This document shows positions 1-64,000 of a stretch of 64,000 nucleotides of DNA, piece after piece. The DNA lies in NCBI RefSeq assembly GCF_004010195.1, contig NC_057749.1:8965787-9029786 (forward strand), in the 5' to 3' direction. How positions within the stretch are numbered: position 1 is the first letter of the stretch; every line of letters starts with the position of its first letter. The notes beneath the pieces were generated by a model. It worked only from the letters and a program-made list of their open reading frames with translations, made no database searches and was not told the origin of the DNA. The DNA is from Chiloscyllium plagiosum. Lineage: Eukaryota. A program made the position numbers and the translations under genes.

Positions 1-621
1 ATTTATTGCCTGTCCCTACTTGCCCCACGAGAAGGTGATGGTGAGCTGCCTGATTGAACGGCTGCAGTCCCTGTGCTGAAATTAGACCCACAATGTCTTT
101 AGGTAGGCCATTCCAGGATCTTGACCCAGCGACACTGAAGCTGAAGGATTCTCCTGGCAGGTCGCAGAATCCCTACATGGGGACAGAGGTCATTCAGCCC
201 ATCAAGTCTGAACTGATCCTCTGAAGAGCATTCTACCTTGACCCAGCATCCCAAACCCTATCCCCCCAACACTGCATTTCCCATGGCTAATCCACTTAGC
301 CGACACGTCCCTGGACACTACTGTCAATTTAGCACAGTCAACGCACCTAACCTGCACATCTTCGGACTCTCTCCTCACCTGAGGTGTGCTGACCCTCAGG
401 TTAAAACACCACCAGTATTCACTGTCTAATGAGCGAGCAGACCTATTGTTTGGTAAGACTATGGTGACTTTACCTTTCCTGCTAATAAATGTTTCTAATT
501 TCACTTTTACCACTTTTAAGTCCCCTCACATTGACACTTGAAAACGAATACTATCTGCACAAGGCGGTTCACTGCCACCATCTCAGAGTGAAGCAAAATG
601 GGCAAGGAAGATCCTGGTGTC

Positions 622-930
622 CTTACAGAGTGGAAACAGGCCATTCGGCCCAACAAGTCCACACCAACTCTCTGAAGAGTATCACACCCAGACTCGTCCC
701 TCTCTACCCTGCATTTCCCATGGTTAACCTACACACCCCTGGATGCTATGGGCAATTTAGCATGGCAGGTCCATCTAACATACACATCTTTGGACTGTGG
801 GAAGAAACCAGAGCACCCCCACCGGGAGAATGTGTAAACTCCACACAGACAGTCACCCGAGATTGGAATTAAACCTGGGCCCCTGGTGCTGTGAGGCAGC
901 AATGCTAACCACTGAGCTATCGTGCTGGGC
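622..930 (-). mobile_element. HE1-type tRNA-derived SINE (V-SINE superfamily), diverged
   Basis: Reverse complement has a tRNA-like head (tagctcagtggttagcattgctgcctcacagcaccagg...ggtttaattcc), the central tgtgtggagttt...ttcttcccacagtccaaaga domain and a CR1-type tail (gggccgaatggcctgtttccac). Confidence 0.85.
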
Positions 931-1149
931 AAAAGGTGCATCTTTGTCTGTGTCGTTAGAACAAATGTAAATAAAATGTGCTCATTTTCTTCTGCAAGTT
1001 CAGTCCCGGACACATGGAGCCAGAACCAATGTGCTCTTGCTGCCTCCCAGTGGTTGATTTCAGGAACAGCAACTTGGAGGCAGCAGAGTTGTCAGGTGCA
1101 TACAGTACATAGGAACTGGTGGCAACAAAAGAAGCCTTTCAGCTCCTCT

Positions 1150-1283
1150 CATTCCTAACGAAGGGTGTTTCCCCGAAACGTCAACTGTCCTGCTCCTCAG
1201 ATGTTGCCTGGCCTCCTGTGCTTTTCCAGTGCCGCACTCTCGGCTCCGATCTTCAACATCTGCAGTCCCCACTTTCTCCCCTT
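1150..1283 (+). mobile_element. PLE family A terminal-repeat fragment with degenerate hammerhead motif
   Basis: ctaacgaagggtgtttccccgaaacgtc...gatgttgcctggcctcctgtgcttttccag...catctgcagtccccactttctcc matches the family A end seen about 12 times in the window. Confidence 0.75.
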
Positions 1284-1846
1284 ACCTGTGGCAGCTCTTG
1301 GAAGAAGCTGGAGAAATTCGAGTCAGTCTAGGGGAAAGAGAAAAATAATTTGGTAAGGCTGTTTTCCGGTGGCCAATGAGCCAGGAAGATGAGATTTAAT
1401 CCCCGGGATTGTGCTCAACAATTATCAAATGAACTCACTTGCAAACATGAGTTAGGAAGGGCAGGCTTGCATTCTGCCTTTAGGTTAAATGATGCGGGAC
1501 TCTTTCTTTTAATTCATTCACAGGACATGCGAATCGCTGGCTGGGTCAGCATTTATTGCCCATCCCTCGTCCTTAAGAAGGTGATGATAAGCTGCCTCTT
1601 TGAGTCCTTCCAGTCCATTTGGAGTGGCTCAATGGTTAGTACTGCTGCCTCACAGCACCAGGGAGCCAGGTTTAGTTCCAGCCTCGGGTGACTGTCTGTG
1701 TGGAGTTTGCATGTTCTCCCTGTTCTGGATGTAAATTTGCTCACTGAGGCGGAAGGTTTGTTTTCAGATGTTTCGTGACCATATTAGGTAACATCTCCAG
1801 TGAGCCTCTGGACAATGTACTGGTGGCATGGCCTGATTTCTATTTA

Positions 1847-2809
1847 GGGAGAAAGTGAGGTCTGCAGATGCTGGAGATCAGAGCTGAAAATGTATTGCTG
1901 GAAAAGCGCAGCAGGTCAGGCAGCATCCAGGGAACAGGAGAATCGACGTTTCGGGCATAAGCCCTTCTTCAGGAACGAGGAAAGTTTGTCCAGCAGGCTA
2001 AGATAAAAGGTAGGGGGGAGGGACTTGGGGGAGGGCCCCTCCCCCAAGTCCCTCCTCCCTACCTTTTATCTTAGCCTGCTGGACAAACTTTCCTCATTCC
2101 TGAAGAAGGGCTTATGCCCGAAACGTNNNNNNNNNNNNNNNNNNNNNNNNNNNNNNNNNNNNNNNNNNNNNNNNNNNNNNNNNNNNNNNNNNNNNNNNNN
2201 NNNNNNNNNNNNNNNNNNNNNNNNNNNNNNNNNNNNNNNNNNNNNNNNNNNNNNNNNNNNNNNNNNNNNNNNNNNNNNNNNNNNNNNNNNNNNNNNNNNN
2301 NNNNNNNNNNNNNNNNNNNNNNNNNNNNNNNNNNNNNNNNNNNNNNNNNNNNNNNNNNNNNNNNNNNNNNNNNNNNNNNNNNNNNNNNNNNNNNNNNNNN
2401 NNNNNNNNNNNNNNNNNNNNNNNNNNNNNNNNNNNNNNNNNNNNNNNNNNNNNNNNNNNNNNNNNNNNNNNNNNNNNNNNNNNNNNNNNNNNNNNNNNNN
2501 NNNNNNNNNNNNNNNNNNNNNNNNNNNNNNNNNNNNNNNNNNNNNNNNNNNNNNNNNNNNNNNNNNNNNNNNNNNNNNNNNNNNNNNNNNNNNNNNNNNN
2601 NNNNNNNNNNNNNNNNNNNNNNNNNNNNNNNNNNNNNNNNNNNNNNNNNNNNNNNNNNNNNNNNNNNNNNNNNNNNNCATCGTCGACCACGTTGGGGGGG
2701 AAATTGCGGTCCTTGAAGAAGGAGGCCATCTGGGTTGTGTGTTTTTGGAACTGGTCCTCCTGGGAGCAGATGCGGTGGAGTCGAAGGAATTGGGAGAATG
2801 GGATGATTT
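1847..2809. mobile_element. PLE family A insertion: inverted terminal arms plus internal ORF fragment, spanning the assembly gap
   Basis: Arms fold back at ggacttgggggagggcccctcccccaagtcc (about 2021-2051). 2678-2809 on - encodes ...MASFFKDRNFPPNVVD, a PLE ORF-like peptide. The 14-bp TSD ctgatttctattta lies at 1833-1846 and 2810-2823. Confidence 0.8.
2127..2677. other. Assembly gap (551 N)
   Basis: Run of N. Confidence 0.99.
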
Positions 2810-2961
2810 CTGATTTCTATTTATGTGTTTAGGTTTCCTTGGGTTGGTGATATCATTTCCTGTGGTGATGTCATTTCTGTTTTTTTTCTCAGGGGGTGAT
2901 AAGTGGGATCCAAGTCAATGTGTTTGCTGATAGAGTTCTGGTTGGTATGCCATGTTTACTA

Positions 2962-3219
2962 CACTACATTGGACAAACTGGCAGAAAACTAGCTACCAGG
3001 ATACATGAACATTAACTAGCCACAAAAAGACATGACCCTCTCTCACTAGAATCCTTACATACAGATAAGGAAGGACACCACTTCGACTGGGACAACACAT
3101 CCATCCTAGGACAAGCCAAACAGAGGCATGCACGAGAATTCCTAGAAGCATGGTATTCCAACCAGAACTCTATCAACAAACACATCGAGTTAGACCCCAT
3201 CTACCACCCCCTGAGAAAA
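2962..3219 (+). pseudogene. PLE GIY-YIG endonuclease C-terminal remnant
   Basis: Translates as HYIGQTGRKLATRIHEH*LATKRHDPLSL...HHFDWDNTSILGQAKQRHAREFLEAWYSNQNSINKHIELDPIYHPLRK, with the YIGQT, R..EH, FDW, LEA and SIN motifs and one in-frame stop. Confidence 0.9.
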
Positions 3220-3322
3220 ATACCAGAAATTACATCACCACAGGAAATGATGTCACCAATCCAAGGAAACATAAACACATAAATAGAAAGCGGGCCATGC
3301 CTCCAGTGCTTCATCCGGAGGC

Positions 3323-3362
3323 TCACTGAAGATGTTACTCAGTATGGTGACGAAACTTCTGA
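3323..3362 (+). ncRNA. Minimal type I hammerhead ribozyme motif, PLE family D (this copy is slightly mutated)
   Basis: tca CTGAAGA t gttac-tcagtatg-gtgac GAAA ct TC tga; stem I tca/tga. Related copies lie on - at about 1764-1803 and 26990-27030. Confidence 0.6.
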
Positions 3363-4097
3363 AAACAAACCTTCCAGCTCAGTGAGCAAACCTACATCCA
3401 GAACCTTAACCTGAGCTACAAATCTTCTCAAAACTCGCTATGTTCTCCCTGTGTCTGCATGGGTTTCCTCCCACTGTCCAAAGGTGTGCAGGTTAGCCCC
3501 TGGAGAGAGGATATTCTTGTGGCGATGCCTCCCACGGTGCAGTAGTGCCACCAACTCTCACTGTGAAGACTCACAGCTGAGTGTTGGCCACTGGGAAAGG
3601 AGTGAGAGAACCTGTCCTGGAGGTATGACAATCAGCAATAGCTTGACAAGAAAGGACAGGGCGAGAGAAACATTGCAAATCTCAGAGGAGGAAGACTTTC
3701 CCTTCCCTATCAAAAAAAAGACATTCTCTTCAAGAAAGAAATTAAGATATTTTCTAGCTGGAATTTGTCCTTTGAAGCAGTGAAGTTAGTTTACGTACAT
3801 GTATTTTCTTAAAGGTGACACAAGGGGGCAGTATTAGCTCTGCATGTCAGCTATAGTAAGTGGCAAGCATTTGAGCTATTTTTCCCAGCATGCCTTTCAC
3901 CCTGAGAGCTCTGAACTTGTCCTTGTGTTGTGTACCATGGCAATGACTGCAAAATGAAATAAGACCAGAAATGAAACTCCTCTAATTCACATAAATGAAT
4001 GGAAACTAAAACAGAGTCATTGAAACCGAATAATGCACCTTCCATTCCATAATATCAAAACATCCTTGCTGCCAAGGCAACAGGAAGTTTGAAAGAT

Positions 4098-4412
4098 TAG
4101 TTTAGATTCGCTACAGTGTGGAAACAGGCCCTTCGGCCCAACCAGTCCACACAACCCTCCGAAGAGTAACCCACCCAGACCCAATTCCCTCTGAATGATG
4201 CACGTAACACTATGGGCAATTTAGCATGGCCAATTCACCTGACCTGCACATCTTTGGACCGTGGGAGGAAACTGGAGCACCCAGAGGAAATCCACGCAGA
4301 CACGGGGAGAACGTGCAAACTCCACGCAGACAGTTGCCCGAGGCTGGAATTGAACAGGGACCCTGGGTGCTATGAGGCAGCAGTGCTGACCACTGAGCCA
4401 CCTTGCCACCCC
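4098..4412 (-). mobile_element. HE1 SINE, near full length
   Basis: tRNA-like head, central domain and CR1-type tail ending in (tctaa)-like repeats. Confidence 0.9.
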
Positions 4413-5137
4413 ATGAAAGCCAGCAATGGGCTACAATACAAATTTGAAACTAACAACTGCGCCTTGCCAAACTTTAGACCATAAAATATAGGAACAGAAT
4501 TAGGCCATTCGACCCATCAAGTATGGCTGCTAGGTTTCTCAACCCCACTCCCCATAACCCTTGATCCCCTTACTAATACAGAATTACAGTTTGTGTTTTA
4601 TTGGAAGCCACTGCTTTCTCTCCTGGCTGAGTTATAACTTCTGTTTCTCTCATATCGAGCTCCATGTGATACAGCCCTCCACCCATGTCTTGTTCTACTG
4701 GACTTGAGGCTGTTAATCCTCTGGGATTCCTCTGGAGCTTCCTGGACTTGAAAACTAATCCCTGAACTATCCTCGTTCTTTCCCATTAACCCAGGGGTTA
4801 CGTCTTTTTAATAAAATTCTCACTAACGTAAGCAGAACTCTTCTGAGAATGATTAAACGCGACTAAAATTAACTTTCCCCTGATTTTACTCACAGGCAGT
4901 GTCCCAGAAAGTAGCATCGATTGTTGAGAAAACCCATCTGGTTCACTAATGTCCTTTAGGGAAGGAAACTGCCATCCTTACCTGGTCTGGCTTACATGTG
5001 ACTCCAGACCCACAGCAATGTCGTTGACTCTCAACTGCCCTCTGGGCAATTAGGGATGGACAAGCCCGTAACACAAACCTTTTATCAATTAATTAAAAAA
5101 AGCCCCTCAATTCAAGGGCAATTCAGGCATGACAACA

Positions 5138-5392
5138 AGGGTGGCACAGTGGCTCAGTGGTTAGTGCTGCTGCCTCACAGCACCAGGGGTTCGATTCCAG
5201 CCTTGGGTGACTGTGTGGAGTTTCTGTGTGATTCCGTTCACAGTCTAAGGATACACAGTTAAGTGCATTAGCCATGGTAAATGCAGGGCTACAGGAATAA
5301 GGTAGGGGGTTGGGTCTGTATGGGTTGCTCTTCGGAACGCTGGTGTGGACTCAATGGGTCGAATGGCCTGCTTCCACACGGTAGGGATTCCA
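5138..5392 (+). mobile_element. HE1 SINE, internally deleted
   Basis: ggtggcacagtggctcagtggttagtgctgctgcctcacagcacc head and tail ...gaatggcctgcttccacacggtagggattc. Confidence 0.8.
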
Positions 5393-5394
5393 TG

Positions 5395-6365
5395 GTAAAA
5401 AATGGATGAAAATGTCAATGAGTGGGTTAGTAAGTTTGCAGACAATATGAAGATCGATGGAGTTGTGGATAGTGGAGAAGGTTCCTCATGGATACAGTGG
5501 GATATAGTTCAGTTGCAGCTCTAAGCAGCGAAATAGCAGATGGAGTTTAATCCGGGTAAGTGTGAGGTGCTGCACTTTGGTAGATCAAATGTTAAGGAAA
5601 AGTATACAGTTACTGGCAGAATCCTGAGTAGCATCGATGTACAGAGAGATCTTGGGGTTCAAATCCATAACTCCCTGAAAGTAGCCACACCTGTAGTTAG
5701 GGTGGAAAGGAAGGTGTATGGCATGCTTGCCTTTATTGGTCGGGAAATTGAGTACAAGAGTCAGAATGTCATGTTGCAGCTTTATAAGACTTTGGTTAGG
5801 CCACACTTAGAGTATTGTATTCAATTCTGGTCGCCACATTACAGAAAGGATGTGGATGCTTTGGAGAGGGTGCAGAGTAGGTTTACCAGGATGCTGCCTG
5901 GATTAGAGGGTATGAGCTATAAGGAGAGGCTGGTAAAGCTCAGGTTATTTTCTCTGGAGCGGCAAAAACTGAGGGGAGATTTGAGAGAAGTCTATTAAAT
6001 TATGAGATGCATAGATAGAGTTGACAGTCAGAATCTTTTTTCCCGGAGTTGAAATGTCTAATAGTAGGGGGCATGCATTTAATATGAGAGGGGGAAAGTT
6101 CAAAGGAGATGGGGAGGTGGGGGGGGGGGGCAAGTTTTTTACACAGAGAGTGATAGGATTCTGGAATGCACTGCCGGGGGTGGTGGAGGAGGCTGGTATG
6201 ATAGGGCTGTGTAAGGGGCTTTTAGATAAGGACATGAATATGCAAGGAAGGCAGGGATATGGACCATGTGCAGGCAGGAGGGGTTAGTTTAATTTGGCAT
6301 CATGTTCAGCACAATATTGTGGTCTGAAGGGACCATTCCTCTGCTGTACTGATCTACATTCTAGG
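5395..6365 (+). mobile_element. CR1/HER1 LINE 3' fragment (end of RT, thumb, C-terminus and 3' UTR)
   Basis: KFADN remnant at about 5432; ORF 5540-5998 MEFNPGKCEVLHFG...RDLGV...LYKTLVRPHLEYCIQFWSPHY...LERVQSRFTRM...LRGDL; continues in ORF 6021-6287 with RGHAF...FFTQRVIGFWNALP. Confidence 0.95.
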
Positions 6366-6919
6366 TTCGAAATGCTGGCCCTCTCATTGACGCCCACATG
6401 CCACGAAAGAGGTGGAGGGGCAAAGGAGGGGGAAGATGGGGGGTGATGGAGGGGTAGATAGAAGGTTGAAAGAGTTGGAAATGGGGTAAGCTCAACATCC
6501 CCTCCCCCTACCCCTTTCCCCTCTAAACAACTATTGCAACCCTGCTCCCCCAAACCTTCACCCTGGGGTCACACAGAATTTGAGGCATTAAAGTGGAGGG
6601 GGGCTGGGGCAAGGAGCTCACACTGGGGGATCACATGGTGGAAATCAAAACTGAAAGGGATCGGAAGGCATGCAGGAAACCAGATCACAGTGAGGTCTCA
6701 GATACACACCTCTTCACAAGCAGCAGCTCTTCATGATATCCTCTTCCAAGCCCCGTGAGGGAACCGAAACAAACATCAGAGCGAGGGCAGTTTGTTTGCA
6801 AAATGCTCGTGGATTGTCCATGACTTTCAGTTTGATTAATGGGTTGTTCTGTGCCACTTTCAACAGTCTGAATGTCTCTGCCTCAGGAAAAACCAGTTGA
6901 GTCCCAAAATATTCATAAA

Positions 6920-7017
6920 GGAAAACAGAAATTGTTGGAAAAGCACAGCAGGTCTGGCAGCATCTGTAGAGAGAAATCAGAGTTAACGTTTCAGGTCGAG
7001 TGACCCTTCCTCAGAAT
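6920..7017 (-). mobile_element. PLE family C terminal fragment with an intact hammerhead core
   Basis: Minus strand: tt CTGAGGA a gggtc-actc-gacct GAAA cg TT aa ctctgatttctctctacagatgctgccagacctgctg. Confidence 0.75.
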
Positions 7018-7149
7018 GCAATCCCAAAAATACCCGTGCTTGTCGAGATGATCTTCAGGTGATTCTTTTTTTGTCTCCAATTCACACGTTTCTCATGTCT
7101 GGAAGATCAAACTTCCTAAATGTCAGCGGCAGTATTGTCGAAGAGAGCT

Positions 7150-7372
7150 GCTCACCACAATTGTACCAGACTCCAGGTCAGCTCTCTGATTGGAGAACAG
7201 GGATAGGAGATGGTTTAACTTGATTGTCACTGCACCTCAGGCAAGAGGAGAGATTGAGAAGGAGAGTTTGCCAAGGTGGCTTCCACTGGTGTAGGAATTG
7301 AACCAACACTGTCGCTATCACTCTGCATTGCAAACCAGCCAGTCAGCCAATGGAGCTACCCAACCTGACCCA
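7150..7372 (-). mobile_element. tRNA-derived SINE of a second family (tail ...actatggtgactttacc)
   Basis: Same family at about 370-480, 8477-8675, 26700-26880, 36330-36500, 38190-38355, 54845-55040 and 63185-63370. Head agctcagttggctg...gggttcaattcc; body ttctcaacctctcccct.cctgagg...cctcaggttaaaccacc. Confidence 0.7.
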
Positions 7373-7859
7373 ACATAAAGTGGCGTGGTGGCTCAGTGGT
7401 TAGCACTGCTGCCTCACAGTGCCCAAATGAAGGACTCTCCTTCTCAACATCTCCACTTGCCAAATGTACTGGGTGCCAAAGTTGCCAAGTTCCTTATGGC
7501 GCTAAGTTTTGTAATTGTGTTATTTTTCTTTGCAAGTGTGTAGCTGCCGCTCTGTTTTTGACCTGGTGAATCAATGACAACTCGCACTTCCATTAGTCTG
7601 AGTGAGCCACTCAGCTATAGTTGTAGCCTGGACTGGGTGACAGTAAGTGCCCCACTCATTGTTTGCAGTTCAACTCCGCAACGTGCTCACATTTGCCTTT
7701 CCCCAGAAAGTAGGAAGCCTCTTGAATATTGTTCCAAGTTGATGTAATGGATTTCCTTCCAGAGAAAGCTGGGCTGGTTGGGGCAGAAATAGCCTCTCAT
7801 AGCAGGAAGCCAACATCATAATGTGCAGGGAGTGACCATTGACCAAAGCCTAGCTAGCC

Positions 7860-8450
7860 TAGTTGCAAACACAGCATAGCTACAACAGCGGTTCACAGGC
7901 CTGAGATTCTGCAATGACTAGCTGACTCCCCAGACCATGTCCACCATCTACAAGACAAAGATCTGGAGTGTGATGGGGTACTTGCCATTTGCCAGGATGT
8001 GTGCATCTCAAACGACACTCCAGAGTCTCATTACCATCCAGGAAAAGGCAAACCACTTGACTGGCACCACATCCACCACCTTAAATGTTCACTCCTTCAA
8101 ATCACCAACAGACAGCAGCAAGTCTGTATTCCATCTACAATGCTCACTGCATTAACTCACCAGGCTCATTAGACAGCACCTTCCAATCCCTACCATCTAA
8201 AAGAATAAGGGCAGAAAGGGAAAACCATCAAGTTCCCCTCCGAGCCACTCACCACCTTGACTTGGAAATATATCACTGTTTCTTCACTGTCACTGGGTCA
8301 GAATCTTGGAACTCCATCTCTAACAGTATTGCGGATTAACCTGCAGCATGTGGACTGCAGCAGTTCAAGAAGGCAGCTCACCACCACCTTCTCAAGGGTA
8401 TTTCAGGATGGGTAATAAATGCTGGCTTAGTCAGGGTTGCACGCATCCTG
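7860..8450 (+). mobile_element. 3' end of a second CR1-clade LINE family (non-HER1)
   Basis: TIYKTKIWSVMGYLPFARM...TTLQSLITIQEKA resembles the CR1 thumb. The 3' tail gttcaagaaggcagctcaccaccaccttctc...ggtaataaatgctggc recurs at 1-140, 38810-39120 and 57385-57960 on either strand. Confidence 0.7.
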
Positions 8451-8684
8451 GTGAAAAAATGTATTGTCATGAATCAAGGTAAAGTCACCACAATTGTACC
8501 AGACTTCAGGGCTGCTCTCTGATTGGAGATGGTTTAATTTGATTGTCACTGCACCTCAGGCAAGAGAAAAGGTTAAGAAGGAGAGTTTGCTAAGGTGGCT
8601 TCCACCGGTGTAGGAATCGAACCAACACTGTCGCCATCACTCAGCGAGTCAGCCAATGGAGCTACCCAACCCAACCTGATGTAG

Positions 8685-9020
8685 AGCAGCATGGTTCCTC
8701 AGTGGTTAGTACCGCTGCCTCACAGCAACAGGGACCTGGGTTCAATCCCATCCTCGGGCGACTGTCTGTATGGAGTTTGCACTTTCCCCGTGTCTGCATG
8801 GGCTTCCTCCAGGTGCTCCAGTTTCCTCCCACAGTCCAAAGATGTGCAGGTTAGGGTGAATTGGCCATGCTAGTTTGTCCCATAGTGTCCAGGGATGTGT
8901 AGGTTAGGTGCATTAATCAGGAGAAATGTAGAATAATAGGGTGGAGGAATGGGTCTGGGTGAGACCCTCTTCTGAGGGTTGGTGTGGACTTGTTGGGCTA
9001 AAGGGTCTGTTTCTATGATT
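8685..9020 (+). mobile_element. HE1 SINE
   Basis: Head, central domain and tail are all present. Confidence 0.85.
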
Positions 9021-10200
9021 GATGAATCCCAGCTGTATTCGTGTTCAGGACGATGAGCAGTGACAACACATTGGTACCTCATAAAACTAATATTGACCCC
9101 ATCCTGCTCCAGTGTGTAATTTGTAGTCAGAGGTTAGTGCTACTTACTCAGTTGAAGAACTCTTTTCCAAATTGATCATCCCATTAAAAATTATACAATT
9201 CATAACGTGAGATTGCTCAAAATGGAATATTGTAATAATGTTTTTAAGGAAACAGGTATTTTGGAATTCTAATGTGTTTTTGAGAACTGTGTGTGCCTAC
9301 TCTCCAAAACTCAATGTATTCTTCGTTTGAAGTTTCATGCAGTCTGTCCCTACCCTCTACATTCACACCTAGCCAGCACTCACCTGCCAGTCATCTCCTT
9401 ACACTCGAACAGAGTGCCAGTCCCTCGCCCAAGATTGTTGTCCATTCTTAAGACTCAATCCATAAGCATTTCTACTCTCACAAGTCTATGGATTCCAAAG
9501 CAGATGCTAAACAATCATGAGTGTGTCTATAGCTACGCTAATAACCCATAGAAGATAATCAATTGAGATTGTAATACAGCTCATTCAGGGGAGGCCATGG
9601 CTTAGTGGTATCATAACTAGAATATTAATCCAGAAACCCAGGGAATATTCTGGGAACCAGGATTTGAATCCCACCATGCCTAATGATGGAATTTGCATTC
9701 ACTAAAAATCTGGAGCCAAGAGTTCATAGAATCCCTAAAGTATGGAAGCAAGCCATTCAGTTCACTGAGTCCATACTGACCCTCTGAAGTGCAGCTCACC
9801 CCCTATCCTAATCCCTGCATTTCCCATGGCCAATCCACCTAACCTGCACATCTTTGGGTTGTGGGAGGTATCTAGAGGGAACCCCTGGAGACATGGGAAG
9901 AATGTGTAAACTCTACACAGATAGTCACCTGAGGCTGGAATCGAACCCAAGTACCTGGCACTGTGAAACAGCAGTGCTAACCACTGAGCCATTGCTCCAC
10001 CCCATGTATTGCACATCCTTAATTGTTGCTTGAAGTGAGTGGCTTTCTAGGTCACTTAGGCAGTCAGTGAATAGTCAACCCCATTGCTGTGGGTCTGCAG
10101 TCACATGTCGGCCAGACCAGGTAAGCATGGCAAATTTCCGTCCCTGAAAGACATTATTGAGCCAGATGGGTTTTTACACCACTTGACAATCAATGATGGC

Positions 10201-10296
10201 TTCCTGAAGAAGGGCTCATGCCCGAAACGTCGATTCTCCTGCTCCTTGGATGCTGCCTGACCTGCTGCGCCTTTCCAGCAACACTTTTTCAGCTTC
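10201..10296 (+). ncRNA. PLE family A fragment with an intact minimal hammerhead core
   Basis: tc CTGAAGA a gggc-tcat-gccc GAAA cg TC ga at 10202-10233. Confidence 0.7.
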
Positions 10297-10626
10297 ATTG
10301 TCACCTTGACTGGGACAGATTAATTGAATTTAAAATCCACTCTGGTTGGGTTGGTGGGATTTGAGCTCATGTTCCTGGAGCATTAAACTGGGTCTCTGGC
10401 TTCGTAATCCAATGCTTCCCCCCTAATTGGAATAGGGCAGTTTAAAGAGAGACTTCACAGAATCACAGAGCTATTCCAGTGTACAGTAGGAGGCCATTCA
10501 GCCCATCGCGTCTGCCCTGTCTCACCAAATGGGCATCATGAGTTAGTGACATCTGAAAAAGTGTTCTAAATCATGTCAGATTTAGACAGAGCAAACAGGG
10601 AGAAACTGGAAAGAGCCTTTAGTGTT

Positions 10627-10940
10627 TAGATTAGATTAGATTACAGTGTGGAAACAGGCCCTTCGGCCCAACAAGTCCACACCGACCCGCCGAAGCGCAA
10701 CCCACCCATACCCCTACATTTGCCCCTTATCTAACACTACGGGCAATTTAGCATGGCCAATTCACCTGACCCTGCACATCTTTTGGACTGTGGGAGGAAA
10801 CCGGAGCACCCGGAGGAAACCCACGCAGACACGGGGAGGACGTGCAAACTCCACACAGTCAGTCGCCTGAGGCGGGAATTGAACCCGGGTCCCTGGCGCT
10901 GCGAGGCAGCAGTGCTAACCACTGTGCCACCGTGTCGCCC
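10627..10940 (-). mobile_element. HE1 SINE, young CpG-rich subfamily
   Basis: Nearly identical to copies at 41980-42283, 48324-48637 and 63864-64000; (tctaa)n tail. Confidence 0.95.
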
Positions 10941-11473
10941 ACTATGCCACCGTGCCTTGTTAACTACACGTGACAGATAGATGGTAGTTGGTCACTCAGA
11001 AGAGAGAGGAGAATTCCTACACGCTCTCTGGAATGTGCTGCCTAAAAGGGCAGTGAAGCAGTTTCAATAATGACAGTTTCAAAGAGGTGTCAGAAGGGGA
11101 TAAAGCAATGAAGTGGGACTAATTGGATATTCCACCATTCACATAAGATGTTAAATCAAGCCAGGCCTCTCAGATCGGCAGAAGTGAGGACTGCAGGTGC
11201 TGGAAACCAGAATCTAGATTAGAGTGGAAAAGCACAGCAAGTCAGGCAGCATTTGAGGAGCAGGAAAATCGACGTTTCAGGCAAAAGCCCTTCATCAGGA
11301 ATGCCATATGAAATCCCATGGTACTGCTTTCAGGAAGAACGAGAAATCCTCCTTCATCTCCTGCATGTCCCTTTATCGGCATCAGTGAGAACCACATTGT
11401 CTAGTCATTATCACATTGCTGTCTGTGGGAGGCTGTGTGCAAGCTGACTGTGGAGTTTCCTACATTACAATAT

Positions 11474-11805
11474 TAGCACTCTTGCCTCTGAGTCATGAGA
11501 TTCTGGATTCAAATCCCACTCCAGGACTTGAGCACAAAAGTCAAGACTGTTCCTTCCACAGCAGCACCAAGGGAGTGCTGCACTGTCAGGGAAACCATCT
11601 TTCAAAGGAGCTATTAAACCAAGGCTTCATCTGTCTGCAAAGGGGTTCCCAAGACAGGATTTGGGAAAAGGATCTCCTGGCTAATATTCATCCTTGAATT
11701 GACATCACAAAGTGATAATCTGGACGACATCACATCATTATTAGTGGGATCTTGCTGTGCACATATTTGACACCACAATTCTGACATTACAACAATGACT
11801 GTGCT
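11474..11805 (+). mobile_element. Deu-domain SINE (SacSINE1/AmnSINE1-like), diverged
   Basis: ttagcactcttgcctctgagtca...ggattcaaatcccactccaggacttgagcac...gggagtgctgcactgtc...aatattcatcc...ttgctgtgcac. Relatives lie at about 41860-41955 with 42300-42410, 53280-53450 and 60810-61060. Confidence 0.65.
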
Positions 11806-13228
11806 TGATTCCAGATTTTCAAAAAATTGAATTCAAATTCCACCATTAGCTGAGTTTCTGGATTAATAGTCTAACAATAATACCATTAGGCCATCACCTC
11901 CCCCTTAATATGGGTGCTGACTGTCGGGAGGATTTTCCTTCAAACACAAAGTGTCAGAGAGTCCCTGCCAGACAGTGACGTAATCTAATGTGTGTCTGGG
12001 ACATTGTGAGTCTGACTATGGCAGGCTGTTGCTTAGTCTGTGAGACAGCTCTCCCACTGCCTGTAAAACATGTTGAGATGTCCTGAAGTCATGATAAGAT
12101 GCTGTAAAAAGTGCAACTCTTCCAGTATCTCAAAGAGCTAGCACAGGTATGATGGGCTGAGTTAACTCCCTGTGTGCTGTTAGCTTGCAGATACTTTCTA
12201 ATTGAAGTGTTCAGTGATGTGACAACGCAGCTCTGGAGCAGGTGGGACTTGAAGCCAGTCTGTGCAATTTGATTGTAAAATTCTTAGAATGAGCACCTCA
12301 GGACAGGAACAGGAGAAAATTGTAAATTAAGAGAGGGGAGAAAAAACACAGGCTTGGTGAGTCATTTGCCACTGGCAGAGGTTTCTGGCATCAATTACTG
12401 CTCTGTGTTACACTAAAGCCTTTATAGCTCGCCCACAGTGAGCTGTCATCTTGTACACATTCATCACAATTCCATTGAACAATCAAGCACATTAATAGAC
12501 AGGAAATGGCTTGAACTGCCATGGAGACCACTGTGAATGACATCAATGCTTAAAGATCTTGCTGGGGAAGCATGTCATAAACTGATTGGAATTAATGAGC
12601 CCTTGTTACTGCATTAGCAGAGCAAGGGAGATTCACAGAGCGTTAGCCCTACTGCATCAGGGCTCTTGATTGAGCTGTCAATGTTCTATCCATTTGTTCG
12701 TTTCAACACATTACTGGGTTCAAATTCATTTCAATTACTTTGTAGCATGCTATGTTTGTCTGCGTCTTGCCTCTTGGCACTGTCCAAGCAGATAGCAAAA
12801 GTATTGGAAGTACAAAAGTATTGAAGGAGGAAGTCTTTTGAGCAATGATAATGTCTCAAGATGCAGACTGCAATAAACAGGTCAATACTTTGCATTCTGG
12901 TTCTATTCAGAAGCAAATCAATAAAGGGAAACTTCAGTAACTGATAGCATTAGCATCAACAGGTCTTTATTGATGTGTGTATATGTGTATGTGTATATGT
13001 GTGTGCTACTGTGATCCCAGCTCATTAATAGACCAGACAAGTCAGATCCCACAATATATTCCATTTAATATGATGGCCAGTCATTGAAACATCGTCACAC
13101 CAGGCTGCAGAAGCTCCTTTAACACCAGGACAGAAGCTCATTACATTTTTAAAAAAACAAAATTAAAACAAAAACAAGCTATCTAAATACAGAACACAAT
13201 TCAGAAAAAAAAAGAATATACTGAAGAA

Positions 13229-13314
13229 CCACCTGATGAAGGAGCAGCGCTCCAAAAGCTAGTGCTTCCAATTAAATCTGTTGGACTATAACCTGGTGTT
13301 GTGTGATTTTTAAC
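13229..13314 (+). mobile_element. PLE family B terminal fragment with hammerhead motif
   Basis: cac CTGATGA a ggagc-agc-gctcc aAAA gc TA gtg cttccaattaaatctgttggactataacctggtgttgtgtgatttttaac. Confidence 0.75.
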
Positions 13315-13489
13315 CGAAGATCAAAGGTTTCCATCTTTTCCGAAGACCATTAAGTTATAGGTATACTTATCCAGACGAAGTACATCACATCTCTCAATTC
13401 CTTAAGTTTTAAATTAACTTCCTCCTGGACGGGTTGGACCGGAGGGTCTGTTTCCATGCTGTACATCTCTATGACTCTATGACTCTATA

Positions 13490-13900
13490 ACTCTGGGTCT
13501 ATACTCAATGGAGTTCAGAAGGATGAGGGGGGATCTAATTGAAAATTACAATGGTCTGGACAGAGAGAGTGTTGGGAAGGTGTTTCCATTGGTAGGAGAG
13601 ACTAGGACCTGAGTAGAGTAAAAGGAACACCTTTTAGAATGGAGATAAGGAGAAACGATTTCAGCCAGAGACTGGTGACTCTATGGAATTCACAGCCACA
13701 GAAGGCTATGGAGGCCAGTTCACTGAGTATATTTAAGATGGAGATAGATAGGTTCTTGAGTATCAAGGGGATCAAGGGTTACGGGGAGAAAGTAGACGAA
13801 TAGGGTTGAAAAACTTATCAGCCATGATTGAATGGCAGAGAAGACTCAATGGGCTAATGGCCTAATTTCAGCTCCTATGTCTTATAGTCTTATGGTCTTA
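13490..13900 (+). mobile_element. CR1 LINE 3' fragment
   Basis: agaaggatgagggggg atctaattgaaa (RRMRGDLIE) through the tail gctcctatgtcttatagtcttatggtctta. Confidence 0.8.
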
Positions 13901-14485
13901 ATTTCTTAGCTATGGACTGTGGAGACAATTTAATGGGTCTTTTGCCATCAACTCTTCCACAAGTCTGAAAGCCTAAGCTTTCTCAGTTATAAATCACCTG
14001 CAGATTTTGAAACAAACTCTCCAGGTTTGGAGGTTTCACAAACTACCTTCTGTGGGGCTAACTATTTCCTGTATTGTATTACTTTTAACTGTCCTGCACT
14101 GTTGTAGGGAGAAAAAGCTTTGAACATCAGTCAGGTCACCCCCAAACTGCTCTAAACCTTACGATCTCTGGGTTTTCTAAACAAAAATCACTGATTATAT
14201 TGTACTTAAAGCAAGCACTGTCTTCTCTATCAGTCAGAAATCCCATAATATTTAAACTATATTTAATGGACATTTCAGGGATGTGCTATCACCTGACAAA
14301 CTTTGGATTCTGTTCTGATCCAGGGAGGAATCTCTTACATGTCATTTTTAAAGAAAATCCTTCATGTAGTCAAATATGCCACTATTTTGAAATTGAAATT
14401 CAGAAATTATATCAGTATGCGTGTAAATTATACAGCTTTCATCACATTTCCCTCCAAAGAATGGAAATTGGTGAATGAACAAGAG

Positions 14486-14545
14486 CCATTTCCATTTCCA
14501 TTTCCATTTCCATTTCCATTTCCATTTCCATTTCCATTTCCATTT
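14486..14545. repeat. (CCATTT)10 hexanucleotide microsatellite
   Basis: Ten perfect copies; produces the PFPFPF run in ORF 14303-14626. Confidence 0.97.
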
Positions 14546-14641
14546 CCCATCGAAAAGTTATTTTTAACACTTCTTTACATGCTGCGTCAGATCCAACCAG
14601 GGATCAGACTATTTTGGATCCAGTAGTGTGGCTTAATAAAC

Positions 14642-14960
14642 GATGATGTGGAGGTGCCAGTGTTGGACTGCGGTGGACAAAATTAAAAATCACATAACAC
14701 CAAGTTATAGTCCTACAGGTTTATTTGGAAGCACTAGCTTTCAGAGCGCTACTCCCTCATCAGGTAACTAGTGGGGCAGGATCATAAGGCACAGAATTTA
14801 GAGCAAAAAATTGCACGACAATGTAATCTTTTTCTATAAATTCTGTGTCTTATGATCCTGTACCACTGGTTACCTGATGAAGGAGCAGCGCTCTGAAAGC
14901 TCGTACATTACTTTCAGATAAACCTGTTGGACTGTAACCTGGTGTTGTGTGATTTTTAAT
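14642..14960. mobile_element. PLE family B inverted-repeat insertion with a hammerhead motif in each arm
   Basis: About 14682-14808 is the reverse complement of about 14828-14960. Motif tac CTGATGA aggagcagcgctct GAAA gc TC gta starts at 14871. Flanked by taataaacgat / taataaatgat. Confidence 0.8.
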
Positions 14961-15059
14961 GTAATAAATGATCTCAGAGTTAAGGATCCAAAAAGGTACA
15001 GTGACAATAACATAGCAGAATTTAGCAGTTAGTTTTTGAGCAGGAGAAACCTGGGTCAG

Positions 15060-16290
15060 AAACAACTATGTTAAACTTAAATAAGATGAATTACAAAAGA
15101 TTGAGGGTAAAAAAGGCTGGAGTGAATTGGGAAAGGACTTTAGCAGAAAAGACAGTAGAGGAACAATAACTATCTAAAATAGGAAAGAAGGACTCTGGGA
15201 AGACAATAAATGAATCATAGTTGAAGAGAGGTTGAGTAGGTTAGGTTTATTTTCACTAGAAAAAAGGAGTTTGAGGGGGTACCTGATTGAGGTTTACAAA
15301 ATCATGAAGGGTATAGACAGGGTGGATAGAGACAAGCTTTTTCCCAGGGTGAAGGATTCAACAACCAAAGGTCATGCTTTCAAGGTGAGAGGTGGAAAGT
15401 TCAAGGGGATACATGCGGCAAGTAATTCTCACAAAGGGTGGTGGGCGTTTGGAACACGTTGCCAGCAGAGGTGGTAGAGGCAGGCACAGTAGATTCATTT
15501 AAGATGCATCTGGACAGATGTATGAGTAGGTGGGGAGCAGAGGGATACAAATGCTTAGGAATTGACCAACAGGTTTAGACAGTACATTTGGATCGGCTCA
15601 GGCTTGAAGGGCTGAAGGGCCTGTTCCTGGGCTGTAAACTTGCTTTGTTCTTTGTTCTAGTTAACAAGGGAAATTAAGGATAATATCAAGTTAAAATAAA
15701 AAGGCATACAGTGGAGCAAAAATTAGTGGAAAACCCGGAGACTTGGGAAGTTTAAAAAAGGTGATTAAAAACATAACCAAGAAGGAGAAAATAAGCTATA
15801 AGGGTAAAATAGCAAGGAATGTAGAAACAAACAGAAAGTGCTTCTTTAAACTTCTACAAAGGGAGTGAGAGGCCAAAGTGAACATAAGCATCTTTGAGTT
15901 TGAGATTTAGGAATTAGTAAGGGGGAAACATGAACAGAAGTTGAATAAGATACAAAATAATCAAAGGGCTAACGTAGGAGGTGAAAAAACACTCGGGAAA
16001 TGAATTAGACTAAAGGCTGATAAGTCTCTTAGACATGATAGATTACATCTTAATATTTTAAAGAAAATAGCTGCAGAGATAATGCATGTACTGGTAGTAA
16101 TCTTTTGAGAATCCTTCATTGCTGGGAAAGGTTCCAGAGGACTGGAAAACAGCCAAAATACTCCCTTTATTTAGAAATGGAAGGAGACAGAAATCAGGTA
16201 AGTATAGGCCATTTAGCTTAGCATCCTTCATTAGGAAAATGTTGGAGACTATTATAAAAGGATGTTATGGCAGAGCATTTAGAAATATGC
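15060..16290 (+). mobile_element. Old CR1 ORF2 fragment (tether to pre-RT) with a younger CR1 3' end nested at about 15222-15660
   Basis: ORF 16119-16307 GKVPEDWKTAKILPLFRNGRRQKSGKYRPFSLAS (CR1 VPEDW...YRP.SL); ORF 15232-15477 LGLFSLEKRSLRGYLIEVYKIMKG. Confidence 0.85.
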
Positions 16291-18325
16291 ATTCATTTTT
16301 TTTCTGAAGAATAACTGACAGGTCATTTGTTTCACTTGCTTGTAGTAAAGCAGCACTCACACAGATGTTACTGAGATCGACAGCTAATTTGAATGAACCC
16401 TCATAGTTTGTTGGTGTTTGCACAGCTTTCACGTTATCAAGTGCATTCTAATTCTTAGGTTCATTCAAATTTTTTGCATTTATCTAATTGATCAAAGGAG
16501 CCATTACAGTGCTGAAATTATCAACAAGCCTCCAACAATAATCATGCATGATAACATTTGAAAAAAAATGTTTAAGTTTCGGCTTTAGGGTTGGGAACAA
16601 TTCCAGAACAGCCCTTACTTTCGCTGGTTGCAATTATTTCACCTTGTCCCACAATGTGGCCCAAAGGAGTCACTTTTTTTTTTGGAAAACACACTTATAA
16701 ACAAATTAGCTCCTTTTAACAAGTTTAGATGATGGAAAGGCTCTTATTAGGCTTGGTTGAACATAGCCAAGTAATTGATGTAAACCATGAAGTTATATAG
16801 TTCCTCGTTGACTTTAGTGATTACTGTTGCTGGTGCATTTTTCATTCCAAACAGCACAACTTTGCATCTAGTGTTACAAATACTGATACTACACTGGCTC
16901 TATCAGTCAATGAAACTTTCCAATATCCCTTCAACAAGTTAATTTTGGTGATCATGTCCACTTCGTTAAATTCAGTCCTCATCATGGAATACAATAATAC
17001 GTTTTTCCTGATTTTCTCACTCTGTATTTAGAACATAGAACAATACAGTGCAGAACAGTCCCTTCAGCCCTTGATGTTGTGCCAACCTATGAACCAATCA
17101 AAGCCCATCCCCCTACACTATCCCATCATCATCCATGTGCTTATCTAAGGACTGTTTAAATGTCCCTAATGTGGTTGAGTTAACTACTTTGGCAGACAAG
17201 GTATTTTTTGACTGTGTTGACTTTGCAATAATCATTACAGAATTTATTTGATTTCTGTACATTCATGATAGGTGAGCACCAGTAACTATGACTCAGTTTA
17301 ATAATTAAATTGTGCATCATAAACTTAATCTTATCCTTCACCTGAGCTAATCTCTCTGAATTGAGTTAGTAAGGATGTTGTTTTACAGGTAATGCATCCC
17401 TTACATTTGCATCATGAGCAGCCAAAGAAATTTCTCTGTGTCTACTCCCACTAATTGATTTATGAGTCTGTAAGAGTCTTAGTCACTTGTACAGGCATCT
17501 GGAAGATAAAATATCATATATTTTAAGCATCTCTATATTATCTAATCCAAATGCTGGAAGATCAGAAATTTAGTTTTCAATTTCCCCAATTATTCCCTAT
17601 TTAATTTCACTCCCTATCTTCTCCAGTTCCATAAATATGGTTTTCTCTTGGCATTATAATACATATGTGAATATATGCGTACATCTACCATATATATGTA
17701 GGCCTAGGTAGGTTTGATGGAAGATTAACAAAAACCTGGTACCTGTGAGATTTTCCTAGGTTCTACAACAATGTTATGACATAGGATGAAGGAAGAACAT
17801 GCATTTATATAGCACCTTTCAAGGCCAATTTTTTCCCCAAAGTATTATTGCAGCAGTTTTATAGAAAGTGTGGTACCCAATGTGTGCACAGCAAGTATCT
17901 ACAAACTTCAATCTGACTCATTGTTAAGATGAGCAGGAAGAGTTGGTGAATAGACAAAGTAAGACAGCAATCACAGTAAAAAAGATGTTCTAGTTTCCTT
18001 TTTGCAATACCATATTTTGGGCCAAGATTTACAGGCCCTTCTTTCAGATAAGGATCACAAATCAATATATGTAGAATCTACAGCACAGGAACAGACCATT
18101 CAGACCAACAGTTCCACGTCAGTATTTGTATTCCATACAAACCTCCCCTCAGCTTATGTCATCTCATTCCATTGACATTTTCTTCAAATCCATTTTCCCT
18201 CATATTCTTACCGAGCTTCTCCTTCAGACACCTATTTAATTTCCTCAACCACTCCTTCTAGTAGCAAATTCCAAATTCTAACCATTTTCTTAGCAAAGAA
18301 GTTTTTCCTGAATTTCTCACTCTGG

Positions 18326-18850
18326 ATTTAGAACATAGTACAATACAGTGCAGAACAGGCCCTTCGGTTCTTGATGTTGTGAACCAATCTAAGCCCATCC
18401 CCCTACACTATCCCATCATTGTGTGCTTATCCAAGGTCTGTTTAAATGCCCCTAATGTGCCTGACTTAACTATTTTGGCAGCCACGACATCCCACACCCT
18501 TACCATTCTCTGAGTAAAGAACCTGCCTCTGACATCTGTCTTAAATCTATCACCCCTCAAATTGCAGCTATGCCCCCTCATACAAGCCGACGTCATAATC
18601 CTAGGAAAAAGACTCTCACTGTCCACCCCATCTAATACTCTGATCATCTTGTATGTCTCTATTAATTCCCCTCATAGCCGTCTTCCCTCCAATAAGAACA
18701 GACTCAAGTCCCTCAGCCTTTCCTCATAAGACCTTCGCTCCAGACCAGGCAATATCCTGGTAAATCTTCTCTGCATCTTTTCCAATGCTTCCACACCCTT
18801 CCTGAAATGGGACGACAGAACTGTACACAATATTCCAAGTGAGGCCACGC
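18326..18850 (-). mobile_element. CR1 LINE 3' fragment
   Basis: ORF 18408-18647 ...RGHSCNLRGDRFKTDVRGRFFTQRMVRVW; tail (ttcta)n. Confidence 0.9.
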
Positions 18851-19049
18851 TAATTTATTTATCAGTGACTAACTTAAATTTGTGGTCCCTAAGTGCTAAC
18901 ATCTCTCGAGCTCAACCCTGTCAAACCCCTTCATAATTTTAATGTGGTCTACAGGATTACCCTTCATCATTCTCTTTCCTAAAGAAAAACATGCCCCAGA
19001 TATTTCATCTGCTCTGAATAGTTCAAAACATTTCAGTTCTAGCATTGTT

Positions 19050-19500
19050 CTGGTGGCTCAATGGTAAGTTCTGCTGCCTCACAGCACCAGGGATCCGGGT
19101 TCAATTCCACCCTTAGGTGACTGTTTGTGTGGAGTTTGCAAGTTCTCCCTGTGTCTGCGTGGGTATCTGCTGGTATGCCAGTTTCCTCCCACAGTCCAAA
19201 CTTGCTAAATTGCCCATAGTGTTCAGAGGTGTGTAGGTTAGGTGGATTAGCCATAGTCAAAAAGTATGATGCTGGAAAAACACAGCAGGTCAGGCAGCAT
19301 CCAAGGAGCAGGGGAATCAATGTTTTGGGCATAAGCTTTTCATCAGGAATGCGCCATGGGAATTAGAAATTTTCGGCTTAGCCATAGGAAATGTATGCTT
19401 ACAGGATAAAGGGAAGGGTCCAGGTGGGATGCTGTTCGGAGAGCTGGTGTGGGCTTGTTGGGCCGAATGGCCTGATTTCATGTATGGATTCTATTCTATG
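19050..19500 (+). mobile_element. HE1 SINE with a PLE family A fragment nested at about 19258-19352
   Basis: SINE is interrupted at ttagccatag, which recurs after the insert. Confidence 0.75.
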
Positions 19501-19724
19501 GAAAATAGGACGAAACTGAACTTGTCAAGACATATAAGTACAAATAGTTACATGTCTAAGACTGGGAATTCTGCAGTGAGTGACTCACCTCTTAATGGCC
19601 CAAAGCCTCTCCACCATCTATAAGGCACAAGTAAAGAGTGTGATGCAATACTTTCCACTTACCTGAATAAGTGTAACTCCAACAGCATTCTAAGAGCTCA
19701 ACACCATGCAAGACAAAGGAAGTC

Positions 19725-20450
19725 CTGAGAGTTGAAGTTGGAAATCCTTGCACACCAAGGTGTGAAAACGGTTGTATAAAGTCTCTGGGACCCGAGAGCG
19801 ACTTTACAGTGATATCAGAGAGCTGCTCTCCACTGGCCATAAATGGCATAGTGTGGGCGGAGTTAAACGTTTCTGTGAGATTGATTGAGAGAAGCCTATG
19901 AGATCATGCTCTTCCGATAATGTAAGATTACGTTAAGTTTTGAGAGTTTGGTGTATCTCAGATTAACATTATTTATGATCCATATGCAAGTTGTAAAGAA
20001 ACCTAAAGGTGAGGACACTTCTTAACTTCCCTTGTCCTTGACCATTCTGTCTTGAACACCCACTTGTGGATGTGAGCTTAAAACCACACAACAAAGCATG
20101 GTCAGGATCCACTGAAGAGAAAAATCTGGCAGTAGTGAGATTCAAAAACAAACCTGAAATCATTTGCAAATGAGAAGAACTCAAAACCATTTTCTCCAAA
20201 AACGAATCGTTGGTTCAGCTTTATGACTAGCCAGAAGAACCCCAAAGCTGAACAGCTCCTGAGAAGGGAACACTATGAACAGATAAAGCATGCAAGGAAA
20301 TAATAAAAGATAGCGTAAGTCAGAAAACGCTTTTGTTTAACAGCCAGTAATAGGGGAAGTAAATTTTTAAAGGTAAAGAAAAACAGTGGGAGCAGTAAAA
20401 CGTCCACCTGCAGGGAACAGGCACCCACAAAAAGAAGCAGATTACTAGAT
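19725..20450 (+). mobile_element. Possible LTR retrotransposon remnant (LTR, primer-binding site and degenerate leader)
   Basis: Truncates a LINE fragment. tggcagtagtgagattc at about 20127 resembles the complement of a tRNA-Leu 3' end (TGGCAGCGGTGGGATTC) after CpG decay; A-rich sequence follows. Confidence 0.3.
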
Positions 20451-20861
20451 ACTCAAAGCCGATTTAATTCTTTAGGGGAAAATGTTAAAAAAAACTTAGA
20501 CTGAAACAAAGTTAAGCCTTGCCATTTAGCAGTTTAGACAAATTACTTGATGGTAAATTTGTCAACAATTAAGTTAAGAAAATTCTTCAGAATCAGGTTT
20601 CAGGTACACTGGGTGGGGAAAAATTGCATAAGAAACATTTTTTTTGGAATTGCCTATTTCAAACCTCTAACTGTAACGTTAGTTAAGTCTTTAATATTTT
20701 GACTGTTTAGAATTCTGAATTCTGAAGAAACTATGATGGACTCAAGATATTATATCTGTTTCTGTCTCCACAGATGATGCTGGACCTGCTGAGTTTCTCC
20801 AGAAGTCTCTGTGCTTGTTCCTGATATCCAGCTTTGCAATATATTGTCCTTTATAATGACT

Positions 20862-21050
20862 TGTGTGCACGTGTAAACATGTTTGTGCATACATTTGTGG
20901 GCATATTTGTGTGCATGTGCATTTGTACAGGATTGAGCATGTATACTTGTAGATGCATGTGTGGACAAAGGTGTGTACTAGTATGTGTTGTTGAGTAGAT
21001 GTATATACACACACACACATATGTATATACATGCAAATGTATACATGCAG
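20862..21050. repeat. Degenerate alternating purine-pyrimidine (TG/TA/CA) low-complexity tract
   Basis: gtgtgcacgtgtaaacatgtttgtgcatac...atacacacacacacatatgtatatacatg. Confidence 0.8.
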
Positions 21051-21084
21051 GCTGGGGGGAAAGACTGGTCTATAGAACACATGT

Positions 21085-21410
21085 AGGGGCAGCATGGTGG
21101 CTCAGTAGTTAGCACTGCTGCCTCACAGCAGCAGGGACATGGGTTCAATTCCACCCTCAGGCGACTGTGTAGACTTTGCACATTCTCTCCTATTTCTGCA
21201 TGGGTTCCCTCTGAGTGCTCTAGTTACCTTCCATAGTCCAAAGATGTGCAGGTCAGGTGGATTAGCCATGCTAAATTGTCCACAGTATGCAGGGTGGGTG
21301 GGTTAGCCATGGGAATACAGGTGTAGGGTAGGTCTGGGGGGATGCTCTTCGGAGTGTGGGCCTGGCCTCAATGGGCCAAATGGCCTGCTCCACACTGTAG
21401 GGATTCTAGG
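21085..21410 (+). mobile_element. HE1 SINE
   Basis: Head, central domain and tail. Confidence 0.85.
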
Positions 21411-21984
21411 ACACAGCAAGTTAACCACTTCTCTCAATATCTGACAACAATGAGGTATCTGGTGGAATATGAGTTATGTGTGAAGAGGAAGGACAATTGG
21501 TCTATCTCGACTTCTTTACCCAACATACACCCTGCGGAGATTAAAATGAAAATCTGAATGTGCAGCGAAAGGAAAGATAAAGTTAGAATTCCAATTTCCA
21601 ATACAGCCCACTTTATATGAACTGTAATTCTAACACACCTCCTTTTCGAATGCTTTCATCCCTGTTTTGTATATCCATCATTTTCTATTTTATGCGCAGC
21701 CTCAGGCTACCTTTTTCTATAAAGAGTCCAAAGCCACCTGATTAAACAAACACCTCATGGACTAGCGTACCAAGCTGAAACCCTTTGTCGACAGCCTTCT
21801 GCAAAGAGGCAGGAGATAAAGGTGTGATTAATTGAGGTTAGAAAATTCATTCCTAGGAGGGATAAGTGAATGCGGTACTTTCTGGCCCCTACTTTTCCCA
21901 TCGGAGTGTTTCCTCTGAGCAAAGGAGAGAATGGGTCGGGGAGAGGGTGAATCATACTTTGCTGTTTATCTAAACCTCCCACAG

Positions 21985-22281
21985 GTTTCTCCAAATCCCT
22001 GCTGTAAAAAGCTACTGAATGAAAATCAATTGGACACAGTCAGGCCACAACACCATGGTGATCGGAGGCACTAGCTTCTTTTGAGTTTGCCTCTGATACA
22101 TCAAAGATATATTTACTCAGGGAAGCAGAGGTGGATGTCTCCATGGACTGGTTACCCCACCCCACCCAAGCATTCGCTGAAACTGCGACTTTTCCTTTTA
22201 CATTGCATCGACTCCTGCTCAATTGAAAGCTGGAAGATTGAAGTTCAGTTAACTGCAGCAGCTCCTTTGCACCAACGATGA
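21985..22281 (+). other. Candidate 5' exon ending in ATG-A (phase-1 donor)
   Basis: Repeat-free block; TATAAA at 21718; possible acceptor cctcccacag| at 21984; caacgATGA|gtaagt has a consensus intronic donor hexamer and A at -3. Confidence 0.45.
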
Positions 22282-22819
22282 GTAAGTACCTGAACTTAGA
22301 TTTCTGCTGGCATGTGCCTTAACTGAAACAGCTGAATTTTAAAATTCTGACAGATTTGTAATGACAGCTTGGGACCTACAACAAGCTAGAATTTCCATAA
22401 CTTATTTGAGTTTAAACACATGTTAGCTGCAGTTCATGTGTATAGGGACATCGCTTTCTGCAGTAGTGACTATGTGGAATGTATGCATAATTATTAACCG
22501 ATTTTGTGTCCTCCATAATAATCTATCTGCTGCTTCACAATATCTGTTGCAAAGTTCTGCATATTTAACTTTGCTTATTTGAGCAGAATTACAAGACTCA
22601 GTAAATTATGCATTATATTTCTAGTAATAGCTTTTAAGCCTGCATCTCATAGGTGACTGTTTTTTTCATAGAGGTGCAGTGTTTAACTCTTTCACTGACA
22701 TCCTTTTTTACTTAGGCATTGTATTTAACTCTTACACCCATTTGGCTTAGTTTTTTTTTTCTGTTGTCATTCAGCTTAACTTAAGGTGGAAATTTCCTGT
22801 TTGAACAAAGGCATTTGAC

Positions 22820-23310
22820 CTGCTACAGGATAGCTGTTGTGAAACTTGAAAGGGTTCAGAAAAGATTCACAAGAATGTTGCCAGGGTCAGAGGGTTTGAG
22901 CTATAGGGAGACACTGTATAGACTGGGGTGTCGGAGGCTGAGGGGTGACCTTATAGAGGTTTATAAAATCATGAGAGGCATGGCTAGGTTGAGTAGCCAA
23001 AGTCTTTTTTTCCCACCGTAGGAGGTCCAAAACTAGAGGGCATAGGTTAAGGTAATGGGGAAGGATTTAAAAGGGACCTGAGGGGTAACTTTTTCACACA
23101 GAGGGTGGTACGTGTCTGGAATGAGGAAGTGGTGGAGGCTGGTACAATTACAGCATTTAAAAGACTTGTGCATGGGTATATGAATAGTAAAGATTTGGAG
23201 GGATATGGGCCAACAAAGGCAAATGGGACTGGTTAAGTTTGGAATACTCGAACACCATGGACAAGTAGGACTGAAGGGTCTGTTTCCATGCTGCATGACT
23301 CTATGACTCC
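22820..23310 (+). mobile_element. HER1/CR1 LINE 3' fragment
   Basis: VVKLERVQKRFTRMLPG...RLRGDLIEVYKIMRG; tail gaagggtctgtttccatgctg...(atgactct)n. Confidence 0.9.
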
Positions 23311-23574
23311 ATGATTACCAGGTGCCAATTTCTGGACATTAAAAAAACGATATGCATTAAGAGTTGGAATAAATTTAACCATCAGCATTTGAAAGGAAAA
23401 TGTGGGTTTGAAGGGAGGAGGCTGATATCTCTGATGGTGAAAGGGAGGGACGTCGTGCTAAGTATCCATTATAAGCACGCAATCTCCAAAAGATCAATGG
23501 TATTTTCAGGAATGGCATTAAGAAACATGTAAAACTAATAATATGCCAATTTTAAAAATCATGTGTCTGGGTGG

Positions 23575-24265
23575 CTTGATACATGAATCATAATACCTTA
23601 ACATGCAGCAAGTGATCAGAAAGGAAACGAGAATGTTGGCATTTATTGCAAGGGGACTTGAGTGTAAACATAGGGAAGTGCTGCTACAGCAATCCAGAAC
23701 CTTGATGAGACCACATCTGAAATATTGTTTACAGTTTTGCTCTCGTTATTTAAGGAAGAATATAATTGCATTGGAAGCAATTTATACAGGGTTTATGCAA
23801 TTGTTTCCTGGAATTTAAGAGTTAATTTATGACCAGAGATTAAAGAGGTTGGGCTTATCGCTACTGGAGTTAGGAAGAATGAGAGATGTTCTGGCTGAAC
23901 CATAAAAGATGCTGAAGGGGGGTTGACAGGACAGATGTTGACAGGATGTTTCCATTTTGGGAGAATCTAGAACTAGAAGACATTGTTTAAAAATTCGGGT
24001 CTCCTATTTGAGACTGAGGTGACAAGAATTCCTTTCTCCAAGTCAGTAATCGGTGGATTTCACTTTCCCAGACAGAAGTCGAGTCTGGTTCATTGAGTTC
24101 CTTCATGGTGAAGGCAGGGTCAATCGAGCCAAAAGAGAATCAGATGGTTACTTGAAAAGGAGCAATGTGAAGGGTTACAGCAGGAAAGTGGCCCAAGGTG
24201 AGATGTTCATTCAGGTAGCCGGTTTAGACACGATGGGCTGAATGGATGTTGTCTGCTCTGTAACA
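23575..24265 (+). mobile_element. CR1 LINE 3' fragment, old
   Basis: ORF 23603-23818 RMLAFIARGLE...LMRPHLKYCLQFCS. Confidence 0.85.
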
Positions 24266-24839
24266 ATAGGCAGCCTGGTGGCTCAGTGGTTAGCACTGCT
24301 GCTTCATGGAACCTGGGTTCGATTCCAGCCTCATGTGACTGGCTGTGTGGAGTTTGCACATTCTCCCCGTATCTGCGTGAGTTTCCTCCGGGTGCTCTGG
24401 CTTCCTCTGCAGGAATCGGTGGATTGGCCACGGCAATTTTAGCCAGTCCAATTTTTATGTGTCCTAACCCAGTGTGACCACAGTGACCTGACTCCCCACA
24501 TTAAGATCACCAGCTATAGAAAAGTGAGAACCTCGCTTTACATTCACTTGGACTGTAGCAGATTACAATGTGGCATGGAACAATATAGCATAGAAAGATG
24601 TAATTCAGCCCATCATGTGCATCTGTGCCAGCTCTTTGAAAATGTTACCTTATTTATCCCACTCCCCTGCCCTCTCTCCACCAGTCTGCTGAGTTAACCT
24701 AATCCTTTTTCAAAAAAGTATTAATTCATGGATGTGTGCATGCCTGGCCAGGCCAGCATTTATTGCCCATCTCTAATTGTCCAGTGGGTAGTTAAGAGAC
24801 AAGCACATAGCTGTGGGTCCAGAGTCATATGAAGGTTTA

Positions 24840-25375
24840 GATTATAAGAGAAGGGAGGTGATAATGCAGCTCTACAAAACTCTAGTTATCCCACAGTTGG
24901 AGTACTGTGTGCAGTTCTGGTCACCGAACTATGGGGAGATGTGATTGCACTGGGGTGGGTGCAGAGGAAATTCACCAGGATGTTGCCTGGGATGGAACAT
25001 TTTAGCTTTGGAGAAAGGCTGGATAAACTCAGATCGGTTCTTATTGTAGCAGAGAAGGTTGAGAGGGGACCTGATAGTGTGTACATTGTGGACTGGAAAC
25101 TGATCCCTTTAATTAAAGGGTCATTAGAGGGCATAATTGTAAGGTGAAAGACAGAGGGGATTTGGGAAAAAAAATCATACCACAACAGAAGGTGAAGGGA
25201 ATCAGGAATCAAGAGCATGAGAGATGGGAAACTTCGCAATCTTTAAAAAATAAATCCATGGATGAGCATTTGAAATGTCATAACGTTCAAGGCTATGGGT
25301 GGAATGCTGGGTGAGTGTGGATAGATGCGGAAAGGGCAGACCCAATGTGTGGAAGGGTCTCTTCTCTGCTGTACA
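24840..25375 (+). mobile_element. CR1 LINE 3' fragment, old
   Basis: QLYKTLV.PQLEYCVQFWSP...VQRKFTRMLPGM. Confidence 0.8.
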
Positions 25376-26957
25376 ATTAGGTAAGGATTGCTGATTTCCT
25401 TCCTTAGAGAACATCACTGAACCAGATGAGTTTTTACAGCAATTGGTTAGATGGATATCGTGAGGCCAGATTTTTATTCCTCAGTTTTTAAACTGAATTC
25501 AAACTTCACCATCAGTTATAGTGAGTTTCAGAACCCAGGTCTCCAGAACATTAGCCTGGGGTTCTGGATTTCCTGTTCAGTGATGTTACTACTTAATCAG
25601 TACCTTCCCTCTTGCAGACTGCTATTAAATGGTGCCTTTCAGGCAATGCATTCCAAACCATAAGCTGGCAGTAAGAAACACGATTCTCTGAACGTAGAGG
25701 CTATTTTCAAATTTGGAGGCTTTGTTTTAGCAGCTTTGACGTGAGCCTTGTGGTAAAATTAGTGTGCTTTTATACACTTCACCTCTTATTGGAGCGAGAG
25801 TCTTTTAGAGAAATGAATGAAGGAAATGTCAGAGGATAATTAGTAATTAGTTACAGAAAGCACACACCTTTGTGAGATGGAAATATCAAGCATTAAGGGA
25901 TACGAGAATGGCTTTCTAAAAATAGACTCTATTCAGAGAGACATGTCTTTCCAATTGTTCCCGTCGATTATTGTAAAAACAGAGGCAGCTGTCAGAAGCT
26001 AAATTCCAAGGAAAGGTTTCTGAAGTTCTGGCTTTTTCTTTTTGGAACGAGATATTGTGTGGTTCAAGTTAAAAACTGTGAAGGAAATTTTTTTTGTTAT
26101 GTGGTTTAATGCCAACACTGAGGAGCTTAGATCCAAGACAGACTGATCAAAGAGAAGGCAAGAACTGTCTTCAGACTTGAGCTTATTTCTAACACTTTCC
26201 ATAGAATCCCTGCAGTGTGGAAACAGGCCATTTGGCCCAACGATTCCACACCAACCCTCCAAAGAGCATCCCATCCAGACCCATCCCCATCTCACTATCC
26301 CATGCCTGTAACCCTGCATTTCCCATGGCTAACGTACCTAACCTACACATCCGTAGGCACTATGGGTAATTTAGCATGGACAATCCACTAAACTTGCAAG
26401 TCTTTGGACTATGGGAGGAAAGGGGAGAACCCGGAGGAAACCCACACAGACATGGGGAGAATGTGCAAACTCCACACAGACAGACACCCGAGGCTGTGAT
26501 CCCACAAGCTGCTGGACAAAGTGCGTATATGAATGTTAGACTAGATTCATCTTCTCCATTATGCTCACTTGTCAAGATAACGGATCCTCTGGTGAGTAGC
26601 CTGAGCACTAGAAAGGGAACAACCCTTTCAATGAAGGAGAAATGTAACAAGGGTAAGATTATTCTTAAATTTAAAAAGTCACCATTGTTCCACTGAACCA
26701 TGAGGCTCCTGTCTCATCAGAGAGAAGCAACTGATGGTGGTTTAGCCTGAGGGTCACCACACTACAGGTGAGGGGAGAGGTTGAGAAGGTGGGGACCTTC
26801 ATGTTAACCTCAGCCAGTGCGGGGAATTGAACCCAGGCTGTTGGCATCACTCTGCATCACAAACTAACCATTCAAGCCACAATCCCCCTTGTTTAAAGAT
26901 AAGCCGTAGGAAGTTATTGTTCAATGACAGCAAAGGATAACATTATTATGGAATGGA

Positions 26958-27436
26958 TATAGGTTTACTCATTGCACTGGAAAGTTCATTTCAGATGTTT
27001 CATCACCATACTAGATAACATCTTCAGTGAGCCTCCGGATGAAGCATACAATGGTGTAGCCTGCTTTCTATTTATGTGTTTGGGTTTCCTTGGGATGATG
27101 ATGTCATTTCCTGTGGTGACATCATTTCCGGTTATTTTTCTCAGGGCGTGGTAAATGGGATCCAAGTCAATGTGTTTGTTGATAGAGTTCCAGTTGGAAT
27201 GCTATTCTAGGAATTCTCGTGTGTGTCTCTGGCTTGCCCTAAGATGGATGTGTTGTCCTAATTGAAATGGTGTCCTTCCTTATCTGTATGTAAGGATACT
27301 ATTGAGAGTGGGTCATGTCTTTTTGTGGCTAGTTGGTGTTCATGTAACCTGGTGGCTAGTTTTCTGCCTGTTTGTCCAATGTAGTGTTTGTTACAGTTCT
27401 TGCAAGGTATTTTTTTAAATGACATTAGTTTTGCAA
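26958..27436 (-). mobile_element. PLE family D 3' fragment with GIY-YIG remnant
   Basis: Minus strand reads KTNVI...IPCKNCNKHYIGQTGRKLATRLHEH; homologous to 2962-3400. Confidence 0.85.
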
Positions 27437-29123
27437 ACTAAAGTGTAAAAGTGTAACTTATCTGTCCAACTGACTGCTGTATCTTCAGTGCTCCAGTATG
27501 TTAACCTATTAAACTGCTTGAAGTCAATGCTTTATAAGCAGTTAATCAGGTCTTGCTCAGCTTAAATGTATATTTGCTTCTGGCTGCACCTTTTCGCAGT
27601 CTGGTCAGTTCTGGTCTCCATCTTATATAATAGATACAGAGTCATTAGGGAAGATGTGAGAAAAAACAACGGATACACAAGGATGATCTTGGAAATGAAA
27701 GATTGAACTGACAATTTCAGTCAGTTGGTGCATCGAAGAGTAGGTACAGAGCATAATCACAGAAACATCGAATAGAATCCATACAGTATAGAAGCAGGCC
27801 ATTCCATCCATCCCAATCCTCCACAGAGCACCCCACCCAAAGCCACGCTCCTACTCTGTCCCTGTCACCCGACGTTTCCTCATGGCCAATCCACCTAACC
27901 TGCACATCTTTGGACTGTGGGAGGAAACTGGATTAGCTACAGAGAGAATGTGCAAACTCCACACAGACAGTCACCCAAGGTTGGATTTGAACCCAGGTCC
28001 CTGGTGCTGTGAAGCAGCAGTGCTAACCAGTGAGTCACCTTGCCACCCTGAAAACTGCTGATCTAAAAATTAGAACCATATAAGAGTGGATTGCTTGGTG
28101 ACACTGGGTTTGTTTTTAAGAATCAGAATGAGTTTTGAAGAATCAGAGGTGATTTGGTTGAAACATAGAAGATCCTGAGGGGACATGACTAGGAGGATGT
28201 GGAATGGATGTTTCCTCTTGTGGGAGAATCTAGAACGAAATGTCACTGTTTAAGAACAAAGTGTCACCGACTTTAAGACAGAGATGAGGAAGCTCCCAGA
28301 GAGGTGAGAGCCTTTGGGATTCCTTTCCCCATAAAGGAGTGAAATCTTTAAATAGTCTTAGGGCAGGGGTAGATAAATTCTTGATGACCAAGGGTATGAA
28401 AGATTAATGGGGATATGCAGGACAGAAGAGTTGAGGGTAAAATCATGATCTTGTCGAATGGGGCAGGAGGGTTGAAGGGCCAAGTGGCCTACTCTTGCTT
28501 CTTGTTCTTTCAGGATCCAAGTCAGGAAAAATTCCCATCCACAAAGCTCAGTGGTGGACTGGAGCTCTCTTTTGATAATGAGTGATATTAAATCAATTTT
28601 AAATGTAAGACCAATAGATTGTCGCTATCCACAAGTATTAAGGGCTATCGGGCAAAAGCAGGGCTCTCGATAGAGTTTGGAGATCAGCCATGTGAATAGA
28701 CAACTCCTACCTTCCCATCTGATCTGACAATGGACAAGTTACTTAATCGAGTCGTGTCAATTAAGGGACCGTTGTTGTCCCTGGATGTCAGGGGGAGAAT
28801 TCTATTGCCTTGCTTTGATGCAGTGCCATGTCATCTTGTATCTCCATAAGAGCAAACTAACATAATCAGCACCAAGCTAAATAAACAGCGACTTCAGTTG
28901 TCATCATCAAATCAGGACAAAATATGTGAGTAAATGGAGACACTGTGGATAGCATGGTAGCTCAGTGGTCAGCACTACTGCCTCATAGAGCGAGGTTTGA
29001 TTTCACACTCGAAATAGGTTTTCACGTTCTCCCTGTGTTTTTATGGGTTTCCTCCGGGTGCTCCAATTTCCTACCACAGTCCAAAGATGTACAGGTCAGG
29101 TGCACAGGCTGGGAAATTGCCCT

Positions 29124-29317
29124 GTCCAGGTAGTCCTTCCAATAACACGATGATTGTGTTCTTGTACGAACCTTCGCTACATAAAAATGGCACTTAAAAT
29201 GTTGATGATGCAGTTGCGTTATAGCCAACACCTGTTTTAAACAGCATCCCCTATTCGTCAATCGCCTTCGAGCAAATTTGCATTGACGTAACGCGTGTTA
29301 CAGCAGAATGGCCTGTA
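29124..29317. mobile_element. Tc1/mariner-Tigger-like MITE inserted in an HE1 SINE
   Basis: Imperfect terminal inverted repeats caggtagtccttccaataacacg ... cgtgttacagcagaatggcctg followed by ta; interrupts the SINE at 28945-29430. Confidence 0.5.
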
Positions 29318-30542
29318 GTGGTTTAGCCATGGGAAATGCAGGATTATAGAGAGGGGGAGGGTCACCAGAGAGTGAGTGTGGTCTTGATGGGCTGAATGGC
29401 CTGCGTCCACTCTGTAGGGCTGCTATGATTCACATTCGTGGGTGGGTGTGTCATGAATGGGTGGGGAACTGTATGTTCGTACTGCAGGCTTACCTGCACA
29501 TTGGCTCAAATGCATAATTTAGAGACATTCCCTCAACAATCATAAGCTGACCATGTATCAATTGTTTCAATCAGCTCCTGTTACGGATATAGATCATGGC
29601 ATTTATTTACATGCTGCAGTTATAGCTCCTTTATGGTCAATCTCTGGTCACTAAAACTTCTAAAAGTAATTCACTGTAACAGTGTTAATGCTACCGCAAT
29701 CCTACATATGACAAAATACACAGAGATTGCAATAGTGCTATTCAAGCCCATGACAACAAAAAACCCACTAAAGTTAATTAATTTTGAACATCGGAAGTGT
29801 GTAATCGTTTCAGATTCTGTATAAATCCGAGTACAAATCATTTCTTACCTTCTAGTTGCAAAGCAGAATTATCTGTAATTCAATGCTCTCCATCCATTTG
29901 CATGAAGAATGGGTTCTGAATAAAGGTCATTGGGCCTAAAACATTAACTCTGATTTATGTTTACAGAATATGCCAGACCTGCTGAGTTTTTCTGGTAATT
30001 TTTGTTTTTGTTTCTGATTTGCAGCATCCGCAGTTAATTTTTTTTCTTGTTTACGCATATTTATGACCTGGTTCTTTGAATTACCCCTGAGTTATGATAC
30101 GATTGTCTGTAGAGTCTCAAAACTTCTACATTAACAAATAATGCCCTTGATTAATTGATGATCTGGAATGTTGTTTTTGGCTCTTTCTGCCCTTCTCCAG
30201 TTGATGAACCAATTGTTTTCTGAGCAGATTGCTGACAGATGCATTTCTTCCTTGACTTTTTGGAATGCAAGCCATCCTCTTGGTCTCTTCCAGAACTTGG
30301 TTTTATTCTTGATGTTTAAATTGGCACTGCTGGCAGAACAATAATAATCAATTTGCTTCACCATCATGTTGGCTTTAGTAGTAACAGCAAGGAGGTAGTG
30401 GACAGATGGTAGTGTACTCTGGAGCACTTTGCTGTCTGCAGTAATTTGTTTCTACATTATAATGATAACTACACTTCAAAAATGCTATAAACTGATATCC
30501 AGCACAGTTGGATAAATGCAAGTTTTCCTTCTTTTCCTATAT

Positions 30543-31203
30543 AGTCATAGAGATGTACAGCACGGAAACAGACCCTTTGGTTTGACTCGTCCATGCCGAC
30601 CAGATATCCAAGATTAATCTAGTCCAATTTGCCAACTCAGCCCATATCCCTCTAAACCCTTCCTATTCACATTAATCTCATCCCATTTGCCAGCATGTAG
30701 TCCATGTGCCTCTAAACTCTTCCTATTCATACGCCCGTCCAGATGCCTTTTAAATGTTGTAATTGTACCAGCCTCTACCACTTCCTCTGGCAGCTCATTC
30801 CAAGCATGCACCACCATCTGTGTGAAAAAATTGCCCCTTAGGTCCCTTTTAAATGTTTCCCCGCTCACCTCAAACTTATGTCCTCTAGTTCTGGACTTCC
30901 CCACCCCAGGGGAAAGACCTTAACTATTCACCCTATCCATGCCCCTCATGATTTTATAAACCTCTATAATGTCACCCCTCAGCTTCTGCCACTGCAGGGA
31001 ACACAGCCCCAGCCTATTCAGCCTCTCTCTATAGCTCCAAACCTCCAACCCTGGCAGCATCCTTTTCCCAACCCTTTCATGTTTTACAACATCCTCCTGA
31101 CAGCAAGGAGACCAGAACTGCACAGTATTCCAAACGTGGCCTAACCAATGTCCTGTAAAGCCAGAACATGACCTCCCAACTCCTATACTTAATGCACTTA
31201 CCA
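30543..31203 (-). mobile_element. HER1/CR1 LINE 3' fragment
   Basis: ORFs 30920-31204 and 30614-30904: QFWSP...LRGDIIEVYKIMRG; SRTRGHKF...FFTQMVVHAWNELP. Confidence 0.92.
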
Positions 31204-31654
31204 ATTGTTACCTATGCATTAGCAATTTATGAAGAGGTGAATTCCCTGTGGGTGATAATGTGCCTCACACTGTGACAGTTCTGATGGAGAGTCATCCAGA
31301 TCCAAAATGTTAGCCTGTTCTGTCTCTATGGATGCTGCTTGACCCACTGGGATTTCAAACTTTTTTTGTTTTCAGTACATTATTCAGTTTTTCACTGACT
31401 TAAAAACCTATATTCCAGACAGGGAAGGGATAGTAGGATGATTTCCTCTTCCTTCCACCTCTCAACCAACCACAGAAACATGCATTTAAAAATGAAATTT
31501 TGAACCCTTGGGTGCTGTGACTCAAAGGAACAAATACAAGACAGGTTTTCTCATTAGATTTTTTTAGAAAGAAAGAATGAACCTTTATTTCTAAACACCC
31601 GAACATATTTCCCACAGCACCTACTCACACTTGCATATGAGACATATGCACATA

Positions 31655-31953
31655 AGAGTGATTAGCACTTCTGCCTCATAGCACCAGGGACCCAAGTCTG
31701 ATTCCAGCCTCGGGCGACTGTGTGTGTGGAGTTTGCACATCCTCCCCTTGTCTGTGTGGGTATCCTCCAGGTGCTCCGGTTTCCTTCCACAATCCAAAGA
31801 TGTGCAGGTTTGGTGGATTGGCCATGCTAAATTGCCCATAGTGTTAGGTGCATTAGTCAGAGGGAAATGGGTCTGGGTGGGTTACTCTTCAGAGGGTCGG
31901 TGTGGGCCAAAAGGGCCTGTTTCCACTCTGTAGGGTATCTAATCTAATCAAAT
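31655..31953 (+). mobile_element. HE1 SINE
   Basis: Central domain and (ctaat)n tail. Confidence 0.88.
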
Positions 31954-32639
31954 CATAAAGAAAAGGTGATGACAAAAGAAATAACATGCAATGAAGTTTT
32001 CTGAATTAAAAAAGTCCTGTAAGTTCAGCCACAAGTTGCAAACATTGCAGGCCCAATAATTCACCTGGCCAACTGAGGATTGGTGGTGATGGATACGATT
32101 GGCTTATTCCTTGCAGCGGTCGGTTTCAATGTTGCTCCAATTGACAGAAAGTTATCCCCGAGATGGTGGCAGAGTAGGGACAGTTCCACTGGGGTTTGTC
32201 AGCTCCATCCGCTCCAATTCATCCCTTTCTTCTCTTCTTTTCCTCCTCTTCCCTTGTCTTCTCTGTACTTTTTCCCTCCATTCTATAATTTATTCCTGAA
32301 TCTGCAATGCAGGACTTTTCTAACTTCTCTATTTTTTCCAAGAACTATAACTGAACGAGTTGTGCCTGGGGACCTTTGTATCTAAGATGGTGCTATAAGT
32401 GGCAACTTGCACACTTCTCACTGCACCTATTTGACACAATAAAGCTAATTCATTAATCGTGATGATTTGGCTCGGTTCTTCAAATTGGTAAGTAAATAGT
32501 TAGCCCCATTTCCTTCCTGTCAGTGGATTCTGCAGAGAGTTATTCATGTGATGCAAATGATCAATTATTCCATGGCCCCCTTTTCTCCCAGACTGACTCA
32601 CATGGGTTTCTGTAAAAGAAAATCTTAATAAATGCTGTT

Positions 32640-33242
32640 GTTAAAAAAATTCAGAAAAGATCTATAAGGCTGTTGCCAGGATTGTAGGGTTTGAGCTATA
32701 GAGAGTCTGAATAGGCTTGGTCCCTGGAACATCGGAGGTTGAGGGGTGACCTTATAGAGGTTTATAAAATCATGGAGGTGAATAGAGTGAATAGCCAAGG
32801 TCTTTTCCCCAGAGTAGGGGAATCCAAAACAAGAGGGAACAGGTTTAAGGTGAGAGGGGAAAGATTTAAAAGGGACCTAAGGGGCAAATTTTTCACGCAG
32901 AAGGTGGTGCATGTATGGAACGAGCTGTCAGAGGAAGTGGTGGGGACTGGTAAAATTTGTGTTGAAACTTTCGAGGAGAAAGTGAGGTCTGCAGATGCTG
33001 GAGGTTGTACGTATTTTGAACTGGTCCTCCTGGGAGCAGATGCGGCGGAGACGAAGGAATTGGGAGAATGGGATGGCGTTTTTACAGGGGGACTGGTAAA
33101 ATTACAACATTTGGATGGGAAATGAATAGGAAAGGTTTAGAGGGATAAGAGCCAAATGGGACTAGATTAATTTCAGATATCTAGTCAGTATGGATGAGTT
33201 GAACTGAAGGGTCTGTTTCGGTGCTGTGTATCTCTATGACTT
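32640..33242 (+). mobile_element. HER1/CR1 3' fragment carrying a chimeric PLE family A insert at 32958-33087
   Basis: RGDLIEVYKIM...FFTQKVVHVWNEL; 16-bp duplication ggggactggtaaaatt at 32942-32957 and 33088-33103. Confidence 0.85.
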
Positions 33243-33544
33243 GAAATGGCTCTCATCAAAAGTTGACCATAATTATTGGTGTTTCCATTGTCTAATGCAA
33301 GGTCATCATGTTAGGATAAGAGATAGCAGATTTAGCGATGAGGAGAAGTTACACCTCTTAAAGGGTTGTGAATCTGTGGAATGCACTACCCAGGGTGTGG
33401 CAGATGCTGGGATATTGAATAAATTTAAGGAGGAGATAGACTTTTTTTAAATTAGTAATGGGCTCAGGGGTCATGAGGAGAGGGTAGGAAAGTGGTGTTG
33501 AGGCCGAGATGAGATCAGCCATGATTGTGTCAAATATTAAAGCA

Positions 33545-33745
33545 GTCTAAAGCATCACAGCAAGTCAGGCAGCATCCCTGGAGAGAGCAGGTTAGTGTTT
33601 TTCATCAGAGCTGTGATGAGGAGTCATCCAGACTTGAAACATTAACCTGTTCTCTCTCTCCAGGAATGTTGCCTGACCCACTGTGATATCCAGCATTTTT
33701 TTTCTTTTCAGTCACGATTCCAGCATCTGCAGAAATTTGCTCCTC
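33545..33745. mobile_element. PLE family E inverted fragment with a degenerate hammerhead motif
   Basis: gtgatga ggagtc-atcca-gactt gaaa ca tt aac at about 33613; a relative at 31281 reads ctgatggagagtcatccagatccaaaatgtt. Confidence 0.55.
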
Positions 33746-34307
33746 CAAGTTCTTATGTTGTAATGTTCCAATAATGTGAGCATTGAGACACATGGAGTTT
33801 GAACCTAGACTATTGCAGCATGGTGGCTCAGTGGTTAGCACTGCACCCACACAGTACCAGGGACCTGGTTCGATTCCAGCCTCAGGTAACTGTCTGTGTA
33901 GAGCTTGTACGTTCTTGGATTAGATTCCCCACAGTGTGGAAACAGGCCCTTCGGCCCATCCAGTCCACACTGACCCTCCGAAGAGTAGCCCACCCAGACC
34001 CATTTTCCTCTGACTAATGCACCTGACACTATGGGCAATTTAGCACGGCCAATTCACCTGACCCGCACATCTTTGTGACTGTGGGAGGAAACCGGAGGAA
34101 ACCCACGCAGACACGGGGAGAATGTGCACACTTCACACAGACAGTTGCCCGAGGCTGGAATTGAACCTGGGACCCTGGTGCTGTGAGGCAGCAGTGCTAA
34201 CCACTGAGTTCTTCTCTTGTCTGTGTGGGTTTCCGCTGGGTGTTCTGGGGTTTCCTCCCACAGTTCAAAGATGTGCAGGTTAGGTGGATTGACTACACTA
34301 AATTGCC

Positions 34308-34465
34308 TTTTAGGAAATTCAGCCTCTCATCTGACCACAAAGCGAGACACCCCGGTACCGATGGGTCAGACAGAGCATTACCCTCGCAGATGAAAGGGTG
34401 TGAAAGCACACGCCAGCCGAAACCAGCCGTGTGCGCGAGCTCAGAGGAGAGAGTGGGAGCTCCAC
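34308..34465 (-). other. Retroposed copy of an unidentified structured, CpG-rich RNA
   Basis: Flanked by the 12-bp direct repeat cactaaattgcc (34296-34307, 34466-34477); the minus strand ends in AAAA and folds into several hairpins, one capped by UUCG. Confidence 0.6.
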
Positions 34466-34613
34466 CACTAAATTGCCCATAGTGTGCAGAGATGTGTAGG
34501 TTAGGTGAATTGGCTACACTAAGTTGCCCATAGTGTGCAGAGATGTGTAGGTTAGATGGATTGGCTACACTAAATTGCCCATAGTGTGCAGAGATGTGTA
34601 GGTTAGGTGCATT
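34466..34613. repeat. 51-bp tandem repeat, about 3 copies, SINE-derived
   Basis: cactaaattgcccatagtgtgcagagatgtgtaggttaggtgaattggcta starts at 34466, 34517 and 34568. Confidence 0.92.
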
Positions 34614-34929
34614 ATTCAGGGGAAATGTAGAGTAAGAGGGTAGGTGAACGGGTCTAGGTGGGTTATTCTTGAGAGGGTAGGTGTGGCCTGATTCCACACT
34701 GTAGGGGTTCTATTGCATCTCCTTGTGATAGAACAGCTTTTCCTCATGTCCATGTTTTGGAATTTCATTCTGTGGCCACCGACATCATTGTGCCATGTGG
34801 ACCTTTGGTACAATGGCAGCCAATAAATCCATGGGTGACATTGTCTTGTTGCATTTTTAACATTTTCTCTCAATGTTTCAAAAGGTAATTTATAATTTAA
34901 TGTCCAACCAGATCAGCAAGTTCATTCCT

Positions 34930-35180
34930 GCCTCAGGGAGATTGCTATACATCGACCTTAGAACTGTATGACTTTAAATAATACTGATCGTGCTAATGTT
35001 GATTGTGACTAGAGCAAGTCCTGTGCGATGTAACTTTTGTACCTCTTTCTAAATGTTTTTCATCCTATGATCTGTATGTCCTTGCTTATTATGACCAGCC
35101 TGTACTGCTTGTAAACAAAGCTTTTCACTGTACTTAGGTACGCATGGCAATAATAAATCAAATGAAATCAAATCAAATAT
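34930..35180 (+). mobile_element. Rex1/Babar-type LINE 3' UTR fragment
   Basis: Tail caaagcttttcactgtacttaggtac...aataataaatcaaat(gaaat/caaat)n matches the tail of the Rex1 copy at 48864-49545. Confidence 0.7.
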
Positions 35181-36695
35181 TTTTTATTCTGCTTAGATAA
35201 AAGCAAAATACTGCAGATGCTGGAAATCAGGAACAAGCACAAAGAATGCCGGAGAAGGTCTTGATCATTTTCCATGTTATTTTTAACTCAAGAAATGTTC
35301 ACAGATAAACCTGTCTGGATGAGACACCTATCAGTGACTTCCTATCTACAATCAATTTGTCAACAGTTCTGTTTAGAAGGAATCAAATAACAAAAGTTAC
35401 TCAGCCAGATTATTTGGAAAAAAACCCCACAAAAGTGCTGGGACCCTTCCTGTTCTGAGGAAGGGTCACTGGACCCGAAAACATTAACTCTGATTTCTCT
35501 CCGCAGATGTTGCCAGACTTGCTGAGCTTTTCCAGGAATTTCTGTTTGTGTTTCTGGACAAACTCAATGGGTCAGGCAGCATCTGTTGACAGGGAAGCAA
35601 TTAATGCTTTGAGTCTGAGATGTCTCTTTATTGGAACTTAAGTTGAGACCCCAGCTTTCTCACTATATTTTTCAGTTATTAAAATGTGAACAAATTGATT
35701 TCCTACAGGGACAAACATTAAGCAATCAATGATAGTGAGTTTGCTTTAGTTACTCAGCAGAACTGTGGCAGTTAAGAGAAGGCTATTCCTGGCAAGGAAT
35801 TAATATTTACAGGGAGTTCACAAGAGCATGCTAATGTTAACTGGAAACATTTGAAAGTAAGTTAATATTTGAAGGTGTATTCTAGACAGGTGTTAATATT
35901 TAGAGGAAGTTCTGGAGAATTTGAGAATATTTACAACTGGTTTTTGGGAGTATATGTTTGCAGTAAAGACTAATATTGGTCAGTACCCTGGGATTAGTAC
36001 CTCAATTTTGCAAAATCATTCCATGAAACCTTTCTTGCCCGCCTCAGAATATAAGTAGGGCCCCAATGTAAAGTTTTATCTGAAAGATGGCACCTCTGAT
36101 AATGCAGCACTTCTTTGGTCCTGCACTGGATTGGGTCTTGAACCCTCTAACTCAGTAGCAAATATTCAGCACAATGAATTCCAGTTAACACTATAATCCT
36201 TTCAGCTTTGTCAATCTGCTTTACTACACAGAGACTTCTTCCATTTCCCTGTCAGAGAACTCCGAAACAGTCACTCCTTCATTAATACAATGCAATTTAT
36301 AGCAACTACTTTATCTATGGCGCTGCATTATATTTTGAGTTTGGAAAGTTCAGTTGGATTGTAATGTGGAGTAGCACAAACAGCAATGGGTTCAATTCCC
36401 GCACTGGCTGAGGTTACTATGAAAGATTCCCCTTTTCAACTTCTCTCTTGTCTGAGACATAACCTCAGGTTAACAACTACCAGTCGTTTCTCTCGAATAA
36501 ATAAAGGAAAGACCCTTTAGAACAGAGATAAGGAGAAACTCCTTCAGCCAGAGAATGGTGAATCTATGGAATTCACTGCCACAGAAGGCTGTGGAGGCCA
36601 GGTCATTAAGATAGGTAGAAGGATAGGTTCTAGATTGTCAAGGAGATCAAGGGTCACAGGTAGAAAGCAGGAGAATGGGGTTGAGAGACTTATCA

Positions 36696-36866
36696 GGGAG
36701 GAGAAAGTGAGGACTGCAGATGCTGGAGATCAGAGTCGAGAATGTGGTGCTGGAAAAGCACAGCAAGTCAGGCAATATCCAAGGAGCAGGAGAATCGACT
36801 TTTTGGTCATAAGCCCCTCATCACACCTGGCCTGCTGTGCTTTTCCAGAACCACACTCTCGACTAG
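36696..36866. mobile_element. PLE family A inverted insertion inside a CR1 3' UTR
   Basis: Arm ggagaaagtgagg...aagcccctcatca followed by its partial reverse complement; flanks gagacttatcag / gaaactcatcag. Confidence 0.75.
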
Positions 36867-37381
36867 AAACTCATCAGCCATGATTGAATGGCCGAGCAGA
36901 CTCGATGGGCTGAATGGCCTAATTTCTGCTCCTATGTCTTATCGTCTTATGAGCGAGCAGCCCAATAGTCCAGTAAGACTACAGTGACCTTACTTTTAAT
37001 ATAATAAAACATCAAAGACATTTCACAGGTGCATGAGCAAAGTCCAATCCTGAGCCATTTACTGAGAAATTAAGTCAGATGACCAATAGTTTGATTGAAG
37101 AGATAGGTTTTAACGAGTATTTTGAAGATGGAGAGGTGGAGAGAGGGGACTCCAGAGCTTTGGACCCAAGCAGCTAACGGTGTGGCTGACCATGGTGGAA
37201 TGATTAAAACAGGGATTTCACAACAGTCAGAAACAGAGGAGCACAGAGATTTCAAAGCCCCATCACCAACAAACTGGGCCTTCATTAGATGTGAACAGAA
37301 ACTGGACATAGGACCCAAACAAATGCTGTACTCTTGCAATATCTACTTCACGACACACAGTGCCATTTTCCAATAGTCTTA

Positions 37382-37733
37382 TGTTGGCCCAGATGGAAAG
37401 AATAAAGACAAGAACAGGGTCTAGGTGAAGAGAACCCTGTCTCCTGCTCTGTTATCACCCTGTCTCAAGTGTCCCTTTCTTTCCAGTTGATGTCCCATTC
37501 ATATTGTGACCTTATGCACCCCTTCGAACAATTCGCTCTGATTACTATATAAACGCTGCAGTGTCGGATTTAAATAGGGTCTTCTCTCAGCTCTGTAGGA
37601 CTTGGAGTGATGCAAGATTGAGAAGTGTGTGGTCCAAACCCAGTGAAACCACTAACCTATGAACCAAATGGCTTGTGCAAGAAAATAACCTTTCATCGAC
37701 AACTGAATACAAGGTGCACCATCAATTACAACA
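37382..37733 (+). mobile_element. Possible solo LTR
   Basis: Bounded by TGTTG...CAACA inverted termini, with internal tatataaa (about 37546) and a downstream aataac; no TSD recognised. Confidence 0.35.
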
Positions 37734-39199
37734 AAGCCCTTGTGGCTGACTTTAACCACGGAATAACTGATTGAAATAAAAATATATAAACAGTTGTTAA
37801 AACAAATTGATGGGTAATGGAAATGACTGAATGACGTAAATGTGACAGGGTAATTTACTCCTATTAGGGATGGTTTTGATTGTTTGTAATCGGTATGTTT
37901 GCACTAAGTTAGCCAAAATAGTTCTGATTGTTTGAAGACTGCAATTCCTTTCCATTTATAGGCAATCATGACGAGCATTTTTACGGCACCTCTTCCTTGC
38001 AGGACTTTCAGAGTACAAAAACAGCGGAGTTTATTGCTAGGGGGATTATACATAAAAGCAAGTGTTGCGACAGCATTATGATCAGCCTCTGACGTAAGCT
38101 GTAACCTCAGTTGTCATGAGAGAGAACGATTGTGGGAAAAATGGATCTAAAGAGCTTACAACAGAAATATCCGCTGCAAATTCCCGATGTAGGGTAAAGT
38201 TGCCATAGCCTTACTGGGCGTAGGGCAGACTGGTGGCGGCTTGACCTGGAGGACACCATACCTCAAGCAACAGGGAGAGACTGAGAAGGAGACACCTTTA
38301 TAGCAACCTCAGTTGGTGTGAGAATTGAACCCACATTGTTAGCATTACTCTACATTAAAAATTCTTCATTGCTAGAGGGATGGAGTTTAAAAACAGGGAG
38401 GTTATGCTGCAGTTGTATAGGCGAAGTCACACCTGGAGTACTGCGTAGTTTTACTCTCTTTACTTGGCAAAGGATGTAGTGGCATTGGAGGGGGTGCAGA
38501 GGAGAGGGAATATGAGCCAAATGCTTGCAAATGGGACCAGATTGAGGGGATGCAGAGGTTCACTAGATTGATTCTGGCGTTGAGAGCGTTGGCTTTTGAT
38601 CTGAACAGCCGAACCCAATCTGCTGGAAGAATAATTATGAACAGTATAGTAAAACATGGCATGTTTGAGAAAGGCAACAAAGTTGATGAGCCTCTGTGAC
38701 CAGCAATAGGGTTAAGTGGAGCAAGCAGCAGTGAGGAAAACTAGAGAATAAAATGATGCCTTTGTATAGTCACTCCATCCTGTGTACACCAATGCATGTC
38801 ACACTAGTGTGCACCATCTACACTGCAGAAGGCTCCTTAGGCAGCACCTTCCAAACGCACAACCTGTGCCTTTAGAGGGACAACCTACACTTCCAAATAA
38901 ACCTGTTGGACTATAACCTGGTGATTTTTAACTAAGAGGGACAAGGGCAGCAGATACATGGGAACACCACTCGCTGCAAGTTCCCTTCTAAGCCACTCAC
39001 CATTCTAATTTGAAAAATTATCGCCATTCCTCCAGTGTCACCAGGTCAAAATCCTGGAACTCCCTCCACCACAGCCCTATGAATGTACCTGCACCAAATG
39101 GACTTCAGTGGCTCAAAAATGCCTCTGCCAGCTCAGTTGGCTGAAAGGCTGGCTTGGAACGCAACATGATGTCAAGAGCATGGGTTCAATTCTTTCACG

Positions 39200-39545
39200 T
39201 AGAGGGCAAATAGTCAAGGTCTTTTCCACAAGATAGGGGAGTCCAAAACTAGAGAGCATAAGTTTAAGGTGAGAGGGGAAAGATATAAGATGGACCTAAG
39301 GGGCAATCTTTTCACACAGAGGATGGCGCATGTATGGAATGAGCTGCCAGAGGAAGTGGTGGAGGCTGATACAATTAAAGCATTTAAAACACATCTGGCT
39401 GGGTATATGAATAGTTAGGGTTTAGAGGATATGGGCCAAGTGCTGGCAAATGGGACTAGATTAATTTAGGATATCTGGTCAGCATGGATGGATTGGACTG
39501 AAGGGTCTGTTTCTGTGTTGTACATGTATGACACTGAATGACTCC
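39200..39545 (+). mobile_element. HER1 LINE 3' end nested in a SINE
   Basis: gtccaaaactagagagcataagtttaaggtgagagggg...ggaatgagctgccagaggaagtgg...gaagggtctgtttctgtgttgtac. Confidence 0.88.
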
Positions 39546-40621
39546 TGCATTGGTTGATGTTACCTTCTCAACTTTGTCAGAAGTGTATTGAGCCACGGGT
39601 TAAATTCACTACCAGACATCTAACTGATGACAGAGTGGAACTGTGACTTTACCTACCATTGCAGCAGTTTTAAACAATTTGAATTGATAAAAGCTAAACT
39701 TAGAAAAACTGTAGCTATTTATTTACCCATTCATAACTACAAGTTTGCAATGAAATCAATTTGGCTAACCTGTAGAAGAATATTTGTAAAGAGATGAGAG
39801 GATGCAGTATCTAATGAAGAATCTCACCCATCCCATGAAAGGCACGTAAACAATAATTTGTTTTATATTTAGCCTCTGCAGGATTCTGAAAAATTGGGAT
39901 TTGATCCAAGGCTGAACTTTCTGTAAGAGATATGAGAAAGAAGGCAAACTTTGAAACCAAAAAGATCATGGGCTCATTGTTACTTGATTCTTATACAGTC
40001 TGTAATTTATGTAAAATTACTGTTTTAAAACAGCCGGCCTGAAATAATCTAGATCTCAAAATCTATGACTTTAGATGCATTACAGAAAGATGATGTTTCC
40101 TTTTCCTGTCCAACTTTCTCCCATTTCCAGAGCACCCTGACACAGTGCCAAATGGACCATTCTTTGTCTGTGAATTCAGTGATTCAGCCTTCATCCAGGC
40201 AATGTCTAATCTGTCCTCTCATGTACTTTATAGTTCCAGGTGGAGGAGAATGTTGGCACTTCTCTCTGCTTTATGTTGCAGAGCTCTCTCTCTCTCTCTC
40301 TCCACCTCCAAACCATCTGAGGTGCTGCTTTGTCATCCTGTGTTTGTGGTGGGAGGGAGCTGAGCCTGTTGTCTTGTTCCTTACCCTGGTTGCACACAGC
40401 AGGACACAGTTGCCACTCGCTCTAACCAGAGCCCCTTATTAAATTACCTGCGGATACAGAGTCATTCAGGACACTGTTCCAACTCTCAAGTTTCTGAAAA
40501 TGCGTCATCCGGAGGCTGGCTTGTCCTATAAATCTGGAGAGTTTTTTTTCTCCACATGATGTGTAAAATCGGGAACTCCATGCATCCAGCCTGCTCCCCG
40601 CTTTTCTGAGATTCCTTTCAG

Positions 40622-40657
40622 ATGAGGATAATTCTGCAGAGCCTTTTGCGTGCGACA
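40622..40657 (+). CDS. Candidate 36-nt coding micro-exon of an unidentified gene
   Basis: Pyrimidine-rich acceptor cttttctgagattcctttcag| and donor ACA|gtaagt; length is a multiple of 3; open in phase 1 (xEDNSAEPFACD) and phase 0 (MRIILQSLLRAT); repeat-free context. Confidence 0.45.
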
Positions 40658-41979
40658 GTAAGTCTAACTCTCACTTTTACCTCGCTATCCTTCTTCAGGG
40701 CATTATCTGATTGTTTTTCCTTTAAGGGGTTATTACCTTACAGCTTAACAGAAATGTACACCAGAGAAAGAGGGCATTCAGCCCATCCTGGCTGTGACAT
40801 CCACTAGCCACCTCATCCCACTTGGCTCCTTACCCTTGTAGCTTTTTCTTCGTTAAATATCCCTGGACCTTTTTTCTTTTCGCCCAAAAGTTTATTGCCT
40901 CCACCAACCTTTCAAACAGCTCCCTGCCATCCTCAAATCTTACAGTCTAAATCCGTGTGTGATATCAGGGAAGCCAAGAGTCTGATAATGGGGATTGCAC
41001 TTTCTAAAATACAATCCTTGTTGTAAAAGCTGGTGGATCCTCATAGATCTGCCGAGACGGTGCAGTTCTTTCAATGAACACGCCCCGTGGTCCAGGATAA
41101 TCGGTACAACCCAAGTTAGGAAGTTTCCGATGCTCCGTGGGCACTGCCCGAAGGTGGACCCTCTCACCCAGACCCTACTCCCTCAGTCTGAAGTCGTCCT
41201 TACCTGATTGGCTGGCCAGGAAATGATGGAAAAGTTCAAATCGACTCATAACTCCTGCGTAACTGTGGAATTTAGTCCCCTTAGCAGATGCGTTTCCTTC
41301 CTTTAAGTTTTTTTTCCGCTTGAGAATTGGTGTCTAGTTTATGCAAAGCTGCGAGAAAGGGAATTAAAGGGGAGATTATGACGATCAGAGGACAGGGACT
41401 GTTTGCCCCATGGAATCCCTACTGTGCAGAAAGATGTCTTTAGGACCATCTATATCAACACCCCCAAAGAGCACCCCAGCCAGATCCTCCCATGCTTTTA
41501 CCTGGCACTTGCCATGGCTAACCCACCTAGCCTATACGTCCCTGCACGCTCTGGCTAATTTAGCATGACCACACCACCCTAACCTGCACATCTTTGGACT
41601 GTGGGAGGAAACTGGAGCACCCAGAGGAAACTCATGCTGACACAGAGAGAACATGCAAACTCCATACAGTCTGCCAAGGGTGGAATCAAACCCACGTCCC
41701 TGGTGCTGTGAGGCCACAGTGCTAATTACTGAATCACTGCGCTGTCCACCTGGATGATGCTTCCAATGAGTTTCATGAGCAGCAAAAGATTATTCAAACT
41801 GCCTATTAAATTATCTTACTTTTCTTTGCCTTCACCACCCTTATGAAGAAGGCTATGAGCTGGTAACTAGCTCAGTTGGTAGAGCTCTCACCTTTGAACT
41901 CCAATGCTAGTGAGAATAAGCACAAAGTAAAGGTTAGCATTGCAGTGTAGTATTGAGGCTATTCTGGATGAGAGGCTAT

Positions 41980-42283
41980 TCTGTGAGGCGCTGCCTCACA
42001 GCGCCTGAGGCCCGGGTTCAATTCCCACCTCAGGCGACTGACTGTGTGGAGTTTGCACGTTCTCCCCGTGTCTGCGTGGGTTTCCTCCGGGTGCTCCGGT
42101 TTCCTCCCACGGTCCAAAGATGTGCAGGTCGGGTGAATTGGCCATGCTAAATTGCCCGTAGTGTTAGGTAAGGGGTAAATGTAGGGGTATGGGTGGGTTG
42201 CGCTTCGGCGGGTCGGTGTGGACTTGTTGGGCTGAAGGGCCTGTTTCCACACTGTAATGTAATGTAATCTAATCTAATCTAAA
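41980..42283 (+). mobile_element. HE1 SINE, young subfamily, 5' truncated
   Basis: CpG-rich, with a (gtaat)n(ctaat)n tail. Confidence 0.93.
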
Positions 42284-42662
42284 AAAACATGTACAAACAG
42301 ATCTTAAACCGAGGCCTTGCCTGCTCTCCCTGGTAGGTGTACAAGATTCCATAGCATTATCTTCAAGAAGAGAAATTGTACTCAATATTTATTTCTCAGT
42401 CAACATGGCAAATGTTTGAACTTTCAACTTATATTTCATTATTTTTCTACTTAAAACTAAGAAGATCTGCAAATTTAACCTTATTTTGTATGTTTTACAC
42501 TATACGATAATTACTGCAACGTTTAACTTTTAACTTTGTTCTTCCTTGTACCTGCAATGGTGGCTTGTGTGGGACATTATACATTTTTCACCAGACTCCT
42601 GTACCTTGAGTACATGTTACAATAGAATCTAAATCAAATCAATCGATCAATCAAACAGATGA

Positions 42663-42911
42663 GACAAAAAACAGAAATTGTTGAAAAAGCTCAGCAGGTC
42701 TGGCAGCATCTGTGGAGAGAAATTAACATTTCGGCCGAGTGATCCTTCCTTCTAAGGAACTGAGGAAGGGTCTGCGTTCTGAGGAAGGGTCGCTGGACCC
42801 GAAAAATTAACTCTTGCTTTCTCTCCACAGATGCTGCCAGACCTGCTGAGCTTTTGTGACAATTCCTACTTTTATCTCTGATTTACAGCTGCCGCAGTTC
42901 AATTGGTTTTT
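42663..42911. mobile_element. PLE family C inverted-repeat insertion
   Basis: Arms at about 42665-42755 and 42777-42870; ctgaggaagggtcgctggacccgaaa at 42779; 14-bp TSD aatcaaacagatga at 42649-42662 and 42912-42925. Confidence 0.8.
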
Positions 42912-44554
42912 AATCAAACAGATGATGTGGTAATTATATTGTTGTTTTGGGTGGTCCTCCTGTCTATAAGTTGGCAGACTCTGTTTCCCATCTTACAACA
43001 CCTCAGAAATAGTTTGTTTTGGCTGTGTAGTTGTGTTGGATGTCCTGAGGTTGTGAAAGGTGCTGCATTAATATAAATAATTGCTTCCTTTTTTACCCAA
43101 ATATCTCAACAATCAAATGTAATAAATATTTTGAACCAGTGGGTGGATCTCTCCAGATATTGCTGTGTGTAATCAGGTAATTTTAGCCTTGTGTGTTATT
43201 TGTGTACACAGCACACAAATATAAGGAAATCATAATGCAGTCAGTGAGCAGTTTATGTGCTCAAAGGTACCCTGCCAGTGTAAAAGATTGTTTGACCTTT
43301 ACATTGTAAGGATTCTGTGGTGCGTAGAACATTCATAGAGTTCAGGTATAACAGGGAAGCTCCCGCGCTCATTCGTTCACATGTTGAAGTCCACATTCTG
43401 TATAAGGTTCCAAAGAAGCTGGACTCAAAAATTTAACTCTGTTTCTCTCTCCACAGATGCTGCCAGACTTGCTGAGTTTCTCCTGCATGTTCCATTATTA
43501 TTTCAGCTTTCTGGCATCTGCAGTATTTTATGTTTATTCCACATACCGTCTTCCTCTCTGACATCACTTCCCAGGAACTCCAAAATGTAGAATTCCGTAC
43601 TTCCTCCAGTGTGTCTCTCGTCCTGGATATGGTGAAATACCAGGGAAAGGGGCTGGCCAAACCAACAAAACCTCCCCCCTTCCAACCAGCTATCCCATCA
43701 AACCGACTGTACGCTGTCCATTTGAAGACTCAGTCTCCTAGTGGGTTTAGTTATGACTATCTCTTGAAGGCAACAACACCAACATTGTCTGAACTCTATG
43801 AATGCTCTACGCACCACAGAATCCTTACAATGTGAAGCAGGCCATTTGGCCCATCAGATCGACACTGACCTTCCAGAGAGCATCCCCACATAGACCCAAC
43901 CCCCTTGTAACCCTGCATTTCCTACAACTAACCCATCCAGTCTGCCCATCTTTAGATCACATGAGGAAACCCACACAGACGTAGGGAGAATGTGTAAACT
44001 CCACAGAGACAGTCGCCTGAGGGTAGAATCAAACCCATGTCCCTAGTGCTGTGAGGCAGCAATTCTAACCACCATGCCATCACAGAGACAAATAATACAT
44101 CACCTCCCTTCATATAGATCACTAAGTCAAAACCTGGCACTATTAGGTAGAGCTCTGAGGGCCAAAGGCATCAAAAGGTATGGGGACAATGTGGGAGTAG
44201 GGGCTGAACAGGATAATAGCCATAATCCTATTCAGTCCTCAAGGGTCCATTTGCTTGATCTTGCTGCTATTTTCTATGTTTCCTATGCTCCTGACTCCCT
44301 TAGTGACAGCCTTGTCAGTGTTAGCCACATCAACTGGACTGATATGATTCAACAAGGTGGATCACCTCCTCAAGGACAATGAGGCCCAGCTGGTCTAGCC
44401 AGGGACACTGTCCAATTTTTTAAAACATCTCTAAACAGACAAGTTTTGACCAGCAACTTTCAGAATACATTCAACGTTTTAACACCACATTCAGCTGTTG
44501 TTATAGAAGACAATGGCTTCAGGAACATAAATAGAAACTCAATGAACGGCAACT

Positions 44555-45345
44555 AGATAAATGCGAGGTGCTGCATTTTGGAAAAGCAAATCAGAGTAGG
44601 ACTTATTCACTTAATGATAAGGTCCTGGAGAGTGTTGCTGAACAAAGAGACCTTGGAGAGCAGGTTTCATAGTTCCTTGAAAGTAGAGTTGCAGATAGAT
44701 AGTGAAAAAGGTGTTTGGTATGCTTTCCTTTATTGGTCAGTGCATTGAGTCCAGGAGTTGGGAGATCATGTTGTAGCTGTACAGGACATTGGTTAGGCCA
44801 CTTTTGGTATATTGTGTGCAATTCTGGTCTCTCTCTTTTAGGAAGGATGTTGTTAAACTTGAAAGGGTTCAGAAAAGATTTACAAGGATGTTGCCAGGGT
44901 TGGAGGGTTTGAGCTATAGGGAGAGGTTGAACAGGCTAGGGCTGTTTTCTCTGGAGCGTCAGAGGCTGAGGGGTGACCTCACAGAGGTTTATAAAATCAT
45001 GAAGGGCATGGATAGGGTAAATAAACAAGGTCTTTTCCCTTCGGGTGGAGGAGTCCAGAACTCGAGGGCATAGGTTTAGGGGGTGAGGGGAAAGATATAA
45101 AAGAGACCTAAGGGGCTCAGAGGGTGGTACGTGTATGGAATGAGCTGCCAGAGGAAGTGGTGGAGGCTGGTACAATTGCAATATTTAAAAGGCATCGGGA
45201 TGGTTATATGAATAGGAAGGGTTTGGAGGGATATGGGCCAAGTGCTGGCAAATGGGATGAGATTAGGTTGGGATATCTGGTCGGCAAGGACAAGTTGGAC
45301 TGAAGGGTCTGTTTCTGTGCTGTACACCTCTATGACTCTGACTCA
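44555..45345 (+). mobile_element. HER1/CR1 LINE 3' fragment
   Basis: KCEVLHFGK...; ORF 44789-45073 VRPLLVYCVQFWS...LERVQKRFTRMLPGLEGLSYRERLNRLGLFSLERQRLRGDL. Confidence 0.95.
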
Positions 45346-46260
45346 ATGATCTCCTCACAAAAATTATCTGATTTCCAGTGACATTTGCAGCATGCTTACT
45401 GTCCATCCCTAATAGAGAAAGTCTTAGAGATGAACACAGAAACAAACCCTCCAGTCCAACTTGCTCATGCCAACCAGATATCCTAAATTAATCTAGTACC
45501 ATTTTCTTAAATATCTCCATATTTAAGAAAGGATATATCAGCATAGGGAGGAATTCAAAAGAGATTCACTAGACTGATTCCTGGGATGAAGAGGGTGATT
45601 TATCAAGAATGGCTAAACTGGTTCGACCTTTATTCATTAGCATTTAGAAGAATGAGCGGTGATCTTATTGAAACATAGAAGATTCTGAGGGGGGTGTTGG
45701 GATAGATATTAGTCAGGGACATGAAACTATGGGATGTAGCTACACAATGTGCGGGCACTCAGTTAGCACAAAGATACAAAGAATTGTCTCCTCCCAGGTG
45801 TCACTGAATATCCGCAGAGTTGAGAAATTACATTCTGTATGGAAATAGATGGATAAGAAAATTCCAGGCAACTTTTCCGAAAGATCAGAAGAAAGACCTC
45901 AGCCAGTCATTGGAATTTTAGGAATAGGAGCAGAGTAGGACATTCAGCCCCTCTATTGTGCTCTGCTAGCCAAAACGATTACGGTTGATCTGATTAACTC
46001 AACTGTCTCTCTTGTCTCCCCTCCACGTTTGAGTCCCATGTCAATCCAAAATCTGACCGCCTCCTCTATGAATATATTCAATGACTTAGCCTCCACTTCT
46101 GCCCAGAGGGAAATAATTCTGAAGATTAGATTAGGTTCTCTACAGCATGGATACAGCCTGTTTGGCCCAACAAGTCCACACCAACTCTCTGAAGGATAAC
46201 CCGCCCAGACCCATTTCATTCTGAATAATGCACCGAACACTATGTGCAATTTAGCATGGC

Positions 46261-46596
46261 CAATTCACCTGGCCTGCGATTCACCTGGCCTGCAATTCAC
46301 CTGGCGTGCAACTCACCTGGCCTGCAACTCACCTGGCCTGCAACTCACCTGGCCTGCAATTCACCTGGCGTGCAACTCACCTGGCCTGCAACTCACCTGG
46401 CCTGCAATTCACCTGGCCTGCAATTCACCTGGCGTGCAATTCACCTGGCCTGCAACTCACCTGGCCTGCAACTCACCTGGCCTGCAATTCACCTGGCCTG
46501 CAACTCACCTGGCCTGCAACTCACCTGGCCTGCAATTCACCTGAACGCAACTCACCTGGCCTGCAATTCACCTGGCCTGCAACTCACCTGGCCTGC
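46261..46596. repeat. 16-bp minisatellite caa(c/t)tcacctggc(c/g)tg, about 21 copies, inside an antisense HE1 SINE (46125-46760)
   Basis: Head-to-tail units with no spacers, expanded from the SINE segment caattcacctgacctg. Confidence 0.95.
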
Positions 46597-47368
46597 ACAT
46601 CTTTTGGGCTGTGGGAGGAAACTGGAGCAAACCCATGCAGACACAGGGAGAATGTGCAAACTACACACAGACAGTTGCCCGAGGCTGAAATTGAACCCAG
46701 GTCCCTAGCACTGTGAGACAGCAGTGCTAACCACTGAACCACCAAACCACCGTGCCACCTCTAATTAACTAGTAACCACTGGAAGACAAGAAATTCCTCC
46801 TCATCTTTGTCTTAAAAGGGAGGTCCCTTATTTTGAAAGGCTACAAGAACGGATTTGCAAGAGATGAATAAAGCACAGGGTTATCCGATGTACCAACAAC
46901 ACACAGCCCATAAAATCCCTGCTTTTGTTTTGACAGCTAATGCAGCAACAGCGAGGGTTGACTCACATCCAATACATTAATTAATAACCCTGCAATGACA
47001 TTTCTCTTTAATGCTGGCCAGAATTGCTAATTGCATTGGAATAGCTCGTCAGTGAAGCATTCAGGAGAAAACTCAAAGTGGAGCAACCTTTGATTTCGAG
47101 TGAGGAGATAACACATTCAGAGAGATGAATCGAGTTGACATGAAAGACAATTGGTGCAGCTGATGATGTGGCCCAACACATGATGTGCAGGTGTAACATT
47201 TGCTCATCTTATTATTGCGTATCAGAAACGTTTGAACATCCTGCCACAGATTCAGATTGACACCCATCCCCACATTTAACACTTTAAGTGCCAGTGTCGC
47301 TTTTCCTTTCAAGATAGAAAATAGTAAAGATTCAAATAATACCAGAGCAAGTTTTGCATTTATGTAGC

Positions 47369-47548
47369 CCGAAAAGTGTGGCGCTGGAAAAGCACAGCAG
47401 GTCAGGCAGCATCTGAGGAGAATCGACTTTTTGGGCATCAGCCCTTCATCAGGAAGTTTTCCTGCTCCTAGGATGCTGCCTGACCTGATGTGCTTTTCCA
47501 GCGCCACACTTTTTGACCCTGATCTCCAGTCCTCACTTTCTCGTAGTC
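47369..47548. mobile_element. PLE family A inverted insertion
   Basis: Arms fold back at about 47455; TSD gcatttatgtagc (47356-47368) / gcatttatttagc (47549-47561). Confidence 0.8.
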
Positions 47549-48323
47549 GCATTTATTTAGCACCTCTCAAGATCAAGCACTTTTCGAGCTTTTGCAGTGC
47601 CGTCACTGTCCTACTGTAGGAACCACGACACCTGATATGCACATAGCAAGTTTCCAGCTGTCAATCAACAGGGAGGTTGCTGCCTGTGGGACAAATGTAT
47701 GCTCAGACTCAAAAATTGCTGGAGAAACTGGAGTTAACATTTCCACTGACCTTTCAATCTGGACTCACAATGTTAACTCAGCTTTCTTTTTGCAGGTGCT
47801 GCAAGGCTTGCAGAGTTTCTCCAGCAATTTCTGCTTTTGTTTCATGGAAGCCCTACAGTGTGGAAGCAGGCCATTCTGCCCATCAAGCCCACACTGTTTC
47901 TTTGAAGAGCATCCCACCCCCTACCCTATCCCTGCATTTCCCATCTACACATCCCCAGACACTACGGGCAATTTAGCATGGTCCCTCCACCGAACTGCAC
48001 ACGTGGGAAGAAACCAGAGCAAACCCGTGCAGACACGGGGAGAATGTGCAAACTCCACACAGACAGTCACCTGAGGTGGGAATCAAACCTGGGACCCTGG
48101 CGCTGTGAGGCAGCAGATGCTAACCACTGAGCCACCACACTTCAGACCTTTAGCATCCACAGTTCTTTCTTTGAATCGCCTGAGCTCCCTGGCTTTTGTT
48201 TACATAGCGCCAATGGATTTTTTACAGCTGACCTGAAAGGATAGACTGTGTGCCTTGGATTAACATTTGTTCCAAAGGGCATATCTTCAGACAGGGTCTC
48301 TAACCGTGATCCTACTCATCTGA

Positions 48324-48637
48324 TTTAGATTAGATTACTTACAGTGTGGAAACAGGCCCTTCGGCCCAACAAGTCCACACCGACCCGCCGAAGCGTAACC
48401 CACCCATACCCCTACATTTACCCCTTTACCTAACACTACGGGCAATTTAGCATGGCCAATTCACCTGACTTGCACAGCTTTGGACTGTGGGAGGAAACCG
48501 GAGCCCCCGGAGGAAACCCACGCAGACACAGGGAGAATGTGCAAACTCCACACAGTCAGTCGCCTGAGTCGGGAATTGAACCCGGGTCTCTGGCGCTGCG
48601 AGGCAGCAGTGCTAACCACTGAGCCACCGTGCCGCCC
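48324..48637 (-). mobile_element. HE1 SINE, young subfamily, full length
   Basis: Intact tRNA-like A and B boxes and (tctaa)n tail. Confidence 0.95.
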
Positions 48638-48863
48638 ACGAGGAGACGAAGCTAGCCACAGCACCATGTTCACACTTTATCAGACCCCCTTCCTGCCTAT
48701 TTTTAATCACTGCCTCTTTTCTCATATTTCCCTGGATAACGAGATTGACTCCAGATATCAGGGGTTTGTCTATAGAAGAGAGATTAAGCAGGTTAGGTCT
48801 GTACCCTCTGGAGGTTAAAAGAATGAGAGGAGATCTAATTGAGGTATGTGAGACACTCGTGGG

Positions 48864-49545
48864 GATTGAATTGAATTTATTATCACGTGTACCAAGGCAC
48901 AGTGAAAAGCTTTGTCTTGTGAGCAATACAGGCAGATCACAGAGTTAGGTAGCAGATAGTAAATAATAGGTAAGCAGTGGAAAAAACACAGGTAAGGGCA
49001 AATGTTCAGAGTTTCAGAGTCCAATCAGTATTCTAACAACAGTCGGGTAGAAATTGTTTTGAAACCAGCTGGTGTGTGTGTTCAGGCTTCTGTACCTTCT
49101 CCCCGATGGTAGAGGTTGTAGAAAAACATTGCCAGGGTGGGATAGATCTTTGAGAATGCTGGCAGCCTTTCCTTGACAGCAGGCCTGGTAGATGGACTCA
49201 ATAGATGGGAGGTTGGCCTTTGTGATTGTCCAGGTCGAGTTCACCGCTCTCTGTAACCATCTCTGGTACAGTTGCCATACTAGGAAGTGATACATCCAGA
49301 CAGAATGCTCTCAATGCCGCATCCATAAAAGTTGGCAAGGGTATTCGCCATCATGCCAAATTTCCTCAGCTGCCTGAGGAAGAAGAGATGTTGTTGGGCC
49401 TTTGTAACCAGTGCGACCACATGAAGAGTCCAAGAATGCTTGTTGTAGATGATCACTCCCAGGAGCTTGACACTCTCCACTCGTTCCACCTCTGTGCTGT
49501 TAATGTGTAGGGGGCATGAATAACATCCCGCCGAAAGTCAATAAT
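48864..49545 (-). mobile_element. Rex1/Babar LINE 3' fragment nested in a CR1 fragment (48740-49885)
   Basis: ERVESVKLLGV...KAQQHLFFLRQLRKF...FYGCGIESILSGCIT and LPSIESIY...AASILKDLSHPG...LPSGRRYRS...NNFYP are Rex1 C-terminal motifs; tail aataaattcaattcaat; gattga on both flanks. Confidence 0.9.
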
Positions 49546-50579
49546 GATTGACAAAGTTGATGTAGAGAGGATATTTTCACTTATGGGGCAATCTGGAACG
49601 AGAGGTCATAGTTTGAGGAGAAGGGTTAGCAGAGATCAGGATGAGTTCCTCTCTCCAAGGGTAGAAATCACTGCCCCAGAATACGGTGGATGCCGGATCA
49701 TTGAGTAAATTTATGGAGGAGGTGGGCAGATAGTAATGGGTGGGAAGGGATATGGAGACCGGGCAGGAAGGTGGAGTTGAGGCCAGGATGAAATCGGCCA
49801 TGATCGTGCTGAGTGGAGTGGAGGAACTAGAGGGGCTGTATTACCTCCTCCTTCCTCTAATTCTTCTGTCCTTATGTTCTGTATTTCACACATTACCCAG
49901 CCTACAGGCACGCTGGCATGCAAGCTGCGTGGGAGATGCTGGTTGAATTGCCAACTCTTACTGTCACCCCCCCCCCCCCCCCCAACAGCTTGGCAAATGC
50001 ATGGGAATTATGGCAGAAATTAGAATCTTAACTATGACTAACAGCAATCTTTCACAACTGGAATAGAAGCCTTCAAACAAGACTTACCTTATGTAGGGTG
50101 AAAGCGAAATACTGCGATTGCTGAAGATCAGAAATAAAAACGGGAAGTGCTACAGAAACACATGATACTCGGACTCTGTTCCTCCCTCAGGCCTTTCTTC
50201 AGCACTTTCTGTTTATGCTAACTTACTGAGGATCCAACTTTCTGAACTATTCAACTCTGAATTAACATATTTTTCAGATCTCTTGTTTCCCAGTTCACTG
50301 TGGGAAACAACAGCGGCACCTCCTAGTTATTTTCTCCATCTGTTTTAAGCCCATTCTGTCTCCCATATGCTGCTGCTGCCAATTGCAACCATTTCCCTCT
50401 GGATCCATGATGATATTTCATGCTTTATTCCTGGCAGGGCTGTGTTTGACTGTGCATCAACATGTAGTAGGTGCCATGGACTCTTGTGATGTAATGGTAA
50501 TGGAGGTCTGTATTCGAGTCCAGAGGTGTGCCATGTTCGAACAGGTTGGTGAACAATATTGAAAGTAGGTGTCAGTGAG

Positions 50580-51180
50580 TTATAGAGTCACAGAGATGTA
50601 CGACATGGAAACAGACCCCCTTGGTCCAACTCGTCCATGCTGACCAGATATCCGAAATTAATCTAGTCCCATTTGCCAGCATTTGGCCCGTATCCCTCTG
50701 AACCCTTCCTATTCATGTCCCCATCCAGATGCCACTTAAATGTTGTAATTGTACCAGCCTCCACTACTTCATCTGGCTGCTCATTCCATACATGCACCAC
50801 CCTCTGTGTGAAAAAGTTCCCCCTTACTTTCATTTTACAACTTTTCCCTCTCCCCCTTAAACCTATGCCACCTAGTTTTGGACATCCCTATCCTGGGACA
50901 AATACCTTGTCTATTCACACTATCCATGCCCCTCATGATTTTATAACCTCTGTAAGGTCACCCCTCAGCCTCCAGTGCTTCAGGGAAAATAGTCTCAGCC
51001 TATCCAGCCTCCCAAGTCCTCCAACTTGGCAACATCCTTGTAAATCCTTTCGGAACCATTTTAGGTTTCACAACATCTTTCCTATAGCAGGGAGCCCAGA
51101 ATTGAACGTGGTATTCCAATAGTGGCCTAACTAATATCCTATACAGCCACAACATAACCTCCCAATTCTTATACTCAGTT
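50580..51180 (-). mobile_element. HER1/CR1 LINE 3' fragment
   Basis: LYRILVRPLLEYHVQFWAPCYRKDVVK...FTRMLP and the HER1 3' UTR. Confidence 0.9.
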
Positions 51181-51443
51181 TGGCAGTGCATTTTCCATCA
51201 CAACCCACTTGTATATTCATTAACTTGGACATGACATATGGAAGGAATGTACATTAGGTTGCCTACTCACCCTCAACCACTTTATATTATTGGACAGCAC
51301 CAAAATATACTTGAGTACTCTCTCTCTCTCTCTTCCACATTCCTATTTACTCCTCCAGGGTTCCCAAGCTCCAGATTTTGCTGCTCAGCCTTTTTCTGCA
51401 TTTGTTCAGTGAGAAAAATCAGGGATGAGTCTGGAAGGTGAGT

Positions 51444-51878
51444 TAGAACATAGAACATAGAATGCAGACCAGTACAGCTCAGGAACTTAGTCCATGATGT
51501 TGTACCAAACATAAGCTAATCAGTTCTGCCCGCCCTTGGTCCATATCCTTCCATTCCGTTTATATTCATGTGCTTATCAAGAAGTTCCTTAAATGCCCCT
51601 ATTGTATTTGCCTCCACTACCACCCTCCTGGCAGTGTGTTCCAGACTCCTAATGCTCTCTGTGTAAAAAGATTGCCCCTCACATCTCCTTTGAAGTTTCC
51701 CCCTCTCACCTTAAATGCATGCCCCCTACTATTAGACATTTCAACTCTAGGGAAAAGATTCCGTCTGTCAACCCTATCTCTGCATTTCATCATTGTATCA
51801 AGTCTCCCCTCAGCCTCTGCTGCTCCAGAGGACACAACCCAAGTTTTTCTAGCCTCTCTTATACCCCATACCCTCTAA
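51444..51878 (-). mobile_element. CR1 LINE 3' fragment (same subfamily as 5395-6365)
   Basis: LFPRVEMSNSRGHAFKVRGGNFKGDVRGNLFTQRALGVWNTLP. Confidence 0.88.
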
Positions 51879-52320
51879 CCTGTTACCTGAGATTCCAATC
51901 ACAAGACGTTCACTCATTTTCAACCTTTGGTATTTTTCATCTCAGAAAGCGAACAATGATTATTCTAACAGATGCAGCCACAGCAATACATCCCTGAGTG
52001 CAACTATTTAAAAGTGGCTGCTCTTTTCTCATCTGGCCCCACCAAGGTTTTGAGAAATGAGCAGCAAAATTTAAACTGCCATTGTCCCCAAACGTACAAA
52101 AATGCTGTAAATGATGGTCAATTTGAGGTCACCCAAAATTCTACTGCCCACATTCCAACTCACACCAAGAGCCCATTCATCCTCCTGAGCTTGTTGATCT
52201 ACATTCACCCCTGATTAAACTTCTCCTCTCTTTCTCTCTTATGTCTGCTTTGAAATCTATTTCTTTGACCTAGCCTTAATATGGCTTCAGTGGATCAGTA
52301 CTATGTTCTGTTTTATAATG

Positions 52321-52531
52321 GATCAGTGGTGCTGGAAGAGCACAGCAATTCAGGCAGCATCCGAGGACAGGCAAAATCGACGTTTCGGGCAAAAGCCCTT
52401 CATCAGGAATAAAGGGCTTTTGCCCGAAACGTCGATTTTGCCTGTCCTCGGATGCTGCCTGAATTGCTGTGCTCTTCCAGCACCACTGATCCAGAATCTG
52501 GTTTCCAGCATCTGCAGTCATTGTTTTTACC
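52321..52531. mobile_element. PLE family A (variant) inverted insertion, very young
   Basis: About 80-bp arms are perfect reverse complements; perfect 14-bp TSD tctgttttataatg at 52307-52320 and 52532-52545; intact CTGATGA agggc-tttt-gccc GAAA cg TC on the minus strand of the left arm. Confidence 0.9.
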
Positions 52532-53589
52532 TCTGTTTTATAATGCATCTGTGGAGAGCTGTGGGATCAAAGGCACTACATAAATACAAGGTTTTGTTGT
52601 TTCTTGTTTGATATTATAAAGTTAAATATGGTACAGTGCTTTCCAAATACATTTACAATTCTATCCTGTTTCAAAAGTAAACATTACTTGGGTATGTGTT
52701 ACTGCCCTCAAGTAACCTGTGCTCCACAATAAATGGACAAGACCCAACAAATTATGAAAGTTGGCAAGACTCTACTGACTTAGTCTTTAACTTAACTGTG
52801 AGAAATAGCTGGTGTGCAGTGGAGTCTGCTCTCCTCCTTGCAAACAGTGTAATGCCTTTCTTATTTTAACTAACAGAAAGGGATTATATCACCATAGTAT
52901 CTGGTCAAACTGTTCTCGTTTTTCCGCCAGTCGTAGGCTGAAGGTGTGTTTAATTGTCCACTTTAGCAAACAAACAACTGTCAAGCAACTAATGCAATCA
53001 TTGTCATGTGTGGCAAGTTGGCAGGAATTTCTGATTTCCCAATCTGTTTTATGAGTTGATCTTAAAAGTGTCTCAGAGCTGAACGTGGCCAATTAAATAA
53101 TATTGTGACCATAAAGCACAGCGCTGGCAAATTGATAACTGTGAGAGTTGTATTTGTCTTTGAAGGCAATGCTGTAATTCCAGGTTTGAGTGAGAGGAAA
53201 GGGTACCTCAGGTTGTCAGGCATCTCTGACTGTTAACACCTCAAACTGCCATGTATAAGTTGTCATCTGTGGACAATACTTTGGCTTGAGTCAGGAGGTC
53301 GTGCGTTCAAACCCCATTCTCCATAATTAAAACAGATCATCTGTGATAACACTGCAGTGCAATACTGAGGGAGTCCTTCGTTGTCAGTGGTGCTGTCTTT
53401 TAGATGAGTGCTTGAGCCAAGTCCATGCTTTTACCTGTGGGTCCTGTGACAATGTTTTGAAGTCACGCAACACCAGGTTATAGTCCAAAAGGTTTACTTG
53501 AAATCACAAGTTTTCTGAGCGCTGCCCTTTCATCGGGTGAAGTAATTTGGACAGTGACTACATTTCCTTTTTTTAGGAAACAGGATTTT

Positions 53590-53892
53590 TTTCATTCATT
53601 CACAGGATGTGGGCCTGGCCAGTGTTTATTGCCCAGAGGGAGGTTAAGAATTGACAACATTTCTGTAGGCAACACCAGGTAAGGATGACAGTTTCCTTCC
53701 CTAAAGGAAATTAATAAACCAGATGTTTTTTTCCTGACAATTGGCAATCGATTCATAGTCATCATTATACTCTTAATTCCAGATTTTCATAGAATTCAAA
53801 TTCCACCATTTGCCCCATTGGGATTTGAACCCAGGTCCCCAAAGCATTAGCTTGGGCATTGGATTAACAATCCAGCGATAATAACACTGGGC
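53590..53892 (-). mobile_element. tRNA-derived SINE of a third family sharing its tail with the non-HER1 CR1-clade LINE
   Basis: Head ggcccagtgttattatcgctggattgttaatcc...gggttcaaatccc; tail gggcaataaa...ggcccacatcctgtgaatgaat. Another copy lies at 58682-59012 (+), with fragments at 9590-9720 and 10040-10420. Confidence 0.7.
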
Positions 53893-54190
53893 CAGTGCCA
53901 GTCCAAGGATTGCACCCATGAATGTAATTCCAGTGAGCTGGGGCATTGGAGAGTATTCACAACAGGAAACCGGTTCCTAGAGTCAGGAACACCAACCCAC
54001 CTGAAAGGTTTTGAGAAATGAGCAGCAAAATTTAAACTGCCATTGGGAAGCTGCATTTGTGCCTTCCACTCAATTAAGATCACACTGCTCCCTCCCCCCA
54101 CTCCTGCCACTCGCATTCTGCCAGCTCCAGAGAGGCCTGGTCAATTCCCCCAGTATTCCTGATCACCTTTCCATGTTGCAGTGTAGATAA

Positions 54191-54431
54191 GAGCTGAAAA
54201 TGTGTTGCTGGAACAGCGCAGCAGGTCAGGCAGCATGCAGGGAACAGGAGAATCGACGTTTCGGGCATAAGCCCTTCTTCAGGAAACAAATGCAGCTTCC
54301 CAATGGCAGTTTAAATTTTGCTGCTCATTTCTCAAAACCTTTCAGGTGGGTTGGTGTTCCTGACTGTAGGAACTGGTTTCCTGTTGTGAATACTCTCCAA
54401 TGCCCCAGCTCACTGGAATTACATTCATGGG
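54191..54431. mobile_element. PLE family A end fused to an inverted copy of adjacent host DNA
   Basis: PLE at 54191-54285; 54286-54435 is the reverse complement of 53911-54060; 14-bp TSD tgcagtgtagataa. Confidence 0.9.
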
Positions 54432-55352
54432 TGCAGTGTAGATAAACCCTCTGCTGAATCTCCTTTGTTATTCTCCCATGTTCCACCTCTATCATTCCTG
54501 CTCAAAGGGGCAGGTTTACATATTTCCTAAGCAGGGATGTAAAGAGTGCAGTTATAAATGATGGAGACCAATGTTACGCAAATCTTCAGAGTCATAATAA
54601 ATCAGCTATTCGTGGGAATTCATCAACTCATTGTGTAACTCACCCACACCTTCGGCACACAGGCTGTTTGGTTTGGTACTAGTTGCATGAAAGAAACCAA
54701 ACAAAGCTTGGAGTGGGCTGCAGCTGGAAGCATTTACAAATAAGGTTGAGTGGCCATCACTTTGGGAGCCATGTTGCAGATGCTAGCAGACTGCCTGTGA
54801 TGTTACAGCATTACAGGGGGGGGCTGCAATATATATTGTGATAAAGGTCACTGCAGTCTTACCAGACCGTAGAGTAACTGTCTGATTGGAGAAAGAGATG
54901 ACTACTGGTGGTTTAAACTGAGGGTCCCCACATTATCAGGTGAGGAGTGAGGTTACCTTTATGGTAACCTTAGCCGATGCAGGAATTGAACCCCTCACAC
55001 TACATCACAAACCAGCCATGCGAGCTAACCGACCTCCCAGTATGCTGTATCACATTCACTTCATTGACTTTTTGAGGAACTAAATGTAAAATCTCTTCAC
55101 ACTCATGTTGTTTTTGATTCAGTTCAGTTTAGTGTACAGCTTGTAATTCTCATCTGGACCGCCATCTCAGCATCTCGCCCCAGTATCCTGTCTGATGCTT
55201 CAGAGTCACATTGTGTCATCTGAGACTGTTCATAGCAGGGGTGTGTGTGTGTGTGCATTGTGTTGTACAGTACAGTACATGTATAGTACATATTTTAGTT
55301 GCTGGGTATGAAACACAACATTTCCCTAAGTCACAGGCCCAATCCCTATACG

Positions 55353-55678
55353 GTCATAGAGTCACACAGCACGGAAACAGACCCTTCGGTCCAACCAGTC
55401 CACAATCCCAAACTAAACTAGTCCGACCTGCCTCCTCTTGGCCCACATCCCACCAAACATTTCTATTCACATACTTATCCAAATATCTTTTAAATGTTGT
55501 AACTGTACCTGCGTCCATCACTTCCTCTGGAAGTTCATTCCACACACGAGCCACTCTCTGGGTGAAAGAGTTGCCCCTCAAGTCTTCTTTAAATCGTTTT
55601 CCTCTCACCTTAAAAATATGTCCCCATATCTTGAAATCCCCCACCCTAGGAAAAAGACACTACCATTCACCTTACCAA
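55353..55678 (-). mobile_element. HER1/CR1 3' end
   Basis: GHIFKVRGKRFKEDLRGNSFTQRVARVWNELPEEV. Confidence 0.9.
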
Positions 55679-56244
55679 CTTTTTCTATTTCATTCCATTA
55701 TTTTGCACAGCAAAAATTGCCCCAGTGTGAGACACTGTAATGCTTTTACTGTCCACATTCCCTCATATCAACATTATTCTTATGAGTAAAAGGTCCACAA
55801 TATAAGTAGTTTTGATATAAGTTGCATATTTCTGGGACATAACCACATAGTTTATCAATAGTCCCCTGTATAATGTGGAGACAGTGTTCTACAAGTGATG
55901 TTACTGGATTACTAATCCAAAGGATGAGCAGCCACTGAGGTGTGGGAATTGTGCCCAGCAGTGTATTCATTCCCTGATCTGGTATGTTCACACAAGAATT
56001 AGACATGGGTAATGTGATATTGAAAGATTCAACAGACGTTTGTTATAGCTGCTGGTACATGCCTAGATTACAGACACTTCACTGTCTTGGTTAAAACTAA
56101 GATATTTGCTTATAAACAGCAGTATGCCACACTTGTAGTGGCCCCAGTTAAAATGGAGTTTGAGATCTTACCACTCTCAGATCACAGTGTATGACACAGT
56201 GATAATATCATGAATATGTCTCTTAATGGGATATTGGTTTGAGC

Positions 56245-56870
56245 CACAGGGAGGGTCCCAGAGGACTGGAAAATCGCTAATGGAACACCCCTGTTTAAAA
56301 AGGGAGTAAGGCAAAAGAAAGGAAATTACAGGCCGGTTAGTCTGACCTCAGTCACCGGTAAGATTATGGAGTCCATTGTGAAGCATGAGATTTCTGAATA
56401 CTTGGAAGTGCATGGTAAAATAGGGCAAAATCAGCATGGTTTCATCAAAGAGAGATCATGCCTGATAAATCTGTTAGAATTCATTGAGGAAGTAACGAGC
56501 AGGTTAGACCAAGGAGAGCCAATGAATGCTATCTACCTGGAATTCAAGAAGGCCTTTGACAAGATGCCGCACAGGAGGCTACTGAGTAAGATAAGGGCCC
56601 ATGGTGTTAGAAGCCAGGTAATGGATAGAAGCCTGGCTGTCTGGCAGAAAGCGGAGAGTGGGATAAAAAGATCCTCCTCAGGGTGGAAGCCAGTGACTGG
56701 TGATGCTCCACAACTTTTCACTTTATACATTATTCATCTTGAAAGAAGATTTTGAGATTTGAAAGAGGTATTCAAAATTCATGAGGGTTTCGATTGAGTA
56801 AATTAGGAGAATTTTTATTAAGTTGTTGGTAACTAGAGAACACCAGTTTAAGATAACGGGTAAAAAAAAA
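56245..56870 (+). mobile_element. CR1 reverse transcriptase N-terminal fragment
   Basis: VPEDWKIAN.TPLFKKG...NYRPVSLTSV.GKIMESIVK...QHGFIKERSCLINLLEF...IYLEFKKAFDKMPH.RLL. Confidence 0.93.
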
Positions 56871-57384
56871 CTAGAGAGTGCTGAAAAGAGATTTCCGGTT
56901 AAATCTTGATGATGAGAGAGTGAATATCATTCTGTTTTTAGCTTCGATTGGTAAAATCATCATTTGCAACTCAAGTTCTGTTAGAATTAGCAATTTGAGG
57001 TATTTGCAAGTTGATAAGACAAGATTTAAGCTTCATACTGTCTCACTATGAGCCCACCATCAGTGTGGTAGCAGTAGACTACAAATTGACAGGGTAATGG
57101 GGAAAAACATAGGACAATGGATTAATTCAGTAGCCTTTTGAAAGAGCTGACACAACCACAATGGGGTCAAATTGCTGTGAGATTCTATGATTAGCACAAT
57201 TTAATTGATCTAAAGGTAAAATATTGATGTTGACTCATCTTGAAGGCACTACAGTGTTCATTGAGTACATCTTATTTGTTAAGTGAGTCACTAGTATTAG
57301 AATCTATTTATTTTCCATCTTTCATCTTCACACAATGGGAGTCACTTTAAGTGCTAACCTGGTGATTTTTAAAACATCTTTCCA

Positions 57385-57960
57385 CAGGATGTAGATAATG
57401 TTGGCCAGGTCGGATTTTATTGTCCAGCTCTAATTGCCCTGGAGAGCTAGTGAGATGCTTCTTGAACCGCTGCAGTTCTCATGTGGTGTGGGTACATTCT
57501 GCCCGTGCGAGTAGGGAGAGCATTCCAGGACTTGGACCCAGCAATAGCGAAGGAACAGCGATACACTTTCAAGTCAGGATGGTATGAGACTTGAAGGAGA
57601 ACTGGCAGGTGCTGGTGCTTTTCTGTGTGTGCTGCCCTTCCCCTTCTATGAGGTAGAGGGTGTGGGTTTGTCAGGTGCTGCTGGAGGAGCCTTGGCGAGT
57701 TGCTGCAGTGCACCTTGTAGATTATACATGGTACTGTTGCTCAGCATCAGTGATGAAGGGAGTGAATGCAGAAGCTAGTAAGCAGGATGTTTTGTCCTGG
57801 CTGGTGTCGAGCTTCTTGAGTGTTCCCGGTGCTGCACTAATCCAGGCAAATGGGGAATATCCCCTCACACTCCTCAGTTGTGCCTTGTGGTTGGTGAACA
57901 AGCTCTGGAGAGTGAGAGGTGAGTTACTCATCACAGAATTCCCAGCCTCTGATTTGTTCT
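57385..57960 (-). mobile_element. 3' end of the non-HER1 CR1-clade LINE (same family as 7860-8450)
   Basis: KAQLRSVRGYSPFAWISAAPGTLKKLDTSQDK and the shared tail. Confidence 0.8.
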
Positions 57961-58350
57961 TGGTATTTGCAGTATCGTGTCTGGTCAATAATAACTTGCT
58001 GAAAGTTGGCAGATTCAGCAATGATAATGGTTTTGGCTTCTGTAGAAACAGATTGTAACCCTGTTCAGTCTAAAACCAGGTGTATGTACACACTTCATAT
58101 GTAGAGGCCAACAATGAATAGAACAAGCAACAGTGACTTCCATTTTAATAGCCTCTTTACTGTAAGGAAACACTACAGACCATTTCACATGAGCATACTT
58201 AAACTAAATCTGATATCAACACCACAGGAGCAATCTAAGACAGCAAGCTTTGTCATTGAGGGGGTTTTAAGGAGAATCCTACAAGAGGAAAGAGTCATAG
58301 GTGGAAAAGGAAAATGCAAATCTGTAACACCTGTAGTAGAATCAGGCCAT

Positions 58351-58594
58351 GATTAGAGTGGTGCTGGAAAAGCACAGCAGGTCAGGCAGCATCCGAGGAG
58401 CAGGAAAAATTGATGTTTCGGGCAAAAGCCCTTCATCAGGAATGAGGCTAGGGGCCTCCCCGTTCCTGATGAAGGGCTTTTGCCAGAAACATCGATTTTT
58501 CCTGCTCCTTGGATGCTGCCTGACCTGCTGTGCTTTTCCAGCACCACTCTAATCTTGACTCTAATCTCCAGCATCTGCAGTACCCACTTCTGCA
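58351..58594. mobile_element. PLE family A inverted insertion
   Basis: Arms at about 58351-58442 and 58463-58554; perfect 14-bp TSD tagaatcaggccat at 58337-58350 and 58595-58608. Confidence 0.9.
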
Positions 58595-59039
58595 TAGAAT
58601 CAGGCCATACCAAGAACCTTCTGAAACATGGGCATGGTTGTAATGCCACCAGGTAATGTAGTCAGTTTTCACAGTGCAGAAGGTGATGGCCCAGTGGTAT
58701 TATGGCTAGATTATTAATCCAGAGACACAGGTAATGTTCCAGGGAATGGTGTGCAGATCCCACCAGGTCATGGAATTTGAGTTCAATACATTAAAAGCAA
58801 TCTAAAGACGGCCACGAAACCAAGTGTTGGGGAAAAGCCCACCTGGTTCCCTAATATCCTTCAAGGGAAGGAAATCAACCACCCATATCTGGTCTGGCCT
58901 ACATGTGACTCCAAGCACACAGGAATGTGGCCAACTCTTAATTGTCTGCTGGGCAATGAATAATAAATGCTGACCTAGCCAGTGGTGCCCACATTCTGTG
59001 AATGAATGAAAATAAAATGGTATTGACAGGAATAGGATC

Positions 59040-59445
59040 CAGCCTGGTGGAGCGGTCCCTCCAACCCAATGTGGCGGTCTGTTGGCGGCCCGGAATGGCC
59101 TCAGCATGGGCCTCCAGCCTCAAGGTGATTCCAGCATGGTCACCAGGCCTCGAGAGCCTTGGGGTGGAGTCTGGCACGGTCTGGAGCCAAGGCCTGCTGC
59201 GGACTGGGTTAGATGGACCGTTGGTCTGAACTTTTTACTTTGCATTTTCTAATATATTCCTATGACCTGTAATGCTGGGCTTCTTATTTCTTTATTTTTC
59301 TAAGTTCTTTTCCTGAAGAACTTTTATTTAAGAATTTGCACCCAAGTACTTTGTACCTGAGCTGGAACAGTGAGTGGCCATTTATAAATTTTTCACTGTA
59401 CGCATTTGAGTACATGTGACAATAAAGCTCATTCTAATTCTAAAT
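59040..59445 (+). mobile_element. Non-coding retroposon with a Rex1-like 3' tail
   Basis: GC-rich 5' part, T-rich middle, tail ttttcactgtac...gtacatgtgacaataaa.ctcattctaattc; similar layout at 32067-32458 and 42410-42655. Confidence 0.5.
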
Positions 59446-59465
59446 GAATATTAATTGAACACCAG

Positions 59466-59622
59466 GAGAAAGTGAGGGCTGCAGATGTTGGAGATCAGAG
59501 CTGAAAATGTGTTGCTGGAAAAGCGCACATTCCTGAAGAAGGGCTTATGCCCGAAACGTCGATTCTCCTGTTCCTTGGATGCTGCCTGACCTGCTGTGCT
59601 TTTCCAGCAACACATTTTCAGC
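59466..59622. mobile_element. PLE family A inverted insertion with an intact hammerhead core
   Basis: attc CTGAAGA a gggc-ttat-gccc GAAA cg TC gatt at about 59529-59564; 16-bp duplication attaattgaacaccag at 59450-59465 and 59623-59638. Confidence 0.88.
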
Positions 59623-60657
59623 ATTAATTGAACACCAGACCAGCACACACTGGGAAATCTTCCCTCTCGGAAATAACAGCCCTTGGAACTGTTATGCACA
59701 ACTGAGAGGGCAGACGTGGTTCAATACCTCATTTAAACAGCTGGCACCTCTGACAATGCAGCACTCCCCTGGTATGCTGCAGGGAGCATCATTTTTCAGG
59801 CAGTCTCTGGGTGGGATTGGTGCTCCTGGTGTGCTGTCTCAGAGCCAAGTGCCAACTTGACTCACAGCTGGCCAAAGACTCTGATGAACCCAGTGGCTCT
59901 GGGTTACTGGTGAAAAGGTTTAGGGAGGGAGTTCGAGCAGCTGAAGCCATCACTGTCAACAGTGGAGTGATTAGAAGCAGAGCCAAGCTGGAATCCAAGA
60001 AAAAGTAGATATTTGGAAGGATGCAGGACTAAAGGTGATTATGGCAGTAGGGAGTGGTGAAACCATAGAAGACATTGAAGGCAATGTGGAGAATTTGAAC
60101 CTGGAGGCTGTGCCAGAGCTGAGCTCTCACACACTCAACCATCAATGGAACTAATAAATTTAAGCGTTTGAAATTAGTTTACCCTAGATTTGATCTGTAA
60201 ATATTAACACTCTGTTTTATGGACACAATTACATAATAGAATGATAGTCATATTTATCATGTGCATGTCAAAGAAAGGTCAAAGCTGTATTAGAACCTCC
60301 TCCAGCTTTCATTTCTCTCTCAAACCAGAAGAGAAAATAAAAATTCACGTTCATTGTTCATTTCAGTCAAAATACAGCAACAGGTACCCGGAGCATGTTC
60401 CTTTGAACCGCAGTTATACTTTAATGTGTTTTCCTTTTTGTTTTATTTCCTGCGATTGTCAGTGGAATGTGTTTCCAAAGGCTGTGCTGATATGAACAAT
60501 ATTCAGGAGTAACAGCTGAAGATTTTCACAGGAGCTGCTGATGTAATGGCAGGTTAGTGTGTGAGCTGTTTGCCGTTAGCTAAGGTTTCCTTCAGTCTCA
60601 TCGGCCCACATCCCTGCCACTTGTACTTGCTCTCCTGCACTACGAGACCGCAAGGTG

Positions 60658-60688
60658 ATGGAAGACACAGTGTACCTTAACACTGCAG
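60658..60688 (+). CDS. Candidate alternative first coding exon (MEDTVYLNTA, phase 1)
   Basis: Strong Kozak context gtgATGG and donor CAG|gtagga, at the end of a roughly 550-bp repeat-free block. Confidence 0.35.
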
Positions 60689-61079
60689 GTAGGAGATTGA
60701 GCGACCACATATTTCTGTGCTTAGGAGCTCAGGAGGTATCACTTCTTCAGTACGCTGATCAGTTTTTGAGATATGAGTTCATTTTCATTTTGTACTTACC
60801 AAAAATGCTATGGGTCCAATCCCTACTCCAAATGGAGCACAAAACTCAAGCCTGGGCTGCACTGTTAGACGTTCCCTCTTTTAAATGCGATGCTATTTGA
60901 GTGCGTTTGAACCACTTGTGGTGCTACTTCAATGAAGGGCAAGGGATGTATCCCCAATGTCTTGGTTAATATTTATCCCTCAGCCAACATCAGGTTATTT
61001 GGTCAGTACTTTTTTATGGGAGTTTGCCGTGCCCAAATTGGCTGCAACGTTCCCTACACGGAGTGAAGGTTCTGGACAG

Positions 61080-61925
61080 TGGAGTTCCAGGTAGACAGGG
61101 TGATGAAGAAGGCATTTGATACACTTGCCTTTATTGGTCAGTGCAATGAGTAGGTTATGTTGTGGCTATACAGGATATCGGTTAGGCCACTTTTGGAATA
61201 CTGCATTCAGTTCTGATCTCTCTCCTATAGGAAAGATGTTGGGAAACTTGAAAGGGTTCAGAAAAGATTTATAAGGATGTTGCCAGTGTTGGAGGGTTTG
61301 AGCTATAGGGAGAGGCTTGTTCGATTAGCTGGAGCATCAGAGACTGAGGGGTGACCTTCTAGAGGTTTATAAAACCATGAGGAGCCCATGGATAAGGTGA
61401 ATATCTAAGATCTTTTCCCCAAGAAAGAGGAGCCAAAACTAGATGGCATAGGTTTAAGATGAGAGGGGAAACATTTAAAAGGCACCTATGGGACAACCTT
61501 TTCATGGAGGAGAAAGTGAGGTCTGCAGATGCTGGAGATCAGAGCTGGAAATGTTTTGCTGGAACAGCGCAGCAGGTCAGGCAGTATCCAGGGAACAGGA
61601 GAATCGACATTTCGGGCATAAGCCCTTCTTCAGGAAGAAGGGCTTATGCCCAAAACGTCGATTCTCCTGTTCCCTGGATGCTGCCTGACCTGCTGCGCTG
61701 TTCCAGCAACACATTTTCAGCGACAACTTTTTCATGCAAGTGTGTATGGAATGAGCTGCCAGAGGAAGTGGTGGAGGCTGGTACAATTACAGCATTTAAA
61801 AGGCATCTGGATAGAGACATGAATAGGAACGGTTTGGAGGATATGGGCTAAGTGATGGCAAATTAATTTAGGATGTCTGGTCGGCATGGACATGTTTGAC
61901 CAAAGAGTTTTATTAAAACAGTGTA
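61080..61925 (+). mobile_element. HER1/CR1 3' fragment with a PLE family A inverted insertion at 61507-61721
   Basis: CR1 motifs VRPLLEYCIQF...LERVQKRF; PLE TSD gacaaccttttcatg (61492-61506) / gacaactttttcatg (61722-61736). Confidence 0.88.
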
Positions 61926-62614
61926 CAACAGCATACACTTCAAAAGTACTTCATTGGTTATAAAACACTTTGAGATGGATATGGTCAGAAAAAGCACTAT
62001 TTAGATGTAAGTTTCTTTTGGTTTCTTCATTAAATTAGTGAATAAAATGAAAACATTTACAGCAACTTTAAGGTAGAAAATTACATGGGGAAACACTTTA
62101 TGGAAAACACATCCAGAAAAAATGGGTGCCAAGAGCAAATAAGGAGATGAGGGTTGGTCAGAGAATAGATTTAAGGATGGCCCTAAAGGCAATGGAGAGG
62201 GTTGAGGGGAAAATCCATATCCACAAAGCCTAGGCAAAAAAAGGCAAGGGCATTAAAGATAGGGTAAAAGAAAACCTGAAGAGGTAGTGTTTGGAGGGAT
62301 GGTGGGAAGGCTACAGAAATAAGGAGGTTTGAGTTTGGAAGGGAATATGCAAGACTGGAAATTTTACAGTGAAGGTGTCAGGAAAATGGGGGTTGATACA
62401 GGCTGGTGTGGAAGGGGTGGGGTGGTGGGGTGGTGGGGTGACAAGTGAGCGGACATTGGTCCAGACAAGACTGTGAACAGCAGAAATGGAATGGACAAAA
62501 CTTGGAGAGAGACTGGGGATAATGCCCAAGCCCCACTGAGTTGATTCTGCAATCAGCAGCAAGGTGGACTGTCAGACATGACAGGGGGAGACAATGGCCT
62601 GGTAGTATTATTCC

Positions 62615-62945
62615 CTCGTGGACGGGTAGAGATAAGGTGAATGGCGGGTGTCTTTTCACAAGGGTAGGGAATTTCGAGATTTCAAGACCAGGGGGCATAC
62701 TTTTAAGGTGAAAGGAGAAAGATTTTAAGAAGACATGGGGGCAATTTATTTTATACATAGAGTGATTCATATGTGAAATGTACTTCCAGAGGAAGTGCGG
62801 ATGCAGGTGCAATTGTAATATTAAAAGACATTTAGGTAAGCACATGAATTAGAATTGTTTGGAGGGATATGGGCCTAGGCTGGACTAGTTTAGTTTGGGA
62901 TTATGGTTGGCATGAACTGGTTCCATGCTCTATGACTCTAGATTG
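62615..62945 (+). mobile_element. HER1/CR1 3' end
   Basis: ttcaagaccagggggcatacttttaaggtgaaaggagaaag...ctatgactcta. Confidence 0.8.
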
Positions 62946-63863
62946 TAATTCTCCTGGCTATTGTAAGAGCATAGGAACAGGAGGCCATTCAGCCCCTCAA
63001 GCCTCTTCTGCCATTCAATGATTGGGTCTGGATGAAACTCCTCAGTAGATATTCCCGCAGCTTGAAGAGAATAGCAATTGGATTTACTGAGTATTGGATG
63101 CACATGATTAGATGTGACAACTTCAGTTTTACTGATATGTATAAATTCATTATGATAGGAAAGCATGCAAATTGGTGGCTTAGGAAGGAGTTTGGTCAGC
63201 TCAGATGGGTGGTTTGCAATGCAGAGTGACGCCAAGAATATGGGTTCAATTCCCACCACCGGCTGAGGTTAAAGTGAAGGACCCATCTTCTCAACCTCTC
63301 TCCTTCCCTGAGGCAAGGTGGTCCTCAGGTTAAACCACCACTAGTCGTCTCTGTCTAATGAAATGGCAGGCACCTTTGTACAAAGAGTGTAAAATCCAAA
63401 ATCTAAATAAATTTCAAAAAGGTAACCAATTATTATTTACATGGGAGAATCCAATGTTGAAATTTTACCCATTACAGATCCAAGAATCTAACAGAGAGGA
63501 AAGAATCTCCAACGAACATTCAGCAGATCCCTGAAAATGTGAGGAATCGCTCAATTCTGAATAAATCTTAAGGGAATAACTCCAAATTATTCAAGTTATT
63601 TTGTGACATTTAGCATGGATTTTTTTGGTGTTGTATTACTAATTAAATACTTAGTGCATAAAATTAATCAACAATCAAATTAATAAAATTGACAGTGCGA
63701 TTGTACTGGGGAGGGTAACAGAGGAGATTTCCCAGGATGCTGCCTGGGTTGGCGGGTCTCAGATTGACGATTGGATAGACTAGGGTTGTTGTCCTTGGAA
63801 GGCAAACAGAGATGTTTAAAGCTATGACAGACACAGATAGAATGGTTAGGAAGTTACATTTTC

Positions 63864-64000
63864 TGGGCGGCACGGTGGCACAGTGGTTAGCACTGCTGCC
63901 TCACAGCGCCAGAGACCTGGGTTCAATTCCCGCCTCAGGCGACTGATTGTGTGGAGTTTTAGTGTTAGGGGTAAATGTAAGGGTATGGGTGGGTTGCGGG
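63864..64000 (+). mobile_element. HE1 SINE, young subfamily, internally deleted, running off the window end
   Basis: gggcggcacggtggcacagtggttagcactgctgcctcacagcgccagagacctgggttcaattcccgcc. Confidence 0.9.

Follow-up and report, generated by a model that had tools for sequence, protein, structure and literature searches.

Hammerhead-bearing repeats in the window

The window, i.e., the whole 64-kb stretch of DNA that was analysed, contains about 43 short repeat fragments that fall into five families, A to E (Table 1). BLAST with natural copies returned 46 fragments, three of which are artefacts of inverted query arms, and the ribozyme position is spanned by 29; an earlier sequence-only reading, which had put the number at over 20 fragments in 64 kb, was right that they are many but set the figure too low. 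A strict minimal-hammerhead descriptor (CUGANGA, one base, a stem II of 4-6 bp, GAAA) finds 16 matches in the window, compared with 0.045 on average and never more than 1 when the sequence was shuffled 200 times, and the loose pattern CTGANGA..GAAA finds 20 against 4.93 +/- 2.15 (largest 11) in 100 dinucleotide shuffles. Fully intact ribozymes are present in 9 of the ~31 window copies that reach the ribozyme position. The Rfam hammerhead models, which represent canonical forms with longer helix I and helix III, gave no match in the window at the gathering score or at E <= 10.

Every site named by the sequence-only reading carries the motif given for it: A at 10204, 59533 and 52379-52406(-), B at 13233 (with G12 mutated to A) and 14874, C at 6985-7014(-), 35455 and 42779, D at 3326, and E at 31281 and 33613, both of which are degenerate, as had been claimed. 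Table 1 also gives further A ribozymes (1945-1972(-), 2100, 11271-11298(-), 54255-54282(-), 58412-58439(-), 58466 and 61606-61633(-)), a B copy at 14735-14763(-) and a D copy at 26994-27027(-), none of which had been named before.

Table 1. Hammerhead-bearing repeat copies, in window coordinates
Feature	Position	Strand	Details
Family A stub, decayed ribozyme	1148..1279	+	80% to natural A copies, model -7..+124; CM match E 7.9e-5
Family D copy, decayed	1722..1846	-	81%, model -46..+78
Family A copy, left arm of head-to-head pair	1848..2015	-	Intact ribozyme 1945-1972
Family A copy, right arm	2055..2126	+	Ribozyme from 2100, interrupted by N run 2127-2677
Family D long copy with ATAAATAG box	3226..3440	+	Ribozyme 3326-3355, stem III ACUU (non-palindromic)
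Family C stub	6913..7021	-	Intact ribozyme 6985-7014; CM 62.6 bits
Family A stub without tail	10201..10293	+	Intact ribozyme from 10204
Family A stub	11187..11303	-	Ribozyme 11271-11298 intact, G.U at 10.1-11.1
Family B stub	13222..13314	+	Ribozyme 13233, G12 -> A
Family B copy, left arm of head-to-head pair	14643..14811	-	Ribozyme 14735-14763
Family B copy, right arm	14823..14959	+	Upstream TATAAAT box; intact ribozyme from 14874 (stem I uac/gua)
Family A stub, decayed	19261..19351	-	
Family C-like stub, strongly decayed	20720..20852	+	69%
Family D long copy	26954..27129	-	Ribozyme 26994-27027 with ACAU (CpG decay)
Family C stub, decayed	29913..30045	+	
Family E stub	31276..31401	+	Broken core (A9>G, G12>A, stem II mismatches)
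Family E head-to-head pair	33554..33744		Short arm 33554-33600(-); full arm 33606-33744(+) with C3>G
Family C stub and partial C piece	35445..35609		Stub 35445-35556(+), ribozyme 35455, decayed stem III; partial piece 35551-35609(-)
Family A stub, decayed, adjoining short A piece	36699..36857		Stub 36699-36844(-); short piece 36826-36857(+)
Family C head-to-head pair	42659..42915		42659-42763(-) decayed; 42776-42915(+), ribozyme 42779, decayed stem III
Family C piece truncated within ribozyme	43420..43538	+	
Family A head-to-head pair	47375..47545		47375-47455(-); truncated arm 47457-47545(+)
Family C piece truncated within ribozyme	47759..47843	+	
Family A head-to-head pair	52319..52532		52319-52415(-), intact ribozyme 52379-52406; arm 52409-52532(+)
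Family B stub, decayed	53449..53540	-	
Family A stub	54182..54285	-	Intact ribozyme 54255-54282
Family A head-to-head pair	58351..58581		58351-58452(-), ribozyme 58412-58439 with ACAU; 58454-58581(+), ribozyme 58466, stem II mismatch
Family A head-to-head pair	59464..59625		Truncated arm 59464-59527(-); stub 59528-59625(+), intact ribozyme from 59533
Family A head-to-head pair	61507..61721		61507-61636(-), ribozyme 61606-61633 with AUGU; arm 61629-61721(+), decayed

The genome as a whole (3.56 Gb) contains 164,111 exact cores (A, 126,899; B, 28,416; C, 4,386; D, 3,558; E, 852), while the reversed-pattern controls gave 1 in total (0-1 each), which bears out the expectation of a very large ribozyme-bearing complement in this genome. 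The five families were also proposed to be distinct in sequence. This holds for B and D, which are unrelated to the others and to each other, but A, C and E are relatives whose 3' regions share homology (z 4.8-15).

Architecture of the ribozymes

The core C3 U4 G5 A6 N7 G8 A9 ... G12 A13 A14 with a paired stem II is present in 16 window copies. Stem II reads GGGC/GCCC, GGAGC/GCUCC, GGGUC/GACCC, GUUACC/GGUGAC and GAGUC/GACUC in families A to E, respectively; all five are paired and open with G10.1-C11.1, and compensatory changes are found at 10.2, 10.3 and 10.4, so the proposal that stem II keeps its pairing while its sequence varies from family to family holds. The sequence-only reading had allowed c or t as the last stem II base. 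The alternative does occur, but CpG sites here mutate 3-5 times faster, and both this base and ACAU or AUGU in place of ACGU fall on such sites; these variants, U at 11.1 among them, are products of CpG decay and not a tolerated wobble.

Stem I is 2-4 bp long and its sequence differs between families in a covarying manner: C-G, U-A in A; C-G, A-U, C-G in B; U-A, U-A, G-C in C; A-U, C-G, U-A in D; and U-A, C-G, G-C, A-U in E. When the partners are shifted by one or two positions, pairing becomes far rarer at most positions. The covariation reported within family B (cac/gtg versus tac/gta) recurs among genome copies, where the pair is C-G in 22 of 31, U-A in 3 and U.G in 2. Because stem I is so short, it lends little weight to ribozyme activity. 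The A15.1-U16.1 pair is accompanied by a non-G base at position 17, namely C in 43/50 copies of A, A in 24/31 of B, U in 26/32 of C, C in 11/12 of D and U in 10/10 of E, with G in 0, 2, 3, 0 and 0 copies, respectively.

Two further features had been noted and were found again. One extra base follows CUGANGA, which is U in D and A in the other four families; this position was left free when B-E were searched genome-wide, and the family's own base occupies it in ~94-98 of the 100 matches listed per family, counted by eye. Stem III is reduced to a palindrome (15.2-16.2 palindromic), which is ACGU in 32/50 copies of A, 10/32 of C, 3/12 of D and 5/10 of E, and AGCU in 31/31 of B; the other tetranucleotides are mostly CpG-decay forms. 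By their sequence and predicted pairing, the motifs are minimal type-I hammerheads (min-HHRs) of Penelope-like elements (PLEs).

Relation to PLE coding sequence and form of the copies

In related loci, the family A ribozyme lies ~350 nt downstream of an ORF with reverse transcriptase and GIY-YIG domains. At two of them, L007 and L010, a YIDD motif and an ...IIYC..C..GETGR..ERFREHL domain are encoded in the 1.3 kb that precede the ribozyme. The L010 piece matches P0001 (84% identity) and the 894-aa P0004 (48%), and in P0004 Pfam recognizes RVT_1 (24.9 bits) and GIY-YIG (PF01541, 23.6 bits, cut-off 22.6). The GIY-YIG assignment is made through these homologues, because Pfam gave no match on the decayed L010 pieces themselves. 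Family A carries the CX4CxxC linker, a trait of Neptune/Nematis (PMC8557442). The tie of family B to PLE coding remnants is partial and weaker, and is suggested by L050, where a B ribozyme is preceded on its own strand by reverse transcriptase and linker remnants that are 50-55% identical to L010. Families C and E are likely PLE-derived, judging from the homology of their tails with that of A and from the tail and inverted-pair signatures, and for D these two signatures by themselves point the same way. PLE coding remnants are absent from the window itself: a tblastn search that used the L010 pieces found nothing at E < 1e-3, and among 145 window ORFs Pfam detected no more than a single RVT_1 piece and a single ALKBH8_N piece. 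The window copies are non-coding 3' stubs.

Each piece begins a few bases upstream of CUGANGA, runs through the ribozyme and stops 60-90 nt beyond it at a fixed 3' end, to which an optional tail of 30-40 nt may be added. In family A, the 3' ends form two classes ~35 nt apart, at +81..97 in 36/123 copies and at +114..134 in 72/123, and tails are present in B, C, D and E, too. There are 9-10 head-to-head pairs in the window, joined at their 5' ends, and an inverted arm is found <=160 nt upstream in 21/50 A copies. Of 24 close ribozyme pairs in the window and related loci taken together, 14 have the head-to-head arrangement, and 7 of these are 6-28 nt apart. The shared 3' end, the optional tail and the head-to-head inverted pairs are PLE signatures common to all families. 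The palindrome formed by one A pair (1991-2083) is also the target of weak Rfam miRNA model matches. Target-site duplications flank only 5/62 stubs, compared with 1/62 controls.

Origin of the stubs

We consider it highly probable that the min-HHR motifs of this shark-type genome are borne by non-coding 3' end-pieces (pseudo-LTR region) of PLEs. Each stub would be the full-length cDNA of a short RNA, transcribed from a TATA/initiator-linked site that lies 3-19 nt upstream of the ribozyme and extending to an internal reverse-transcription start; the stubs would be copied from RNA that the ribozyme had not cut and would thus retain it. Lacking a promoter of their own, such stubs would be dead on arrival. 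In the dimer model of the literature, two ribozymes pair through the palindromic ACGU or AGCU to form helix III and cut after H17; cleavage by PLE min-HHRs in vitro is low.

The start site just upstream of the ribozyme is our own proposal, and the 5' ends look like the product of one. Among A copies that were not pattern-selected, 66/123 begin at -14..+4 (mode -3), 23/123 extend upstream beyond -15, and starts near the cut site (+28), at +26..+30, are seen in only 5/123, no more than at neighbouring positions. Genome-wide, ATTC directly precedes 83,189 of the 126,899 A cores, the two commonest long forms being found in 44,316. It is possible, though in our estimate rather unlikely, that these sharp ends arise not from transcription initiation but from the PLE reverse transcriptase stopping or switching templates where the RNA is folded into the ribozyme or bound by a protein. 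In A, C and E, CUGA is reached within 2-5 nt of the stub end, and both arms of inverted pairs end there, which would fit template switching between two cDNAs. In addition, when single-cell poly(A) RNA reads are aligned to a long A copy, no discrete molecule starts or ends are evident, and 95% of the reads continue into unlike sequence; they support neither a discrete start site nor a cut. However, a structural block should halt the enzyme 3' of the ribozyme, before it is copied, not after. Moreover, B stubs end ~6-8 nt upstream of CUGA and D stubs at ~-17..-20 (by eye, ~7 copies), and stub ends lie 28-33 nt downstream of each family's TATA-like word, which is located at -34..-37 in A (where the 'box', TTTATC/TTATCT, is not a canonical TATA box), -38/-40 in B, -34 in E and -46/-47 in D. 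Since the D ends lie away from the ribozyme edge, the stub ends appear to track the TATA-like box. In A and C there is, in addition, an initiator-like YYANWYY word whose A falls at -4.

A very improbable alternative is that the short units are separate non-autonomous elements that use PLE enzymes, either animal non-LTR retrozymes or SINE-like hammerhead elements such as Schistosoma Sm-alpha, and not by-products of PLE insertion. Stubs do far outnumber long copies, as the scarcity of A copies reaching upstream of -15 indicates, and at L007 the depth increases by a factor of ~8 or more where the ribozyme begins. In 3 reads and 1 contig, 1629 is joined head-to-tail to 1502, which gives a unit of 128 nt, two C ribozymes among the matches listed lie 121 nt apart on one strand, and a preprint (10.64898/2026.07.22.740005) derives vertebrate retrozymes from PLE pLTRs. 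Retrozymes, however, are tandem units each with a ribozyme, whereas 7 of the 24 close pairs are on the same strand, none at the unit spacing of 105-140 nt, and the four that were cross-checked (L038, L055, L061 and L070 1202/1525) join different families. Stubs align collinearly with the 3' end of long copies that are linked to an ORF, and the TATA-like box lies outside the stub, upstream of its 5' end, and so the stub has no promoter of its own. Finally, chance matching, or domestication of the ribozymes by the host with no tie to mobile elements, is refuted as an explanation of the motifs, despite three loose matches of 20 (1168-, 36842-, 59881+) lying outside any family, by the excess of strict matches over shuffles and by the location of 16/16 of these in dispersed repeats of thousands to >100,000 copies. 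Copies of the young subfamily A1 also decay at about the flank rate.

Comparison with known systems

Every architectural feature of the sequence-only reading has been published before: Cervera & De la Peña 2014 (PMC4209133) described the extra base, G10.1-C11.1, palindromic ACGU/AGCU, covarying families and opposite-strand pairs. By sequence, the window holds many short PLE end-pieces with a hammerhead motif already known from PLEs, a correct find but one of a known kind. The PLE min-HHRs of that paper share with ours the type-I core, the unpaired base between 9 and 10.1, the G10.1-C11.1 pair, the collapse of helix III to a palindrome, the short helix I, several covarying families per genome, and mostly solitary truncated copies with pairs on opposite strands. 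Our host, in contrast, is a cartilaginous fish, a group not named in that paper. Its 164,111 exact cores far exceed the numbers quoted there for Xenopus tropicalis (~9,000) and coelacanth (~4,000), and its opposite-strand pairs are mostly 6-28 nt apart (7 of 14 head-to-head) and not 100-700 bp.

The Poseidon element PAc of Anolis carolinensis (PMC11167929) likewise has a hammerhead near the pLTR/ORF junction and two internal reverse-transcription start sites, to which its optional 30-40 nt tail corresponds. Its endonuclease is described there as cutting and extending both strands, which would yield head-to-head copies, its main insertion template as uncut RNA, and RNA-seq ends as absent at the cut site, as in the reads on the long A copy here. 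Unlike our families, PAc has an ORF that begins in stem II, while the A and B frame from the AUG of CUGAUGA soon closes, and family A differs in its CX4CxxC linker of the Neptune/Nematis type. Animal non-LTR retrozymes (PMC7229834; 10.64898/2026.07.22.740005) are similarly short non-coding units with a type-I hammerhead, derived from PLE pLTRs and thought to be mobilised by PLE enzymes, but they form head-to-tail arrays giving circular RNAs, whereas the copies here are solitary or head-to-head. The HDV-like ribozymes of the non-LTR elements R2 and L1Tc (PMC6765202) are likewise self-cleaving RNAs that form the extreme 5' terminus of the element's transcript. They are reported to cut upstream of themselves and stay on the element RNA, whereas a type-I hammerhead cuts downstream of its core and would remove itself and the leader from the RNA.

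Hammerhead motifs in the window and in the genome

The hammerhead sequences quoted by the sequence-only reading are all present in the window at their quoted places, and the abundance it described is real and far above shuffled expectation. The loose pattern CTGANGA(9-26 nt)GAAA has 20 matches on the two strands, against 4.93 +/- 2.15 (maximum 11) in dinucleotide shuffles, and a strict descriptor (CUGANGA, one base, a helix II of 4-6 bp with a 3-8 nt loop, and GAAA) has 16, where 200 shuffles average 0.045 and never exceed 1. Nine of the 16 are intact, i.e., they combine a palindromic ACGU or AGCU with a non-G at position 17 and a helix I of at least 2 bp, and the core or helix III is broken in both E copies, in the B copy at 13233 and in several C and D copies. 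When the window was searched by BLAST with natural copies of the five Penelope-like element (PLE) families A-E from elsewhere in the genome, 46 fragments were obtained (A 20, C 10, B 8, D 5, E 3). Three of the B matches are artefacts of query copies that are themselves inverted pairs, which leaves about 43 true fragments with a total length of 4.7 kb; 29 span the ribozyme position, and 9 or 10 head-to-head pairs, in which two arms are joined at their 5' ends, occur among the window fragments. Rfam hammerhead models gave no match in the window, either at the gathering score or at E <= 10. A covariance model made from families A, C and E found 20 window copies at E < 1e-4 and missed the B and D copies there; it is thus a model of a family rather than of the architecture, and helix pairs were therefore counted by script. 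A MAFFT alignment over all five families placed B and D wrongly.

Exact family patterns counted on both strands of the 3.56 Gb assembly sum to 164,111 cores, or about one per 22 kb, and reversed-pattern controls are close to zero (see the table of families). Of exact A cores, the window contains 8, compared with 2.3 predicted from the genome average. There is no long ORF in the window, a Pfam search of 145 window ORFs of at least 75 aa (172 found) returned just one RVT_1 and one ALKBH8_N piece, and tblastn with the Penelope reverse transcriptase/endonuclease (RT/EN) pieces of locus L010 gave zero matches, which means that the window copies are non-coding end-pieces. The RVT_1 fragment (E 4e-13) and the ALKBH8_N-like piece (E 2e-9) are probably LINE remnants with no link to the hammerhead families.

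The five hammerhead families: exact cores genome-wide, TATA-like words in long copies (positions relative to the C of CUGA) and helix pairing
Family	Exact cores	Reversed-pattern control	TATA-like word	Position	Long copies	Helix I	Helix II
A	126,899	0	TTTATC/TTATCT	-34..-37	at least 16/18	C-G 41/50, U-A 47/50, U/U mismatch, A-U 37/50	GGGC/GCCC
B	28,416	0	TATAAA	-38/-40	12/16	C-G, A-U, C-G	GGAGC/GCUCC
C	4,386	1	CATATAAAC / CATAAATAC	about -33	three, by eye	U-A, U-A, G-C	GGGUC/GACCC
D	3,558	0	ATAAAT	-47/-46	20/34	A-U, C-G, U-A	GUUACC/GGUGAC
E	852	0	ATAAAT	-34	4/5	U-A, C-G, G-C, A-U	GAGUC/GACUC

Hammerhead rules and their conservation

Minimal type I hammerheads are known from the pLTRs of metazoan PLEs, and per genome they form large sets of consensus families with covariation (PMC4209133). 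These hammerheads have a base between positions 9 and 10.1 together with G10.1-C11.1, a palindromic 15.2-16.2 and a helix I of down to 2 bp, their copies are mostly solitary and truncated and also form opposite-strand pairs, and in vitro they show low activity, as dimers only (PMC4209133). The review PMC6765202 credits cleavage as dimers to Lunse et al. 2016. The architecture that the sequence-only reading proposed was confirmed here, and none of it is new, all of it having been described for metazoan PLEs (PMC4209133). We found no paper describing these motifs in sharks or in Chiloscyllium, and as far as our literature searches went, the novelty lies in the host group, cartilaginous fish, and in the load size. 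The list of genomes known to contain Penelope hammerheads is thus extended by a cartilaginous fish whose load is unusually large.

Helices and bases were tallied at positions that the search patterns leave unconstrained. CUGANGA is followed by A in 31/31 B copies, 31/32 C copies and 9/10 E copies, and by U in 12/12 D copies; position 17, the cleavage-site base, is C in families A (43/50) and D (11/12), A in B (24/31) and U in C (26/32) and E (10/10). The four bases from A15.1 are ACGU or AGCU, or else the CpG-decay forms ACAU and AUGU. Helix I is paired in every family, each time by a different sequence, and the B covariation noticed earlier in the window (cac/gug versus uac/gua) recurs elsewhere in the genome: among 31 copies, the covarying pair is C-G in 22, U-A in 3, U.G in 2 and a C/A mismatch in 1. 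The claim that helix II differs between families and stays paired also holds, with compensatory changes at 10.2-10.4; the C/U alternative at 11.1 falls on a CpG site, since 11.1 precedes G12.

It had been proposed that the core and helix II should be compared with the flanking repeat, and for this 56 A copies spanning the ribozyme were picked independently of the pattern. At non-CpG positions, the mismatch rates of the core, helix II and the 3' region are 0.043, 0.022 and 0.050 in the young subfamily A1 and 0.011, 0.048 and 0.121 in the older and more diverse A2; CpG positions differ in 0.16-0.30 of A copies. The core is thus better kept than its flank in A2, whereas in A1 the two are nearly equal, which says little because dead copies decay neutrally. 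The A2 contrast, and above all the comparison between families, shows that the source elements were under constraint.

When two A cores are cofolded, the dimer of lowest energy is held together by self-pairing of GAAACGUCGAUUC and not in the catalytic ACGU:ACGU register; such predicted thermodynamics alone does not support a catalytically active A dimer. In the predicted minimum-energy fold of one A stub RNA (59529-59625), UUUUCAG at the stub 3' end is base-paired to the CUGAAGA box. This panhandle would conceal the catalytic core; subfamily A2 and the other families do not conserve it.

The link to Penelope-like elements

In two long genomic copies, L007 and L010, the 1.3 kb that precede the A ribozyme, read through frameshifts, encode the C-terminal portion of a reverse transcriptase (YIDD), followed by a CX4CxxC linker and a ..IIYC..C..GETGR..ERFREHL.. 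domain, and this RT-linker-endonuclease-like reading stops about 350 nt before the ribozyme. The L010 piece is 84% identical to a bamboo shark NCBI protein (P0001) and 48% identical to an intact relative of 894 aa (P0004). P0004 matches GIY-YIG (PF01541) with 23.6 bits, above the 22.6 cut-off, and RVT_1 with 24.9 bits, below the 29.6 cut-off; P0001 reaches 21.7 bits for GIY-YIG. The additional Zn-finger-like linker is the trait of the Neptune and Nematis clades (PMC8557442). Pfam and PDB sequence searches with the decayed L010 pieces gave nothing useful, and ESM Atlas returned GIY-YIG only as a minority label, which we took as no more than a lead. For family B, the ribozyme of locus L050 is preceded on its own strand, at a distance of about 400 nt, by RT/linker remnants with 50-55% identity to L010; no ORF link was found for families C, D and E.

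In their 3' regions, C and E share homology with A (z 4.8-15 versus shuffles), and B and D are unrelated to each other and to A/C/E. The description of five sequence-distinct families therefore stands for B and D and has to be modified for the rest, since the 3' regions form three unrelated sets. PMC8557442 and PMC11167929 name two structural signatures of PLEs, namely a shared 3' end that may be followed by a tail and an adjacent inverted copy, and both are present in all five families. In family A, 36/123 copies end at +81..97 and 72/123 at +114..134 (positions relative to the C of CUGA), i.e., with an optional tail of 30-40 nt, which is also seen in families B-E. An adjacent inverted, 5'-truncated copy lies within 160 nt of 21/50 A copies, and 14 of 24 close ribozyme pairs are head-to-head, 7 of them just 6-28 nt apart. 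The interpretation of the motifs as a large and diverse complement of ribozyme-bearing PLEs is, with these refinements, supported.

The 5' ends of stubs and the RNA template

The 5' ends of the stubs, the short non-coding 3' end-pieces (pLTR region) that carry the ribozyme, were examined in 123 A copies that reach the 3' region and were picked independently of the pattern. They lie at -14..+4 in 66 copies, with a mode at -3 (17 copies); 23 copies reach further upstream than -15 and 34 are internally truncated, the ends between +5 and +64 belonging mostly to the shorter arms of inverted pairs. Only 5 of the 123 ends fall at +26..+30, around the cut site at +28, which is not above neighbouring positions. 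Genome-wide, ATTC directly precedes 83,189 of the 126,899 exact A cores, and CTCATTC or TTTATTC, the two commonest forms in long copies, precede 44,316, from which it follows that about one third of A cores continue upstream and about two thirds do not.

In every family, stubs and inverted arms have their 5' ends 28-33 nt downstream of a TATA-like word: about -3/-4 for family A, -2..-6 for C, -4 for E and -6..-8 for B. In D, where subfamilies differ at -22..-35 and the ungapped-extension measure is consequently unreliable, ends read by eye among 50 copies lie at about -17..-20 (L092, L127, both arms of L131, L139, L142 and L145). Since the D ends are off the ribozyme edge, the 5' ends follow the box and not the ribozyme. 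Families A and C also have initiator-like words (tcATTCC, tcAGTTC), in which the base A stands at -4, and target-site duplications are weakly detectable (5/62 stubs versus 1/62 controls). Between about -60 and -110, on the 5' side of the ATAAATAG box, long D copies (L091-L150) also carry two or three tandem motifs of about 20 nt, ggaaatgacatcaccaca.

We tentatively suggest, as a possibility somewhat short of probable, that a pLTR transcript driven by a TATA/initiator promoter begins with the ribozyme, preceded only by a leader of 3-19 nt, and that the stubs, which number more than 100,000 and measure about 105-140 nt, are full-length cDNAs. Promoter-proximal RNAs would run from the pLTR start site to an internal start of reverse transcription, primed there as described for the Anolis element, and since all stubs keep an uncut ribozyme, the integrated copies would stem from uncut RNA. 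We infer both the start site and the uncut template from the sequences of the stubs. According to the review PMC6765202, PLE promoters are situated in the pLTR; in the PLE literature, we found no statement that places the transcript start directly before the ribozyme. The complete ribozymes kept by the shark copies and the lack of an excess of starts at the cut site agree with the in vitro result for the Anolis element, for which PMC11167929 describes uncut RNA as the main insertion template. The very large copy number provides, in this respect, a natural record of which RNA was reverse-transcribed.

If the proposed start site is correct, families A, C and E have a leader of 3-4 nt, which helix I takes up entirely in E and for the most part in A and C, so that the minimal helix I of 2-4 bp would be dictated by the transcript 5' end, which would explain its shortness. 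Cleavage would then take off the leader, any cap included, along with the catalytic core, and the genome would be a fossil record of integration from uncleaved RNA in vivo.

Among sequencing runs recorded as RNA, none contains the stretch. On the long A copy L007:400-1800 we placed raw reads from a single-cell poly(A) library, together with contigs from what may be an RNA run. Run X17 placed 1,136 reads, 1,110 with only a partial fit; 95% run on into unlike sequence and both strands are covered. Run X18 placed none. At the bin with the ribozyme 5' edge, read depth goes up from about 19 to about 90, and further on it reaches about 160-260; no discrete molecule starts or ends were reported on this stretch, the single-cell poly(A) library being unsuited to locating a start or a cut. 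We take the pattern as co-transcription of dispersed stubs within other transcripts. Three reads and one contig contain a head-to-tail joint (L007:1502-1629, unit 128 nt) of the tail end to the ribozyme start, which reflects a circular RNA or else a head-to-tail dimer in the genome.

For annotation, stubs and fold-back pairs give rise to false miRNA-like hairpins and to assembly gaps. Rfam miRNA models weakly match two head-to-head palindromes of the window, the mir-641 model scoring 47.9 bits at the A-pair palindrome against a gathering score of 100, and an assembly gap begins inside the right arm of this A pair. One A stub is flanked by a 150-bp inverted repeat of 98.7% identity and may have been inserted into a fold-back element. 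Further repeats are a SINE-like one of about 300 bp with more than 15 window copies (70-95% identity), unrelated to the hammerhead families, and a second dispersed one of about 500-600 bp (65-82% identity), whose ORFs have no Pfam match.

Features of the window; intact ribozymes match the strict descriptor and the helix III, position 17 and helix I criteria
Feature	Position	Strand	Remark
Intact ribozyme	1945-1972	-	
Intact ribozyme	6985-7014	-	
Intact ribozyme	from 10204		
Intact ribozyme	11271-11298	-	
Intact ribozyme	14735-14763	-	
Intact ribozyme	from 14874		
Intact ribozyme	52379-52406	-	
Intact ribozyme	54255-54282	-	
Intact ribozyme	from 59533		
Ribozyme	2100		strict descriptor match; enters N stretch
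Head-to-head A pair	1848-2126		
Assembly gap	2127-2677		N run
miRNA model match	1989-2083		head-to-head palindrome
miRNA model match	52347-52466		head-to-head palindrome
RVT_1 fragment	56243-56752	+	
ALKBH8_N-like piece	49283-49537	-	
A stub	54182-54285		
Inverted repeat flanking the A stub	53911-54060 / 54286-54435		
D upstream-region piece, standing alone	2802-2877	-	
D upstream-region piece, standing alone	56425-56518	-	
SINE-like repeat, ~300 bp	4094-4411, 10625-10942, 41990-42272, 48324-48639, 33915-34208, 31657-31949		and others
Dispersed repeat, ~500-600 bp	5557-6368, 22819-23312, 30671-31205, 44676-45349, 50572-51177, 61072-61504		
Tandem repeat	46244-46597		unit ~64 bp, 90-96% identity

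What the first reader, a model, noticed from the sequence alone, without database searches (positions are those of the whole stretch)
53911..54445. PLE integration captured 150 bp of neighbouring host DNA in inverted orientation
Seen: TSD tgcagtgtagataa (54177-54190), then the PLE family A arm ending just past the hammerhead (54191-54285), then the reverse complement of 53911-54060 (54286-54435, two mismatches), then the TSD again (54432-54445). The palindromic tgca is shared by the TSD and the copied segment as a 4-nt microhomology. Host DNA sits exactly where sibling inserts have their inverted PLE arm. Inference: the second nicked end primed on nearby genomic DNA or nascent RNA instead of the PLE template. 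This is a snapshot of how the inverted arm is made and of a route by which PLEs create host-sequence hairpins (150-bp stem, about 225-nt loop holding a ribozyme motif on the minus strand).
Basis: partly seen in the sequence, partly recalled or inferred. Interest (0 to 1): 0.7.

Follow-up and report, generated by a model that had tools for sequence, protein, structure and literature searches.

The report
Retroelement insertion that copied neighbouring DNA backwards
A short Penelope-like retroelement jumped into this shark-type genome and, in the same event, a 150-base backwards copy of nearby host DNA was laid down where the element's second half normally sits; this is a rare but repeatable mishap that shows how these elements finish inserting.

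Summary
One 14-nt target-site duplication encloses a 95-nt Penelope-like-element (PLE) arm and a 150-nt inverted copy (2 mismatches) of DNA that lies 117-266 nt upstream.

It was one insertion event. A contig from a second organism label (B) runs straight from 54176 to 54432, so that site is empty and holds a single target copy. Contigs from two studies of organism A carry the filled form. At both mismatches the inverted copy keeps B's bases, so the copy was probably exact when made.

Siblings normally pair a "tail-less" arm with a "tailed" arm (62 of 71 two-arm junctions). Here the tailed arm is replaced by host DNA. A screen of 135 further loci found two more flank-derived fillers: L076 (inverted) and L129 (direct, between two arms).

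All three share one rule. The junction at the tail-less arm's usual inner end is blunt, and the filler's far end sits in a 3-6-nt microhomology.

Favoured model (inferred): the reciprocal nicked 3' end primed on nearby flank sequence instead of PLE RNA, and a homology-free template jump then joined the two strands. L1 shows analogous events, so this is a new variant of a known kind.

The parts
53911..54060 (+). Source segment of host DNA that was copied; starts with TGCA
   Evidence: The only near-identical genomic copy is 54286-54435. Present in organism B within a contig that continues into both flanks (X11 record 13; X8 record 25).
54061..54176 (.). 116-nt host spacer between the source segment and the target site; part of the hairpin loop
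   Evidence: no other copy in the window. Covered in organism B.
54177..54190 (+). Target-site duplication, copy 1 (TGCAGTGTAGATAA)
   Evidence: family D5, 100%. Organism B has one copy only. Its last bases AGATAA resemble the element's AGATCA next to the start site, so BLAST extends the arm to ruler position 491.
54191..54285 (-). PLE terminal module ('arm'), element sense on the minus strand. It is the tail-less type (outer end at ruler position 482) and ends at the family's usual inner terminus (ruler position 388).
   Evidence: 100% identical to L001:2123-2217. The longer copy L001 runs from a GIY-YIG-like ORF into this module.
54255..54282 (-). Minimal hammerhead core boxes: CUGAAGA, a GGGC-UUAU-GCCC hairpin, and GAAAC-GUC. 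The predicted cleavage site lies after 54255. The 5' strand of helix I is absent in this copy.
   Evidence: Read from the sequence. No Rfam hammerhead match. The motif type is recalled from Cervera and de la Pena 2014, of which only the search listing was seen.
54286..54435 (-). Inverted copy of 53911-54060 (148 of 150 identical). It sits where siblings carry the tailed arm, and joins the PLE arm bluntly at 54285/54286.
   Evidence: Absent in organism B. In organism A, single contigs run from it into TSD copy 2 and the right flank (X5 record 23; X1 record 8).
54432..54445 (+). Target-site duplication, copy 2; its first 4 nt (TGCA) overlap the end of the inverted copy

Best explanation
This is one aberrant integration of a shark Penelope-like mini-element. 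It happened in the lineage of organism A after that lineage separated from organism B.

Shown: the target TGCAGTGTAGATAA was duplicated. Everything between the two copies (the 95-nt PLE arm plus a 150-nt inverted copy of DNA 117-266 nt to the left) is absent from the empty site in B.

Inferred mechanism:
1. The PLE endonuclease nicked both strands 14 nt apart.
2. The left 3' end primed reverse transcription at the 'tail-less' internal start site. It copied the terminal module to its usual 5' end, just upstream of the hammerhead.
3. The reciprocal 3' end (...ACACTGCA-3') normally primes at the 'tailed' start site of PLE RNA. Here it annealed instead through its terminal TGCA to nearby flank sequence of minus-strand sense (DNA or a transcript) and was extended for 146 nt.
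4. The reverse transcriptase, on reaching the 5' end of the PLE RNA, jumped without homology onto the free 3' end of that reciprocal strand, as it normally jumps onto the second PLE cDNA. This closed the insert.

The by-product is a 150-bp inverted duplication of host DNA: a 525-nt hairpin-capable locus with the ribozyme-bearing arm in its loop.
For: Single event:
- X11 record 13 (organism B) lies on 53761-54176 and continues directly at 54432-54900.
- depth over 54299-54392 is 0 in both B runs and 7-18 in both A runs.
- A contigs from two studies run from the copy through TSD copy 2 into the right flank.
- at 53972 and 53980 the copy carries B's bases, so it was probably exact when made.

The position equals that of the second arm:
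- 62 of 71 two-arm junctions pair one tailed with one tail-less arm, and inner ends cluster at ruler positions 385-390.

The two arms are made independently:
- in 34 of the 62 pairs the tail-less arm holds inner sequence that the tailed arm lacks, while the tailed arm holds the 33-nt tail that the tail-less arm lacks. Neither can therefore be a fold-back copy of the other.
- the tail-less arm is the longer one in 34 pairs against 9 (binomial p = 1.7e-4).
- Frangieh et al. 2024 (PMC11167929, main text read): purified PLE protein cleaves and extends both strands, and starts at two adjacent internal sites whose interval is the tail.

Junction rule:
- in X, L076 and L129 the junction at the tail-less arm's ...CAGGAA end has 0 nt of microhomology. 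The filler's far end has 4 nt (TGCA), 6 nt (GAATGG) and 3 nt (AGG).
- In X the microhomology is the very 3' terminus of the untrimmed 14-nt overhang.
Against: - The final sequence is equally produced if the first cDNA end switched onto flank DNA and the TGCA pairing only resolved the break. Sequence alone cannot give the direction of synthesis.
- The template needed here (minus strand of the left flank) is the 5'-ending strand at the break, which resection would remove. An RNA template would solve this, but there is no RNA evidence.
- The polymerase could be a host repair enzyme rather than the PLE reverse transcriptase.
- There are only three events, so the junction rule rests on n = 3.
- The short-read contigs bridge the PLE/copy junction with only 22-24 nt on the PLE side, below the tool's 31-letter rule. 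Continuity through the arm therefore rests on the assembly.
Confidence: 0.55

Rival explanations
1. Primary-end switch (snap-back). The first cDNA finished on PLE RNA, then its 3' end folded back onto its own resected plus-strand flank at 54060 and copied leftwards to 53911. The new ...GGGTGCA-3' end then paired with the TGCA terminus of the reciprocal overhang (microhomology-mediated end joining).
For: It gives the same sequence. The template would be the 3'-ending strand, which resection leaves single-stranded. L129 fits if the first cDNA invaded the other end's 3' overhang. Self-annealing of L1 cDNA ends after resection is proposed in PMC11702581 (passages read).
Against: The switch point has 0 nt of microhomology in all three events. 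A polymerase needs primer-template pairing to start at an internal site, and known reverse-transcriptase template jumps land on acceptor 3' ends, not internal sites (general knowledge; PMC8857657 and PMC6895275 seen in a listing only).
Confidence: 0.2
2. Host repair synthesis. The PLE only made the break and the 95-nt cDNA. A host polymerase (a Pol-theta-like or replication-type short-range template switch) produced the flank copy while the break was being repaired.
For: Microhomology-primed copies of nearby DNA in either orientation (inverted in X and L076, direct in L129) are typical of such repair. PMC11702581 attributes similar L1-site alterations to end processing. Short target-like and tail-like fillers occur in L056 and L074.
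Against: The fillers are long and of uniform size (about 117, 129 and 150 nt), close to the length of a PLE arm. The blunt junction at the exact RNA 5' terminus points to a reverse-transcriptase jump. This rival concerns only which enzyme acted and is otherwise compatible with the best explanation.
Confidence: 0.15
3. Two separate events. A normal two-arm PLE insertion came first, and the tailed arm was later replaced by a local inverted duplication.
For: No intermediate state was sampled, so this cannot be strictly excluded.
Against: The copy ends exactly in the TSD with a 4-nt overlap and begins exactly at the arm's canonical terminus. B lacks everything. The same architecture recurs at L076.
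Confidence: 0.05
4. Assembly artefact: a chimeric or fold-back read created the inverted duplication.
For: PLE palindromes coincide with assembly gaps elsewhere (window 2127 onward, L001, L030). Contigs cannot span the high-copy arm.
Against: Independent short-read contigs from two studies of organism A carry copy-TSD2-flank in one piece, and one of them carries flank-TSD1-arm start. The TSD logic and the empty site in B fit a real insertion.
Confidence: 0.03

Closest known systems
Canonical EN+ Penelope-like element insertions: an inverted 5'-truncated copy plus a 30-40-bp 'tail' at one end (Craig et al. 2021, PMC8557442, passages read; Arkhipova et al. 2013, PMC3846280, passages read; Frangieh et al. 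2024, PMC11167929, main text read)
   Same: TSD-bounded insert; the arm starts at the tail-less start site; the terminal module carries a hammerhead motif; siblings are head-to-head pairs with the tail on one side only.
   Different: The second arm is not element sequence but a copy of host DNA from 117-266 nt away. None of the three papers, in the parts read, describes target-flank DNA in that position.
L1 twin priming / 5' inversion (Ostertag and Kazazian 2001, seen only as a reference; described in PMC11702581)
   Same: The reciprocal 3' end of a staggered break primes a second synthesis through microhomology; the TSD is preserved; the result is an inverted segment inside the insert.
   Different: In twin priming the second template is the same L1 RNA, so the inverted segment is element sequence. 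Here the template is flank sequence.
[quoted passage not shown] 2024 preprint, PMC11702581, passages read; its figures S9/S10 not seen)
   Same: A rare by-product of target-primed reverse transcription (3 such insertions reported there); nearby genomic DNA is copied into the junction.
   Different: A different element class (GIY-YIG PLE rather than APE-type L1). These are natural germline copies rather than induced events in cultured cells. The copy replaces a structurally defined arm, and a consistent blunt/microhomology asymmetry is seen.
Short-range template-switch mutations (PMC7954356, search listing only) and Pol-theta filler DNA at T-DNA junctions (recalled; PMC10923293, search listing only)
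   Same: Inverted or direct copies of sequence within a few hundred bp, primed by microhomology.
   Different: Those events need no retroelement and are usually shorter. Here the copy is coupled to a reverse-transcribed arm inside one TSD.

Membership tests
EN+ Penelope-like element (family of the 95-nt arm) | C-terminal GIY-YIG endonuclease ORF upstream of the terminal module in longer copies | tested here: inconclusive
   L001:2982-3476 matches Pfam PF01541 with E = 1.5e-4 at 22.5 bits, against a curated cut-off of 22.6. A ...LLYIGETGRLLAERFREH... motif is visible. The L006 arm continues into the same ORF in antisense.
EN+ Penelope-like element (family of the 95-nt arm) | Telomerase-like reverse transcriptase domain | not tested
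   No full-length copy was fetched; L001 is interrupted by an N gap.
EN+ Penelope-like element (family of the 95-nt arm) | 30-40-bp 'tail' present at only one end of the insert | tested here: met
   The tail is 33 nt (ruler positions 483-515). 62 of 71 two-arm junctions have exactly one tailed and one tail-less arm.
EN+ Penelope-like element (family of the 95-nt arm) | Inverted 5'-truncated copy adjacent, with TSD of variable length | tested here: met
   head-to-head pairs flanked by 9-21-nt direct repeats, mostly 14-16 nt.
Minimal type-I hammerhead of PLEs (min-HHR) | CUGANGA and GAAA boxes, a helix II hairpin, a 1-bp helix III, and the cleavage triplet | tested here: inconclusive
   The boxes are readable at 54255-54282 on the minus strand. 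Rfam gives no hammerhead hit on the window at gathering score, nor on L001/L129 at E <= 1. In this copy the 5' strand of helix I is missing. Self-cleavage cannot be tested with these tools.
L1-type twin priming | The inverted segment is copied from the element's own RNA | tested here: not met
   The inverted segment is 148/150 identical to host DNA at 53911-54060 and has no match to the PLE ruler.
Retrotransposition-associated templated insertion from nearby genomic DNA | Extra sequence inside the TSD-bounded insert, near-identical to DNA within about 1 kb, and absent from the empty site | tested here: met
   for X. L076 and L129 have sources 41 nt and 248 nt from the insert; no empty site was examined for those two.

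The most novel reading that the evidence does not exclude
PLE integration is normally completed by a homology-independent template jump. The reverse transcriptase moves from the 5' end of the mini-element RNA onto whatever 3' end is growing from the reciprocal nick. The tail-less start is the processive 'primary' reaction and the tailed start is the reciprocal one. When the reciprocal end mis-primes on nearby sequence (possibly nascent RNA), the element writes 117-150-nt copies of host DNA into the genome. This single family could then have made tens to a few hundred host-sequence inverted or direct duplications. A rough extrapolation from 2 of 97 sampled loci to 3,939 pattern hits gives a 95% interval of about 10-286. 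Some of these would be ready-made long hairpins.
Probability: 0.3. Interest if true: 0.6.

Novelty: new variant of a known kind. Interest (0 to 1): 0.45.

Why it matters
How Penelope-like elements finish integration, and how their inverted arms and one-sided tails arise, is still open. Frangieh et al. 2024 state that the later steps are yet to be validated. Natural 'accidents' like this one act as genomic records of the intermediate:

- They show that the tail-less arm can form without a tailed partner.
- They show that the partner's position can be filled by any strand growing from the other nick.
- They show that the joint at the RNA's 5' end needs no homology.

The event also shows a concrete, if rare, way in which a very abundant retroelement family creates long perfect inverted repeats of host sequence. 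Such repeats are potential sources of hairpin RNA or of genome instability.

Tried and rejected
- **Rfam.** No family reached gathering score on the window, and there was no hammerhead hit at E <= 1 on L001/L129 (only chance-level miRNA-type hits on the palindrome). The hammerhead label therefore rests on reading the motif.
- **Empty allele or haplotig in the assembly.** None found; the 1,401-nt locus matched only itself at full length.
- **RNA evidence.** No RNA holder was listed, and no RNA run was laid.
- **Earlier notes near the locus or by words.** Nothing.
- **Exact-match TSD finder.** It missed TSDs with one mismatch and mis-called the finding's own TSD. It was replaced by local alignment.
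- **First screens looked only for inverted copies** and missed the direct copy in L129. The screen was redone for both orientations.
- **Pure fold-back (self-copy) origin of the second arm.** Rejected for at least 34 of 62 tailed/tail-less pairs, because each arm holds sequence the other lacks.
- **L1-style hairpin-plus-replication foldback.** Rejected, because the right flank is intact and a TSD is present.
- **L015 filler (239 nt).** It is a piece of a high-copy repeat whose best other copies are 90-91% identical; its origin is unresolved.
- **L020.** Insertion into a 24-nt satellite; uninformative.
- **L113 and L001 inverted repeats.** They lie outside the inserts.
- **L072, L101 and L133.** No TSD found; unresolved.
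- **Gene context and transcription direction at the locus.** Not examined.

Full report
**1. Observation.**
- The structure is exactly as described. One search finds inverted-repeat arms at 53911-54060 and 54286-54435 (150 nt, 99%, 225 nt apart).
- One search also finds an exact 14-nt direct repeat TGCAGTGTAGATAA at 54177-54190 and 54432-54445.
- The two mismatches are at 53972/54374 and 53980/54366.
- TGCA at 54432-54435 belongs to both the copy and the repeat, and the source starts with TGCA.
- The 95 nt at 54191-54285 are a high-copy element: 19 other hits in the window, and 56 listed matches from 535 first-look candidates in the genome.
- The source segment has no other near-identical copy in the 3.56-Gb assembly.
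- As single-stranded DNA, 53911-54435 folds into the full stem at -214.4 kcal/mol.

**2. What the arm is.**
- A longer copy, L001 (contig C1), runs from an ORF with a GIY-YIG-like motif into the same module. Pfam PF01541 gives E = 1.5e-4 at 22.5 bits, against a cut-off of 22.6.
- The family is therefore a Penelope-like element (PLE). The reverse transcriptase was not examined.
- I used the natural stretch L001:2090-2604 (reverse complement) as a ruler of 515 positions. On it the finding's arm is positions 388-482.
- The minimal hammerhead boxes sit at positions 390-418. In the window they lie at 54255-54282 on the minus strand. Rfam does not recognise them.
- Earlier notes on this genome independently describe about 130-nt hammerhead-headed PLE mini-elements, often as palindromes, in a shark.

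**3. Normal anatomy of siblings.**
- In 38 loci taken from the best genome matches, plus the window copies, the usual insert is a head-to-head pair directly flanked by a 9-21-nt TSD.
- One arm starts at about position 482 ('tail-less'). The other starts at about position 515 and so carries a 33-nt 'tail'.
- Over all fetched loci, 62 of 71 two-arm junctions are such mixed pairs and 9 are other combinations.
- Inner ends cluster at positions 385-390, just 5' of the hammerhead. That is the same point at which the finding's arm stops.
- This matches the published PLE signature of an inverted 5'-truncated copy with a 30-40-bp tail at one end (PMC8557442, passages).
- It also matches the in vitro finding that PLE protein cleaves and extends both target strands, starting at two adjacent internal sites whose interval is the tail (PMC11167929, main text).
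- In the finding the tail-less arm is present, and the host-derived copy occupies the place of the tailed arm.

**4. One event, and real.** Logan contigs of four runs were laid on 53500-54900.
- In organism B, run X11 record 13 (1,363 nt) lies on 53761-54176 and continues without extra letters at 54432-54900. This is an empty site with one copy of the 14-mer.
- Both B runs have zero depth over 54299-54392 while their flanks are covered.
- In organism A (two studies), X5 record 23 (54262-54740, 0 other letters) and X1 record 8 (54264-54900) run from the end of the PLE arm through the inverted copy and TSD copy 2 into the right flank.
- X1 record 1 runs from the left flank through TSD copy 1 into the arm.
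- Caveat: only 22-24 nt of these contigs lie on the PLE side, under the tool's 31-letter rule, because the arm is extremely repetitive. Continuity through the arm rests on the assembly.
- A and B differ by about 2.6% here (23 other letters in 885 nt).
- At both arm mismatches B carries the bases of the inverted copy (A at 53972, C at 53980). The copy was therefore probably exact when made, and both later changes fell in the source arm.
- No empty allele was seen in the assembly. Whether one segregates in A is unknown.

**5. Is it a one-off?**
- The pattern for an arm ending at position 388 and followed by A or C has 3,939 exact genomic matches, against 0 for the control.
- I fetched the first 100 listed hits, which are in positional order on contig C1. 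They fall in 97 loci.
- A both-orientation screen covered 147 pieces: 135 fetched loci plus 12 partly overlapping window pieces. It flagged flank-derived fillers inside inserts in three: the finding, L076 and L129.
- L076: a tail-less arm is followed at once by an inverted copy of about 117 nt (94% identical, one 3-nt indel) of DNA that lies 41 nt left of the insert.
- L129: a perfect 15-nt TSD encloses a tail-less arm, then a 129-nt direct copy (128/129 identical) of DNA 248 nt to the right, then a tailed arm.
- The yield is thus 2 of 97 in the pattern sample (95% interval 0.25-7.3%) and 0 of 38 in the best-match sample.
- The other flags were a tandem duplication (L008), a satellite (L020) and a repeat outside the insert (L113).

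**6. Junction rule and mechanism.**
- In all three events the joint at the tail-less arm's ...CAGGAA end is blunt, with no shared nucleotides.
- The filler's far end lies in microhomology: TGCA with the TSD in X, GAATGG with the target in L076, and AGG with the inner end of the tailed arm in L129.
- In ordinary pairs the tail-less arm reaches further 5' than the tailed arm in 34 cases, the reverse holds in 9, and the two are equal within 5 nt in 19 (p = 1.7e-4).
- In those 34 pairs each arm contains sequence the other lacks, so the arms are two independent RNA-templated products and not a fold-back copy.
- The simplest scheme (inferred) has three steps. The tail-less cDNA runs to the RNA's 5' end. 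The strand growing from the reciprocal nick is usually a tailed cDNA of variable length. The reverse transcriptase at the RNA end then jumps without homology onto that strand's 3' end.
- In X and L076 the reciprocal 3' end primed by microhomology on nearby flank sequence instead of PLE RNA. In L129 it first copied PLE RNA and then switched to the flank.
- In X the priming nucleotides are the very 3' terminus of the untrimmed 14-nt overhang.

**7. Rivals.**
- A switch of the first cDNA end onto its own resected flank, later resolved at TGCA, gives the same sequence. It uses a strand expected to be single-stranded, but it needs a start at an internal site with no homology in all three events.
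- A host repair polymerase may have done the copying. This changes the enzyme, not the event.
- A two-step origin and an assembly artefact are unlikely for the reasons given in section 4.
- What the template was (the 5'-ending DNA strand, or a transcript) is open. No RNA evidence was obtained.

**8. Comparison and novelty.**
- For PLEs, the parts I read of PMC8557442, PMC3846280 and PMC11167929 do not describe target-flank DNA in the place of an arm. PMC3846280 does mention palindromes at inverted junctions and proposes self-priming and template jumps.
- Three full-text searches surfaced no paper describing it for PLEs.
- I therefore rate it a new variant of a known kind: ordinary in principle, but a clean natural intermediate for a poorly understood integration pathway.

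**9. Limits.**
- There are only three events.
- Contigs were used rather than reads.
- There were no long reads and no RNA.
- L076 and L129 have no empty-site control.
- The pattern sample covers only the first 59 Mb of one contig, and only a junction class chosen to be non-canonical.

Noticed in passing
L076 (G000:C1:23783405-23784825), 475-842: A second insert with the same architecture as the finding. A tail-less arm at 629-723 is followed directly by an inverted copy of about 117 nt (94% identical) of 475-587. There is no full TSD; only GAATGG is shared between the copy's end and the target.
   Followed up: yes
L129 (G000:C1:56422236-56423656), 614-984 and 1233-1361: A two-arm insert with a perfect 15-nt TSD. 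It holds a 129-nt direct copy (128/129 identical) of DNA 248 nt downstream, placed between the inner ends of the arms. The junction is blunt at the tail-less arm and has an AGG microhomology at the tailed arm.
   Followed up: yes
71 two-arm junctions in L001-L135 and the window: The tail-less arm reaches further 5' than the tailed arm in 34 pairs, against 9 for the reverse (19 equal within 5 nt). Most inner ends stop within a few nt of one point, 2-3 nt 5' of the hammerhead's CUGAAGA box. This suggests a defined 5' end of the template RNA and different roles for the two start sites.
   Followed up: partly
L015 (G000:C74807:426-2120), 552-790: A 239-nt non-PLE filler lies between two arms inside a 12-nt TSD. 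It belongs to a high-copy repeat (thousands of first-look candidates; best other copies 90-91% identical), so its source could not be identified.
   Followed up: partly
L018 615-655 and 748-788; L073 about 760-800: The same 41-nt sequence adjoins PLE arms at ruler positions about 376-384 in two unrelated loci. It is probably the upstream region of another subfamily or of a non-autonomous relative. L018 also has a nested 60-nt tailed fragment.
   Followed up: no
L008 999-1291: A 146-nt tandem duplication (95% identical) comprises the last 20 nt of the PLE tail, the TSD and about 110 nt of flank, right next to a canonical insert.
   Followed up: no
L050 724-739; L056 724-754; L074 (20 nt after the tail): Short fillers at PLE junctions: 16 nt of unknown origin in L050, 31 nt that look like slipped copies of the target site in L056, and a 20-nt internally deleted repeat of the tail in L074.
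   Followed up: no
window 2127 onward; L001 2606-2928; L030 947-1522: Assembly gaps (runs of N) sit inside or right after PLE inverted pairs. These palindromes evidently break the assembly.
   Followed up: no
window 53617-53900: A very high-copy repeat of about 280 nt (8,673 first-look candidates; listed copies 73-83% identical) lies immediately left of the copied segment. It contains a tRNA-like GGGATTTGAACCC stretch on the minus strand, so it is probably a SINE.
   Followed up: no
window 54185-54190 compared with the element's tail: The last bases of the target (AGATAA) resemble the element's AGATCA next to the tail-less start site, so BLAST extends the arm to ruler position 491. This may be priming microhomology or chance.
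   Followed up: no
X, L076 and L129 fillers: The three flank-derived fillers have similar lengths (150, about 117 and 129 nt), close to the length of a PLE arm (95-128 nt). The reason is unknown.
   Followed up: no
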